In this document: piece after piece, positions 1-64,000 of the stretch | Layout: every line of letters starts with the position of its first letter | How positions within the stretch are numbered: the stretch's first letter is position 1 | From: Gekko japonicus | Lineage: Eukaryota | Length of the DNA stretch: 64,000 nt | Direction: 5' to 3' | NCBI RefSeq assembly: GCF_001447785.1 | Contig: NW_015171594.1 | Coordinates: 22,877 to 86,876 of the forward strand | Position numbers and translations under genes: made by a program | Notes under the pieces: model-generated | The model's input: the letters and a program-made list of their open reading frames with translations, nothing else | Database searches by the model: none | What the model was told of the DNA's origin: nothing

Positions 1-2085
1 ATCTCCTCTGGAACCCTTTTTAAAGATGGGAGTGACATTTGCTACCTTCCAGTCCTCAGGAATGGAAGCAGATTTTAAAGAAAGATTACATATTTTTGAC
101 AGGAGATCCACAAGTTTACATCTGAGTTATTTCAGAACACTTGGGTGTATGCCATCCAGGCCTGGTGATTTATTCATTTTTTAAGTTGTCTACAAGTCGT
201 AGGACCTCCTCTCTTGTCACCTCAATCTGACTCAGGTCTTTCAACACCCCTTCCGAAATCAGTGGTTCTGGAGTGAGCAAGCACTTCTCATCTTCCACAG
301 GGAAGACAAAGCCAAAAAACGCATTCAGCTTCTCAGCCATTTCCCTATCATCCTTCAGTACTCCTTTTACCCCTTGGTCATCCAAGGGCCCCACTGCCTC
401 CCTGGCTGGTTTCCGGCTTCTAATGCATTTGAAGAAAGTTTTACTGTTGGTCTTTGTGTTTTTTGCTATATGCGCCTCATAATCCCCTTTTGCCTGCCTG
501 ATCACAGACTTGCATTTTATTTGCCACAGCCTGTGTTCCCTTTTATCAACCTCACTGAGACTAGCTTTCTGCCACTTAAAGGAATCCTTCTTACCTTTTA
601 CAGCTTCTATTACTTTGTTTGTTAACCATGCAGGCTTTTTTCTATACCCATTTGTGCCTTTTCTAACCTGCGGTATATATTTTTTCTGAGCTTCTAGGAT
701 TGTAGTTTTAAATAGTCTCCAAGCTTCTGCAATGCTTTTGACCCTTTCTACTTTTCCTTTCAGTTTCTTCCTCGTATGTCCCCTCATATCAGAGAAGTTA
801 CCCCCTTTAAAGTTAAAAGTGGTTGTGTCAGTTTTGGGGGCACAACTCCCTATTTGTACATATGTTAAACTCAATAACATCATGGTCTCTATTCCCAAGT
901 GGTGCAATCACTTTTACATCTCTCACCAAGTCTTGGGCGTTACTTAGGACCAAAACCAGGATTGCCTCTCCCCTGGTAGGTTCTGTGCCCATTTGTTCCA
1001 TAGCACAGTCATTGAGAGTGTCTAGAAACTCAATCTCTTTTTCCCAACTTGAACATATATTGACCCAATCAATGTGTGGGTTGTTAAAATCACCTATTAT
1101 AGCACAGTTATTTTATCTAGCCACTATCTTTATCTATAACCAGGAATCACCATATCTTACTGATTTTCCTCATCCCACCAAGTTTCTGAAATACCCACAA
1201 TGTCTCTCCCCCCCCAACACCAAACATTCTAACTCTCCGATTTATCTTGGACACTTCTAGCATTTGTGTATAAAAACCTATAGTTTGCCATGCATGTTAA
1301 GCCCACAACCTACCTCTTGCTGCCTTGAGACCTTGCCAGGCAGTCCGTAACAGCCACAGTCTCAGGGGAAAATTCTAATCCATTTCCTTGTAGAAAAGTA
1401 ACAGCTACCCTTTCATCTCTTTGAGATGAGCAATCCCAAACCAGAGACTTTTCATCTCCTGTCGGCTTTCCCCCAATATTCAGTTTAAAAACTGCTCAGA
1501 GAGTCAGTCTGGTGTAGTGGTTAAGTGCGCGGACTCTAATCTGGGAGAACCAGGTTTGATTCCCCACTCCTCCACTTGCAGCTGCTGGATGACCTTGGGC
1601 AAGCCATAGTTCTGGCAGAGCAGCCTGGTTTCTTCTCGGGACAAGCGGAGACCGTCCCCTTTGTACAGCTCCCTCTTGTTCCAAAAAGCATCCCAGTGCC
1701 TAATGAACTTGAACCCATCCCCCTACACCATCATCTCATTCATGCATTGAGACTCCTGATCTGTGCCTGTCTCTTCGGCCCTGTGTGTGGAACAGGTAGC
1801 ACTTCTGAGAAGGCTACCTTGGAGATCCTGGCCTTGAGTTTCTTGCCTAGCAGCTTAAATTCTTCCTCCAGGACCTCACAACTGCATTTCCCCACATCAT
1901 TCTACATCGTTGGTGCCAAGAAGTACCATGACCACTGGCTCCTCCCCAGCACTATCTACCAGCCTATCTAGAACACACATAATGTCCGATACCTTCACAC
2001 CAGGAAGGCAAGTCAGCATATGGTCAGTTTGCCACCCAGCTGTCTACCTGCCTAAGGATCGAATCACCGACTACCCTCTCTCCCT
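1..2085 (-). mobile_element. CR1 LINE fragment (ORF1 esterase/SGNH region plus ORF2 endonuclease-to-RT linker), degenerate, interrupted by a SINE
   Basis: ORF 170..907(-) has CR1 ORF2 motifs (AWRLFKTTILEAQ, PAWLT, KTFFKCIRSRK, EMAEKLNAFF); ~1890-1950(-) reads GEEPVVMVLLGTNDV, like the CR1 ORF1 SGNH block; stops and frameshifts present. Confidence 0.85.
1499..1622 (+). mobile_element. tRNA-derived SINE (Squam3-like), 5' part, inside CR1
   Basis: gagagtcagtctggtgtagtggttaag...ggtttgattcccc with A/B boxes; nearly identical to the copy at 27360. Confidence 0.8.
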
Positions 2086-2241
2086 GCCAAGTACTCAGTA
2101 GAAACCCCCCAAAGCAGGTGCCCCCAGGAAAGTGGGGAAATCACAGCAGGGTTCACTAGTGTATCAAAAGACCTTGTGCAAGCTAAAGGCATCAAACCTG
2201 CAGTTGACTTCCTCAGGGTGCCCCTCTATAAAACATGGGGA

Positions 2242-2585
2242 GGTCTAGCCCAGGAGTGTGGTGAAAAGTTGGAAAGCCACCTTGAGGGCTAGGCACAGCA
2301 AGGGCAGCTGATGATGCTAAGCCAGGGGGTGAGTATCTAAAGGTGCAGAAATCAAGGAACCTAGGGTCCAAGGTGCAAAGAAGGGGGGGTCTAGCACAGG
2401 AGGAGGTAGAAAATTGGAAAACCAAGTTGAGGGGCAGGTACAGCAAGGGCAGCTGATGATGCCAAGCCTGATGGGTGAGTGCCCAAAGCTGCAGAAGTCA
2501 AGGATCTTGGGGTCCAAAGTGCAAAAGGGGGAACGCCTAGTGTAGGAGAAGGGTGGAAAGTTGGAAAACCAAGACAAGTTGTGGT
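2242..2585. repeat. Degenerate tandem repeat, ~147-bp unit, ~2.3 copies
   Basis: Unit starts recur near 2242, 2387 and 2535; cagcaagggcagctgatgatgc and gggtccaa(g/a)gtgcaaa each occur twice. Confidence 0.75.
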
Positions 2586-3635
2586 GCTCCAAGGAAAGTA
2601 CTCTCTGGGGAAATCACAGCTTCAGGTCCAGGACTTCAGAGTATATAGAACGGAACCCCTTCAGCAGTCCTCCATGGGGAGCTCTCTTATTGGGAGCCAG
2701 CACTGCCTGTCGTGCTTTGGAGGGCCACTATTGGTGTTTCCAGGGCTGCAGAAGTCCATTCCCCCATTGCTTTGATCGGCACCAGCGTGTCTACTGCATG
2801 AACTGACACGAATTGCATGAACCTCAATGAAAACCATGGAGGTTCATGGACCCCCCCCCCTCCGGTAGAAAACAACCCAGGACGCATATGTTAGCATAAT
2901 TTTTTGTCCCTCCATGAGTTTATTTTTCAGGGAGCAATTTTTAAGTTCCCTACAGAGATATAGCCCTTCATGACAACATGAAACCCTTCCAAACAATGTG
3001 GAGAAGACTTGTGTCACCACTAAACTATAGATTTGTGACGGAGATCAATAATCCAAGGTACAAACATGGGAAATTATTTTAGATGTTTTAATTCAACCCT
3101 GTTTTCAGTATCTTTTTTTTCCCATTTTGCAAAGTGAACCTATGATTATTTAGTTTTGTAATGTTTGCTGTTTCCTCACAGTATATTATTACATTACAAT
3201 TCTACATGTTGACTATTTTTAGTCATCAGTAACTCAAGATAATGAATTGGATCCAGATGTCAGCCAGCAGAAGATGCTGACAGATGTAGTTATTTGCCAC
3301 ATTCTTCTCCCTAGCAGTCCCTTCTGATGGAGGAAGGGTTCTTCCCTTGGTCATGATCCACCCACTACAAACTAATAGCTGTGCATGTTAAGGGGGCAGT
3401 ACAGAGAAGGAGGTAGACGTAAATTGCTCCTCTTCCTCCTAAAATATTAGGAGAGCTGCACTAGCAGAAGAGGTAAGAGGATGTAATTTCTTCATTTTCC
3501 TTCTCCTCAATAGCCACAAAGCATTGAGGAGGTTTATTTGCATGGCTCCTACAACCCTGAAAATCAACTTTCCTGCCATCGGAAGGAAATACTCCGTGTA
3601 GCAGGAAAAAACCCCTATTCCTTGATCTAACCCTA

Positions 3636-3666
3636 TGTGTGTGTGCGTGTGTGTGTGTGTGTGTGT
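3636..3666. repeat. (TG)n microsatellite
   Basis: Seen directly. Confidence 0.95.
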
Positions 3667-5161
3667 ATACAAATAATATTGTCTGCTACAAAGTTTCTTT
3701 GCCTCTAGAAACCCTGAGTTGGCCATCTTTAATTTCAGAAATGTAGTGTTTTCACTAATCTTTTTACCAGTTTTAAATGTTTTCTTTCCTGTTTTCAGAT
3801 GCTGTGTTACGGCATGGTTATGAGGAACCCTACTGGCATACACAAACTAAAATCCTGGGATTTTCAGGCCTTCAGTTCTCTGGGTCTGACCTGGAAGATC
3901 TGAGTTAGATTTTGAAACTGTTATCTAAATCTAAGGGATTAGTGTTGTTTTCACAGATTAATAATAAATCCAACCACAATTAGGTGTATATGTCTGGGTC
4001 CCTTCCCAATATTACCACACTGAATCACAGTATTTCCTTATAGATGAGAGGACAGAAAGCTCATTGACAGTTCTGACATACGTTATTTGTTTGACCCCCC
4101 TTCTTGAGGCATCAGTGGGTGGGAGATTATGATGGATCCATCACTGCAGACTAATCAGTCTGCATACATGCTATGGCACTCTCAGGATTCAGCATCTTCC
4201 TTTATACCTACATGCTGAGTAACGGGGAAGGGTGTTGATGAACATTTCTCTGCACAGGCCTAATGTGTCAGTGAAGAAAAGCAAGGTGTGATGAGAATAC
4301 CAAGGCAAGATTGGAATCAGTGTGATCTGTCTAGCCATTGGCAAAATTCTTGGAAGAGTCAAAGAAGGTCCATAAAAACGTTGTGGGAGTTTTCATATGG
4401 GTGCATGGTGGCAAAATGGAAGAATTAATACTGTGATAGACATAGATTTTGCTTAGATGCATTTGGTCTTACTTCATGCACAGGCATGCTGTGCTAATTA
4501 TCTATTTAGGTTAGTTGCAAAAAAGTAGAATAAATGATACAGGAGAGGGAAAAGACTTCACCATCTCTTGGCTATTAAGTGAGGTGAACTCCTGGGAGCA
4601 AGTTGTCATGAACAGAACATAAATTAAGCTCTGTCTAAGTTATACAGCCTTTTTTTATTATGATTTGACAGAAATTAGCAGAGTATATTGTAGCACACCA
4701 TCTATGGAATGGCCTGGGCAAGTGAATTTAAACAACTGAAGAAGACATTGAACCAGACCTTCTCTCATTTGTCACAGATTTTAATATTATCGATCCATTG
4801 GTCCACATCAAGAATGAAGAAATAATACTGGATGACAGAACTTCAGCAGAGATGGAGACAGGGAACCTAAGAGGAAAAGGTCTGGAGAAGAAAAAGGACT
4901 CCAAGGTATTCAATACTGTTAGGTAATGGAAAGTCAGTGTGTGGGGGTAGAATGATTGTAGCACAGAATCAACGTTACTCCATCCTGTCTTTTACAATGT
5001 TTTACTATGTTATATGGAAGTGTTTCATTAATCACAAATCTTTAAAAAAATTAAAATTATGTCAGTGTGTTAGAGGAATTGCTCCTGGAGCCATGATGCC
5101 AAACTCCCTATATGCACTTACAGATCCACGTCCGTTTGGGACTGCAAACCTATGAAAACAT

Positions 5162-5280
5162 GGATTCAGGTGGGTAGCCGTGTTGGTCTGAAGCAATACA
5201 ACAAAGTTTGAGTCCAGTGGCACCTTTAAGACCAATAAAGATTAATTCTGGGTATAAGTTTTCATGTGCATGTACACTTT
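5162..5280 (-). mobile_element. Penelope-like element terminal fragment
   Basis: gtagccgtgttggtctgaagc...gagtccagtggcacctttaagacc; same family at ~13000-13080(-), 23368-23582(+), 28690-28880(+). Confidence 0.65.
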
Positions 5281-5289
5281 GTCTTCCAG

Positions 5290-6350
5290 AAATGAAAAAA
5301 GGGAAAGGGTATTCAAAACATATATGTTTATTTAGAATAAAATGGGCAACCTAAAGAAAAGTGGAGAGACAGAGCATATTCAAAACTTCATAACTGCATA
5401 CCAAAGAATACCCTAAGGGAATTGGTTGTTGCTCTCTAAAGGGGTAAAAGGGAGAATATAAAACATATTTTTCCTGTCAGGTTAGAAGGGATGGGGTTTA
5501 AATGGTACAAGATTCATTAACTATTGTGGGTGAAAGAAGGTCTTTGTTGAAGACAGTCTGCTTTTGGTTCTCAAGGATGCCTGAATTTGAATTGCAGTGA
5601 AAAGGAGCCCTTTTAATATCATTGGGCCTAAGGACCACTGGAGTGGGATTCTGGAGCTGGGGGGGGGGTCTAGTTTGGATTAGAACAACCAGTGGGGAAA
5701 CTGAGAAGTTTACTGGATATGGGGAACCAGATTGAATTAAAATTAGGAAGACATAGGATTAGGGTGGCTGTTGGGGATGGCATGGTTCGAGTGCTGCTTC
5801 TCTAGGTGACACTGGGAACCTACTTTCATTTGGGGTGAAACTGATCATTTGAAAGCTCTAAGAAGGGAATGCGGCATTCACAGAAACCAGCCAGGTAGAT
5901 TTAAAGTTATTCTCAGGCATCTAAAACAGGCCCTTAACAATGGGGCCCCAAGGCTTTCTAGGGCTCTGTGGGTGTATAATTTCCATGTTCAATATGGCTA
6001 ATATGAACCCTTTATGGAAAAAGTACTCCAAAAAGGGGGACCCTAGTCGCCAGTTTTTTCTTGTCCACTCTGTCAGGAATATAGGACTACAAGGGAGGGG
6101 ACTCCTAAGAGACTCATCACTGTGTGTGTGGAGATATTGTCTATGTAACCACAGCCTTTATGTGTGGAACTGGATAAGGGATCAGAAAACTGTCCACTGG
6201 CCCTTCCTATGCATGCACAAGTTGGGTATGAGTCCTTCTATGAGGTTTAGTATAATTCCAGGTCAACTTACCAGAGTCTATGAACATGGAAGTTGTACAA
6301 GCTTAGGTCTGAGCAAACTAAGACATGGAGGGTGGGATTGGGGACAGCCC
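5290..6350 (-). mobile_element. Probable degenerate L1-clade LINE (ORF2 C-terminal part)
   Basis: Minus strand next to the gap reads AVPNPTL, resembling GGLAVPN..Y; otherwise only weak similarity with many stops. Confidence 0.35.
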
Positions 6351-6482
6351 NNNNNNNNNNNNNNNNNNNNNNNNNNNNNNNNNNNNNNNNNNNNNNNNNN
6401 NNNNNNNNNNNNNNNNNNNNNNNNNNNNNNNNNNNNNNNNNNNNNNNNNNNNNNNNNNNNNNNNNNNNNNNNNNNNNNNNNN

Positions 6483-7099
6483 CACATGATCGGTATGTTG
6501 CTATCTGCACTCCATTGCAATATGAGACAATCATGCATAAAGGAGCCTGCGTTCAGATGGCAGCCAGTGCATGGATCACTGGTACCCTTTATGCCATACT
6601 GCACACCAGTGGCACTTTTGCCATCACCTTTTGCTCCAATAGGATCAATCAGTTCTTTTGTGAAGTTCCACAGGTACTGAAACTCTCATGTTCGGATTTA
6701 TATCTAATTGAAGTCGGACTTCTTATATTGAGTTGTACCATAGGTGGAGGATGTTTTATCTTTATCCTCATTACCTACATGCAGATTTTTGCAACAGTAC
6801 TCAGAATGCCTTCTGTGCAGGGTAGGAAAAAAGCCCTCTCCACTTGCCTTCCCCACCTCACTGTGGTGTCTCTGTTTGTTTTCACTTCAGTGTTTGCTTA
6901 CTCAAGGCCTCCTGCAAACACATCCTCTGATCTCAATATCCTTTTTGCTGTGATCTATGCTATATTACCTCCATTGCTGAATCCCTTCATCTACAGCATG
7001 AGAAACAAAGACATCAAGACTGCATTGTCAAAGCTCACGGATTTTGGACATTTTCCTCAAACCAGCTCCAGCCAAATTCTTCTAGGAAAATTGTGTTGA
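6483..7099 (+). CDS. Olfactory receptor, family 14-like; partial, 5' end lost at the assembly gap
   Basis: HDRYVAIC.PL.Y, QFFCEVPQVLKLSC, KALSTCLPHL, PPLLNPFIYSMRNKDIK; open to TGA at 7097-7099. Confidence 0.93.
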
Positions 7100-7232
7100 A
7101 TGTTCTTTTCTGGCCGATTTTCTTTATTGGTTTTGTAATTTGATCTATATGTAATATAATAGACATGATTTATTATTATCATTACTATTATTTTGATTCT
7201 GTGAAGTGGAAGCAAAAGGTGGTAGACACTTA

Positions 7233-7725
7233 GGCCCAATCTGCATTTAACATTTGCTCAGTTGTTTTACCAAACCCACACTGGAACAAAAAAAAGATGC
7301 GGTTCAAAACCGCATTCAGCTACCCCGGGCCAACACCATACTGACTGCAGAGTCACTCCCGAATGGCCATAAAACAGCCATAAATCAATGGAGATTGGGC
7401 CTAAGGCATGTAGCAGATTGCTGTTATGCCAAACCCACACTGGAACAGAAATTCCCATCTACATTGCATGCCACTTTCCCTTTTATTGAGTGTTACCATT
7501 TTATGGCAGAGTCCAGACTGCATGTTGCTTTCACTTTGTTTGATCTCTGGTTTTATGGTGGCTGTCTCCATAGATTTATGGTTGTTTTATGGCCATTCGG
7601 GGGTAACTCTGCAGTCAGTATGGTGTTGGCCCAGGATAGTTGAATGTGGTTTTGAAGGGCATCTTTTTCTGTTCCAGTGTGGGTTTGGTAAAACAACTGA
7701 GCAAATGCTAAATGCAGATTGGGCC
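7233..7725. mobile_element. PIF/Harbinger-type foldback MITE with ~160-bp terminal inverted repeats
   Basis: Arms 7233-7394 and 7565-7725 are near reverse complements (ggcccaatctgcattt...aaatgcagattgggcc); TTA target duplication at 7230-7232 and 7726-7728. Confidence 0.85.
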
Positions 7726-8802
7726 TTAGATGACCTTTTCACTTTCCCATTCTTCCAGCACTCAACTGTGAGGATGGAAAATGTGACAGAGTTAGGGTTC
7801 CCACTTGGAACAAACATGATTTGAAACAGCTAACTGCAATTAGAAGGTGGAAGACATTGAGATCACCCTCCAGCTATGATCCCGGAAGGTCTCCTATCTC
7901 TAGCCGGAGGCATCTTGCATCACAAGTCCAAGCCAATAATTCTGTCTGTGTCAAAGATCACCACCCCACCAGTCAAAAGTGTTATTCCCTATTTCCCTGT
8001 GTTTTGCTCATTTTGCATTCCTCTAGACTAGCTCAAAACAGGGTGGGCAACACATATTGTAAACATCACAGATTCTTGCACCGTTTCATTGTAAACAAAC
8101 ATAGGAAGCTAATATATATTGATTTCTGACAAGAAAAGCTGAATTTAAGTTTGAACGTATGGAACTGATATACTTTGTCTTGTTTCTGCGTTTGTTTGTT
8201 TTCCTGATAGTATTAGTATCTGTAAATTTATAAAACAATAAAAACATATCGAATTCTAGATGCAGATTAGGCCTTAGAGGACTTTTTCACTTTCCCATTC
8301 TTCCAGCACTCAACTGTGAGGACTGAAAATATGATACTTGGAGTTAGGGTTCCCACTTGGAATAAACATGATTTGAAACAGCTAACTGCAATTAGGAACT
8401 GGAGGACATTGAGATCACCCTCCCGCTATGATCCCAGAAGGTCTCCTATCTCCAGCCGGAGGCATCTTGCATCACAAATCCAAGCCAATAATTCTGTCTG
8501 TGTCAAAGATCACCACCCCACCAGTCAAAAGTGTTATTCCCTATTTCCCTGTGTTTTGCTCATTTTGCATTCCTCTAGACTAGCTCAAAACAGGGTGGGC
8601 AACACATATTGTAAGCATCACAGATTCTTGCACCGTTTCATTGTAAACAAACATAGGAAGCTAATATATATTGATTTCTGACAAGAAAAGCTGAATTTAA
8701 GTTTGAACGTATGGAACTGATATACTTTGTCTTGTTTCTGCGTTTGTTTGTTTTCCTGATAGTATTAGTATCTGTAAATTTATAAAACAATAAAAACATA
8801 TC
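7713..8802. repeat. Tandem duplication of ~545 bp (7713-8250 and 8260-8802)
   Basis: ORFs 7821..8129 and 8316..8681 share identical C-terminal translations; the 3' parts of the copies are nearly identical. Confidence 0.9.
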
Positions 8803-9779
8803 TAATAAAACATATCTAACAAAAACAAAATCATATCTAATTTTAAAAAATACCTAATTTTGGCCCCGGTCACACGAGCAGGAAACCGCGGGGGGGAAGC
8901 GTGGCAGTGTGCAGTTGGGAAGGACGACAGGGAAATCCTTTCCTTTCATCCAGTAAAATCTCTGTGATGCATAGATCTCACAGGGCTCACTGGAGATTGT
9001 GGAGATCATGGAGTTCCTGGACAGTCCATTGGAGCCCTGTGCCTTCAGCGCTTGGAGTTGCTGGAAATCTCCAGAGCCCTTACAGAGGGTTCCATTTACC
9101 TTAGTTGGAATTTCGAGACTACCAGATGCCTGGGAAGCCCGAGACTGAAACTGACATCAAGCGAGCAGTTGGGGCATGGCAGTGAACTGAGACAGCCCGG
9201 AAGAATAGAAGAGTCTTTAAAGAACTGTACAGACATGGAATCAAAAATATTGTATGAGCTCTTTTACAGCAATCCTGGTTATGAGTGTTTTGTTGATATC
9301 TATTGATGCTGATGTGGATTAGTTTTATCCCTGCCCTCTAAATTGAATTGTCTATTAGGAGTTGGATTAAATTTATCCCTATTAACTTGCTTAGGTTGGA
9401 GTCATTCATATATAATATTTTAAATGAAGTTATATTAATAGAGTCAGAATTGTGTTTAGTGGTGGTTGGGAAGGAAGGGAATAAATGTCATCAGATTAGG
9501 AGGTTGTATAGAAATTAGGACCAGTGGGTACTGAAATATATATTGGAAGCAGTTTAAAGTGGGTTCTGTAAATGTAAAAAGGTGGATGTGGATGTGGCTG
9601 AACTGTACTAACCATCGTAGAATCCAGGATCCCAGTGATTAGGGGACGTGGGAGATACAGCAATGGGACTAGGTTTTATAAAAGAAGGAGGTGGAGATAT
9701 GATAGGCTTGGTCCCCTTCCAACCTCCGTCCCATCCTGAGACATGTTGGTAGTGGGGTAGGAATGAAATCGTCTCTCCA

Positions 9780-9906
9780 CCCTGGACATGGGATGAAGAT
9801 GGCATTGGTTTTCCTCATGGATGATCTCTGCAGACATCTGGATCGAGGCAGGTCAGCTCTGCTGTTGTTACTCAGCCGATCAGCAGCATTTGACATGGTC
9901 AACTAT
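9780..9906 (+). mobile_element. L2 LINE reverse transcriptase fragment
   Basis: Translates PGHGMKMALVFLMDDLCRHLDRGRSALLLLLSRSAAFDMVNY, matching the L2 pattern GHGTETAL...LLDLSAAFDTVDH. Confidence 0.75.
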
Positions 9907-10325
9907 TGTTGACAGGTATAAGTCTTCAGTATGTGTGATCATGCCAATCTATTTGACAGGTGTCTGACAGTCTGAAGAACCAGAGCAAACCGGTTCTGAC
10001 TGGAGCTAAGCTGAGCTATCTCACTGTGACTCAGCAGTAAGCTGATTGGCTGGTCAAGTGTATATAAGTGTATGTGGTCTGTACATTGTATCCCTTCTAT
10101 TTGTATGAGTATATTGCAGAGCACTTTGACGGAGAGAGCTGTATATATTGGAAATAAATCACTGTATATAGTTAACCACAACAACTGTGTGAGTGTGGTT
10201 TACTGCAGTGGGATCTTAGCAGGGTGCAATTTGGATCTTTGGCTTAAAGATGACTCAGTGACGCAGACTTGGTGTGAGGGTCAAGTGTTATGCCAAGAAC
10301 CAAGAACAAACACACCAACCACCAC
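9907..10325 (+). mobile_element. Probable solo LTR inserted into the L2 fragment
   Basis: Begins TG where L2 similarity stops; reverse CCAAT (gattgg), tatataag and aataaa in LTR order; no clear TSD. Confidence 0.45.
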
Positions 10326-11377
10326 AGGGGTGCTGGTAGGTAGTCCCACCCCTACAGACTCTGTGGCCCTAGTTAGGGAGAAATTGTGTGACTAGCACCA
10401 CTTGTAAGCCGCTCAGAGACCCCCTGAGAAAGAGGGTTCGAGCGGGATATAAAGTCTAAAGTTAAATAAATAAACAAATAAATAAATAAATGTCCAGTCT
10501 GGGGGCACAGCCAGGGATTACCCTCATGCTCAGGTGGCAGGGGAGACCACCTCAGGGTGTCCACCCTTGTAGGATCCAGAGACCTGTCATCCCAAGGTTT
10601 CCAGTGGATCATTGACTGGCAGGCAGGTCAGCTGATGAACTGGATCTGGTACCCCAAGCTCTGCCAAAGCATACTACTGCTGTAACCAATAAAGTTGTGG
10701 CCAATTTTATTCCACATTTCTCTGAACACTTTGTGTGCATGTGTATTATTTCAACTGAAGTGTAAACAGGGTTAGTATTTAGTTGGTCATGGAGGGGCTC
10801 TTTGCCTTTGGTCCCCACCTCACCTCACCCCTTTCCTTGGTGCTGGGGCTGCAAACATGTACAGCACACTATAAAAGCAGAACTTTGGTGATCAACAAAC
10901 TTTGCATTCCTGAAGAGTGTTTGGAGCAACATTGACAGCCAGAAGTTTCTCGTGAACAGCCCTAAACCAGATAGACTAATAAGAATTTTCTTGTAAGTGT
11001 GCCAAAAAGTGTTATTTAATAATATGGAATGTTTACTATGATTTGTAATTTAGTTAATAACAAAATAGAACCTCTTACACAATGGCATATAATTGATATG
11101 GTTTATAGAATAAAGGGGTTGGAAGTTAATTCATCCATTTTAACTTTAGCAGTGGGTGTAATGAGGAGGGAGGGGGAATGCCCCCCCACAAGTCCTCTCA
11201 CAGTAGGAGGGAAGGCTGAGATCCTTCCCGCCAACCTTATTGGCCCCAGGAATGAGAAGGCAGCTCCTTTTGGTTTTCTTTTTTAGGTGAAGCTTCTTTT
11301 TCTGAAGAATAAAGTGAATTGGAAGTACATAATAGTAAACAGCAAATTGAAGAAAGTCCAATGTAAGTTAGTATGTA

Positions 11378-11663
11378 GAAGAAGAGGAGGAGGAGGAGAT
11401 TGGATTTATACCCCGCCCTTCACTACCCAAAGGTGTCTCAGAGCGGCTTACAAACTCCTTTTCCTTCCCCTCCCCACAACAGACACCCTGTGAGGTAGAT
11501 GGGGCTGAGAGAACTCTTGACAGAAACTGCTCTTTTTCAAGAACAGCTGTGCCAGAGTGATGGCTTGCCCAAGGTCATCCAGCCAGGAGCAAGTGGAGGA
11601 GTGGGGAATCAAACCCGGTTCTCCCAGATTAGAGTCTGCACACTTAACCACTACACCAAACTG
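11378..11663 (-). mobile_element. Squam3-like tRNA-derived SINE, near full length
   Basis: Reverse complement of the 27360 copy, including the (CTT/CCT)n tail. Confidence 0.85.
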
Positions 11664-11898
11664 TAGATATATGTATAGTAACTAATGTGACATAGGAAAA
11701 GAACTTAGGATAATAGGATTCAGAATAGGAAGTAATTCTTTGTTAGTAATTAGGTACAACAGGAGTTAATCGATTAGTTTGAGAACACTTTCTATTGATA
11801 AATAAGTTTGGGTGAATGACATAATAGATTGTTAGAAATAAGATTAATATTCTGTGTTATTGTTCACTACAGAAATGAATAAATTGTGAATTAAAAAA

Positions 11899-12214
11899 TT
11901 GTTGTTGTTCAGTTGCACAGTCGAGTCTGACTCTTCGCAACCCCATGGACCACATCATGCCAGGCCCTCCGTCGTCCTCTGGAGTTTGCTTAATTTCATG
12001 TTTGTTGCCTCGATAACATTGTATAACCATCTCATCCTTTGCTGTCCCCTTCTTCTTTGACCTTCAATCTTTCCCAGCATCAGGGTCTTCTCCAGTGAGT
12101 GCTCCCTTCTCATTTGGTGGCCAAAGTATTTCAGCTTCAGCTTCAGTATCTGGCCTTCCAGGGAAAAGTCAGGGTTGATTTCTTTTGGGATTGACTGATT
12201 TGATCTCATTGCAG
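11899..12214 (-). mobile_element. RTE-BovB LINE 3' fragment
   Basis: ORF 11955..12209(-): SNQSI.KEINP..SLEGQILKLKLKYFGH.MRR..SLEKTLMLGKIEG.RRRG.QRMRWL; (CAA)n tail; ttaaaaaa on both flanks. Confidence 0.92.
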
Positions 12215-12649
12215 TTAAAAAAAATAACTACCAGCAAAAAAAAAAGTGTGCCAACTTGCAACTTGATTGTATCCTGATAAATAGCCTGAGGGCTTGCAAC
12301 CAAGCCCTTGCCTCAAGAGAAGGTAGACCTGATTCAGTCATGGCAGCTACATAGCATGGAATACATAACAGTATCTAAAAAAACACACCCCAAACTGAAG
12401 CATGGCATAAGTATTAACATAACACATTAAGCAGCACAGTGACCTCAGCAGGGTACAATGTCATGGAGTTCACCCTCCAACGCATCCATTTCCTCCAGGG
12501 GAACTGATGTTTCTAGTCTGAAGATGAGCTGTAATTCTGGTGGATCCCCAGGTCCCACTTGGAGGCTGGCATCCCTACTAGTGGCTTAATTCAGGATTTT
12601 AAAAAAGCCATTTGCTCAACTGTTTGATTTCCCCCTCCCTTTATCAGTA

Positions 12650-14670
12650 TGACAATTTCTCCCTCCCTCATAGGTTTTCCCATTTTCTTCTTTTTAGCTG
12701 AGTAGCCCCTTTTTCCTTTTTCTTTTTTCCCTCTGGCTGTCCTACCCAGTAGCCTAGGGAACTGAGGGGAGAGACTAAAATCCTTCTTTTTGTCCTGGTT
12801 TGATCATGGCCCACAAAACACTGATGGTAGTTCAAAAATAACAAACTGTTTTATTTTGCTTTGAGGGGAAATGGTTAGGTAGAAATACAGGTATAGGACT
12901 TATGAGATGAACAGGCAACAGGAATGAGGTAACTGTATAAAAATAAACAATAGATAGTTTGTCACCAATAAACAAATAACATCTCTGTTATTTAGACAGA
13001 AAAAAGTTTGAGTTCAGTGGCACCTTTAAGACCAACAAAGTTTTATTCAAGATTAAAGTTTTCATGTGCATGCACACTTTTTCATTGAAACAAGACATCC
13101 TCAACCACTGGGGTGGGGTGGGGGGTTGCCAGGAAGGGCTAGTTATTTATTTAAAACTTGAGGAAAGAGATTTCTTGGCAGTTTTTCTTACATAAACCAG
13201 CATAAGCTTGGCAGTATCCTGTTTTGATTGAGAGGGTGGGAATTATGGAAGGAGACAAAAGCTTGCAAGAGGGAAATAACTAGCAAGATGGGCTACCAGG
13301 ATTTACAGGGACCTTTCCCTTAGAGAACACACAAATAACCAGTCCAAGGTAAAAATAGAAATGGATTACTTTGATAGGAAACAAGAATACTAGCTTACAG
13401 AAAGTATACAAGAAACTACACACAACCAAGACTAATTAAGAAATAAAGGAAACTGGGATGATTTTAGCTACCTGTCCAGAAGAAGCAAGGTTCAGGAGAA
13501 GAGCAAGATGTCCAGCAAACTGGGTGTGCACTTCAAAGCCAGGAAAACACACAGACTGAGATCTGAGTGCTATTTTTATAGCAAAAATGTGTCCTGGGGC
13601 AGTCTGACCTTCGTGCCTCAAAATGATACCAAAAATGGCTTCCCCGGGATAGACAAAGACCTGGAAAACATCTGACAGTTAGCATGAGAGTTGATGTCCA
13701 ATGTAAACTAAAGTGTTGATGTGCTTCTTATAGATTAGCTAGAGGTTTCTGTGAATGGCTGAATAGCGTTTCCAGGAATGGGAGATGGCTGGGAAGATTT
13801 TCTTATGTAAAACAGAGTTTGAGGTGAAATTCTGATTTCTTCCTCCAGTGATTTGGAGTGTTAATAGACTTCGGCTTGACGGTTGCCAGTCAGGAGGAGT
13901 GTGTGTATCAGTCTGAGGGAAACAGACAAGTTCACTTGGAAGTTAAGGGATACAACTCCTTGCCTTTACTGTGTACCAGCACATTTGAGGAAAATTTCAG
14001 AAAACAGAACTTAAAGCCTAAGTGTCAACCTTAGTTAAATTCTGTTTATTCACAGTCTCCAGAACTGGGGTTTAGGTTTGACAGAAAAGACTGGAAAGGA
14101 GGTTGAAAACTGCCAGTCTAACCAAACAGAAAAGGATTATTGCTCCTAGAAAGAGGAGGATATTTCTTACCCAGTTATTCAGGGAGTTCAACTTAGAAGG
14201 GACCCCTGGTTTGTGTGAAAAGGGACATGGTCTTAGACTCCTCAAGAGTATAAAAGGGAAAGTTATAAGCCCACAAGGGAAGTATTTAAATACAGGAAGA
14301 AAGTACTAACTTCCAGGAAACTAAAATAGTTTTATGAAACTTTATTAAGATACATTGCTGCTGAAAAAAATCTCCAAAACTAACAAACTTCTCACAGTTA
14401 AGAATTGAGTCTCTAGGAATATAAGCTTCAACTATACTCTGTTGCCTGTTCAAAATATTATAATTTGTATAAACAACCAAATTTACCTCATTTTCTTGTC
14501 CCCTGCCCTATTCCTAAGTCAACTGTCCCTGTTCAATAAAATCAACCTTTCTGTTTGAACTTTACTTTGAGACAAGTGCTATTTCAAAAAGGGATTTATA
14601 AGAGGGCTCCTATTGAGTTATAAAAAAAAATCTCTGGCCTGGGCAAAAACCAACTAACTTCTCTATCACA
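12650..14670. mobile_element. LTR-like repeat region, probably nested; ends uncertain
   Basis: No counterpart noticed in the paralogous block at 29.7-33.4 kb; tataaaa ~14249 and aataaa ~14535 in LTR-like order; contains a Penelope piece. Confidence 0.35.
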
Positions 14671-15137
14671 GGGTGGGACATGCAGAAAGTTATAATTCTG
14701 TAGTTCAAATAAGCTGAGAGGCTGCTCAGTCAGAGTAGGGGAACAATATTTTGGCAGGAAAACCTGCCTCACAGAGAAGAAGCAAGGGTCCATCATACAT
14801 GCGCTGAGTAATTCTTGTGTCACATTGAACACAGACAGCCAAACATGTGATTGAAACTGCATATTCAGTCTATTGTCATTTAAGTGAAAGTGAATTGACT
14901 ATGCTTAAAAAACAGATGTAGATGAAGGATCAATGTGTTCAAGGTAACACATGAAGAGGGCTGTAAACAGTGGGGAAAAGAGTGAGGGAGAGGCATGATG
15001 AAGAATTTAAATTAAATTAAATTGCCAACCCATAAACGTAAGCCCAACCATGGTGACATTCCTGGATGACTGCACAGTGTGTGCATGTGTGTCACTGTTC
15101 CAAAATCAGTGTAGTAGTTCCCCAAATCACTTCAGAG

Positions 15138-15356
15138 TACGGTTGCCAGGTCTGGACTGGAAAATACCTGGATACATTGGAGGTGGATCCAGGAGAGGGT
15201 GGGGTTTGGGGACGGGAGGGGCCTCAGCAGTGTATGATGCCATAGAGTCCACCCTTCAAAGCAGCCATTTTCTCCAGGGGTGCTGATCTCTGTCAGCTGG
15301 AGATCAGTTGTAAAAGTGGGAGATCTCCAGGCCCCACCTGGAGGCTGGTAACCCTA
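15138..15356. mobile_element. hAT-type MITE (TIR tagggttgcca family), 8-bp TSD
   Basis: tacggttgcca...tggtaacccta; TSD cttcagag/attcagag; empty paralogous site at ~33860-33885. Confidence 0.85.
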
Positions 15357-15534
15357 ATTCAGAGAGCATTCTTGGTCTTGAAAAGCAGTCTTGGCAGAAG
15401 TAGTGGCTTTTCCGCTGAGCCTCCACTCCTCCAGCACATACACACCATTCTGACTCCAGAAGTGTTGGAGGTGAGAGATGGAGGGGGGGGGAACTGCATT
15501 GATTTATATGTCTTAATAGCTTAAATATTCATTT

Positions 15535-15775
15535 CTTTATTTATTTACTATTTATTCACTTCATTTATACCCCACTTCTCTCCCACATGGGATCCAGTGT
15601 AACTTACAAACCTCTCCCCTTCTTTACTTTATTCTCACATCTCTGTATGGTAGATTTGGCTGAAAGTGTGTGACTGGTCCATGGTCACCCAACAAGCTTC
15701 ATGGCAGAATGAGGATTCAAATCTGGGCCTCCCAGATCCTAGTCCAACACTCTAACCACACCACACTGGCTCTCT
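15535..15775 (-). mobile_element. Older Squam3-related SINE
   Basis: cccagatcctagtccaacactctaaccac...ctggctctc head and (TTTA)n tail; related copies at ~38915-39108 and ~53850-54076. Confidence 0.7.
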
Positions 15776-16293
15776 CCTTCATTTTAATCTCGGGTTGCTC
15801 CTTAATGGGAACCCAAAGTAGCTCTTTACACATTTTATCCTCACAACAACCCAGTATGGTAGGAGTAAAAGCAATTAGTTGGATGGAACAGAGGAGGTGG
15901 AGTAAGCATAGCCTTTATTTATTTATTTTTTGCCTTAGGTCTGAGCACCTGCCTTCCAGAGGAAGAGCACAGAGGAGAAAGGCCCTTGCCAGCCTCAGGG
16001 CACTCTGCTTCACTTGCCCACTTGCTGAAGCCCTGCCCCCCACTTCCTTCTCCCAGCAGCCTTAAACAATCTCTCTTCTTCTCTTGCCAGAGGAAGGGAG
16101 GAGACATCAACAAACCTCTACAGCAGGACAGAAGACCTGCTAGGCTTTGCCACAGAACAGGAGTGAGGAAGGCGACCTTTCATCTTTTTCACAGTACCCG
16201 CAACAAGTTCTTCTTCTCTGTCATCTGCTGTCTTCGCTTGTGTGTCTGAGAAGTGTGGCCTTCCTTTCTCCTGTTCTGCTGCAGAGCCTAATG

Positions 16294-16531
16294 TAGGGTT
16301 GCCAAGTCAAGCGCGTGCGCCGCCCGCACATCGACGGAAGTTACGTGCGACGTCACTCAAGTTGGGGGCGTGGCCCAGATCGTTGGGGGGAAACCATATG
16401 GATGATCTGGGCCACGCCCCCAACGTGAGCAACGTGGCTGCATCACCTCTGGTGACGCAGCCTTGGGGGGCGGAGTTCCCCCCGGGGCCCGATTCTGCCG
16501 CGGCGGAAATCGGGCCTTCAAAGCAGCCCTA
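16294..16531. mobile_element. CpG-rich hAT-type MITE with an internal perfect hairpin
   Basis: tagggttgcca...agcagcccta; TSD gcctaatg/gcctagtg; 21-bp inverted repeat 16361-16381 / 16404-16424. Confidence 0.8.
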
Positions 16532-16635
16532 GCCTAGTGTGTCTTCTGTCCTGCTGTAGAAGCTGGTGGATGTACGCTCTCTACCTTTCTCAGTGAACTT
16601 TTGGCTATGAAAATTATTATTTTTTCTTTGAGAAA

Positions 16636-17633
16636 TTACTCCTGGGAACTAGATTGATAAGGGGGAAACCTTGCTTTTCTTCCTGAAAAAATGCCACACT
16701 GCAACATTTTCCATAGAGCAGCTTTGATGGCCCTGTTCCTCATTGTATAGATGATTGGATTCATCAGTGGAGGTACCACAGAATATAGTACAGCAACCAC
16801 CAGGTCCAGATCTGAAGGGGATTGTGAGTTGGGCTTCAGGTAGGCAAAGCTTCCAGTGCTGCTAAACAAGGAGACCACTATAAGGTGGGGTACACATGTT
16901 GAAAAAGCTTTGTTCCTTCCCTGTGTGGTGGGGATTCTGAGCACTGACCTGAAAATATGCACGTATGAAACAATTATGACACCAAAACAGGAGAAGGCTA
17001 TAAATGCACTGAAAACAACCACTCCAAATTCAATGAGGTACAAATTGTCACAAGATACTTTCAGTAGCTGTGGGATCTCACAGAAGAACTGGTTGATGAC
17101 ATTGGAGCAGAATGCAATGGCAAAAGTGCTACTGGTGTGTAAACCTGAGTAAAGAAGACCAGCAACCCATGCGCTAGCTGCAATCTTGATACAGACTTTT
17201 CTATCTATGACTGTCTCATAGTGTAGTGGGTCACAGATGGCAACATATCTATCATAGGCCATGCCTGTGAGGAGGAAAAAGTCAGATGCCAAGAAAAAGA
17301 ACAAGAAATACACTTGTGCTACACATCCAGAATATGAAATTTCCCAGGTATTCAAGAGGGAATTGATCATGGCATTTGGGATGGTGACAGATATGGCTCC
17401 CAGATCAATGACAGATAAATTCACCAAGAAAAAGTACATGGGAGTATGTAGCTGCTGGTCCAGGGACACAGCTGAAATGATGATAAAGTGGAAGCAGGCA
17501 AGCACTCACACTGTGCGTGTCACCAAAGCAGCACCAGTTCAACAACAGACTCTCTGAACCATCTAATGTTCCTTGTTCCTTGCAGGATGCAAAACTCCAA
17601 CTCGTATCTCATTCACGGACTTTTCCTGGTTTG
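16636..17633 (-). pseudogene. OR14-like olfactory receptor; intact from late TM1 to stop, but N-terminus and most of TM1 replaced by non-OR sequence with in-frame stops
   Basis: LHTPMYFFL, MAYDRYVAIC, FFCEIPQLL, KAFSTCVPHL, PPLMNPIIY; upstream of 17505 the same frame has TAG, TGA, TGA; splice acceptor ctccacag with AG at 17635-17634. Confidence 0.85.
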
Positions 17634-19815
17634 CTGTGGAGGCAAAGATGAAAGCTTGAATCAGATTTTATTAATGAAGGGAATTGTCTCACTGGGTTGG
17701 ATCCAGCCTTTCCCCCCTCAGTTTCACCCAATTCTCCTCTTTACTATAGTCTGGGTTCCATATAGATTTTGTACATGAAGATCCCATGATCCCCACCATA
17801 CCTTTTTGGATGGTCAAAGTGGACCCCACCATCCTTTCTCCCCAACAAAAAAGGTGGCTGGATCCAACACATTAATTGTTATCCCAGTTATGTTTATACT
17901 TTTTGAAACTTGCAAATAGCTATGATATGCATAGATATTCTAGAATGGAGTTCTCTGTATATTTTAGTGCTCTGGAAACCTCTTGAAGCATTGAGAGACC
18001 ATAAGTGATAGAAACTGATTACTGGAATATTGTGGCAATTTCTCTTGTATATGACAAACAATGACAACCTTTCAGTGTGGTTGCAAAGCCACGGTAAAAG
18101 ATGGAAGCCATTGTCCTACCCTATGTGTACATGGGTGTGTGATTTACATGAAACTGTCCAGAGTGTTTTTCTCTCCTGAAAAATGTTTTTACTGATAAAC
18201 TAGTAAAGGGATTTCCCCCAGTCCAGCCAACGTCAAATTTCTCTGAGCTTTCAGAGTGGTACATTAAAATGAAGTGAATTGTGCTTGGTATCATTTCATT
18301 TTAACTAAAAGGCAGAAAGGGAGCAAAAAGAAAAAGGTTGTTCACAAACAGAGAGAAATACATGGGGCTGAAGGCGACCATTTTTCTGTTGGCAAATCTG
18401 ATATCAGAATACATATGATAATTGTTTGTGGTCCTTTGTTCTTGTGTACTATTGCTTGCACTGGAGAACAGCTTTTTCATGTTTCCCAAGAAATCACAGT
18501 TTGTCATTTTATCCAGTTTGGACATAATGAGAAAGTATTGGTTTTTTATGTTTACAGGATTCCGTAAAAGGACTATAGACAGGCAAAGAAAGTGCCTCCT
18601 TTATTTCTGTGTTACCTGGATCTAACCCACTGACAAGGTACTGCAGTTTTGTTTGCTTCCGAAGGTTAAAGCAGATTGAGATCAATAAGGCTATCTGGAA
18701 ACCAGACATGCTATTCATATGTGGGCTCAAAATCAATGGACTTACTCACTGATTAACTAATACAAATTGTTAAAGCAATAAAGGTCTCTAATATCCATCC
18801 GGGATCAAAAGTGCTTTCTCTTACTTAAAATATTACCTGCTTATAAAATTAGTATTGGGGTTTGAATACAACACATGCAGGTATCTGCCTTGACACACTC
18901 TTCACTTCCTTGTCTTTGAAAGTGAGTTGCTGAAAATGAAATGGCTGATTGATATAAATCACTCTGTGAAAACAGAATGTATATTTGTGAGGACTGGAGA
19001 ATAGTCTGCTAATAAACAGTGGGAAAGCCACGCCAACTGCGTGGACATATATAAGAGTATGTCAGTAAGGAATGAGGGAAATGATAGGGATACATATAAG
19101 TATTGGTTTTTTTGCATACATTCAAGTATTATGTCTCCATAATGTCTCCATCACACTGAGGGATGCACACAAGTGAGGTTACCACATGTTGCCAAACACA
19201 ATTCTTCATACCATGTTAACAGAAAAGCTGGGGAACCATGGTCACTGGTGCAGAAAATGAAAGACTGTTTCTATGGAAATACCATGGTAACATAATGGTT
19301 TGCACAGTGTGGAATAAAATACTGAGAGATAAAATGGTGGTTGGATCCCATCAGCTTTTCCACTTGTGAAAAGGGGAGCAGAGGTCTTATTTGACCACCC
19401 AAAAACACTATGATGGGGATCATGGCACATGACAAATGCCACATGGCTCAGAGGCCGTAGGAAGCAGAAGAATTGGGCAGGATTCTGCCCAGTTGACTAC
19501 ATGATGCTAAAGGCAGGCATGAAGCCTCACTCAGACAGTCCAAACAGCATTTCTCCTTCATGGCTACTTTTCAGCATTTAGGAAGCATATTTCACATGTT
19601 CCAACTGTTTCCATGCATGACTTTAGTAATGATCACAAGAACTTTATAAATTAGGCTTAAAGGGTAGATAAGAAGGAAGGATGCTTACCCTGAGAGAAGC
19701 GTAGTAGACATTGTCTTTATCACCTTGCAATTTCATACACTAGACTTTTCAGAGAAGATAGATATTGGATGACAATGGAAAAGGGTAGATAAGGAGATAA
19801 GTGACAGAGTTTTAC

Positions 19816-19930
19816 CTTTCATGGAGGCACTTTCAGTCTTTCTCGTCTTCTTTTCACAAAGGTATACCCAAAAGCTGACAGTGGATTTCATGTCCATCCA
19901 CATCTTCTTTTTTCTTTGAAATCACAGTAA
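19816..19930 (-). other. Putative first exon of the 16.6-17.6 kb OR, ending ATG AAA G|gtaaaa
   Basis: Donor GT at 19815-19814; TATA ~30 nt upstream; homologous to 26290-26410. Confidence 0.55.
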
Positions 19931-19949
19931 ATGTATACTTTGTGAGAAT

Positions 19950-20080
19950 GGAGTTTTATATATATATTTGTTCTGCACTGTTCTTGGGGATGTTCACCAC
20001 ATGTCCCAGAAGAAATCAGTAGCAGAGGTCCCAAGAGACGTTATTCCTATCTGAAGACTGCAATGACTTCCTGATTAAAA
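19950..20080 (-). promoter_or_regulatory. Putative OR promoter: TATA box, O/E (EBF) site, homeodomain TAAT site
   Basis: TATATAAAAC(-) 19953-19962; TCCCAAGAGA 20029-20038 fits TCCCNNGRGA; TAATCA(-) 20072-20077; conserved with 26420-26570. Confidence 0.6.
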
Positions 20081-21034
20081 AAAAAATATCACTGAATTAT
20101 GTGCCTGTGGGGGTGAGCCTCCAATTCAAAGCATGGATGACCATCTACAACCAGAAATGTAACTTATGATGTCTCCATTAAAATACTGTTTCTTTTTAGA
20201 ATAGCAACATTTCTGATTATAAAGATCAGTGGTCACTGGTATTCCCTAAAAGTGGCAGTGGACTGTGTACAAAACTCCATCCATTTCACCCAATATTTCT
20301 TCTGGGGATTTTTCAAGAACAGTATAATTTTTATATTTGAGCTATCATGTAAAAATCTACCTACAGCTGGGTCCAATCAGTTTTTCTGCTTGAATTCACC
20401 CAGTTCCTCTTCTCAGTGCAATCCTAACCCATGTGGCTTCTATGAACACACATCCCAAGGATCATTGCATAGCCATTTGGATGGCTTTACAAGTGGGAAA
20501 GCTTGTAGGATATAAGCCACTATGATTGTGAGGAGGGCAGGGTACATAATGGAGAGTTTTGTTTAAAGGATCATTGTCTGGGATTTTCCATCTGTTCATC
20601 TCTGAATGCAAGGCCCATGCCTATGAACAGGAACCAGAATTAAAGACTGGGGCATATGAAGGACCGACAAGACAGTGCATAAGAATGCAAACTTCAGGTT
20701 GCAGTATCAGCAATCAAGAATAACGGTTGTGATGTGTCAATTAATTTTATTTTTATACTACATGTCTACTGTAAAGAGCCATTGAATTAACATCACAACA
20801 TAATCATAAGTGTTCTCTTTAAACAATGAGTTCCAGTGGACAAAAAGAAAGAAACATTCTGATTTATACATAATGTGAAACCTTAGAAATCCCCACAAAT
20901 TAGACCATTGAAAGAAACTGTTATGGAGCATCTGAAGGAATTTCACTGCAATGTTTGAATGAAAACCTTTGCTGACTCAATGGACAGACCATCTTGCAGG
21001 AGCAAGGAGCCTTCCACTAGATTTATGGTGACAG

Positions 21035-21679
21035 TGTTACCACCAATGGCCTGCCTTGTTGTCTGGGGAATTTAGCTATGTGGCAGGATAAGCGGGAGGG
21101 GTATAGGAATCACACACCACTTGTATACTGAGGTCTGACACAGCAGGAAGACTCCAGATTTGAAGAGTAAATTAAATAGGTTTTATTGAAGTAGTTCCCT
21201 AATTACAAGCACACTAAACATTCAAAAGAACAAACAATACAGAACTAATAAAGAAGAGGTGATTGATAGCGAATATAGGGGTCAGTTATGGGGTGATACA
21301 ACCAGTTCAGGCGTGCAGGGGTCCATGGATATAAGTTTATGGCCTAAATCCAGGGGTTTAGGGGTGGACTGCCAGTTGGCATCAGGGCAGAGGCACATGG
21401 TCTGAGGCCATGTGCTTGAGCGGTTATAGAGATTGGAAAACAATGCAGACCAATGGAAGGTCTTGGTGGCTGGTTTCAGGTGAGAACAATAGATCACCTG
21501 GGTCAATGATGATTCCCATGGGTGTGTGGCATCAGGATGGGCAAGGCCTAGATGTGACCAATGAGCTTTCAGAGGGGCAGAGTCTGGCTTTAACAATAGA
21601 AGCCAGTTGTTAGATGACTGTACTGGGGGTGTCCATTGTGAAACAATAGAGTGGTCTGGCATTTCCCTGGTGCCAGACA
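21035..21679 (-). mobile_element. Possible solo LTR
   Basis: TG...CA ends; minus-strand AATAAA at ~21182-21187; TSD unconvincing. Confidence 0.3.
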
Positions 21680-21680
21680 A

Positions 21681-21995
21681 AAGAAGAAGAAGAGAAGAGG
21701 ATGAGGAGTAGGGGGATAAGGAGGAGGAGGAGGAGGAGATTGGATTTATACCACGCCCTTCATTATCCAAAGGAGTCTCAGAGCGGTTTACAAACTCCTT
21801 TTCCTTCCCGTCCCCACAACAGACACCCTGTGAGGTAGGTGGGGCTAAGAAAGCTCTGACAGAAACTGCTCTTTTTCAAGAACAGCTGTGCCAGAACTAT
21901 GGCTTGCCCAAGGTCATCCAGCAGGTGCAAGTGGAGAAGTGGCGAATTAAACCTGGTTCTCCCAGATTAGAGTCCGTGCACTTAACCACTAAGCC
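21681..21995 (-). mobile_element. Squam3-like SINE
   Basis: Matches the 11378 and 27360 copies; long (GAA/GGA)n tail; aaaagaag at both ends. Confidence 0.85.
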
Positions 21996-22619
21996 AAAAG
22001 AAGTGATGTTTCTTAATGTGTGGCACGATGATCCTGAATGGGTGACCATTCACTAGCCATGGAAAGTTAATCTTTACCTTGATAGATCTGGCATAGGTGT
22101 AAGAATGCAGATATCTTAGAAAAATCTTTGACAAACAGATAGGTGTAGAAACATAAGGATTACCAAGAGGTGCTTTCTGAGTTCCAGGGTATGAAAGGAT
22201 TTGGGACAGAATCATGATACAGCATACTTCATTCATGACTATAGCACAGACCAGAGGCTCTTTGTCTCTGCCTGCCTGTACATTTCACAGACAAAAGACG
22301 AGCCATTTGGTCCATAGAAGATGCCTGAGGCAAGGGCAGAGACTTGCCCATTCTAGTCCTTTTTGGATTAAGTTGACAGGATAGATGTGGGGGTTGCTTG
22401 CTTGCAGAGTGTTTGGCAGTATAGCCAACCTGGAGAATTCTCTTTGGCCTGAGTTTTCTCATCCAAGGTGTGGTTCTCCTAGCCTCCCAGCAAAAGCCAC
22501 TGTTTAAGCCAAGCCTGGCTTCATAGGGCACTACTTGTGGAGGCTGAGAGGTAGTTTTGGGGTGTCTCTCTCTCAGGAAAGACCGCCCCAGGTTCAGGGC
22601 TGAGGATGCTGGCAACAGT

Positions 22620-22960
22620 AGTGGTGGGGAAGTCTCCTTGCTCCAGGCAAAGATGTTGGGATCTCTCTACCATTGGCCAGGTGGCTAGTGGGGGGGGGGA
22701 TTATCTCCCCAAAAGGGAAGAGCACCAGAAATCAATCCAATGTGCCTACATGACCCAGAAGTGACATGGGCATGTTGGGGACATGGGGGGATGCTCTGTT
22801 GTTTAGTTAAAACTCTGTGCTAAAAGCTAATTCTACCATAGAGATTTTAAAAAGAGCATTGCCCCCCAACATGTCTACATCACTTCTGGATCACGTAGGC
22901 CTGTCATGTTAATTTCTGGTGTTCCTCCCTGCTCCTGGTAAGTGTACTTCCCATCCCTCA
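22620..22960. mobile_element. Degenerate MITE with internal imperfect palindrome
   Basis: gcctacatgacccagaagtgacatgggcatgttgggg (~22744) pairs imperfectly with ccccaacatgtctacatcacttctggatcacgtaggc (~22864). Confidence 0.55.
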
Positions 22961-23064
22961 CTGGCTGCTCCAAGGAATTATACAAATATATACAAGGGGG
23001 ACCAGCAATTCAAAGCAGTACAATAATAATTACATCAGTATTATAATGAGCAGAAGCAGGGGAC

Positions 23065-23223
23065 TTGTAGGGTTTTCATGTTCATGAGTGGTTATTGCCT
23101 GCCTGTGTGTAGTAAACCTGGATTTCCTTGGTGGATCCCATCCAAATACTAACTAGGTCTGACCCTGTCTGTCTTCCTATACCTGATGTGATTAGGCTAA
23201 CCTGAGGTGTCTAGGTCAGGGCA
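23065..23223 (-). mobile_element. 5S rRNA-derived SINE
   Basis: Minus-strand head resembles 5S rRNA (ttagtatttggatggga.ccaccaaggaa); copies at 26795-26984 and ~47975-48135. Confidence 0.7.
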
Positions 23224-23367
23224 TATCTACCTATCTGTCTGTCTGTCTATCTGTCTGTGTCTAGTACAATTCCAAACAGAAACACAAAGCATATTTGATC
23301 AACTATTTTAATCAGTTTTCTTTCATAACCAAACTGTTCATGTGTTAGCTTGTTATTTAGTTCTGAC

Positions 23368-23582
23368 TTTGCATATCTTAAACATCACCATGTTACATAT
23401 TAATCTGCTATTCAATCCTTGTCTATAAATTTGGACCTTATCTAACATTCCAATGCATTTGAAAAAGTGTACATGTACACAAAAGCTCATACCTTGAATA
23501 AACCTTTGTTGGTCTTAAAGGTGCCACTAGACTCTAAATTTGTTCTACTGATTCAGACCAGCATGGCTGACCACCTGGATCT
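23368..23582 (+). mobile_element. Penelope-like terminal repeat fragment
   Basis: tgaaaaagtgtacatgtacacaaaagctcatacc...ggtcttaaaggtgccact; colinear with 28690-28880. Confidence 0.65.
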
Positions 23583-23674
23583 AGGTCCATGTGTTGCAAT
23601 CCTTAGATTTGTGTGAAAATTCCCTCACTAATGAACATTCTGAAAATCATGAACAGAAAAACTACATGTTAAGG

Positions 23675-24636
23675 CTAAAAAACTGCCATTTTTCTGTTGA
23701 CATGAACTGCCCAATAGATGACTTTGGAAATTTCTGCTTTGATCTCCTTGTTTCTGATTGTATAAATTATTGGATTCAGTGTCGGTGGTACCACGGTATA
23801 CATTAAAGAAAGAGCAAGATCCCAGTTAGAGGGGGAGCTGGAAGCTGGCTTTAGATGGGCAATCATACCGACAGTGAGAAATAGAGAAACAACTATCAAG
23901 TGAGGGATGCATGTTGAATTTCCCTCCACAGAAGTAATTCCTAGTACTGTTCGGAAAATATAAACATAAGATGCAGCTATGAAACCCAAACAACATGTAC
24001 AGATACATGAAGCTACGATAAGAACCCCAATTTCAATGAGGTAAAGATTAGAACAGGAGAGTCTGAGCAGGTGAGGAACTTCACAAAAGAACTGATTGAT
24101 TACCCTGGAGCAAAAAGTGATTAGGAATGTGCTAGTCACATTAACAATTCCATACAAAAGTCCTCCAATCCAGGCACTCATTGCCATTTGAAAACAAAAC
24201 CTCCTGTTCATTACTCGTCCATAGTTCAGGGGATCACAGATAGCAGCGTAGCGATCATATGCCATGATTGTTAGAAGGATCCACTCTGAGGACAAGAAGA
24301 AGAAAAGGAAAAATACTTGTGCAGCACATTCATAATATGAAATTAGCCTAGTGTTTAGGAAGGAATTGGCCATGGCTTTGGGAAGAGTGATAGATATGGA
24401 ACCAATGTCAATGATTGATAAGTTCATTAGGAAAAAGTACATTGGAGTATGAATATGGTGGCCAGTGGCTATAACTGTGAAAACAAGAATGTTTGCAATA
24501 AGGGAGGCCATGTAAATTACAAGGAACAACCCAAAGCTTAACATTTGCAACTCTCTGATGTCAGAGAATCCCAGAAGCAGAAAGTGAGATACAGCGCTTT
24601 GGTTGGACGTTGTGTCTTGGGTAGCTGGCTTGTTCT
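23675..24636 (-). CDS. OR14-like olfactory receptor main exon; canonical start is ACG; 4-codon in-frame deletion before TM6; either pseudogene or two-exon CDS
   Basis: Frame open from the acceptor (AG 24638-24637): NKPATQDT-T(ACG 24610)SNQSAVSHFLLLGFSDIRELQ...HTPMYFF...MAYDRYAAIC...SVEGNSTCIPHL (KAF motif missing)...PPTLNPIIY, stop at 23675. Confidence 0.88.
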
Positions 24637-25849
24637 CTGTGTGGGAGAAAAACAGACATTAGGAGAATGACAGAAAAAAGACCATGAAGATAATTGGGTT
24701 TCTTGTCTGCTTCCTAAAGCTGATTATCATCTATAGAACTTCTGAGATAACATAGATAGAATGATGCAGCAGCTCTAGCTGACAATGATTCTACAACCAC
24801 ACTCTAAAATCCTTCTAGACCATTGACATTCTCTTTCCTTTAAAATGTAGTCCTCAGAACTCTTGCTCTAGATCTAGCATTTTACGCATCAAATCAACTG
24901 CGATTGGCAAAGCACTCTACAAAATGAGCTGGAGTAGAGCAAAGGATGCGATCTGAACTGTAACCAGGGATTAAAAAAACCAACTTTCCCCCTTCCTTCA
25001 TCTCACCTTTTTCATGAATTCATTGAGAAGAAGTAGGTAGATTATACAGCTAGCACTGGTGAAGTCATGATTCAGCTCCCTGCTCTTCGGCTGAGCATGG
25101 GCCACTCACCCCAAAGATGTTGTGAGGAGAAAGTGAATTACATAAGGCATGTATGCCTCCCTAAAATTCGTTGAAAGGGAGAGACTGGCTAAGAACATTA
25201 CTACTGTTACTCTTACTCTTTGTTGCTTGACAGATCAGTATTGGGATTCTAATAACATTGTGAATATCTAGAATGATGCAGTCTTTAGTGCCTTGTCTCT
25301 ACAGCTGATTTGCCGAGGACTGATTGAGAATAAAGATTCTGTGCGAGCAGGAGAGAAGGTGGTTGCTTTGGGGGGGGGGTTAATTTCCTTTTAAATATTT
25401 CTGCAGGAAATAACAAAATGTCTGTGTGTAAGTGTGGGCTTGTGTGTCTGTGGAATGCAAAGATGGAAGAGATGCAGACACATTAAAAACATCTGTTTCA
25501 ACTTTATATTCAGTTACTTTTTTCCCTTCTATATCTGTAGTGCTTCTACCATACAAAGGGATGCACACTGAACTGACATTACAACATGTTACCATAGCAT
25601 GTCAACAACAAAGCTGAGGGATTTTGTTCACTGGTGTGATACATGCAGCATATTTTTATAGTAATACATGGAAACATGTTTGCATAGTGAAGAGCCATAT
25701 ACAGACAAAAAACAGCGGTTGCAGAATGTAAAATGCATGCATGAATTCACTCGGGGATAACCCAAAAGATACTATAAGTTTGCTAATTTCATCCCCATAT
25801 ATAGTAGATTTCTATGATTATCCCAAAACTGTGGTCTTAAGATAGGATG

Positions 25850-26170
25850 AACATAAGAGTATATGAAAAGCCCTCCTGGATCAGACCAGCGGCGTATCTA
25901 CTCCAGCATCCTGTCTCACACATCAACCAGCCAGTTCCTCTGGAGATTCAGCAGCGAGGTACAGAGGCTGAGACAGTCCCCTGATGTTGCCTCCTGGCTC
26001 TGGGATTCAGACGTTTAGTGCCTCTGAACATGGAGGATCCCCTTAGTTACCATGGTTAGTAGCCATAGATAGACTTGTCTTCCATGAATCTATCTGGCCC
26101 CCCTTTAAAGCTGTTGGTTCCTGTGGCCATCAATACATCCTCTGGCAGAAAATTCTGCATTTTAATCACA
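25850..26170 (-). mobile_element. CR1 LINE 3' end
   Basis: aacataaga...ctggatcagacca...tccagcatcctgtctcaca, typical of a squamate CR1 3' terminus in reverse. Confidence 0.7.
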
Positions 26171-26289
26171 CTAAACTAATACTACTACATTATATCTTGT
26201 CTGATATATTGCAGAACATTCAGAGAACATGCTTGCTGTAGTAGATAGAGCAAATGATAAGCAAAGCAAGAGAGATGGATGGACTTTAC

Positions 26290-26314
26290 CTTTCATTGCA
26301 AGACTTTTTCCCAT
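26290..26314 (-). CDS. Putative upstream coding segment (MGKSLAMK + 1 nt) of the 23.7-24.6 kb OR, at the 3' end of exon 1 (~26410-26290)
   Basis: agaATGGGAAAAAGTCTTGCAATGAAAG|gtaaag; phase 1 joins AG-AAC-AAG at 24636 in frame; paralogous ATGAAAG|gtaaaa at 19822-19810. Confidence 0.45.
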
Positions 26315-26419
26315 TCTTCTTTGACTTCTTTTTTAAAAAATAGTGAGCAAATCCTAATATTTTCTTGCCCACCCACATACTCTGTAATAATGAGCTATGT
26401 TGGTTCTTAGTAAATGTGT

Positions 26420-26570
26420 GTCTTATGGGAAAGAGGTTTTATATATGTCTGTTCTACACAAGTTCTTAGGAATGATCTACACAAAGCCCAGCAGAGTTCA
26501 GTAACAGTAGTCCCAAGATAAGTTATTACTGATTGTAAATGGCACTGAGTTGGTAATAAAAATTAATTAT
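26420..26570 (-). promoter_or_regulatory. Putative OR promoter, paralogue of 19950-20080
   Basis: TATATAAAAC(-) 26436-26445; O/E-like TCCCAAGATA 26511-26520; TAATTA ~26564-26569. Confidence 0.55.
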
Positions 26571-26794
26571 GCATCATCTTTTTCACCAAGAACATAATAT
26601 AATGCTTAAGGTTCATACACTGTGTGTTTGCCTGATTGGCACAATCTTCCTTGCACCAAAAAGGGATATGTATGAACAAAACACTGGTGCACATGCATAC
26701 ACACACATTATGTGACATTATATTCAGATTTATATTCAGATTTTCAAGACCACTATCACCTTTACATCTGAGGCTGTTTTTGCCATCAAATCAC

Positions 26795-26984
26795 AGCTGT
26801 CTTTTGGCAACCCTGTGAGGTTTTCAAGGCAAAAGATGTTCAGAGTTGGTTTGCCATTGCTTGCCTATGTATTGTGACCCTGGGCTTCCTTGGTGGTCTC
26901 CTATCCATATAATAACCGTGGTTGAGCCTACTTAGCTTCTGAGATCTAATGAGATTAGCTAGCCTGGGGTATCCAGGTCAGGGC
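26795..26984 (-). mobile_element. 5S rRNA-derived SINE with RTE-like tail
   Basis: Minus strand: gccctgacctggatacc...atctcagaagctaag...ggagaccaccaaggaa, then gcaatggcaaacca. Confidence 0.75.
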
Positions 26985-27359
26985 AAAAAAATACCTATAC
27001 ATACTGAATTGTGTCATACTAGTTTTTCCACTCAATCTCAATTGAGTTCCTTTCTGTAACCCCTATTGTACATATTCATGTACATCCCATTAACTTCAGC
27101 ATAATCTGTTTTAATGGTCAAAAAGAGCCTTTCTCCCCACTTTCTCCACCAAAAAAAGAAGCTTTTAGGATCCAACTATGGCTGCCAAATACCCAGTGAG
27201 GGAGTGAGATATGTCACCTGAAGCTCCCATTCAGGTGGATACCCTACCTGAAGCTCACTCCATCCTGGGGCAAGTGGGGAAAATACAGTGACATTATGGG
27301 CATGACAATGTCACTTTTGAGGTAAACTTTGAAGTGGTGGCAGTACCATGTACTACCCC

Positions 27360-27630
27360 AGAGCCAGTTTGGTGTAGTGGTTAAGTGCGCGGACTCTAAT
27401 CTGAGAGAACCAGGTTTGATTCCCCACTCCTCCACTTACACCTGCTGGATGACCTGATAAGAGGTGATCTTGAAAAAGAGTCATTTCTGTCAGAGCTCTC
27501 TCAGCCCCACCTACCTCACAGGGTATCTGTTGTGGGGAGAGGAAGGGAAAGGAGTTTGTAAGCCACTCTGAGACACATTTGGGTAGTGAATGGCGGGGTA
27601 TAAATCCAATCTCTTCTTCTTCCTCTTCTT
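27360..27630 (+). mobile_element. Squam3-like tRNA-derived SINE
   Basis: agagccagtttggtgtagtggttaag...ggtttgattcccc...ataaatccaatctcttcttcttc. Confidence 0.88.
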
Positions 27631-27784
27631 ATGGGAAGATGAGTCCTCCTCAGAGGATGAAAAAAACTGGCCCCCAATGCCTGCCTTGGTAGACCTTTCC
27701 AGTGATGTGTGTTCTTCAGGGCCACCCCGATGGAGACGCTTTGTAGGCACTGGCACTGCCTCCTGATCCAGTAGTGCCCTCAAG

Positions 27785-28003
27785 TAGGGTAGCCAGCTCC
27801 AGGTTGGGAAATACATGGATATTTTGGGGGTGGAGCCTGAGGAGGGTGGGGTTTGGGGAGGGAAGTGGCTTTAATGGGGTATAATACCATAGAGTCCACC
27901 ATGCAAAATGGCCATTTTCTCCAGGAGAACTGATCTCTGTCACCTGGAGACCAGTTTTAATAGCAGAAGATTTCCTGCGACCCCTCGGAGGTTGGCAACC
28001 CTA
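27785..28003. mobile_element. hAT-type MITE (tagggttgcca family)
   Basis: tagggtagcca...tggcaacccta; interior matches the 15138 copy; TSD only partly matching. Confidence 0.8.
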
Positions 28004-28206
28004 CCCTGACTACGAACTGGGAAGGAGGCAAAAGAACAGTGGGGATTTAATCTCTCCAGTACAAAAGCTCTTTAAACACTTGGAGAGGTCAACAGATAAT
28101 TATAAGAGGGACAAGATTTCAGAGAAAGAATTACAAAAAGCCCACAGACCAACAAGTGTGATGCATTCTAAAAGCAGGCTTTGATACTCAATGTTATGTG
28201 ATTTCT

Positions 28207-28420
28207 CACCACAGCAAATGTTGCATGAAAGCTGATTTCTGAATAGTGCTTAGAGTAACACTGACAGCTAATAGTTTCTTGTTATCAGGTAAGTTATAAG
28301 AATACTCTTTTAATCACCACAGCAAATGCTCCTTTTCTACGAATTTCTGAATAGTGCTTAGAGTAACACTGACAGCTAATAGTTTCTTGTTATCAGGTAA
28401 GTTATAAGAATACTCTTTTA
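28207..28420. repeat. ~107-bp tandem duplication
   Basis: atttctgaatagtgcttagagtaacactg...aagaatactcttttaa repeated exactly. Confidence 0.9.
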
Positions 28421-28689
28421 AGCATGCCAAATAGACCTTGCAACTTGAGTATACCCTGATAAATAACCTGAATGCTTGGAAGCAGGCCCTTGCCTCAAGA
28501 GAAGGTTAACTTAATTCAGCCATGCAAGCTACAGAGCACAGAATACTTAACAGTATTTTAAAAAATAAATAAATCTAAAAAGTAGAACTGAAGCATACCA
28601 GAGGTATCAACAAAACACATTAAGCAGTGCAAAAATTACATAATAGGGTCCTACTTAACAGTGAGCTATAAAAAGCAGGATAAACGCAC

Positions 28690-28880
28690 CTTTGCATATC
28701 TTAAACATCATGTTACATGTCAATTTGCTGTTGAATTCCTGTCTATAAGTTTGAACCTTACCTACCATTCCAATATATTTGAAAAAGTGTGCATGCACAC
28801 AAAAGCTCATATCTTGAATAAGCCTTTGTTGACCTTAAAGGTGCCACTGGACTCTAAATTTGTTCTACTGCTTCAGACCA
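28690..28880 (+). mobile_element. Penelope-like terminal repeat fragment
   Basis: Colinear with 23368-23582. Confidence 0.65.
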
Positions 28881-28904
28881 ACACGGCTGACCACCTGGAC
28901 CTAT

Positions 28905-29028
28905 AGTCCTAATCATTTATCCAAGTAATTTTATAAACAGTTTTGTACAGTGTAACCCTGTTAGCTGTACCTCCAGTGATGGAAAGGAGCCCAATAATCT
29001 ACAGCATGAGGAATAAAGACATCAAGAC
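28905..29028 (+). pseudogene. Olfactory receptor relic (TM7 and C-terminus only)
   Basis: VLYSV...VPPVM...PIIYSMRNKDIK; atctacagcatgaggaataaagacatcaagac is close to the OR sequence at ~6989-7020; cut by a MITE. Confidence 0.8.
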
Positions 29029-29234
29029 TAATGCTCCCTCTAAGCTGTGGAGTCTTGTGAGCAGCAATTCTACTTTGTGAGCTGCCGGCATTAAAGTTGT
29101 GAGCGAGCGATTTGGCTACTGAGTAAATCAGTTTGCTCCGGAGCCATCCTTCCTGAGCCAAGATGAAAATGTGTGAGCCGGAGGCTAAAAAACTGTGAGC
29201 TAGCTCACACTTACTCAGCTTAGAGGGAACACTG
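29029..29234. mobile_element. hAT MITE (TIR cagtgttccctctaagctg family)
   Basis: taatgctccctctaagctg...cagcttagagggaacactg; no intact TSD. Confidence 0.85.
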
Positions 29235-29545
29235 TTTTGGCGAAAGCTTCCAACAAGTTTTGCTTTCCTTTTGTACACTTTTAAACTTGCTACTAATGCC
29301 CATTAGATATGAACATGTCAGGATTATTTTTAAATAACCAAACATTACACAGATTTCATTGTTAGAGGGTACCCACACAGTATAGCAGGGCCTGTGCGTT
29401 ATATGTTGTCTTGCAGAAGAAGTTCTTGTTTACGAATATATTTTCTATGTGAATGGAGTCCCTGCCTCAGAATCATTAATACAGTTTCCTTGCTGGGTGA
29501 TATAAATGTTGACTATGTTTCATAAGGTTCGAGAAGGGCTGTGGC

Positions 29546-29697
29546 AAGGGTTGCCAGGTCTTTCCTGGCCACTGGCAGGTAGGGAGGGGTGTAGGTTTGC
29601 CAGCTCCATTTTCTCCAGGAGAACTGATGTCTGTAGTCTGGAGATGGGCTGTAGTTCCCCAGGCACTCCAGGTCCCACTTGGAGGATGGCCTCCCTA
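29546..29697. mobile_element. hAT-type MITE (tagggttgcca family), internally deleted
   Basis: TSD gctgtggc/gcagtggc. Confidence 0.75.
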
Positions 29698-29792
29698 GCA
29701 GTGGCTTGATTCAGGGCTTTAAAAAGCCTTTAACTCAATAGTGTGATTTCTCCCTTTGCAGGCATAATACAGGCCAGTTGGAGACTGCCAGT

Positions 29793-29997
29793 CAATGTTC
29801 CCTCTAAGCTGTGGAGTCCTGTGAGCACAAATTCTACTTTGTGAGCTACTGGCATTAAAGTTGTGAGCAGGTGATTTGGCCACTGCAAAAATAGTTTGCT
29901 CTGGAGCCCTCCTTCCTCAGCTAAGACAAAAATGTGTGAGCCGAAGGCTAAAAAACTGTGAGCTGGTTCACACTAACTCAGCTTAGAGGGAACACTG
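29793..29997. mobile_element. hAT MITE with 19-bp TIR and perfect 8-bp TSD
   Basis: caatgttccctctaagctg...cagcttagagggaacactg; ctgccagt on both sides. Confidence 0.92.
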
Positions 29998-30512
29998 CTG
30001 CCAGTTCAGATAAAGCAGTGAACTGTGGTTTACCAAAAACTCTGAAAACTATAATTTGCTGTGGGGATAAAAGGAAGAAGGGGAGAATGTGTTGTAAGCC
30101 ACTTTGTGTCATCAGGAGAAATGTTTTCCCTGGGCTAATAAAATTTAATGTGAAGTGGCACGGTCCCTGTAAAGAAAATGGCGGTGTAAAGAAAAGGGCT
30201 GGTGGTAGCCTACCTGACTAGTGTGAGGGCAGCCTCATGCAAGGGTTTTGTAATTTTGTTTTCTTGCAGCCCTTCCACCCAAAAGTGTTTAGCCTGGTCT
30301 TGGTTGAGGACTTTTGACAGCCCCATACTATCATCCTTATTTACATCCATTTTTAAAACTGGTAGAATGCCTAAAATGTAGCTTGAAGTAATACCCCCCT
30401 CTTTTTTTGTTTTCTGTACCCTGTACGTCTGTCTGTCTTTCTATCTATCTATCTTTCTTACTGCGTTTTAATCAATGGGGATAATTATTGCTTATATTAT
30501 ACCTCTCCTTAT

Positions 30513-31025
30513 CAGAAGTCATTTCGGGGGGGATCGCGGGGGATTGCAGTTCCCCCAGGTGAGGTATGGGGGCGGGGCACATGACGAAGCCCCGCCCCCT
30601 GCTTCCGGTCACCCCGCTTCCGGCCCTCATTCAGCCAGGAGGAGGCAGGAGAAGAGGGAGGGTAAGTTGCTTCCTCCCTGCCTCTCCCCACCCCTGCCTG
30701 CCTGGGGCCAGGGAGGGCCCCCGCGGGGCTTCCTTGCACTCCCGCCGGCCTTGCAGGTCCACCGCCGGGCCCCTCATGGGACCCGGCAGTGGAGCTGCAA
30801 GGCCGACGGCAGCGGCCGGGACCGTTGGGGGCGGGGTGTGTGGCCTTATGACACACTTCCGGTGATGACCATTGGGGGTGGTGTGTGTGGTCTTATGACA
30901 CACTTCCGGTGATGTCAGGGGGTGTGGCCTTATGACACACTTCCGGTGATGTCAGAGGGTGTGGCATATGCTAATGAGTTATGCTAATGAGTTCCCCTAG
31001 CTCTTTTTCTACGAAACGACCCCTG
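30513..31025. mobile_element. GC/CpG-rich non-autonomous hAT element with subterminal tandem repeats
   Basis: cagaagtcatttcg...cgaaacgacccctg; perfect TSD ctccttat at 30505-30512 and 31026-31033; 3x gtgtggYcttatgacacacttccggtgatg. Confidence 0.85.
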
Positions 31026-31727
31026 CTCCTTATATATAATTGTGAAGTGGGGTGGCACTTTTTGAACACTCCACATGCTCCTAAATCAGTTGGCTCCATG
31101 ATGTGTCACTCTGAAGCTGTCCCTATCTACTGGCTGTGTTGCCTGAGTCCCGCCTCCAACATTCTAAACAGTTTGCTATTCCTCTCCCCTCCATAGCCAG
31201 TCAGAACACAGATTGGCCTTTGCCTCTAACATTCTAAACAGTTTGCTGTTGCTGTTGGGAGTCATTGAATGGGTCTTGAGGTAAAATACATATCCCAATC
31301 TTCCCTTAAACAGTCACTGGAGTTGCCAATCTCCCTGTGGGGCCTGGAGATCTCCCAGAAACCACCGTGTTCCCCAGCCACAGCACATCATTTCCCAGCT
31401 ATTACAACTGATGTCCAGATGACCATGATCAGTTCTCCTGGAGACAATGGCTGCTTTGGCCAGGAGACTCTATGGCATTATACCCTGCTGAGGTCCCTCT
31501 CCACCCCTTCCCTTATTCCCTTATATAAACAATAATTATCCCAATGTATTAAAAAGGCAGTAAGAAAGATCCTGCTGTCTCCCAAGAAGTTTGCTTTTTG
31601 TACTTGGGAATTTGTACACTTTGTGAAGAACTGGAAGCTTTGCTACATGACACTAAAATTCTGGGTAAAGAACAAATTGGTTTACAGCCCTGTCTGGTGG
31701 AATGGTGGAGTCTGGGGGACGGGGGAG

Positions 31728-31792
31728 AACAGGAGGTCCTGGCGTGATATGGTCCATGGAGTTGTGAAGAGTTGGACTCAACTGTGCAACTG
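31728..31792 (+). mobile_element. BovB 3' terminal fragment
   Basis: cctggcgtgatatggtccatggagttgtgaagagttggactcaactgtgcaactg matches the reverse complement of ~11910-11965. Confidence 0.7.
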
Positions 31793-33801
31793 GTGTTATC
31801 TAGTAGATAAACACAGGCAGTTCCTAAGAGGGAAACTGTTTGAAACATTTATTGATCCTGAGTCAACTTCTGACTCAATTTCCAGGGATGACACTAGCAA
31901 GCTCTACGTCAGAAAGGGGACCAACGATATCTGCTAATGTGTTTCCTAATATCTCTGTTCAGGTGCGTTGCTCCAATAAAGGATATTTCACTAATTCAGT
32001 TCCTACTGTTACAGCTGTACATCAGAGCTCTATACTCACTCCTTTTCTGTTTAAGCAAGCTGCTTTTAGTTCTCAAAAGTAATTTCCCTTCTCTAAAATG
32101 AGCTGACTTTAAAATTAATGCCTTATAAGTACTCTGAAGATGTGGCAGTTCTCTCAAACCAGATTGGATCTCTCATGGGTAAAGGATTGACAAAATATTG
32201 CAGGGATGCATATTTTAAAAGTAACTGAACATAAGGTCTTCTCAAACAGCACAGCTTAGTTTAGATAGCTCATGGTCATCTGCTGGAACAAGTATTTGGG
32301 ATTTTTTTTCATTCTTCTGGTAAATTGACTATGCATTTGCGAGACACTTATTGATAAGCAGATTGTTCATCATTCACTTAAACCTCACCCTCTTCTTCTT
32401 AGTTGGATCCCAAACCAGGCTTTCTATTCACTTGAAGCAGCTTCTCCAAAAGGTTTTGGGCTGAAAAGGTTTTAGGGTTGGAAATTCAACACCCATCCCC
32501 CCCTCCTCCCCAAAGTACTGGCTTCTTACTACCAGGATACACACTGGTGGTACTATCTTGTTCCAAGTAGTAAAGAATGCAAAGGCAAAGCTTTTTTTCA
32601 TCGCAGTCCCTCCTATGCTCCTCCTTACTGAAGTAATATTGAAGATACACTGCATAATATGGGACGGGTCCTTGTTTCTGTGCCATGGCAGATAACATGA
32701 AGTAGTGGGTTCATTTGTTGTGTGTGTGGTTTTGTGGTTCAATCTATGAATACACTATAATGTGTGAAGCAGTGGTGACTTTTGTGTTTGATTCTGTATA
32801 AAAAAATCATGGCAGTCTGTGAGGATGAGTGCCTCAGATACATGGTTTGCACCACAGCAGCAGCAGTTTCACTGTACCCTATGTGGGAAGAAGATAAAGC
32901 TACCCTTCCTCAAGCATCAGAGTGGTTTCTCCCCTCCCTGACAGGAGCAGGTACTGTTGTACATGTGCCGAGGAAGACTGGACAGTTTTATAGCTTTCCC
33001 TTGCACTCCAAACTGGGGAGTTAACTTTTGCTCATTTATGTGTATTTTTCTTTCCCCCTTCTTACCTAGGCATATGCTTCGCCTATCCTGCCTCATCCAA
33101 TCCTCCACAAGCTGCCTACCTCTTCTGACTTCCAACTGGGAATGAGCAGGCAGCCCCGTAGCTAACAACTTTTTGCTCATGGGGCCAATGTCTCTTTCGG
33201 GAGGCCTGCCATTATATATCTGTGTGGTACATTATATATGTCTCAAAGATCCAAGGCACTTCAGCATCACCTTGAGCCCTCCGGCCTCCATCTAGGGCGG
33301 GGGGGGGGGGAAGCAAGGCGCTGCTGAAGACACAGCATCGCATTGAGCCCAGCCATCTGGGGGGTGGGGTGACGGGGCCAGGGAGAGGGAGGGGGAGCTG
33401 AGGATTGGGGGAGGGGCCCATCAAAACTGGGGGGCCCATGGGCCCTGCTACCGGCCTGTAAGCAGGCAGCTTCTTTCTCTAGCACTGATCACACATTACA
33501 GCAAACAAACGTACAGTCTGGGTACAGCATACACTTGGTTGCTTTTTATACATGTGTTAGTAATTCTTGTATCACAATGAACATGTACAGTCAAATGTGA
33601 TTGAAACTGTACATTCAGTCTATTTTCATTTGTGAACCCGTTACTGGTTATTTTTTACAAATAGATGTACACATGTAAGTGAAAGATGAATGTAACATGT
33701 GAAGGGTGCTGTGAACAGTGGGGAAAAACATTGGGGGAGAGGCATGTTGAATTTAAATTAAATTCCTTAAATTAAATCCCCATCTCATAACTGTAAGCCC
33801 A

Positions 33802-34430
33802 TGCTAACATTCCTGACTGACTGAACTGTGTGTGTGTGTTCCAAAACCAGTGCAGTAGTTCCCAAAATCATGTCAGAGAGCATTTTGTCCCTGAAAAATA
33901 GTCTTGGCAGAAGAAGCTTTTCCCCTGAAGCCCCTCGACACCATCCTGACTCCAGAAGTGTTGAAGGTGAGAGTTAGGGAGGGGAGGAAGATTGCTTTGG
34001 GTTATGTGTCTTAAGAGTTTAAATATTTATGTACTTATTTACTATTCATTCACTTCATTTATACCCCACTTTTCTCCCACATGGGTACCCAGAGTAGTTT
34101 ACAAACTTCTCCCCTTCTCCCATTTTATCCTCACAACAACCCTGTGTAGGAAGTTAAAATCGATGAGTTTCCAACTGTGCTAACATTCCTGGCTGACTGA
34201 ACTGTGTGTGTGTGTGTGTCTGTTCCAAAGGTGAGAGTTAGGGAGGGGAGGAAGATTGCTTTGGGTTACGTGTCTTAAGAGTTTAAATATTTATGTACTT
34301 ATTTACTATTCATTCACTTCATTTATACCCCACTTTTCTCCCACATGGGAACCCAGAGTGGCTTACAAACTTCTCCCCTTCTCCATTTTATCCTAACAAC
34401 CCTGTGTGGGAAGTTAAAATCAATGAGTTG
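33802..34430. repeat. Local tandem duplication (33802-34168 and 34178-34430; second copy internally deleted)
   Basis: tgctaacattcctg..tgactgaactgtg and ggtgagagttagggaggggaggaagattgc each occur twice. Confidence 0.85.
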
Positions 34431-34624
34431 GATGGAATAGAAGGGGGGGGGCATATCCTTGGCTTTTTCCTTAGAGGTTAGCATGGGATTGCCACGTCCT
34501 CCCTAGCCCTCAGCGGGGGGTGGGGATAGAGTTGCCAGATCCAGGCTGGGAAATTCCTGGAGATTTGGGGTGGAGCCTGGGGAGGACAGAGACCTCAGTG
34601 GGGTACAATGCTTATAGAGTTCAC

Positions 34625-34824
34625 CAGTGTTCCCTCTAAGCTGAGTTAGTGTGAGCTAGCTCACAGTTTTTTAGCCTCTGACTCACCCATTTTTGTCTTA
34701 GCTCAGGAAGGATAGCTCCAGAGCCAACTAATTTATGCAGTAGCCAAATCACCTGCTCACAACTTTAATGCCAGTAGCTCACAAAGTAGGATTTTTACTC
34801 ACAAGATTCTTAGAGGGAGCATTG
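34625..34824. mobile_element. hAT MITE nested inside a tagggttgcca-family MITE (~34483-34938)
   Basis: cagtgttccctctaag...cttagagggagcattg; TSD gagttcac/gagtccac; host element resumes after it. Confidence 0.85.
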
Positions 34825-34841
34825 GAGTCCACCCTCCAAAG

Positions 34842-35267
34842 CCTCAATTTTCTCCAGGGGAACTAATCTCTGTAATCTGGAGATGAACTGTAATTCCAGA
34901 GTATCCCCACCAGGCCCCACCTGGAGGCTGGCATCCCTTACTTAAGCATCAGCCTTCCAGAGGAAGAAAGCAGAGAAGGCCCTTGCTGGCTTCAGGGCGC
35001 CCTGCTTCACTTGCCTACTGGCTGAAGCCCTGCCTCTCACTTCATTTTCAGACAGACCTCAATTTTCTCCAGGGGAACTAATCTCTGTAGTCTGGAGATG
35101 AACTGTAATTCAAGAGTATCCCCACCAGGCCCCACCTGGAGGCTGGCATCCCTTACTTAAGCATCAGCCTTCCAGAGGAAGAAAGCAGAGAAGGCCCTTG
35201 CTGGCTTCAGGGCGCCCTGCTTCACTTGCCTACTGGCTGAAGCCCTGCCTCTCACTTCATTTTCAGC
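34842..35267. repeat. Near-identical ~210-bp tandem duplication close to the gap
   Basis: 34842-35051 versus 35057-35267, only a few differences. Confidence 0.9.
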
Positions 35268-35399
35268 CAGTATCATAATGTCCCTGTATAAATCGATGCT
35301 GCTACCACATTTGGAATACTGTGTGCAGTTCTGGTCACCACACCTTAAAAAGGATATTATCGCTTTGGAAAAAGTGCAGAAAAGGGCAACTCGATTGAT
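35268..35399 (+). mobile_element. CR1 ORF2 C-terminal fragment running into the gap
   Basis: LYKSMLLPHLEYCVQFWSPHLKKDIIALEKVQKRATRL. Confidence 0.9.
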
Positions 35400-35999
35400 N
35401 NNNNNNNNNNNNNNNNNNNNNNNNNNNNNNNNNNNNNNNNNNNNNNNNNNNNNNNNNNNNNNNNNNNNNNNNNNNNNNNNNNNNNNNNNNNNNNNNNNNN
35501 NNNNNNNNNNNNNNNNNNNNNNNNNNNNNNNNNNNNNNNNNNNNNNNNNNNNNNNNNNNNNNNNNNNNNNNNNNNNNNNNNNNNNNNNNNNNNNNNNNNN
35601 NNNNNNNNNNNNNNNNNNNNNNNNNNNNNNNNNNNNNNNNNNNNNNNNNNNNNNNNNNNNNNNNNNNNNNNNNNNNNNNNNNNNNNNNNNNNNNNNNNNN
35701 NNNNNNNNNNNNNNNNNNNNNNNNNNNNNNNNNNNNNNNNNNNNNNNNNNNNNNNNNNNNNNNNNNNNNNNNNNNNNNNNNNNNNNNNNNNNNNNNNNNN
35801 NNNNNNNNNNNNNNNNNNNNNNNNNNNNNNNNNNNNNNNNNNNNNNNNNNNNNNNNNNNNNNNNNNNNNNNNNNNNNNNNNNNNNNNNNNTAGCATTATA
35901 CCCCAATGAGGCCCCTGTCCTCCCCAGGCTCCGTCCCCAAATCTCCAGGAGTTTCTCAACCTGTATCTGGAAACCCTACCGCCGCCGCCCCATATCCCA

Positions 36000-36760
36000 T
36001 CCCCTGCCGGTGGCCATGGAGGACATGGCAACCCTCTCTGCAGCAGATCAGAAGCGAAGAAGGTGGCGCTTTTCAGAGCACAAATGAAGATGTCGGATGG
36101 CACGCAAAGAGAACTTGTCGCAGGCGGACTGCGGACCGGACAAAACGCAGAAAGCGGTCCCCCCCCACCCCGAGTAGAGTACAGTCTCCCTGTTCTTCCG
36201 GTGCCGGAGCCACTTCCGGGGCACAGCCCCAGCTGCTTATTGGCTCTCCCTTCCTCCGTCGGGCTCCGCCCCCCACCAGCCCACAGACCGGAGCAACCAA
36301 CGAGACTGCGCCGAGCCGCTCCGCGGGTGACTCGCTCGCTCGCGTTGTCTTCCCTGCGGGAAGTTGCCAGTGGCTAAGGCAAGGACCTCGGGAGCGCGCG
36401 CGCCTCCTTTCCCTCCCGGTCGCCTTGGAAACAGAGCAACCGGCCGGCCTGGTTGAGCGCGTTGGGAGGGGGTGAGTGTGGCCGGGGCCCCTCAGTCGCG
36501 TCGCCCCCCCCCTCTCCAGCCAGATCTCGGGCCCCGGGTCCCCGACGACTTTGGTGGCGGGTGGTGTGGAGTCCGTCTGTGTCGTGTGAATGCGCGGCCT
36601 GGCTCTTCAGGGTCGCAGGGGGGAAAGAGGGGGGGCTGTCCTCCTCGCCCTTCAAAACTGTCACATCGGCTGGGGGGGGGGGGGGAAAGCGACTCCTTTC
36701 CTTCCGTCGTGAGAAGCCCTCCGCTCCTGTGCAGCTGGGTCTTTCATGAGCGAGTTCGGA
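36000..36760 (+). promoter_or_regulatory. STRADA: CpG-island promoter and non-coding exon 1 of STRADA
   Basis: High GC and CpG; ETS-type cttccgg twice at 36195-36220; reverse CCAAT (attgg) ~36239; GC box ~36265; donor GG|gtgagt at 36471/36472. Confidence 0.8.
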
Positions 36761-38281
36761 TCCGTTCTGTATTTTACTGATGGGATAACTTTTTTTTTTA
36801 AATCCAGCCTCGCTGCAAAGAGTCTAGGTTGTCTCCTTTCTTTGACCTTCACCAGCCCCCTGTGAGGTGGGAAAGGCTGAGAGAGAGAGTGATTGAGGGC
36901 CCTCACCCGTTGAACTTAAGGGGACTTGACCCCCAGTCTGTCTCCTTGAGGGGCTGAAGTTACTCTTTCAAGGGCACAGTTACTAGCTGGCTTTGGCTAC
37001 ATACACTCTGAATGTGGCTGGGCCCTAGATTGCTTTATTTCTATATTTCTTAAATCTATATATTTCTATATTTTTTAAATGTGGCTGTGCCCTAGATTTC
37101 TATGGGGTGTGTGGGGGGGGGGAGATATTGTGGGTGGCTGCTAGGTTCAGTTGCTACTGCTTTTGGGCCGGCCTTTGTTGCACACCAGGGCTAGGCCAAG
37201 TTTCACAGTGGTGGCTGCAACTGCTGGGCCTGTTTCTTTCTCTCTTTCCCATCCTCCACCATCAGGAGATATTACAATAGATTGGGAGGGGGGGGGTGTC
37301 CAGGCCTATTTACACTTTACAGAAACCAAGGCTTTGCAATATTGTTGTAGATACATAAGAACCACTGAGAGTTGGCATTCTTTTCATTAAGCTGCAGGTA
37401 TGGTTTCTGTTATTTTGTGGAGTTTTAATCCCTTGATGCTTGTTTGCTTTTAAAGATTTTTCTGTGAGCCTGGGACTTTAGGTTTGTAGAAAAATCCTTC
37501 CATTTGTTTCTAGCTCCATTTTGCGGATCTGTTGAGCATTTCCTTTGTAGCACACTTTAAGAATAGTTATATAATGATTAATGTTTTATTTCCAGTTTTG
37601 GACATCAAGAGATTTTTTCAGCATACATTGTTACATTCATAACATGTAGAACTGTCGTACTAACTCTGTTGCTCTCAGAGAGCGATACTGGCAAATATTA
37701 TCAACAAAATAAGCTACATTGACTTCCATCCCTGACCTGAATTCTGTGCTTCTGGGTGGTTCAGAGATTTTCCTCTTCTAGTAGCAGCTGTTTCAAGCTG
37801 TGAACCAACCACAAGGCCTGCTGGGGAGAGGTCTTGCCTGCTTTTCTAAAACATGGGGCAGGCACCATATTGGGGAATGGTACTTAGAAGAGTCATAGGT
37901 GGCACATCAAAAAAAGCCACTTGTGGCTCTGATATAGAGTATATACAGATGCATCCTCCTTCCCTCCCAATGACTAGTAAAATGAATAACTAGAAACTGA
38001 AATGTAGCTTGTATGAGAGTGAGCTTTATGATTGAAGACTCATTTGAACCTGGTACTCTAATGTTGGTCCAGTATGCAGTGCTGGCTTCTTTTTCATGAT
38101 TGACTAGCAAATGTAGCTGGTATCATGCTTTATCAATTGTCATCATTTTCCTATGGTTGTAAGAACAAAGTAGAAGCATCAGATTTGATTTCAGTTTTTT
38201 GTAATTCTGTTTTTGTTTCTGTCATCAGGATTATTTTAAACATTTCATACCTGTGGACTAGAATCATCAAGTCTGGATTCC

Positions 38282-38317
38282 ATGTCTTTTCTTGTAAGTA
38301 AACCAGAACAAATTAGG
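38282..38317 (+). CDS. STRADA: STRADA coding exon 1 ([12 protein letters not shown]); exon begins at 38229
   Basis: Acceptor catcag ending 38228; donor gtgagt 38318; internal gtaagt at 38294. Confidence 0.92.
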
Positions 38318-41300
38318 GTGAGTGTCCAACACTTTCAGGAATTATTAATGAGCACTGTGTTTTTCCTTTCCAGGTTGGTGCCTTGATCAGAGCCTTACCA
38401 TCCTAAACAGAGTTACACCCTTCTAAGCCCATTGACTTCAACTCTACTTAGGATGGCACTGTCAGTAAGGAGCTATCTCAAACATGACTGCAATATTAAG
38501 CATACTTACCAGGAAGCAAATACGTTTGGGATCAGGTTGCAGCCAGTAAGCTTATTTAGATCGAAACTTTGAGCATGGGACAGATCTTTTCACATGGGAC
38601 AGTTCCAGTGAGATGACTCCTATTGCCACCTAGACAGTGGCATTTGTGAATGTCCCTTGTGGATGTGAAATGCCATGTTTTTTAAACATCCATATTTTTG
38701 TTTTGATTTATTGTGTATACTTTGACTACCAGGACAGATTAGGAATTGGAGGGCTGTTCATGTCATTTGCCTTCTGTAAAGTCAATGGTCTGTTTGGTGC
38801 TCACAACTATTGGGCAGGACTTGGCCAACTGAAAGAGAAGGCAGGTCACCAGCTTTTTTTTCTGTGATTGAGAGAAAGAAACATGCTGGCAGGTTTGAAA
38901 AATCCATAAACACCTGCCCTTCATCCAAAGAGCTCAGGGTGACCACTCCTCCTCTGTTAGACCTTCATAACAGCCCTGTAAGATACGTTAGGCTGTGATT
39001 GTGTGACTGGCCCAAGATCACACAGTAAGCTTTCATGACAGAGTGGGGATTTAAACCTGGATCTCCCAGATCCTAACTGGACACTCCAGCCATCACACTA
39101 TGCTGGCTGTTTACTAAACATCTCTTTAAGTAGCAATAATATTTATATTTTCTGTCATCTTTGCTTTGAAAAATAAGTTTAAAGTCTTTATTTTATTTGC
39201 TCACAACAATAACACTGTGGAGTAGGTATCTTCATTTACAGATGGGAAACAGGCTGTTAATAGTTTGCCCAAGTTCTTTCAGTCCATTATTTAGTTTTAT
39301 TTATTGAAAATAAGTATATATTCTGTCCTTTAGTCTAAAGGCTTTTGAAGTGGTTTACAGAACTAGAATAAATGTTAAGACTCCATCAAAAAGTCACTTC
39401 AAGACCAGTCTAAACCAGAAGTTATACTAAAAACAAGACCTCACACTACAGCACTACAAAATTTAAGCAGATTGAGAAGAGAGTTACCTGAAACCATTCT
39501 ACTACAGGCAATAGGATCATCAGTAAATAAAGCCAAGGTAGCAAACGGTAACTAATCCCACCATTTAAGAAAAGGCCCAGGTGAAAAAAATGTCTTTACC
39601 TGACACCAAACCATACCTAGTCCAGTGCATTCTACAGCTGAGGAGCTATGACAGAAAAGGTTCCTCTTCTTAGTAACAGACTGGGTTGTTCCTTTTTCAG
39701 ATGGAAAATGATACAGAGCCTGTGACAGATGTCTTCATTAATGGGCAGGGACTTTTAGAAGGTGGCAGTCTTAGGCACCATGATCCTAACCCATTCAAGG
39801 ATTTAAAGGTCAAAACCTGCATCTTGAATTGAGCCCAGAAGCAAATTGGCAGCCAGTGCAGTTATCTCAGGACAGGTGTAATATGTTCTGTATAAGAGAT
39901 GCCTATACAGCATTCTTCTTTAGCTTCTGAATTGTCTTCAAGGCATTGATAACATTATAACTCATGTCTTCCAGGCCTAAATCCAGTTTTCTTCCAACTT
40001 AAAGCATTTTTTTCCAGTAAACTAACTGCTTTATTCTTCTTAGTCCCATCTACCTGAATTAATACTTGCGAGAGTGGGAGCTTCAGTACTAGTAGTGCAG
40101 CCTGAATATGATCAGTCCATGGCATTGATAACATTATAACTCATGTCTTCCAGGCCTAAATCCAGTTCTCTTCCTCACCAACTTAAAGCATTTTTTTCAG
40201 TATACTAACTGCTTTATTGTTCTTAGTCCATTTACCTAACTTAATACTTGCGAGAGTGGGAGCTTCAGTAGGAGAAATGAATGCTTTCTCTTGTGGTGAA
40301 CGTTATGTCTCAAAATACTGTAGCCCTAGTCCAGTTATCTCTAGCTGTGATAAAATCCCATTGAAACTAGGGGCCAAACCAGAGGTTGGCATAGCGTGAC
40401 TTTTGGCCCCAGACGGACACCTTTGTCGACCTATCTGTTCCACTCACAAAGCTGTGCGGGTGTTTTTAATCATTAAGAGGTTTGTAGGCAAATGCTATTA
40501 ATCCTCCTTTGTCCATTGCGTTACATCCCTGTGCTCTGCCATTCCAGGCTCAGCTTCTGATTTTGGGGGCATCCTGGGGGGAAATGCCTGAAGTCAGGGA
40601 AGGGGACTTCAGGGCAGCAGTGAGCTCTTTTTGATATAAACGCTAGAATTCCCCCCATGTACTGTGGACAGGGTGACAAGTGTGACTGCGCATGTCACAA
40701 GTACCGTAGTTTGGCCCTAACTTAAGCCTTACATGTTTCACTGTGATTTGACTGAACTGGCTTCAGCTGCTTTGGGTTTGCTTGCTAAAGGGGAAGCTAA
40801 TGTAAAGCAGATGTTCAAGTCTTAGTGTATACCAGTGAAGAAGAATGTAGAGGCTTCACCCTTGGGCATTGCTAATACAAAGCCAGGCTGTTGGATGTTG
40901 CTGTTGAGGCAGAAATGTGCAAATTGTTTTTCTTCACTCTATTATGGCTTTTAAGTCAATAAGTCACATAGGTTTCTTTCTGTGGTAAAATAAAATTCTG
41001 TCATCTTCTGTTAGGTCTCACTTCTTTGGGGTTTCTTTTCTAGCGGTGGGTGTCGGAGAAGTTCATTGTTGAGGGCCTGAGGGAGCTGGAACTGCTAGGA
41101 GGTAAGTGCAAGGAATAACATAAGTAAAAGGTAAAGGTTCCCTTGCTCGAAAGCCAGTCGAGTCCGACTCTAGGGTTGCGGTGCTCATCTCTGTTTCAAA
41201 GCTGAAGAGCCAGCACTGTCCGAAGACGTTTCTGTGGTCATGTGGCCGGCATGACTGAACACCAAGGCGCACAGAACGCTGTTACCTTCCCACCGAAGTG

Positions 41301-44300
41301 GTACCTATTTATTTACTTGCAATTTCTTGCTTTCGAACTGCTAGGTTGGCAGGAGCTGGAACTAGAGACGGGAGCTCACTCCGTCATGCGGCAACTTGGG
41401 TCTCGAACTGCTGAACTACTGACCTTCCACAGCCTGCAGTTCAGCGTCTTAACCACTTGAGCCACCACATAAGTACAAGGGGTTAATATAATGCTGTTCC
41501 GCATGAACCCTCTTGTTAGATTGGGGGGGGGCAGTCTTTGTGAGCAGTGCTTAGTGTATGGTCTCATCAGCTTATAAATTAAAAATCCAAGTCGGTAAAT
41601 GCACCTATCCACTGTTTGTGTTATAGTTTGCCTTGCACCTGAGGGTCTTACATATGTTTAACAATGTCTTTTTGTATAATGATTCTTGAGAACCGTTTCT
41701 TCTAATTAAGAATCTCTTATCAATAACCCATGGGATGGAATGGTTTGTTTATTAGTTGATAGGGGTATGTGACCAGATATGTAACTTTCTTTGTTGCTGC
41801 TAAGAAAGTTAGGGAAACATATTTAGGAAAGAGAGCTGTCAGTTACAAAGGTGATTTTTGTTGATTTAAATCAGTGATACTCAGTGGCTCAAGGACTACT
41901 GTGTGGATCTTTGAGATGCCACCTGTCTCTCTCAACCTCACTCTCTTGCCTGACCTGCTGTGTCTCATGCTGAGGAGACAGCAGGAAGCCCACAAGGAAA
42001 GTGCTTCCCCTCACGTCANNNNNNNNNNAGCAGTAGTGAGAAGAGACAACCCTACCTGCACAGATGTAGTCTGGTAATTAAAAATTTTATAGTCACATAT
42101 ATAATATTAATACTGATGTTTTCTAATGTACGTAGCAGTATGGTGCACAGCACAGGGCATACAGTAGCCACGTGGTTCTTTCAGCTGTCAGTAATGATGG
42201 GATGTGGCTGTTTGCAAGCCACAGAGTGAGTACCACTGATTTAAGTTACAGGCTTTAAAACATATGCAGAGAGTTGAGCCATTCATTTCTTTACTGCAGA
42301 GCAGCCTCCAGGTGACTCACGGAGAAAAGTAAGTGACCTTGTGTAGATCGCGGTGTGGCCCATTGCATGGGTATCTCCTATTCCCTGTTGGCATTCAGCC
42401 CTCCCTTGCTTGTACGTTTAATGTGTTCACTTTTATATGCATGGGAACAAGGTTTTTCTTAGGAAAGCGGCTATTGATGTGTGGCATGAATATTTTATTC
42501 CCAGTTTTGGATTTTCAGATGGCTGTTCCCGCCAGTAGTCCACAGTACTGTTTCTGTGACCGTATGATTGATCTCTTTATTATTTTGAATTGATAAAATG
42601 CTTCCTCAGACAGGGAGATTTAAAAAAAAATGAGTTGGCTTGTCAGCTGCTGAAAAGTCAAAGCAAAACCTACCCTGTTCTTTCTGCATTCAAAATTGAA
42701 TCTAAGGGAGTTAATTTTGGCACTTCATAATTCCCTGATACCTTTCCACGGAAGGGCTAGAGCTGCAAGAGTCCCAGCTGCCTAGCCAGTTTTCTGACCC
42801 TTGAGACACCTACCTGTTTGGCACTCCCGCTAAGCATGCCCCTTGCTGGTGTTGCTGTGTGTGAAGTACTGCTGTGTTTCCCCCTTTGTGACTGGTGTGT
42901 TTTGAGATTTTGCTGCCTGTGCAAGCTGGCCAGGTGTCACTGCTGCAGGCCTGAAATGCCAGCTCTGCTTGGCTTTGCGTTCCATGATAGCTGTGGCCTG
43001 TGGTCCAGAGTTATCAGAAGCCACTTCCTCTTTCTACCATACCCCATCCTTTTGGAGGCACAACAACTGCAGTGAGCTACATTGTGTGCCTTGTGCAGTT
43101 CTGGAACTATTGAATGAACTACAGAGTTAACAGTAGAAAAAGGAATTGCTCTAGAATCAAAGTAAGCCCTCTTGCTGACCTTTGAGTATCTTTTCATGAT
43201 GCCACACACAGTGCTTCCCATGTCTGTGTTCTTTTGTGCTCTTTTCTACATCTTTCATTCCCCTGGTTTCTTGCCCTCCATCCCATATACAGCTGATCAT
43301 TTCCAGCATAAGCTATTGTCTCTAAACCAGATGAAAGCAAATAGGCTCAGAGTTTAGCTAGCTTGTTACACCTGGCATAACATCCTGAACTTGCATTGTA
43401 CCTCCTGCCAGCAGAAGAAGAGGACTGGAGTGTAAGAACATGTGGATGTATGGAGGCCAACATGTAAATGAGCCTTAAAATACTGCCAGTTAGCAACTGT
43501 CATTGTTCCAAAGTTCTACTTTTCTGTTATATATTCAATTTGTACCCCGCCCTCCCCGCAAGCAGTTATCATTTCCCTCCAACATTGGACATTCTTCACA
43601 GTTTATTTTTTATTATTTTAACTCCACAAAGAACACTTAAACTTTACAAGCTGAAGTAAAAAACCATGTGCGTGGGTGTGTGGGTGTGTTTGATAGGCAT
43701 GCAAAGGAAATCATGCTGCAAATTAGATAAGTGTTGTGTGAATGGGAGCAGTTGTGGGAGCCATGCAACTCCCCTACACCTTGAAGAACTGGGCAAATAT
43801 AAACTTCTGGCACCAGCCCTTCTGCGGACCAGAAGGCTCTGGCACAGTCTCAAGAGGACTTAATGGAGGAATGGAAGGTGTCCAGAAAGGCCATGTGAAG
43901 GAACAATACCATACAAGACACTTCATGGAGGAAGAGACCCCTGGCTGAAGGACTCCTCTGTGTCCTAAAGAGAGATGAATGCCTGTTAGAAAGGAAGAAC
44001 TCTAAAAAGGGACAGACATGTCTCCTTACACCAAAATCAAAGCAAGTATCAATATGGGAGGAGGTGTTATTGTCAGGGGTCCAAAACAGAAGGCAGCCAG
44101 CAACCCCTGAAGATGTGACACAGAGATCAGAACATGGATGAGCCCACCTCATCCTGTATTTCCATTGATTTTCTGGTGTTCCAAGGCGAGATCTTTCTTG
44201 TTCCTAGTCCTTTTACCAGAAATAATGGAAATTAAACATGTCACTTCTGTAGAGCTGAAATAAATTGGAAATTTAAAAACAAATGAAAACACCCTCCCAT

Positions 44301-47300
44301 TCAGATTTGGAAACTACAGAGAATTCCATACCATAGAATCCAAATTTCAAAATGGAGTTTGTCATGCTAATTTCTACTTTGAAATTTAGAAACATACCAC
44401 ATTTGTAATGGATTTGCAGTTTTGTTCTGTTTTTTAATAGGGATTGCAAAAAAGAATTCTAGGTTGTCAGTAGAGGGGTAGCAAAGGATACAGTAGAAAG
44501 TCAGTTAATAGAATAGTAGGTATTTTTGGATATTACCAGTGCAGAGTGACTCCAGTCTAAGCCCTGGACTGGAATAACATTATCAGATTGCATTGCAAGT
44601 AAACAAATGCTCTTTGTTTATAAAACACAGTTCAGCAGCATCCCGGAAGCTTGTCGTCCTGGCAATGACCTTTTAAGGAAAGGCTTGCTTCACTGTACCT
44701 TTAATGGTATCATTCTTATTAAAATATTATACATTGTTTTTCCTCTTGGCTCAAGGTGGCATAATTTCTAGGCCTATAGCTGATTTCATTCTCAGCCCAT
44801 TGCTGTTTTGTGCCTCAAAAAACTGTTCTAAACCCAATGGTCAGGGAGTTTCAGTGATGTTCAGTCTGATCATATGCATATTTACTCAGAGGTAAGCCCC
44901 ACTGGGTTTAATTGGACTTACTGCCAACCATCTCCTCAAGATTGCAGCCTTGAATTTATGAAATTCCTTTTTACTAGCCGTATAAAGAAAAATCAAGTGT
45001 ACACTGTAAATGCATTCATTGTAACTTCAGACCATTGGTCCATCCAGTCCAGCATTATCTACTGTGGCAAGCATTGCCCTTGATAGTGTAAGCTACGGAT
45101 AGTTGCCCGCCCTACTGTCAGAGATCTTTCTGCCTGGACAAGCCTTGAGAATCTTCTGCAAGCAAGGCAGGTACTCTAGCGTATGCTATGGCTCCTCTTC
45201 CTGGAGAAACTATGCTTGAGAAAGTGGACTGTACTCTGTATTCTTGTCACAAGAAAGTGTTAATCTTTAAGGTTCAATATAATACTTTATTCTTGGGAAG
45301 TTTTTTGTACTTCCCTTTTGTACTTTTGTACTAAACTCTTCACTTGTACTCTTCACTTTTGTACTAAATTTTTGTGGACAGGAATTTAAGCTAAACAATG
45401 GGCTAAATGTGTTTATAAAAGAGAAATGGAAGCTCACCCCAGAGGGGATGGGCTGTGGTTGAGTGGTAGAGCATCTGCTTGGCATGCAGAAGGTCCCAGG
45501 TTCAATTCGTGGGATCTCCAGGTAAAAGACCAGGGAGTAGGTGATATGAAAGACTTCTGCCTGAAACCCTGGAGACCCTCTGTCAGTCTGAGTAGACAGT
45601 ACTGATTGTGATGGACCAGCAGTCTGATTCAGTATAAGGCAGCTTCATCTGTTGTTCATGTGTTATTCAGCTTCCATTAAAGATGTGCTCCACCCTCGCT
45701 AACCACCTTGGTAATACATTCTGCTAGAATCACATGCAGAGATAAGATGGGAGATGTTAAAGTTGCTATTTTGCATGTGTTGCAATCAGGGCCTACAGTA
45801 GACTCTCTTCCATAGAGAAATTTCAAAGGGGAAGCTATCTCAGGTGAGCAAAAGCTCCTTTGAGCAACCATATCCTGCCATTTTTAGCATATGTAAGATT
45901 TTCCTATATAAAAAGTTGTTGTTTTTTTTACCTAGCTGCTTCTCTGTGTTTGAGTTCTTTCTTATTTACTTTTCTTTTGTACTTTTCCAGACTAATGAAG
46001 CAAGCATTGAGTCAATAGCGCATTTGCCCAAAAGGGACATTATGAGCAGTTATTTGCCAGATAGCAGTCTGTATGAGCTACTGAATGTAATAGGTAAGTT
46101 TTCAGTCCAAGAAAAGCACTTCCACAGAATACTGATCTACTGATTTTATGAACTGAAGAATGCTGTTCTTTTACAGTAGTTAAAGAAGTAAATTCATAGC
46201 TTGGGGAGCTGGGTCTCCTATGTCTGTTGTTGGATAAGCAGGTGGCGACACTGGTTAGGAACATCTTTCACCAACTTTGGCTGGTGATCCAGATGCAGCC
46301 TTTCGTGGTCAAAAACAAAAAACCACTTGCCACTGTGGTGTGTGCCCCAGTAACATCTAGATAATTAGACTACTGCAATGAGCTTGATGTAGGGATGCCC
46401 TTCAAGAGTGTCCAGAAACTATGATTGGTACAGAAGGCTGAAACCCAAATGCTGAATGGATTAGGTCATGGGAATCCTGTCTCTCCTGGGTTGTTCTACC
46501 TACACAGGCTCCCAATTGGTCAGGGATGGTCTTCATGATTCTGGGTCCTGGGCAAAAGTCAAAGATGAGCCCCTATACCTTCCCAGCCTCAATCCATAGC
46601 TCTCATCATTTCAGAAAACTATGGGAACTGTGATGTTCATTATGTTTATAATGTATACATGCAGCATTCTACTGCTTAGTTTAATGCTAGACCCAGTGAA
46701 CCCCACTGGAATACTGTAACTCCTTTTTTCACTGTTACCCAAATGTGGGAAATTAACCAAAGATCTGGCTTTACAAGAATGATACTCAATGACTTGGGAG
46801 CCTCATGTGGCTCTTTGAGATGCCATCTGTGGCACTTCTGAGCACTGTATGCCAATGTGGCACTCAGTCCAGGTTTCACAAAGGTGGATAAGGCCACTGC
46901 CGAGTAGGGCGTGTGGTTGGCAGGTAGTTCACATGTTGAAACAGTTACTGCTGCAGAGGCTGCAGGATTGGTAAACTGTCAGCCTCCCTGAATTGCAGGA
47001 CTTCTGCCGAGGATGTGCGTAAAGGGCTTATCCTCTCTAATTCTCTCCCTTCTCCATAGTTTATGCAGTCACCCCAGTACCCAGGCAGCTGTGAGAAGGA
47101 GAGCAAGCTGACCACAGAGAAGACAGAGTAAAACCACCCACACAACAGCCACACAGGAAAAGAGCAAGCTGGCCGCAGTGGATGGGTGGGGTGGTTTTAC
47201 TCCCCATTTCCATGTTCAACTAACTGTCCTCTGGTCACCTTGGCAATCTCATTCTTTCACCTGAGATGCTGGGAAGAAATCAAGAAGGCTGAAAGAGAAG

Positions 47301-50300
47301 GTTTCCCCCTCACTACAGATACAGAAATGGTTATATATTTAATATTAATAGTTATATTTTATTGTATCTGTGGCACACGGGATACAGTAGCTGCTTGGCT
47401 CTCTTGGTAATTGCAAATGTGGTTCTCTGTGGGTCAAGAAGTGAGTACCACTGCTTTATAGATATTTACTCACACTCCTGATAAGCAACCCTTCTCTTTG
47501 ACTCCGAGCTTCCTATTTCCAACCTTGTACTATCAACTATCAAAACGTGACTCATTCTGGAGTGCTCAGATCCTATCAGTTGGTTCAGTACACAGTTCTC
47601 ATCCCCTCTTATATTGCTGGGGCATATTGTTAAGCTCTGCCTACCACATGATTCTTGGGCTATCAAAAGCTGGAGTGAAATTCTAACTCAAGTACAGGGT
47701 AGCTTCTGCAGATGATATGAGGCCACTAGTGTCAATCTGCCATAAACCTGACTAGTTCAGTGTGCTGCCACAAGCACAAAACAAAAACAAGAAATGTGAG
47801 CAGAGCCAATAGTTCTGAGTGATAAGAAAATTTTTCTACAGTGGCAATTCCTTGATCTTATAACAGATTTTGTGGCCTGACCTGTAGTCTGTGATTTGAG
47901 TTGCCTTGTTGAATGGTCTTCTGTGTGTGTGCCTGAGAATCTACCTTTCCAGAAAACTTGTATACAATAATTGCACGCCGTCAAATCCCAGCCAACTCAT
48001 GGCAACCCCAGGACCATGAGTTTTTCAAGACAAGACATGAGCAGAGGTGGTTTGCCATTGCCTTTTTCTAACTTCCTTCCAGTCTTCCTTGGAGGTTTCC
48101 CATCCAAGTACTAAACATGACTGATCCAGCTTATATTTGTATGGGAAGGCGTTTTAGTTCTCTGTGTGAGCAGTGTCTTAAGTGAGCGCAGTTCATGAGG
48201 CTATATATATATGATTAAGTTAAGGATTTTTGATGCATGTATGCATTTGTAAGAGCCTTCTTAAACTATACGTTTGAATCACGGAATTCTGCATTTTATC
48301 TAAAGGGTTGTTGTAAGGATAAAATGGATGAGAATCAGAATGATGTAAGCAACTTTGGGTCCCCATTGGGGAGAAAGGGGTACTATAAATTAATTAAATA
48401 AATACAAATAAATATGTTCCCTTGAATGAATTATTGGAGAACAGTGGCTTTTAAATGTGAAAAACCAATCAAATCGGGTATTTTATGCAGGAGAGATGTG
48501 TGATAGAAATCAGAAAGGATTTGTCTATAATCTGCATTAAGGGGGGAGGGGTATTTCAAATATTTATACTCTACCTCTGCAAACTCAAGGTGCCTAACAA
48601 AAAAAAGCTGCAGGATACAGACGTTATAAGTGGCCAACAGATTAAAACCAGTATGTACTCAAAAACTGTTAAAAGCCAGTGCATCGTGTTAAAAGACACT
48701 ATAGTTTAAAAACTACCAAGCAAAATTTCAAGATGTTATTGAAGTTGTTCTAACGATGGTGGCTTTATCTTTCCAGGGAAGGGCTTTGAGGATCTAATGA
48801 CTGTGAATCTAGCACGTTATAAACCTACGGGAGAGTTTGTCACTGTTCGGAGGATCAACTTAGAGACCTGTACCAATGAAATGGTGGCATTTTTGCAGGT
48901 AGAGTTAGCAGTCTTATGCAGAGGTAGCTTGGCTTATTGGAGAGAGAGGCCTTGATGGTCTTGCTTACTGCATAGCAAGTGACATGTTTGCTGACACATC
49001 CTTAGGACTTTGTAATTCTGTATAAATGGGGAAAGTGTGAACCAAAAGAACTTGTAGCTCAGTCAGTGATGGCTTCATAAAACCATAGAGCTTGGAGGGT
49101 GTCAATGGTCATGTCCTGTCTAAATTCAAGATAGACAATTAGAGCCTGTCCTTGAGAGCCTCCAAGAATGGAATTTCCACAACAACGTCCATTGCTGAAC
49201 TGCTCTCAGATTAGGAGAGCCTTCCTAATTTTGTGTCTAAGCCATGATCTCTTGCAAAGTACTGATCTTAATGCTTCCATCTTTGTACTGGTACAATCTT
49301 TGTGATGTGTTCTGCATGTATTATAAGAGTATTGTGTCCAAGCAAGCTTTTTGTAGAGATTTATATCAGTTTCTGTTCTATTTATTTAAAAATGAACAGA
49401 CTGCCTTTCTGAAACGCAGAACAGTGTGCTGTTGAACAGTAAACAAAAATGCAACCCCCAGTGGCTATTACGTTCTTTTAAGGAAACCCACTAGCAAACA
49501 CAGCTAAAATAGAATGATTTTACTTTATTAGGGGAAGGTAGCATGATGAGGTGTGAAGAGGTCTTGTTATGTTCAGGCAACTGTGGGGTGATGTAACTAT
49601 GAATGTCAACACCACAGGGAACTATACCAGTATTAATGAGTTCTTTTTGAACTGTCTTTTTACGTTGTTGCATTGTTTTGTAACCTGAAGCATTGCTTTT
49701 TAATTTCTTTTTTAGAGAAGTATACATATTTCTTTTAAAAAATTGATTCTTCCACCAGTGAAAGCTAAACGAGGTGGTTTCAGGCAGACCCTATTGCAGG
49801 GAATGTCATAAGTGTGATAAAAATATCTCTGCTCAGAGTGCTCACTAATCTAACCTGCAAAGTCAGACATTTTTAGCAAGCAGTCAAAAAACATCAGGAA
49901 GAAGGAGCTTCTTCAGATGCACAAAACCTGGTTCCTGATCCCATGCTGCTTAGGGCGTCTGCCCCTGGAACAGAGCTCAGAGGCATGCTTTTAGCCAAAG
50001 CAGCATGGCCAGGATTAGAGCTATGTTCCCTTAGCTCTGCTGCTGACAACAAGCAAGTTACAGAACTTTGTACCAGCTGAAATTTTGAATGGTCTTCAAG
50101 GATAGCCCAATGTACAGCATATTACGAAGGTTGTTGACCTGCCATACTGGTCCAAATCCAAGCCCTACCTTTTATTAAGACCCATCTACAATGCCACAAA
50201 ATAGCATGTAAGCTTTCAAGATTGCCAGACCCCTTCATCAAGCTGGATGTTGAAAAAGGGGGGGAAAGACACTGTGTTCTTAAAAGCCTCAGCTCACTGG

Positions 50301-53300
50301 CATTTCTGCCCAATGCCAGCCAAAATACACTGGTGCCTTTGATGTTAGTTTGTGCCATACAACATCTGAACAACAACAGCAACAAAATGATCCTCTCCAT
50401 TTTCTTTTCGAATTCATGCATGTTACAGTGATTAATCTTTGAGACTGAGTGACCTGTCAGTTTCGGGCTCCTGTTAGTTCTAGCTGATATGAAGGAATCC
50501 TAGTCACAGCCACCACCTGACAGTCCAGCAGCAAAGCCCAGGTTGAAGAGCATCCCTAGCCTACAAGTCTTTTCTTGTAAGGAGGGCCTGGGTCCCATCT
50601 ACAGTAGGTGATACCACCAAAACAGATCACATGGACAGCCCATCATGTTTTGGTCTTAGCTGGATCTACTTATGGCTGTACCTCATAGCCATATTTAAGT
50701 TCTGTTTTGAAGCAGTTTTAATATAGTAATGCGTTTTGATGAGATTTCTTCAACTTTTACCTTTCTTGAGCCTTCAGTGTTAGGGCAGGCTGAAAGTCCA
50801 AATAAAAGTATAAGAGGGATTCCCTGTAGTTTTTCCCTAGGCAAAGAAAGGGTACCTTTCAGGGCAGAGGAAGTTTAATGTGTAATACTGACGTATACTT
50901 CCAGCTTACACAGATCACCACTAGTGATGGCCAACAAATCTGTTAGATGTTCTTTTGCCAGTGTTATCAGTATTCTATTAATTGTTGTACTCAACTTGTT
51001 TGCTCTTAGCACCTTTCCTGCCACTTGCAAAACATACGATCAAAATTAATGTGACATTATTTTTGCAGTTAGTTACATACGTTGATTCATTTATTTCTGA
51101 TCTGTTTTATACTCTCAGATAGACCTGCCCCATATGAATAAATAAAATGATATGCAAAATAATTAGGTGCTTTCATGCTCAACCTTGCAACAGCCCTTGA
51201 TTAATTAAAGCAATACGGGTGTGCTTGTTGGCTAGTCAGTTTTCTCAGTGTATTTCCTGTATTAATTTGGCTCTCTTAGACATTAGCTGAGAATCTGTGG
51301 TTGTATTATTGTTTTTTTTTTTTTTTAGGATGAGCTTCATGTCTCAAAGTTCTTCAGTAACCCCAACCTTGTGCCATATAAAGCAGCCTTCATAGTCAGC
51401 AATGAACTTTGGGTTGTGACCTCTTTCATGGCTTATGGTAGGTACAGCCTGGGTTTTTCCTCAGTTCTCTTCTGTTCTCAGTCTCTTCTATACTCTGGAA
51501 TATCTGGCATAGTCTCATTCCAAGAAAAAATGGTTTTAACCTTGGGGGCAGAGTGCAGTTCTGTGTGGGGTATGAAATTCTAGGTAGGGCTCTCCAGTTT
51601 CTGCTTCCTCGCAGGTATTTCTGAGGTTAAAAATACCTCTTATAAAGGAGAATATACTCTAAGGCTTTTGTGAATTTTAATCCTGTCTGAGTACAAAGAC
51701 GTCAGACGTTCTGGGCTCTTATGGTAAATCAGAGGGAATATTTTAGTCCCTATCCTGGAGCTTTCCTGAAGGAGGAAGTTGCGTCCTTGCCAAGGGACAG
51801 AACACATGGTAACTTGTACAAATAAAGAGAAACAACTCTTAAAGACAACTGTTTTGGCTTTCTTGCACTACCTTTTCTCTTTGCAGGTTCTGCTAAAGAT
51901 TTAATCTGTACCCATTTTATGGATGGGATGAGTGAACTAGCTATGGCTTATATACTGCAAGGTGTATTGAAGGCTCTTGATTATATCCACCATATGGGAT
52001 ATGTTCACAGGTAAGCAAGGTTGTAGCACTTTAAGCATGAAAAAAGCAAACTTCAGCTGTTCTGAAATCAGTTTCATTATTTTGGCTTCCTGGGGAAAAA
52101 AGCCCCGGGAACTGTAGTCTTTCTGAGCGTGCTTTGTTAGAAAGTTCCTAAGATTCATATGTTGTCCCAAACATAGATATAATTTGTGAAGCAAAAGTTT
52201 GAGTTGAGGGCAGTTTGTGCCTAAGTCTTGATAAGATAATGCCAATATGTGAATCAGTGGAGCAAGCATTCTGTAGCGTGGACTACCACTTGATAGTAAT
52301 AATTAAGCATTATTACTACATTGAAACTGAATTAGGGTCTTCATATCTGCCTTGATGGTGTATTTTTCTCACCTGATCTTGAAAAATAGCTACACAGTAT
52401 CACCTCCTCATACAGGCAGTCCCTGCCCATCTGGCCTTGCCCAATCATGGAGGAGGACAGGGGGGATGGATCAGGAAGCTCAAGTAGAGAACATGCAGCA
52501 GGTCCAGCCAGAGCAGTGTCCATACGGACTTACATTAATGTCAGCTGCTCTGTGCTCTGCAAACCTCTCCACCTAGCTGGTGGAGCTTTGTTTTCCACTA
52601 GCCATGGCGGGGGGTGGGGCAAAAAAGAAAAAGGGGGGGGGGCTTACTATGAGGCCAAGAGAAAATTTTGCAACTGGCTGGAGAGGTGTGCAGGAGTCTA
52701 AGGCAGTTGATACCAGTGTAAGCCTCTAAGGAGGCTACTTTCACCAGAGGTCCTGCTCCTGAAGCACACACAGCAGATCATTCCAGAGCAGCTTCTCTAC
52801 TAACTTAAATTGCTGTCAGCTGCCTTGGGCTCCTGCACTGCTCCAGACTTTCTTTTTTTTTTTAATGTCATGTCCGGTGCCCTGTACTGTTCTCTAGAAG
52901 CACCAGAGTAACAGGCTGTTTGTTGTCTGATGTCTCTAAGGCAGGCTGTATTGGACCAGTGTTCTTCTGAACTGCCTGATCCCTGCAGTGCTCTTGACAG
53001 GAGTTGCCTTGTAGGCCATCTAAGTGCCCTGGATGGGCACTAGGTTTGACATCTCTGTTCTAGTCTCTTGGTAGAACTTCAGTTTCCTGGGCTCCTTGGC
53101 TGAGAGCCATACCACTAAAATGGGATTGAAGCCGGCTCAGATTCACAGTGTAGCCGCAGAACACAATTCATGGCATCAGATACTTTGCAATGTTGTGGCA
53201 TTGGAAGCCTGGGCCAGCAGAGGTAGATCTGAAGGGCACTGATGACATCTTGTTCCCACACCTTGCAGGAGAGCATTACCCACACTCCAAAGGCTGCCAG

Positions 53301-56300
53301 ATTATGTTTGCAGGTAGGAGCCAAATCAGCCTAGCGCAGAACGTGACATCTTGAACTAGACTGGGCCATGAGCAACACGTTTGAGAGCCTTTGGCCTTTT
53401 GCTTGGATTTCAGGTTAAGTTGAGGAATGAGAAATTAAATCTTCATGGGCTGAAGTTGCTGTACCTTCTACACGTGTTAGCGTTGACTCTCCTGAACTGC
53501 CAGATTATTTGTTGCTCTGCCCTAGGACTCAGTATATGGTCTAGAGTTTTGGAGACTTGGGAGGGGGGTTTGTGGCTGCTTTCTCTCTGTCCTCTTTGCA
53601 TGCAGGAGTGTGAAGGCCAGTCATGTCCTGATTTCTGCAGATGGAAAGGTGTACCTCTCTGGCCTGCGCAGTAATCTAAGCATGATCAGACATGGTCAGC
53701 GCCTCAAAGTAGTTCATGATTTCCCCAAGTTCAGCATCAAGGTCTTACCATGGCTGAGCCCAGAGGTCTTGCAGCAGGTATGTTGATTCTCGCTTGGTCT
53801 TACTGTCTTAGCTTCAGTTTGGCCAGGACCAAGTCTTGCAGATGTATTTAACACACATCTTTTCTCCCCAGCGGTGACCCAAAATAGCTCACAACAGCAT
53901 TCATCCCTCCTCCATTATCCGTGAGCTTAACCTACTTCACTGGGTGGCTGTTTTAAGTGAACAAAGTGACTGGCCCAAGATCACCCAGTGAACTTCCGTG
54001 GCAAAGTAGGCACGTGAAACTGGGTCTCCCAGATCCTAGTCCAACACTCTAACAACCGGTACACCACACTGGCTCTTCAAATATTTTTCACGGATAAAAT
54101 TAACTGTATTGCATAGAGCCCCCCATACTGCTTCAACCAGAAAATTTTACTTATCGAAAGACACCGCTAAACCTTTGCACCAGGAAGCCTGAACTGAGCT
54201 GCTGCTGCTTCCTTCTCCTCCTTGAACTCCTTTTTATTCATTAGGTTTTCTTCCTTTGACTGTTGCCAAGATTGCAATAAAAGCCTCTGTAAATACATAT
54301 CAATTGTCTTTGTGAGCCACCATGATCAATTATTTAACTCTTTCTTTGTTCATTTTTCCTTGGTTTAAGGAGGGTCCCAAAATATCCCAACATATTTTTT
54401 TTCATGTTTATGGTTTTAGAATCTTCAGGGCTATGATGCAAAATCTGATATCTACAGTGTGGGAATAACGGCCTGTGAGCTGGCGAATGGCCATGTCCCC
54501 TTCAAGGATATGCCTGTGACTCAGGTATGCTATTCTTTTACTACTTTTCCAACTACACTGTATAGAGGAGCAAGGAAGCTACATGTATTGTGGCATTAAT
54601 TTGTTGGCTTTGGAATGACCCTGCATTGTCCCAAGACTATAGAGCCACTGGATTACATGAAGTAAACTAAAGATGGGGGCATGAGCTTAAATTGCTTGTT
54701 AAAACAGATATGCCTTTCCTTCTTGAACTTTAGATGCTTTTAGAGAAGCTAAACGGCACAGTCCCTTGCCTTCTGGACACCACCACCATCCCTCCGGAGG
54801 AGCTGATGACAAAACCATTACGATCAGGAGCCAGCACGGGGTTCGGGGAAAATATGGCAGCCAGCAATGCCAAAGCTTCCAATGGCGAAGCAGCACCACA
54901 TCCATATCTTCGTACCTTCTCACCCAGCTTTCATCACTTTGTAGAACAATGCCTTCATAGGAACCCAGAACTAAGGTACCACAAGAGCAGATTGGAGGAG
55001 GTTTGAAGTGTTACAGCCCCTAGGGAGATGGAGGAGAGGCTGCTGCCTGTGGTACATTCCAGCTTTTTCTGCTACCATGATCCTAGAAATTTGCTCCTTC
55101 TGGAGGAAGGCTCTCCCACCAAAGCGTGCTTTCAAGATCCTCTTGAAAGAGGCAAGTTTCTAGGCCCTTAGTAGCAAATGATAAACGTGTATATTTTGAA
55201 ACAGCTACAGCATAAGCCTGTATAGTGGATCCTTATAGCTCTGGCATTAAAAGGGGGGGGGGGGAATGCTTTGTTAAAAATATCTGTCCTCAAATTTTTA
55301 AAAAAACCCAATACATTTCCTGTCAAAACATGCAGTTTTGCAGATTTGTGTTTCAGTTGCTGTTTCTGGACTTAGAATGGTCTGACATGAATCATGATAA
55401 ATAAGAAGGCGACCCCTCAAAACATCCTACAACAACAAAGTGCAGCGGCACAAGGGGGGGGGGGCGTGCCTATCCACTAGCAATGAAAAATATATGACAC
55501 ATGGTGGGGAACTCCCAAGTATGGACATGTTTCCTATAATCCCTCCAATTCTTGTTTATTTAGCTTATGTATAGCCTGCCTTTCTCACTGGGACTCAAGG
55601 TGAACGATAGAGAACAGAAGGAGAAAAAAATGTATTCATACAGTATAGAACATTTTAGATTCAATGCATTAGGACTAGGCGTACACCATCGAATGACTGT
55701 GCAAGCAATAATATGAACATACAATGTGAGCAATACAGTGGACAGTGCAAGTGAACAATGTAGTAGCACTAGGAACACAACACTAATTGACCGTAGGACT
55801 AGGACTAGGAATACAAAATAAAATGACAATGTGAACAGCAGATTGCCAGGCTGGGATTACAAGGCAATGCATTACCCATTTCCACATGAAGGTGCCCTTC
55901 TGGACCATTCTGTCCCACTACACTTCTAGCTCCATTACAAGAATGCCCTCTTGAACATTGCTGCGTTGGAACATTTTCGGAATGATAGTATCTCTTTCTT
56001 TCCATAGCAGTAGTTGAGTTTGGTAGATCTGAGGCTTGGAAGTCCTGAGGAGGAAGAAACTTTTTTTGTTGCTTTCCATCTTGTTCCCTTGCATATTGAC
56101 GCATGACATCTTTGTTGTGTTTCCCTTGCACAGACCAAGCGCAAGTACCCTGCTCAACCATTCTTTTTTCAAACAGGTAAGCAACCTGCCTCCCCAGTAA
56201 CGTCTTCTCTTGTTTCAGCACACTTGAGGGATATTGGCCGGGGGGGGGGGGGGGGGTGGCACTGATGCTGAAGCAAAACAAGGAGTGCTTCATGTCCTCC

Positions 56301-56973
56301 TTATCTCTTGTCATGCCAATGTCATTTCTGGAGTAAAGCACTCAAGCACTGACCAGATCCCGCGCAAAAGAGTCAGGTTTTGTTTCCATATTCTATGGAT
56401 AAAAACATGCAATTCTGACTATATAGCTAAAAGAGCCTTACTGTTAGGCACTAATCTAGAGTAAGTAACTATCTATTTGGTAAAGTAATTCACCTGACCA
56501 GCTGAGGCTATTCTGTGATACAATTGTGCAAGGCAGGTGGGCAGAAATTACTTCTTCTGTGTGTCAGCTTTTTAAATCCTCTTTCAAGGCTAAGTTTGAA
56601 AATGACAAATGCTGGGCTGTGTTTATGCTGGCCTGATCCTCCCCCTCCTCCCCCCCTCCTGTCAGTTCAAAACATAACATTTCTCTCAGTCTCCCTAGGT
56701 GGAGGAATAATTAGCAGATGTGAGATCAAAGTGATGTGAATTCCAGCTCACTTTTTCTCACCAGCAGAATGCCTTGCATCATGTATAGTAGATTTTTTAA
56801 AATTCTTCCCTCTCCTCCAGGTCAAACGCCGTCCATCTGAAGCGCTCCCTGAACTGTTGTACCCTGTCACACCAATGACTTGTTTTGAAGGCCTGCAAGT
56901 GCAAGATCCAAACAGTATTTGTGGAGTGGAATCTAGTTTGGAGCAGCTCACACTAGATGACTGGGAATTCTAG
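38282..56973 (+). CDS. STRADA: STE20-related kinase adaptor alpha (pseudokinase); 12 coding exons, 1296 nt, 431 aa
   Basis: join(38282-38317,41044-41101,42300-42328,45991-46093,48777-48898,51329-51437,51887-52010,53606-53777,54420-54524,54734-54975,56134-56176,56821-56973); all introns GT-AG with consistent phases; [24 protein letters not shown]...HRSVKASH...SGLRS...DDWEF. Confidence 0.96.
41044..41101 (+). CDS. STRADA: STRADA coding exon 2 ([19 protein letters not shown])
   Basis: ttttctag acceptor, gtaagt donor. Confidence 0.93.
41127..41466 (-). mobile_element. Sauria SINE, full length, 9-bp TSD
   Basis: (ACCTTT)n tail seen as aaaggtaaagg; gtcgagtccgactctaggg; tRNA-like head; TSD acataagta at 41118-41126 and 41467-41475. 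Confidence 0.92.
42300..42328 (+). CDS. STRADA: STRADA coding exon 3 ([10 protein letters not shown])
   Basis: ttactgcag acceptor, gtaagt donor. Confidence 0.92.
45444..45665 (+). mobile_element. tRNA-derived SINE (Squam2-like)
   Basis: gggctgtggttgagtggtagagcatctgc...ggttcaatt...gatggaccagcagtctgattcagtataaggcagcttc; a 5' piece also at ~58355-58475. Confidence 0.8.
45991..46093 (+). CDS. STRADA: STRADA coding exon 4 ([10 protein letters not shown]...YELLNVI)
   Basis: ttttccag acceptor, gtaagt donor. Confidence 0.95.
46200..46520 (+). mobile_element. L2 LINE C-terminal fragment, intronic
   Basis: Degenerate LDYCN.L.VG.P.KSVQKL motif. Confidence 0.6.
48777..48898 (+). CDS. STRADA: STRADA coding exon 5 ([30 protein letters not shown]...FLQ)
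   Basis: ttccag acceptor, gtagag donor. Confidence 0.96.
51329..51437 (+). CDS. STRADA: STRADA coding exon 6 ([18 protein letters not shown]...SFMAY)
   Basis: Poly-T acceptor, gtaggt donor. Confidence 0.96.
51887..52010 (+). CDS. STRADA: STRADA coding exon 7 ([14 protein letters not shown]...YVHR)
   Basis: ttgcag acceptor, gtaagc donor. Confidence 0.96.
53606..53777 (+). CDS. STRADA: STRADA coding exon 8 ([10 protein letters not shown]...SGLRS...WLSPEVLQQ)
   Basis: tgcag acceptor, gtatgt donor. Confidence 0.96.
54420..54524 (+). CDS. STRADA: STRADA coding exon 9 ([15 protein letters not shown]...MPVTQ)
   Basis: ttttag acceptor, gtatgc donor. Confidence 0.96.
54734..54975 (+). CDS. STRADA: STRADA coding exon 10 ([15 protein letters not shown]...RNPELR)
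   Basis: ctttag acceptor, gtacca donor; matches ORF 54734..55006. Confidence 0.95.
56134..56176 (+). CDS. STRADA: STRADA coding exon 11 ([14 protein letters not shown])
   Basis: gcacag acceptor, gtaagc donor. Confidence 0.95.
56821..56973 (+). CDS. STRADA: STRADA last coding exon ([13 protein letters not shown]...DDWEF*)
   Basis: ctccag acceptor; C-terminal WEF MO25-binding motif; TAG at 56971-56973. Confidence 0.96.
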
Positions 56974-58173
56974 TTCCTCAAAGGAAGAAAACATATCAGA
57001 TTTAGAAGCTTTCTGCAGAGATGGTTAATTTATTTAACCTCTTCCTTTCTCACACAACAGCGATGAATGTTACATTGCAGAAGTTTACACATCTTAAGGC
57101 GATCCAGACATCACTTGCATTGGATCACAGTCAGAGAGCAGACTAGCGCCTGCAAGGAGGCGGGGCAGGAAGGAAAACAATGTATAGAGAGATGGTGCTG
57201 GAGATTCTTTGCTGCTGTGTAGTTCAGATTAAGGCTTGAATATGTCCAAAATGAGCCCATTTCCCCTGGTATTTCTAAGTGGTGCCACGGCAGTCCCTAG
57301 AGGATTTGGTGTTCTTAATGATTTCCTGGTCAAGGGACAACTGAGAGCCTGCTTGAATATCCAGACTCTACCTGCAGTACATGATTGTTGAGAGCTTGAG
57401 CAGTGGAAAACTAGTGGTTTCATAAGACAAGGCAGAGATTGCATTTGCAAGAAGCATATCCCAGGCTGAGCTTGGTTTTCCTCTGTATAAAACTCATCCC
57501 CCCCCCACTAAAAAAGATACAATTCCAAGCTAATGTTCTGGTGCTAAATGCAGCAAACAGCAAGTCAGAGGGACCGGTCTCAGTGTTTCCTGATCAGATA
57601 CCATTTCTCATTAACGTTTTTGCAGTAGTATAGCATCCGTCCAGAGAGCTCTCTGTGCACACTTTGTCTGCAAATCTCACCCGTATCCCCTACAGTAGAC
57701 AATACAGAGGAAGAATGGCTTTGACACAGCAAGAATGCCTGTTCCTATAGCTGTCTCTCCTGGATTTACATCTGTTATCGAAAGGCAACCCATTCTTTCT
57801 ATTTTTGTCCCACCGTTCCCTTTTTTTTTTTGCCTCTGTTTCTGTAGTTTCTGATTCTACAATATTTTGCCTGCCTGAGAAGTTTCCACCTTGCACAAAC
57901 ACTGGTTGGGAATATAAAATTGCAGAACCTTGCAATCTGGCCCCTAGAGTTTTACTGTTCTCCTTGTGTGTTAAGGCCTTTCTCTTTCAGGTTTTCCCCC
58001 TCTGGGCTAGTTTCTTTCAAAGTATTTTTACTCAGTTGAGCACTAAGCCAAGCCCTTTTTGCATCTGGCTGCCTGGAGCAGTGGTGCTGTCTGCAAGACC
58101 GTGTGTTTATGCTCGCACATGTGTGTTAAGCTGTACTTGATCCCAAAGTTTGCTGTTCTAATTTTGTTGCCAA

Positions 58174-58179
58174 AATAAA
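58174..58179 (+). terminator. STRADA: Probable STRADA polyadenylation signal (3' UTR ~1.2 kb)
   Basis: First AATAAA noticed after the stop; T/GT-rich tract follows at ~58212-58240. Confidence 0.6.
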
Positions 58180-58638
58180 ATTATTTTGCACTCTTCCAAC
58201 CTTCCATGCAACTTCTTGTTTTGTCTTGCAGTGAGTGTTGACTTGCTGAAAGGATTGTCCACTTGTAAGTGAAAGCACAATTCCTTGGTAAGCTATAAGG
58301 AAATAGAGTTTCATACTTTAATTGAGCTCTTTGGTTCTGGCTCAGTTAGGAAAGGGAGAGTGTCTGTGGCTGAGTGGTAGAGCATCCGCTCAGCAAGTGT
58401 AGGATCCCAGGTTCAGTCCCTGGCATCTTCATATAAAAGGATCAGGTGATAGCTGATGTGAAACATCTCCAGCTAGCCCCTGACTGTGGGCTTCCTCTTC
58501 CAGGCTGTCTTAATGAGCAGTCCAATGTAGAACTGTTAGAGAATGAACTTGATATTTGCTTTATGGACTATTTATTGCTACACACAATGGACTGTGCACA
58601 CACACGTAGGGTCAGAAAGCTGTACACTTTAAGTCACC

Positions 58639-59599
58639 TGTTGTGATGCCACACATAGAAGGTGCCTGCACATACCTTACTTGTAAGTAAGGTTTCAGCT
58701 ACACAGTTGCCAAGCCTGGTGAAGAAGCACACACCTCCATTATTGTGAGCAATGGAACAACAATCTCGAGAAGAGACAGCCCCCATTGCAGAACTGTTTG
58801 TAGTCACGTACTACCCATTGCCTGCTTTGTTCCTGCATTGGTATTTCCTGCCATATGGACATTTGATTATCAATAGAATGGCCAGCTTCATCAGCACAAC
58901 AATGGAGCATTCTGATGCCTAGGTTTTCACATCTGTCCAGATGCCATACTTCGAGTAAGGTTTTAGGTTACAATATTGCCCATCCCCTCAGGTAATCTCC
59001 CCTTCCCATAGGCAACCAATAGGATTGTTTTTGGGACGAACTAACAGGTAGGTGGGTCAAGAGGCTGGCACAGTTACCACCCATCTCTTGGACCCCTTAT
59101 AAAAGGGAAGGACCATTCACCTGGCCCTTCCTAGCTAGCAATCCCTGCATCAGCCCCTATCTGCTTTTACTCCCCTTGAGTCCCACTTACTATCCCCAAC
59201 CCTTGCCTCTACTTTGATCTCTTGATCTGCAGTCAAGAGAACCCCACACAGTCCGGCTAGTTCTGGTAGTGTGGATCCCTTTATTTTCCATTTCTTCCCA
59301 TCCATTCTTCATTGGAACAACCAAGCTGCAAGACAGATAAGTATCGCCCACCATCACTCGTACTGGCTAATGCGAAAGTACTTATTTCTTACTGTAAATC
59401 TTAGGAACTTGATTGAATGTGTGAGTGCATCAGTATTGTTTGTATGAGATATATATTTTAAGTAAAATACATCTATTTTAACCACAACAGCCTCAAATCC
59501 TTTACTGGTGACCCTTGGTGGGAACAGGACCTTGGTATAAACTGGCAAGAACCCATTTATAAATTGCCAATTGCTGTAAATAAAGCAATTCGGCTAACA
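58639..59599 (+). mobile_element. Probable solo LTR
   Basis: tgttg...taaca ends; CCAAT ~59016, TATAAAA ~59098 and AGTAAA ~59461 in LTR order; TSD unclear. Confidence 0.45.
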
Positions 59600-61902
59600 G
59601 AACACCTTACAATAATTCATAACATTTTTCCAATGATAACCCACAAATCCAAGTTTACATTGCATGGTGACCCAACCAGGGCTGGCCCAAGATTTTTCGT
59701 GCTATGGTGTTAAAACCCATCTAGCCCAGCATTTTATTTTTTTTTATTTAGAGTGGCTAACCAGATGTTTTGGAGAAACCAACGAACTTTCTACAGAGAA
59801 TGCAGCTGTGCCCAAACACATGACATTCTGAAGTTTACTGCCTTTGCATATGGAGGTTACATTCCAGCCTTTCATCACTCTCTTCTTCTCCATTACTCCC
59901 TCTAAGCCCCCCATAAGATTCTTAGAAATTTGCATCAAGGGACATTTTATTTGAATTTTTATCACTTGACAACTAATATCAACTAATTGATGACATTGAA
60001 GATACTGTTTCCAGGGTCAAGGCTTGCTTTCCAAAATACAAATGCCTTGCCTCAAATTAAGCACTTAAGTTGTTTCTTCTAGGAGCTACTTCATACATGA
60101 TCTTCCTACAGGGACAGTCTACATTAAAAAATGTTTTTACTGAGTGCAGTTGGTTATATTCAACAGCATGCATTCTTTACAAAAAAGGAGAATGACAAGG
60201 CCATAAAACAGTAGAGATCCATGATGTAGCTGCTGCCATATTTTGTGCTCATTCTATACAACCTAGCTCTGGACGTATTGATAAAAATGAAACAACAATT
60301 GAATTTTGTCCAATCAATGTTTGAATTTTCTTTCTTTAATTTGATTACCATTTCACTGTCTTAAGCTTTCCTTTGACTAGATGGAGCAGCCATGCTGAAG
60401 ATCATGGAAAACACATTAATAAAAACATGTGGATGGGGGCTTTACTAAGATTGGGAAGAAATCACCTCAGCAGTCTTTGGGCCTGTGAAGGAAGGGACTT
60501 GCAAGCCCTGTTCCCTCAGATGGAAAACCTGTGGCCATTTCAAGTCTTTGCTCAGTGGCACTGTCACTTTCCCTCCCTCCTAGGAGACACCCGAATCCAA
60601 ACGGTATTGGTTGCTGCCACCAGCAAATCAGAGAGTATCTCCCTCAGGATATATTTGTACATCAAGCACTCTATTCCTAGGTTGCTTTGAGAGGCTCTGT
60701 CTAGTTGCCATGTCTCCTACTTCACTCCTACAAGCTACAATGGGGATGGTGTATCACACTTTTGAGCTGTTGTGCTCAAGGGATGGTGAACTTACCCATT
60801 GCTCTTCCCTGTTAGCAGTCTTGACAGCAGGACCAAATGGATATGGGATGCTGACAGAGTTCAGGCTTCAAGCATTCAATCAAGATACAAGAAAGTTTAA
60901 TTTTTAAGAAGTACACATGGGGTGATCAAGCACCAAGTTGGGCACGCATGCAAAGAAGAGTTAAAAACATGATCGTTCAATCTGTACTTGGTACTTATCT
61001 ATACAATTTTAATTAGGACAAGGTAGTATTTCTTGAAGTTTCAGTAGATAAAAGTCTACCATTACCTTAGTTCTCAGAACATGGACTTCTCCCCATTGTT
61101 CCGCATCATATATAAAATATGAAGTCCCTAGATAAAGATTTACTCCATGGCTTATGCACATCCATAAAGAAGATCAAGATGCAAGAGAGTGTCTTTCCCG
61201 TATCCTGGGAATTTATAATCTCTCCTTGGGAGCCCACAGAATGCTGCGTCATTATGGAATAATCTAAGCAATGTATGTTGGCACAATGGATAAAAGCATG
61301 TCCTTTGCAAAATTTTCTCCAATGCCACTAAATCTCACTTGGGGTTTGGCTCAAGCTGCACAATCTGATTTGGTTAGCCATTATTATCATGGAAACGGAT
61401 GGAGACTGCAAAGCAGACAGAGAGAGGTGGAAGGCTGGGTGGCCCCAGCCAAGACTGACTACAGCAGTAACCACTATTTTGTTTCAGCTGCTCTGTAGCT
61501 GTAACTGTACCTAGAAGGGGGGCAAACAAATAAAGAACTGGAGTTCTGTATTCAGTTATCAAAATAAATCATACTTATTACAAATCCTTATCTACAAGCA
61601 ATGTGGTAAAAAGCAATATTCAAATGTTTTAATACAGTCATTTAAAAAATAAATGAAAGAAAATATGGTGTTTTTTAGGATAGCAAAACTAGAGATTCAT
61701 TGTAGGTGATGCACCATGTAAAGAGAGCATAGGTGCTAAATTGGGTTAACATTATCTACCGATCATAGGCTGAAAAGCACCATAAGCAAAGTCTCAGTGT
61801 GACTGAGGCAGATAAGCACCATAAGCAAAGTCTCATTGTGACTGTGAGGCAAAGTCTGGTTGTCTCTTCAATACTGCATCTTTTGAGAGGTGCTCTTTGA
61901 GG

Positions 61903-62834
61903 TCACCACCGTGTTACATTCACACCTGTTCTCTTCCTCAGAGCCACTTGGATGTCTTTGTTTCTCAAGGTATAAATAATGGGATTCATGAGTGGTGGCA
62001 AAACTGCATAAAAACGGCAGCTAACAAGTCCATAGATGGAGATGACATCTCTTTTGGCCTCATGTAAGAAAACATGACAGTAAAAACAAACAGAGAAAAC
62101 ATTGTCAGGTGAGGGATGCAGGTGGAAAAAGCTTTATACTTCCCTTGGCCTGACTGGATTTTGAACACAGCAGAGAAGATGTAGCTGTAAGAAACCAAAA
62201 TGAACACAGAACAAACTGACCCTATAGTAAGAACACAGACAAAATTGAACATCTCATTGAACTTGGTATCTGTGCAAGATATCCTAAACAACTGACGGAT
62301 ATCACAGAAATATTGTTCAACAAGATTGGATGAGCAGAACTGTAGCCTAAAGGTGTTTAATGTTGTTATTGTCCCATTAATTAAACTGAAGACCAACGCA
62401 GCAGCTGCCATTTCAAAACAGGCATTCCAGTTCATGATCAGCGTGTACTGGAGAGGATGGCAGATTGCTACATAGCGGTCATAAGCCATGACAGCAAGCA
62501 GGGAAATTTCTGCAGTAGCACATGCAACAACCAGGTAAACTTGGCTGACACATCCTGCAAAAGAAATCCGATTGTCATTTATCAATGAAATGACCATGGA
62601 TTTGGGAACGGTGGCAGAGATGAAGCAGGCATCTACTGATGACAAAACAGCCAGGAAAAAGTACATGGGAGTGTGAAGGTGAGGAATCAGGGCCACGGAC
62701 ACAATGATGAGAAAATTTCCCATCAGAGTTGCCAAGTAGAGAGAGAGAAACACCATGAAATGTAAAATCTGTAGCTTTCGCATATCAGAGAATCTTAGAA
62801 GGAGGAATTCGGTCACAACTGTTTGGTTTACCAT
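61903..62834 (-). pseudogene. OR14-like olfactory receptor with a 1-nt frameshift in TM7 (or intact if a sequencing error)
   Basis: MVNQTVVTEFLLLRFSD...LHTPMYFF...MAYDRYVAIC...KAFSTCIPHL; after the T-run at 62014-62010 the shifted frame continues YAVLPPLMNPIIYTLRNKDIQVAL to TGA at 61905-61903; acceptor AG at 62855-62854. Confidence 0.9.
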
Positions 62835-63880
62835 TTGTATGGTTGGAGAAATTCTGTGGAGAGAAAGGAATTAAGAATGTTTACAAATTTCTCTCTCCCT
62901 CCCTCCCTCCGTCCCTTTCTTGTTTCCATGGCAAATCTATTGAGAGCAGCCTTATAGCTTCATTATCACATGTCTTTTCCTAGTGTCCAAAATATGCTTC
63001 AGCCCAGGGGAAATTTCTTGTAAAGTGACTTTTAAAATATTTCAACACTTCAGATGTTCATAAATTAATAATTTTTTTAAAGTAAACTTGCACAATTCAA
63101 GTAGCTAAATTCAGCTTTGTGGTTATTTCCAGTTCCTAAATGCTCCTTGGTGTGTAGCCTATGGCTATTAAGTCTGAATAAAGTGTATTTGTCAAAGGTA
63201 TATGCAAGGTGAGAAGGGAAGAAGTCCAGTTGCAGATATCCAACGAACATGTGCTTGTAAGCCTTCTGGCCTGTTCCAGCTTCCTCAGCATGGATTCGCG
63301 TATGTAAGGATATAATATGACATCCTTTTTTCATAGGTCGAGATACACCAGATCTAGCCTTGAACAGCTAGCATGTTGTTCCCAGTATTTGGTACTTAAA
63401 GGGAATGTGGGTCAGGGACGTTAGGAGAGAGATGGGGAGCTGATGGACTTTTCCCCAGCCATCACTATCCCCTTTCCAGCATGGCTCCCAGTCACTTTTC
63501 CTCCAACCAAGAGATCAAAAAGGAAGGACTGCCCTCCCACTCATCAGGTTCTTTCCTGAAAATGTGATAGACAGATCCTGATGTGCTAGACAGAAAAGAT
63601 GGTGGGGAACTGGGAGATGATGGGACATATTTGTATAGAGGAGATCGCCTCGTCTCTTCTCTTTTTAGAGTTTCAAGAGTCTGTTCTCCAAAGCTGTACA
63701 TTTGTAGTAATAGAGACCCAGAGGGGAAAATTAAAGCAGCTCCTGAACAAGATGCCTACACCCACAAGGGAGATTGTGATGCCTTGGACCCTCCAAGGAT
63801 ACTTTCCATTTTTTCTCAGAACACTGTAAGCTGGTGCTGAGACCCGGCCAAGCAATGGGCTACAACAAACAGATCTCAGC

Positions 63881-64000
63881 CAGTGTTCCCTCTAAGCTGA
63901 GCTAGTGTGAGTTAGCTCACAGTTTTTTAGCCTCTGGCTCACACATTTTTGTCTTAGCTCAGGGATGGCTCCAGAGGAAACTAATTAATGCAGTAGCCAA
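63881..64000. mobile_element. hAT MITE (cagtgttccctctaagctg family), cut by the window end
   Basis: Matches the 34625 copy. Confidence 0.85.

What the first reader, a model, noticed from the sequence alone, without database searches (positions are those of the whole stretch)
36000..62834. Intact intron-containing STRADA embedded in an OR14 olfactory receptor cluster
Seen: a complete 431-aa STRADA with its own CpG promoter has OR14-like genes on both sides, and no exons of other genes were recognised. The stretch from STRADA to the OR at 62.8 kb has no gap; the left junction crosses a 491-N gap. Recalled knowledge: in mammals and birds STRADA lies among MAP3K3, LIMD2, CCDC47 and DDX42, not ORs. 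Inference: the gene was moved or duplicated at DNA level (introns are kept, so it is not a retrocopy) into normally heterochromatic OR territory. It could be a second lineage-specific copy of the LKB1 activator.
Basis: partly seen in the sequence, partly recalled or inferred. Interest (0 to 1): 0.7.

Follow-up and report, generated by a model that had tools for sequence, protein, structure and literature searches.

The report
Gecko's sole STRADA among smell genes
This is the only copy found in this gecko genome of STRADA, a helper of the tumour-suppressor kinase LKB1; it is intact and spliced but sits among smell-receptor genes instead of its usual neighbours, likely because old chromosome rearrangements scattered that gene block, so it is a moved gene and not an extra copy.

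Summary
Observation confirmed; the 'second copy' idea is not supported. The window holds a complete STRADA: 12 GT-AG coding exons, 431 aa, identical to an annotated gecko protein. RNA reads splice from a non-coding first exon in a CpG island. Its 193-kb scaffold otherwise shows only OR14-like and V2R genes. Whole-genome searches find no second STRADA, only a STRADB-like locus, and the protein tree follows the species tree. STRADA is absent from its old site. The block that is contiguous in cattle and chicken is scattered in this genome: DCAF7 lies next to LIMD2, CCDC47 faces a class IIa HDAC, TACO1 sits among zinc-finger genes, RNF113A among TRIM/PRY-SPRY genes. Relatives of the left-flank receptor share a chromosome with STRADA in 8 of 10 other squamates, so the move was likely within one chromosome. 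The 491-N gap on the left was not bridged, and the age of the move is open. No paper on this arrangement was found. The scan noted a similar case before on other DNA (albumin pair in a lacertid OR cluster, unchecked), and beta-globin is the published precedent. Modest interest.

The parts
6284..7099 (+). OR14-like gene, 5' part lost in the 132-N gap
   Evidence: 89% to a named OR14-like protein
16636..17505 (-). OR, 5'-truncated (no open N-terminus); probable pseudogene
23675..24658 (-). OR without an ATG at the usual start and with a short deletion before TM6; probable pseudogene; nearest OR on the left, about 11.7 kb from exon 1
34842..35270 (.). 215-bp tandem duplicate (98%) next to the gap; may be an assembly overlap
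35263..36035 (.). repeat remnant, 491-N gap (35400-35890), repeat remnant: the unbridged left junction
   Evidence: no contig bridges it in 3 DNA runs
36050..36750 (+). CpG-island promoter with GC-box, CCAAT and ETS-like words (motif names recalled) and non-coding exon 1 ending at 36471
38229..38317 (+). exon 2, ATG at 38282
41044..41101 (+). exon 3
42300..42328 (+). exon 4 (29 nt; skipped in the joints shown)
45991..46093 (+). exon 5
48777..48898 (+). exon 6
51329..51437 (+). exon 7
51887..52010 (+). exon 8
53606..53777 (+). exon 9 (GLR motif)
54420..54524 (+). exon 10
54734..54975 (+). exon 11
56134..56176 (+). exon 12
56821..56973 (+). last coding exon, C-terminal WEF motif and stop; first AATAAA at 58174 (use not shown)
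   Evidence: loose read ends at 56178 run into this exon
60554..63596 (-). recently duplicated OR cassette (90-97% to the next two copies), starting 3.6 kb after the STRADA stop; its OR (61892-62834) has a frameshift near the 3' end

Best explanation
This is the gecko's single, intact, spliced STRADA orthologue, likely cut away from both old neighbours by several old rearrangements within one chromosome that left it, with its own CpG promoter, as an island in an OR14/V2R array. The protein is predicted to work as in mammals: a pseudokinase that binds ATP and MO25 and switches on LKB1. Shown: gene structure, splicing, single copy in this assembly, absence from the old site, scattering of the neighbours. 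Inferred: the mechanism (serial inversions or short translocations breaking in repeat-rich gene arrays, no net duplication), its age, and that the CpG island keeps the gene active among receptor genes.
For: Single copy: exon and full-length searches give only C11884 plus a 42-68% locus on C15664; the other 10 of 22 full-length matches are generic kinases at 23-32%; the 3' UTR is unique. Orthology: 35-row tree, geckos 100/100, squamates 100/100, C15664 outside all vertebrate STRADAs. Function residues kept: R100, E118, S195, K197, H200, GLR213-215, E105, N109, I138, Y185, WEF (against passages of PMC2686265). Spliced reads in 3 raw RNA runs of one study plus contigs of a second study. Old site empty: no STRADA hit in 297 kb downstream of CCDC47 nor on the whole 171-kb LIMD2 contig. 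Many breaks, not one: DCAF7 and LIMD2 are 16 kb apart in their old orientation with no TACO1 or MAP3K3 motif between; TACO1, RNF113A, CCDC47 and STRADA are on four other contigs. Same chromosome: left-OR relatives share contig length with STRADA in 8 of 10 squamates; a 91% orthologue of a right-side OR does so in Heteronotia; CCDC47 does so in Hemicordylus.
Against: No call shows gene order in another squamate; contig-length matches show only a shared chromosome, which would also hold if STRADA had not moved there. In Sphaerodactylus 0 of 19 and in Elgaria 0 of 1 listed OR relatives are on STRADA's chromosome. The left gap was not bridged. G000 is in 191,500 pieces, so some of the scattering could be assembly error, and a parent copy could hide in a gap (for example 5,110 N inside CCDC47). 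No breakpoint scar was found. MAP3K3 was placed only as one exon on a 336-bp contig.
Confidence: 0.6

Rival explanations
1. One DNA-level duplicative transposition put a copy of STRADA into the OR array and the parent copy was later lost, as proposed for amniote beta-globin.
For: ORs lie on both sides and the unit is about one gene long (36-60.5 kb) with promoter and 3' end. Neighbouring genes TACO1 and RNF113A also appear as single genes in foreign arrays. Precedent: PMC2529266 (passages).
Against: No parent remnant by tblastn or blastn near CCDC47 or LIMD2. CCDC47 and LIMD2 are not adjacent to each other either, so further breaks are needed anyway.
Confidence: 0.22
2. The arrangement is partly an assembly mis-join, most likely at the 491-N gap, so STRADA would border the OR array on one side only.
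For: The gap is flanked by repeats and by a 98% 215-bp duplicate; no contig in 3 DNA runs spans it; Sphaerodactylus OR relatives are on other chromosomes.
Against: The right junction is gapless and only 4% repeat, though it was not checked with DNA reads. OR relatives of both flanks map to STRADA's chromosome in Heteronotia. The old neighbours have other partners in gap-poor sequence.
Confidence: 0.12
3. This is a second, lineage-specific STRADA copy beside a conserved one at the LIMD2-CCDC47 site.
For: Unusual position; gecko stem branch is fairly long (0.087; 13 gecko-fixed changes); the assembly is fragmented.
Against: One hit in 4 of 4 genome searches; no second STRADA name for any squamate in the listed clusters; tree follows species; contig depth over unique STRADA parts (61-84) matches the OR side (62-70) in run X1, with the tool's caveat that depth is no copy number.
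Confidence: 0.03

Closest known systems
Vertebrate STRADA (STRAD-alpha; PDB 3GNI, 2WTK, 8VSU)
   Same: 431 aa, pseudokinase motifs, WEF tail, alternative use of 5' exons; already annotated as P0121
   Different: Neighbours are ORs and V2Rs, not LIMD2 and CCDC47; squamates carry L124F and N126S at the MO25 alphaE site, geckos also H127N
Amniote beta-globin cluster embedded in olfactory receptor genes (PMC2529266, passages)
   Same: Intron-containing non-OR gene with ORs on both sides after a DNA-level move
   Different: Beta-globin left a parent (omega) and then multiplied, and is tissue-specific; STRADA is single-copy with a CpG-island promoter; no CTCF consensus match found here
Rattlesnake Z-chromosome OR/V2R array with interspersed non-chemosensory genes (PMC12400810, Fig. 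1 legend only)
   Same: Mixed OR and V2R array with other genes inside, on a chromosome that includes the chicken-27 homologue (PMC4902969 passage; Z link recalled)
   Different: The legend names no genes; whether STRADA is one of them was not seen (supplement search negative)

Membership tests
STRADA (STRAD-alpha) orthologues | Pseudokinase substitutions: R100 for VAIK lysine, S195 in HRD, H200, GLR for DFG | tested here: met
STRADA (STRAD-alpha) orthologues | C-terminal WEF motif and MO25 contact residues E105, N109, N126, I138, Y185 | tested here: met
   WEF and 4 of 5 residues kept; N126 is S in all 21 squamate rows and in goat
STRADA (STRAD-alpha) orthologues | Groups with STRADA in species order, not with STRADB | tested here: met
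   the STRADB label of C15664 is recalled, and that row fills 31% of columns
STRADA (STRAD-alpha) orthologues | Binds MO25 and activates LKB1 | not testable with these tools
   inferred from conserved residues only
STRADA (STRAD-alpha) orthologues | Conserved position between LIMD2 and CCDC47 | tested here: not met
   position is not needed for orthology
Retrocopy | Loss of introns | tested here: not met
   11 coding-region introns plus a 5' intron
Lineage-specific duplicate | A second copy in the same genome | tested here: not met
Non-OR gene embedded in an OR array (beta-globin type) | OR genes on both sides in verified contiguous DNA | tested here: inconclusive
   right side gapless; left side crosses an unbridged 491-N gap
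Non-OR gene embedded in an OR array (beta-globin type) | Insulator (CTCF) borders | tested here: inconclusive
   0 matches to a recalled consensus at 1 mismatch, 0.71 expected by chance; binding untested
Non-OR gene embedded in an OR array (beta-globin type) | Surrounding heterochromatin | not testable with these tools
   only low RNA depth over the left OR in one run of unknown tissue

The most novel reading that the evidence does not exclude
In squamates the ancient DCAF7-to-DDX42 gene block was dissolved gene by gene, with three essential single-copy genes each ending up inside a different fast-evolving multigene array (STRADA in OR/V2R, RNF113A in TRIM/B30.2, TACO1 in zinc-finger genes). 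Such arrays would then act as acceptors of housekeeping genes, and STRADA would be a natural test of how a CpG-island gene stays active inside odorant-receptor chromatin without clear CTCF borders.
Probability: 0.3. Interest if true: 0.5.

Novelty: new member of a known kind. Interest (0 to 1): 0.25.

Why it matters
The gene and protein are ordinary and already annotated, so LKB1 biology gains little. The position matters for genome evolution: a gene order kept from mammals to birds is broken in this gecko, which misleads synteny-based orthology and may mark a rearrangement hotspot on the chicken-27 homologue. If the embedding is real and old, it gives a second amniote case, after beta-globin, of a non-receptor gene living inside an OR array, this time a broadly needed one.

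Tried and rejected
Retrocopy: rejected, introns present. Second copy: rejected by four genome searches and the tree. Parent remnant at the old site: none by tblastn or blastn; blastn gave only repeats. Bridging the gap with public DNA contigs: failed, contigs break at repeats; 0 of 24 listed pieces span it. No RNA holder was on record in the run search; raw RNA runs were laid instead. PB1-family search did not place MAP3K3; a second pattern hit only the MAP3K2-like contig. RefSeq accession order as a proxy for gene order: uninformative and uncontrolled (Heteronotia OR orthologue 68 numbers from STRADA; Hemicordylus CCDC47 3,152 away; other ORs 135-5,400 away). King cobra CCDC47 and STRADA on different scaffolds (683,758 and 54,649 bp): weak, positions unknown. 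Three of four right-side ORs were not in the protein collection. Supplement searches for STRADA and neighbours in 4 snake papers gave 0 hits, with some files not searched. CTCF scan negative. Breakpoint-scar search of the 3' flank found only repeats and the OR cassette. A whole-frame Pfam scan beside CCDC47 did not run; the neighbour was identified from long frames instead. No structure or complex prediction was run, as solved structures cover the protein.
Full report
Observation. The window is G000:C11884:22877-86876, on a 192,557-bp scaffold of a 2.49-Gb assembly in 191,500 pieces. Twelve coding exons from 38282 to 56973 give 431 aa with all 11 introns GT-AG. The protein is identical to the named gecko STRADA P0121, 93.5-98.1% to six other gecko proteins, and 80.5% to a primate one; it matches the solved human STRAD-alpha chains at E below 1e-205. 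A CpG island at 36050-36750 (GC 0.66, o/e 0.79) holds non-coding exon 1. N runs are 132, 491 and 10 bases.

Expression. Of 15 joints shown (7 more not shown), 7 are gene introns: exon 1-2, 2-3, 3-5, 5-6, 7-8, 10-11 and 11-12; loose ends at 56178 run into the last exon. They come from three raw RNA runs of one study and contigs of one more study, tissues unknown. The 3-5 joint skips the 29-nt exon 4; inclusion of exon 4 was not among the joints shown. Variable use of 5' exons is known for mouse STRADA (PMC4016016, passages).

Surroundings. Long-frame and motif scans of the whole scaffold show 4 ORs left of STRADA, 6 right of it, then V2R genes from 132 kb on. The four ORs in the window are all incomplete or broken. 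The right-hand OR belongs to a cassette duplicated at 90-97% identity that begins 3.6 kb after the STRADA stop, so receptor duplications reached the gene's edge without copying it. Small-exon genes could have been missed.

Copy number. Two exon searches, a full-length search and a 3'-UTR search of G000 give one STRADA. The only other close locus, C15664, is 42-68% identical, is further from the window's exon 9 (39 of 57) than shark STRADA is (45 of 57), and falls outside all vertebrate STRADAs in a 35-row tree; I call it STRADB from recall. The tree follows the species tree. The second-copy idea therefore fails for this assembly.

The old neighbourhood. Cattle keep DCAF7, TACO1, MAP3K3, LIMD2, STRADA, CCDC47, DDX42 in order (PMC7655849, passages). 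Chicken has DCAF7, MAP3K3, LIMD2, RNF113A, STRADA, CCDC47 and DDX42 within a 200-kb region of chromosome 27 (PMC4683778, passages). Six of the 120 listed STRADA hits are fused gene models with CCDC47 or LIM parts, from two birds and four mammals and no squamate. PMC6278350 (passages; figure not seen) treats strada as a conserved tetrapod neighbour of ace and puts the few failures down to assembly. In G000, CCDC47 is on C13984 with no STRADA or OR hit in 297 kb downstream, where a class IIa histone deacetylase lies instead (HDAC5 by recall). LIMD2 is on C5051, 16 kb from DCAF7, with no STRADA, TACO1 or MAP3K3 signal on the 171-kb contig. TACO1 is on C11820 among SCAN and C2H2 zinc-finger genes. 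RNF113A, with introns, is on C17328 among TRIM/PRY-SPRY genes and tRNAs. MAP3K3 was found only as one exon on a 336-bp contig. DDX42 was not located.

Other squamates. No tool gave gene order. Among the best 120 of 7,990 relatives of a left-flank OR, those on a contig of the same length as that species' STRADA were 34 of 36 in Paroedura, 11 of 11 in Eublepharis, 4 of 4 in Heteronotia, 2 of 2 in Hemicordylus, 2 of 2 in Rhineura and 1 of 1 in Zootoca, plus one each in two Podarcis species from the cluster look-up; against this, 0 of 19 in Sphaerodactylus and 0 of 1 in Elgaria. A right-side OR has a 91% orthologue on Heteronotia's STRADA chromosome, and Hemicordylus CCDC47 shares STRADA's chromosome. 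This argues against a join between chromosomes and for a move within one. It does not date the move. A rattlesnake Z-chromosome OR/V2R array with unnamed other genes inside is already figured (PMC12400810, legend and passages), and the chicken-27 homologue is described as a separate chromosome in a gecko and fused in Toxicofera (PMC4902969, passages). A gecko genome preprint counts 63 breakpoint regions against chicken and does not mention STRADA (10.1101/2023.04.01.535199, passages); its breakpoint tables were not seen and may bear on this locus.

Junctions. The left junction is a 491-N gap between repeat remnants, beside a 98% 215-bp duplicate; public DNA contigs did not bridge it. The right junction is gapless and 4% repeat but was not checked with DNA reads.

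Mechanism. Most likely (0.6), several old intrachromosomal breaks in repeat-rich arrays separated STRADA from both neighbours without net duplication; the gene survived because it moved whole with its promoter. A single duplicative transposition with loss of the parent, as proposed for beta-globin (PMC2529266, passages), is the main rival (0.22). Protein function is inferred to be unchanged, since the ATP- and MO25-binding residues named in PMC2686265 (passages) are kept except L124F and N126S, which are squamate-wide.

Novelty. A search for STRADA with 'olfactory receptor' and 'squamate' gave 0 papers. The 12 papers naming at least three block genes are not about squamate synteny by title, and searches (listings) gave nothing on this locus; subscription journals are not covered. 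The gene is annotated in public databases. The scan holds no earlier STRADA note but one similar unchecked case in a lacertid. Verdict: real, single-copy, relocated gene of a known kind; interest 0.25.

Noticed in passing
G000:C17328:210,000-220,000 (L102-L103): Intron-containing RNF113A, a chicken neighbour of STRADA, lies inside a TRIM/PRY-SPRY cluster with four tRNA genes nearby.
   Followed up: partly
G000:C11820:609,448-613,215 (L033-L035): TACO1 lies among SCAN and C2H2 zinc-finger genes, away from DCAF7.
   Followed up: partly
G000:C5051:79,000-126,000: DCAF7 and LIMD2 are direct neighbours in their old orientation; no KCNH6 or ACE motif was found in the 79 kb upstream.
   Followed up: partly
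window 51329-51437 (exon 7): Squamate STRADA has L124F and N126S at the MO25 alphaE contact site; geckos add H127N, A139V and D140S, among 13 gecko-fixed changes.
   Followed up: partly
window 55152: A GC-AG alternative donor extends exon 11 by 176 nt in reads of three RNA runs (6, 1 and 3 reads); the extension has an in-frame stop and would drop the WEF tail.
   Followed up: no
window 33964-34429: A 206-bp inverted repeat (95%) just left of the gap, MITE-like.
   Followed up: no
window 60554-63596: OR cassette tandemly duplicated at 90-97% identity; at least two of three copies look broken.
   Followed up: partly
window 30513-31154: The second CpG-rich stretch is a dispersed repeat, not a promoter.
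   Followed up: yes
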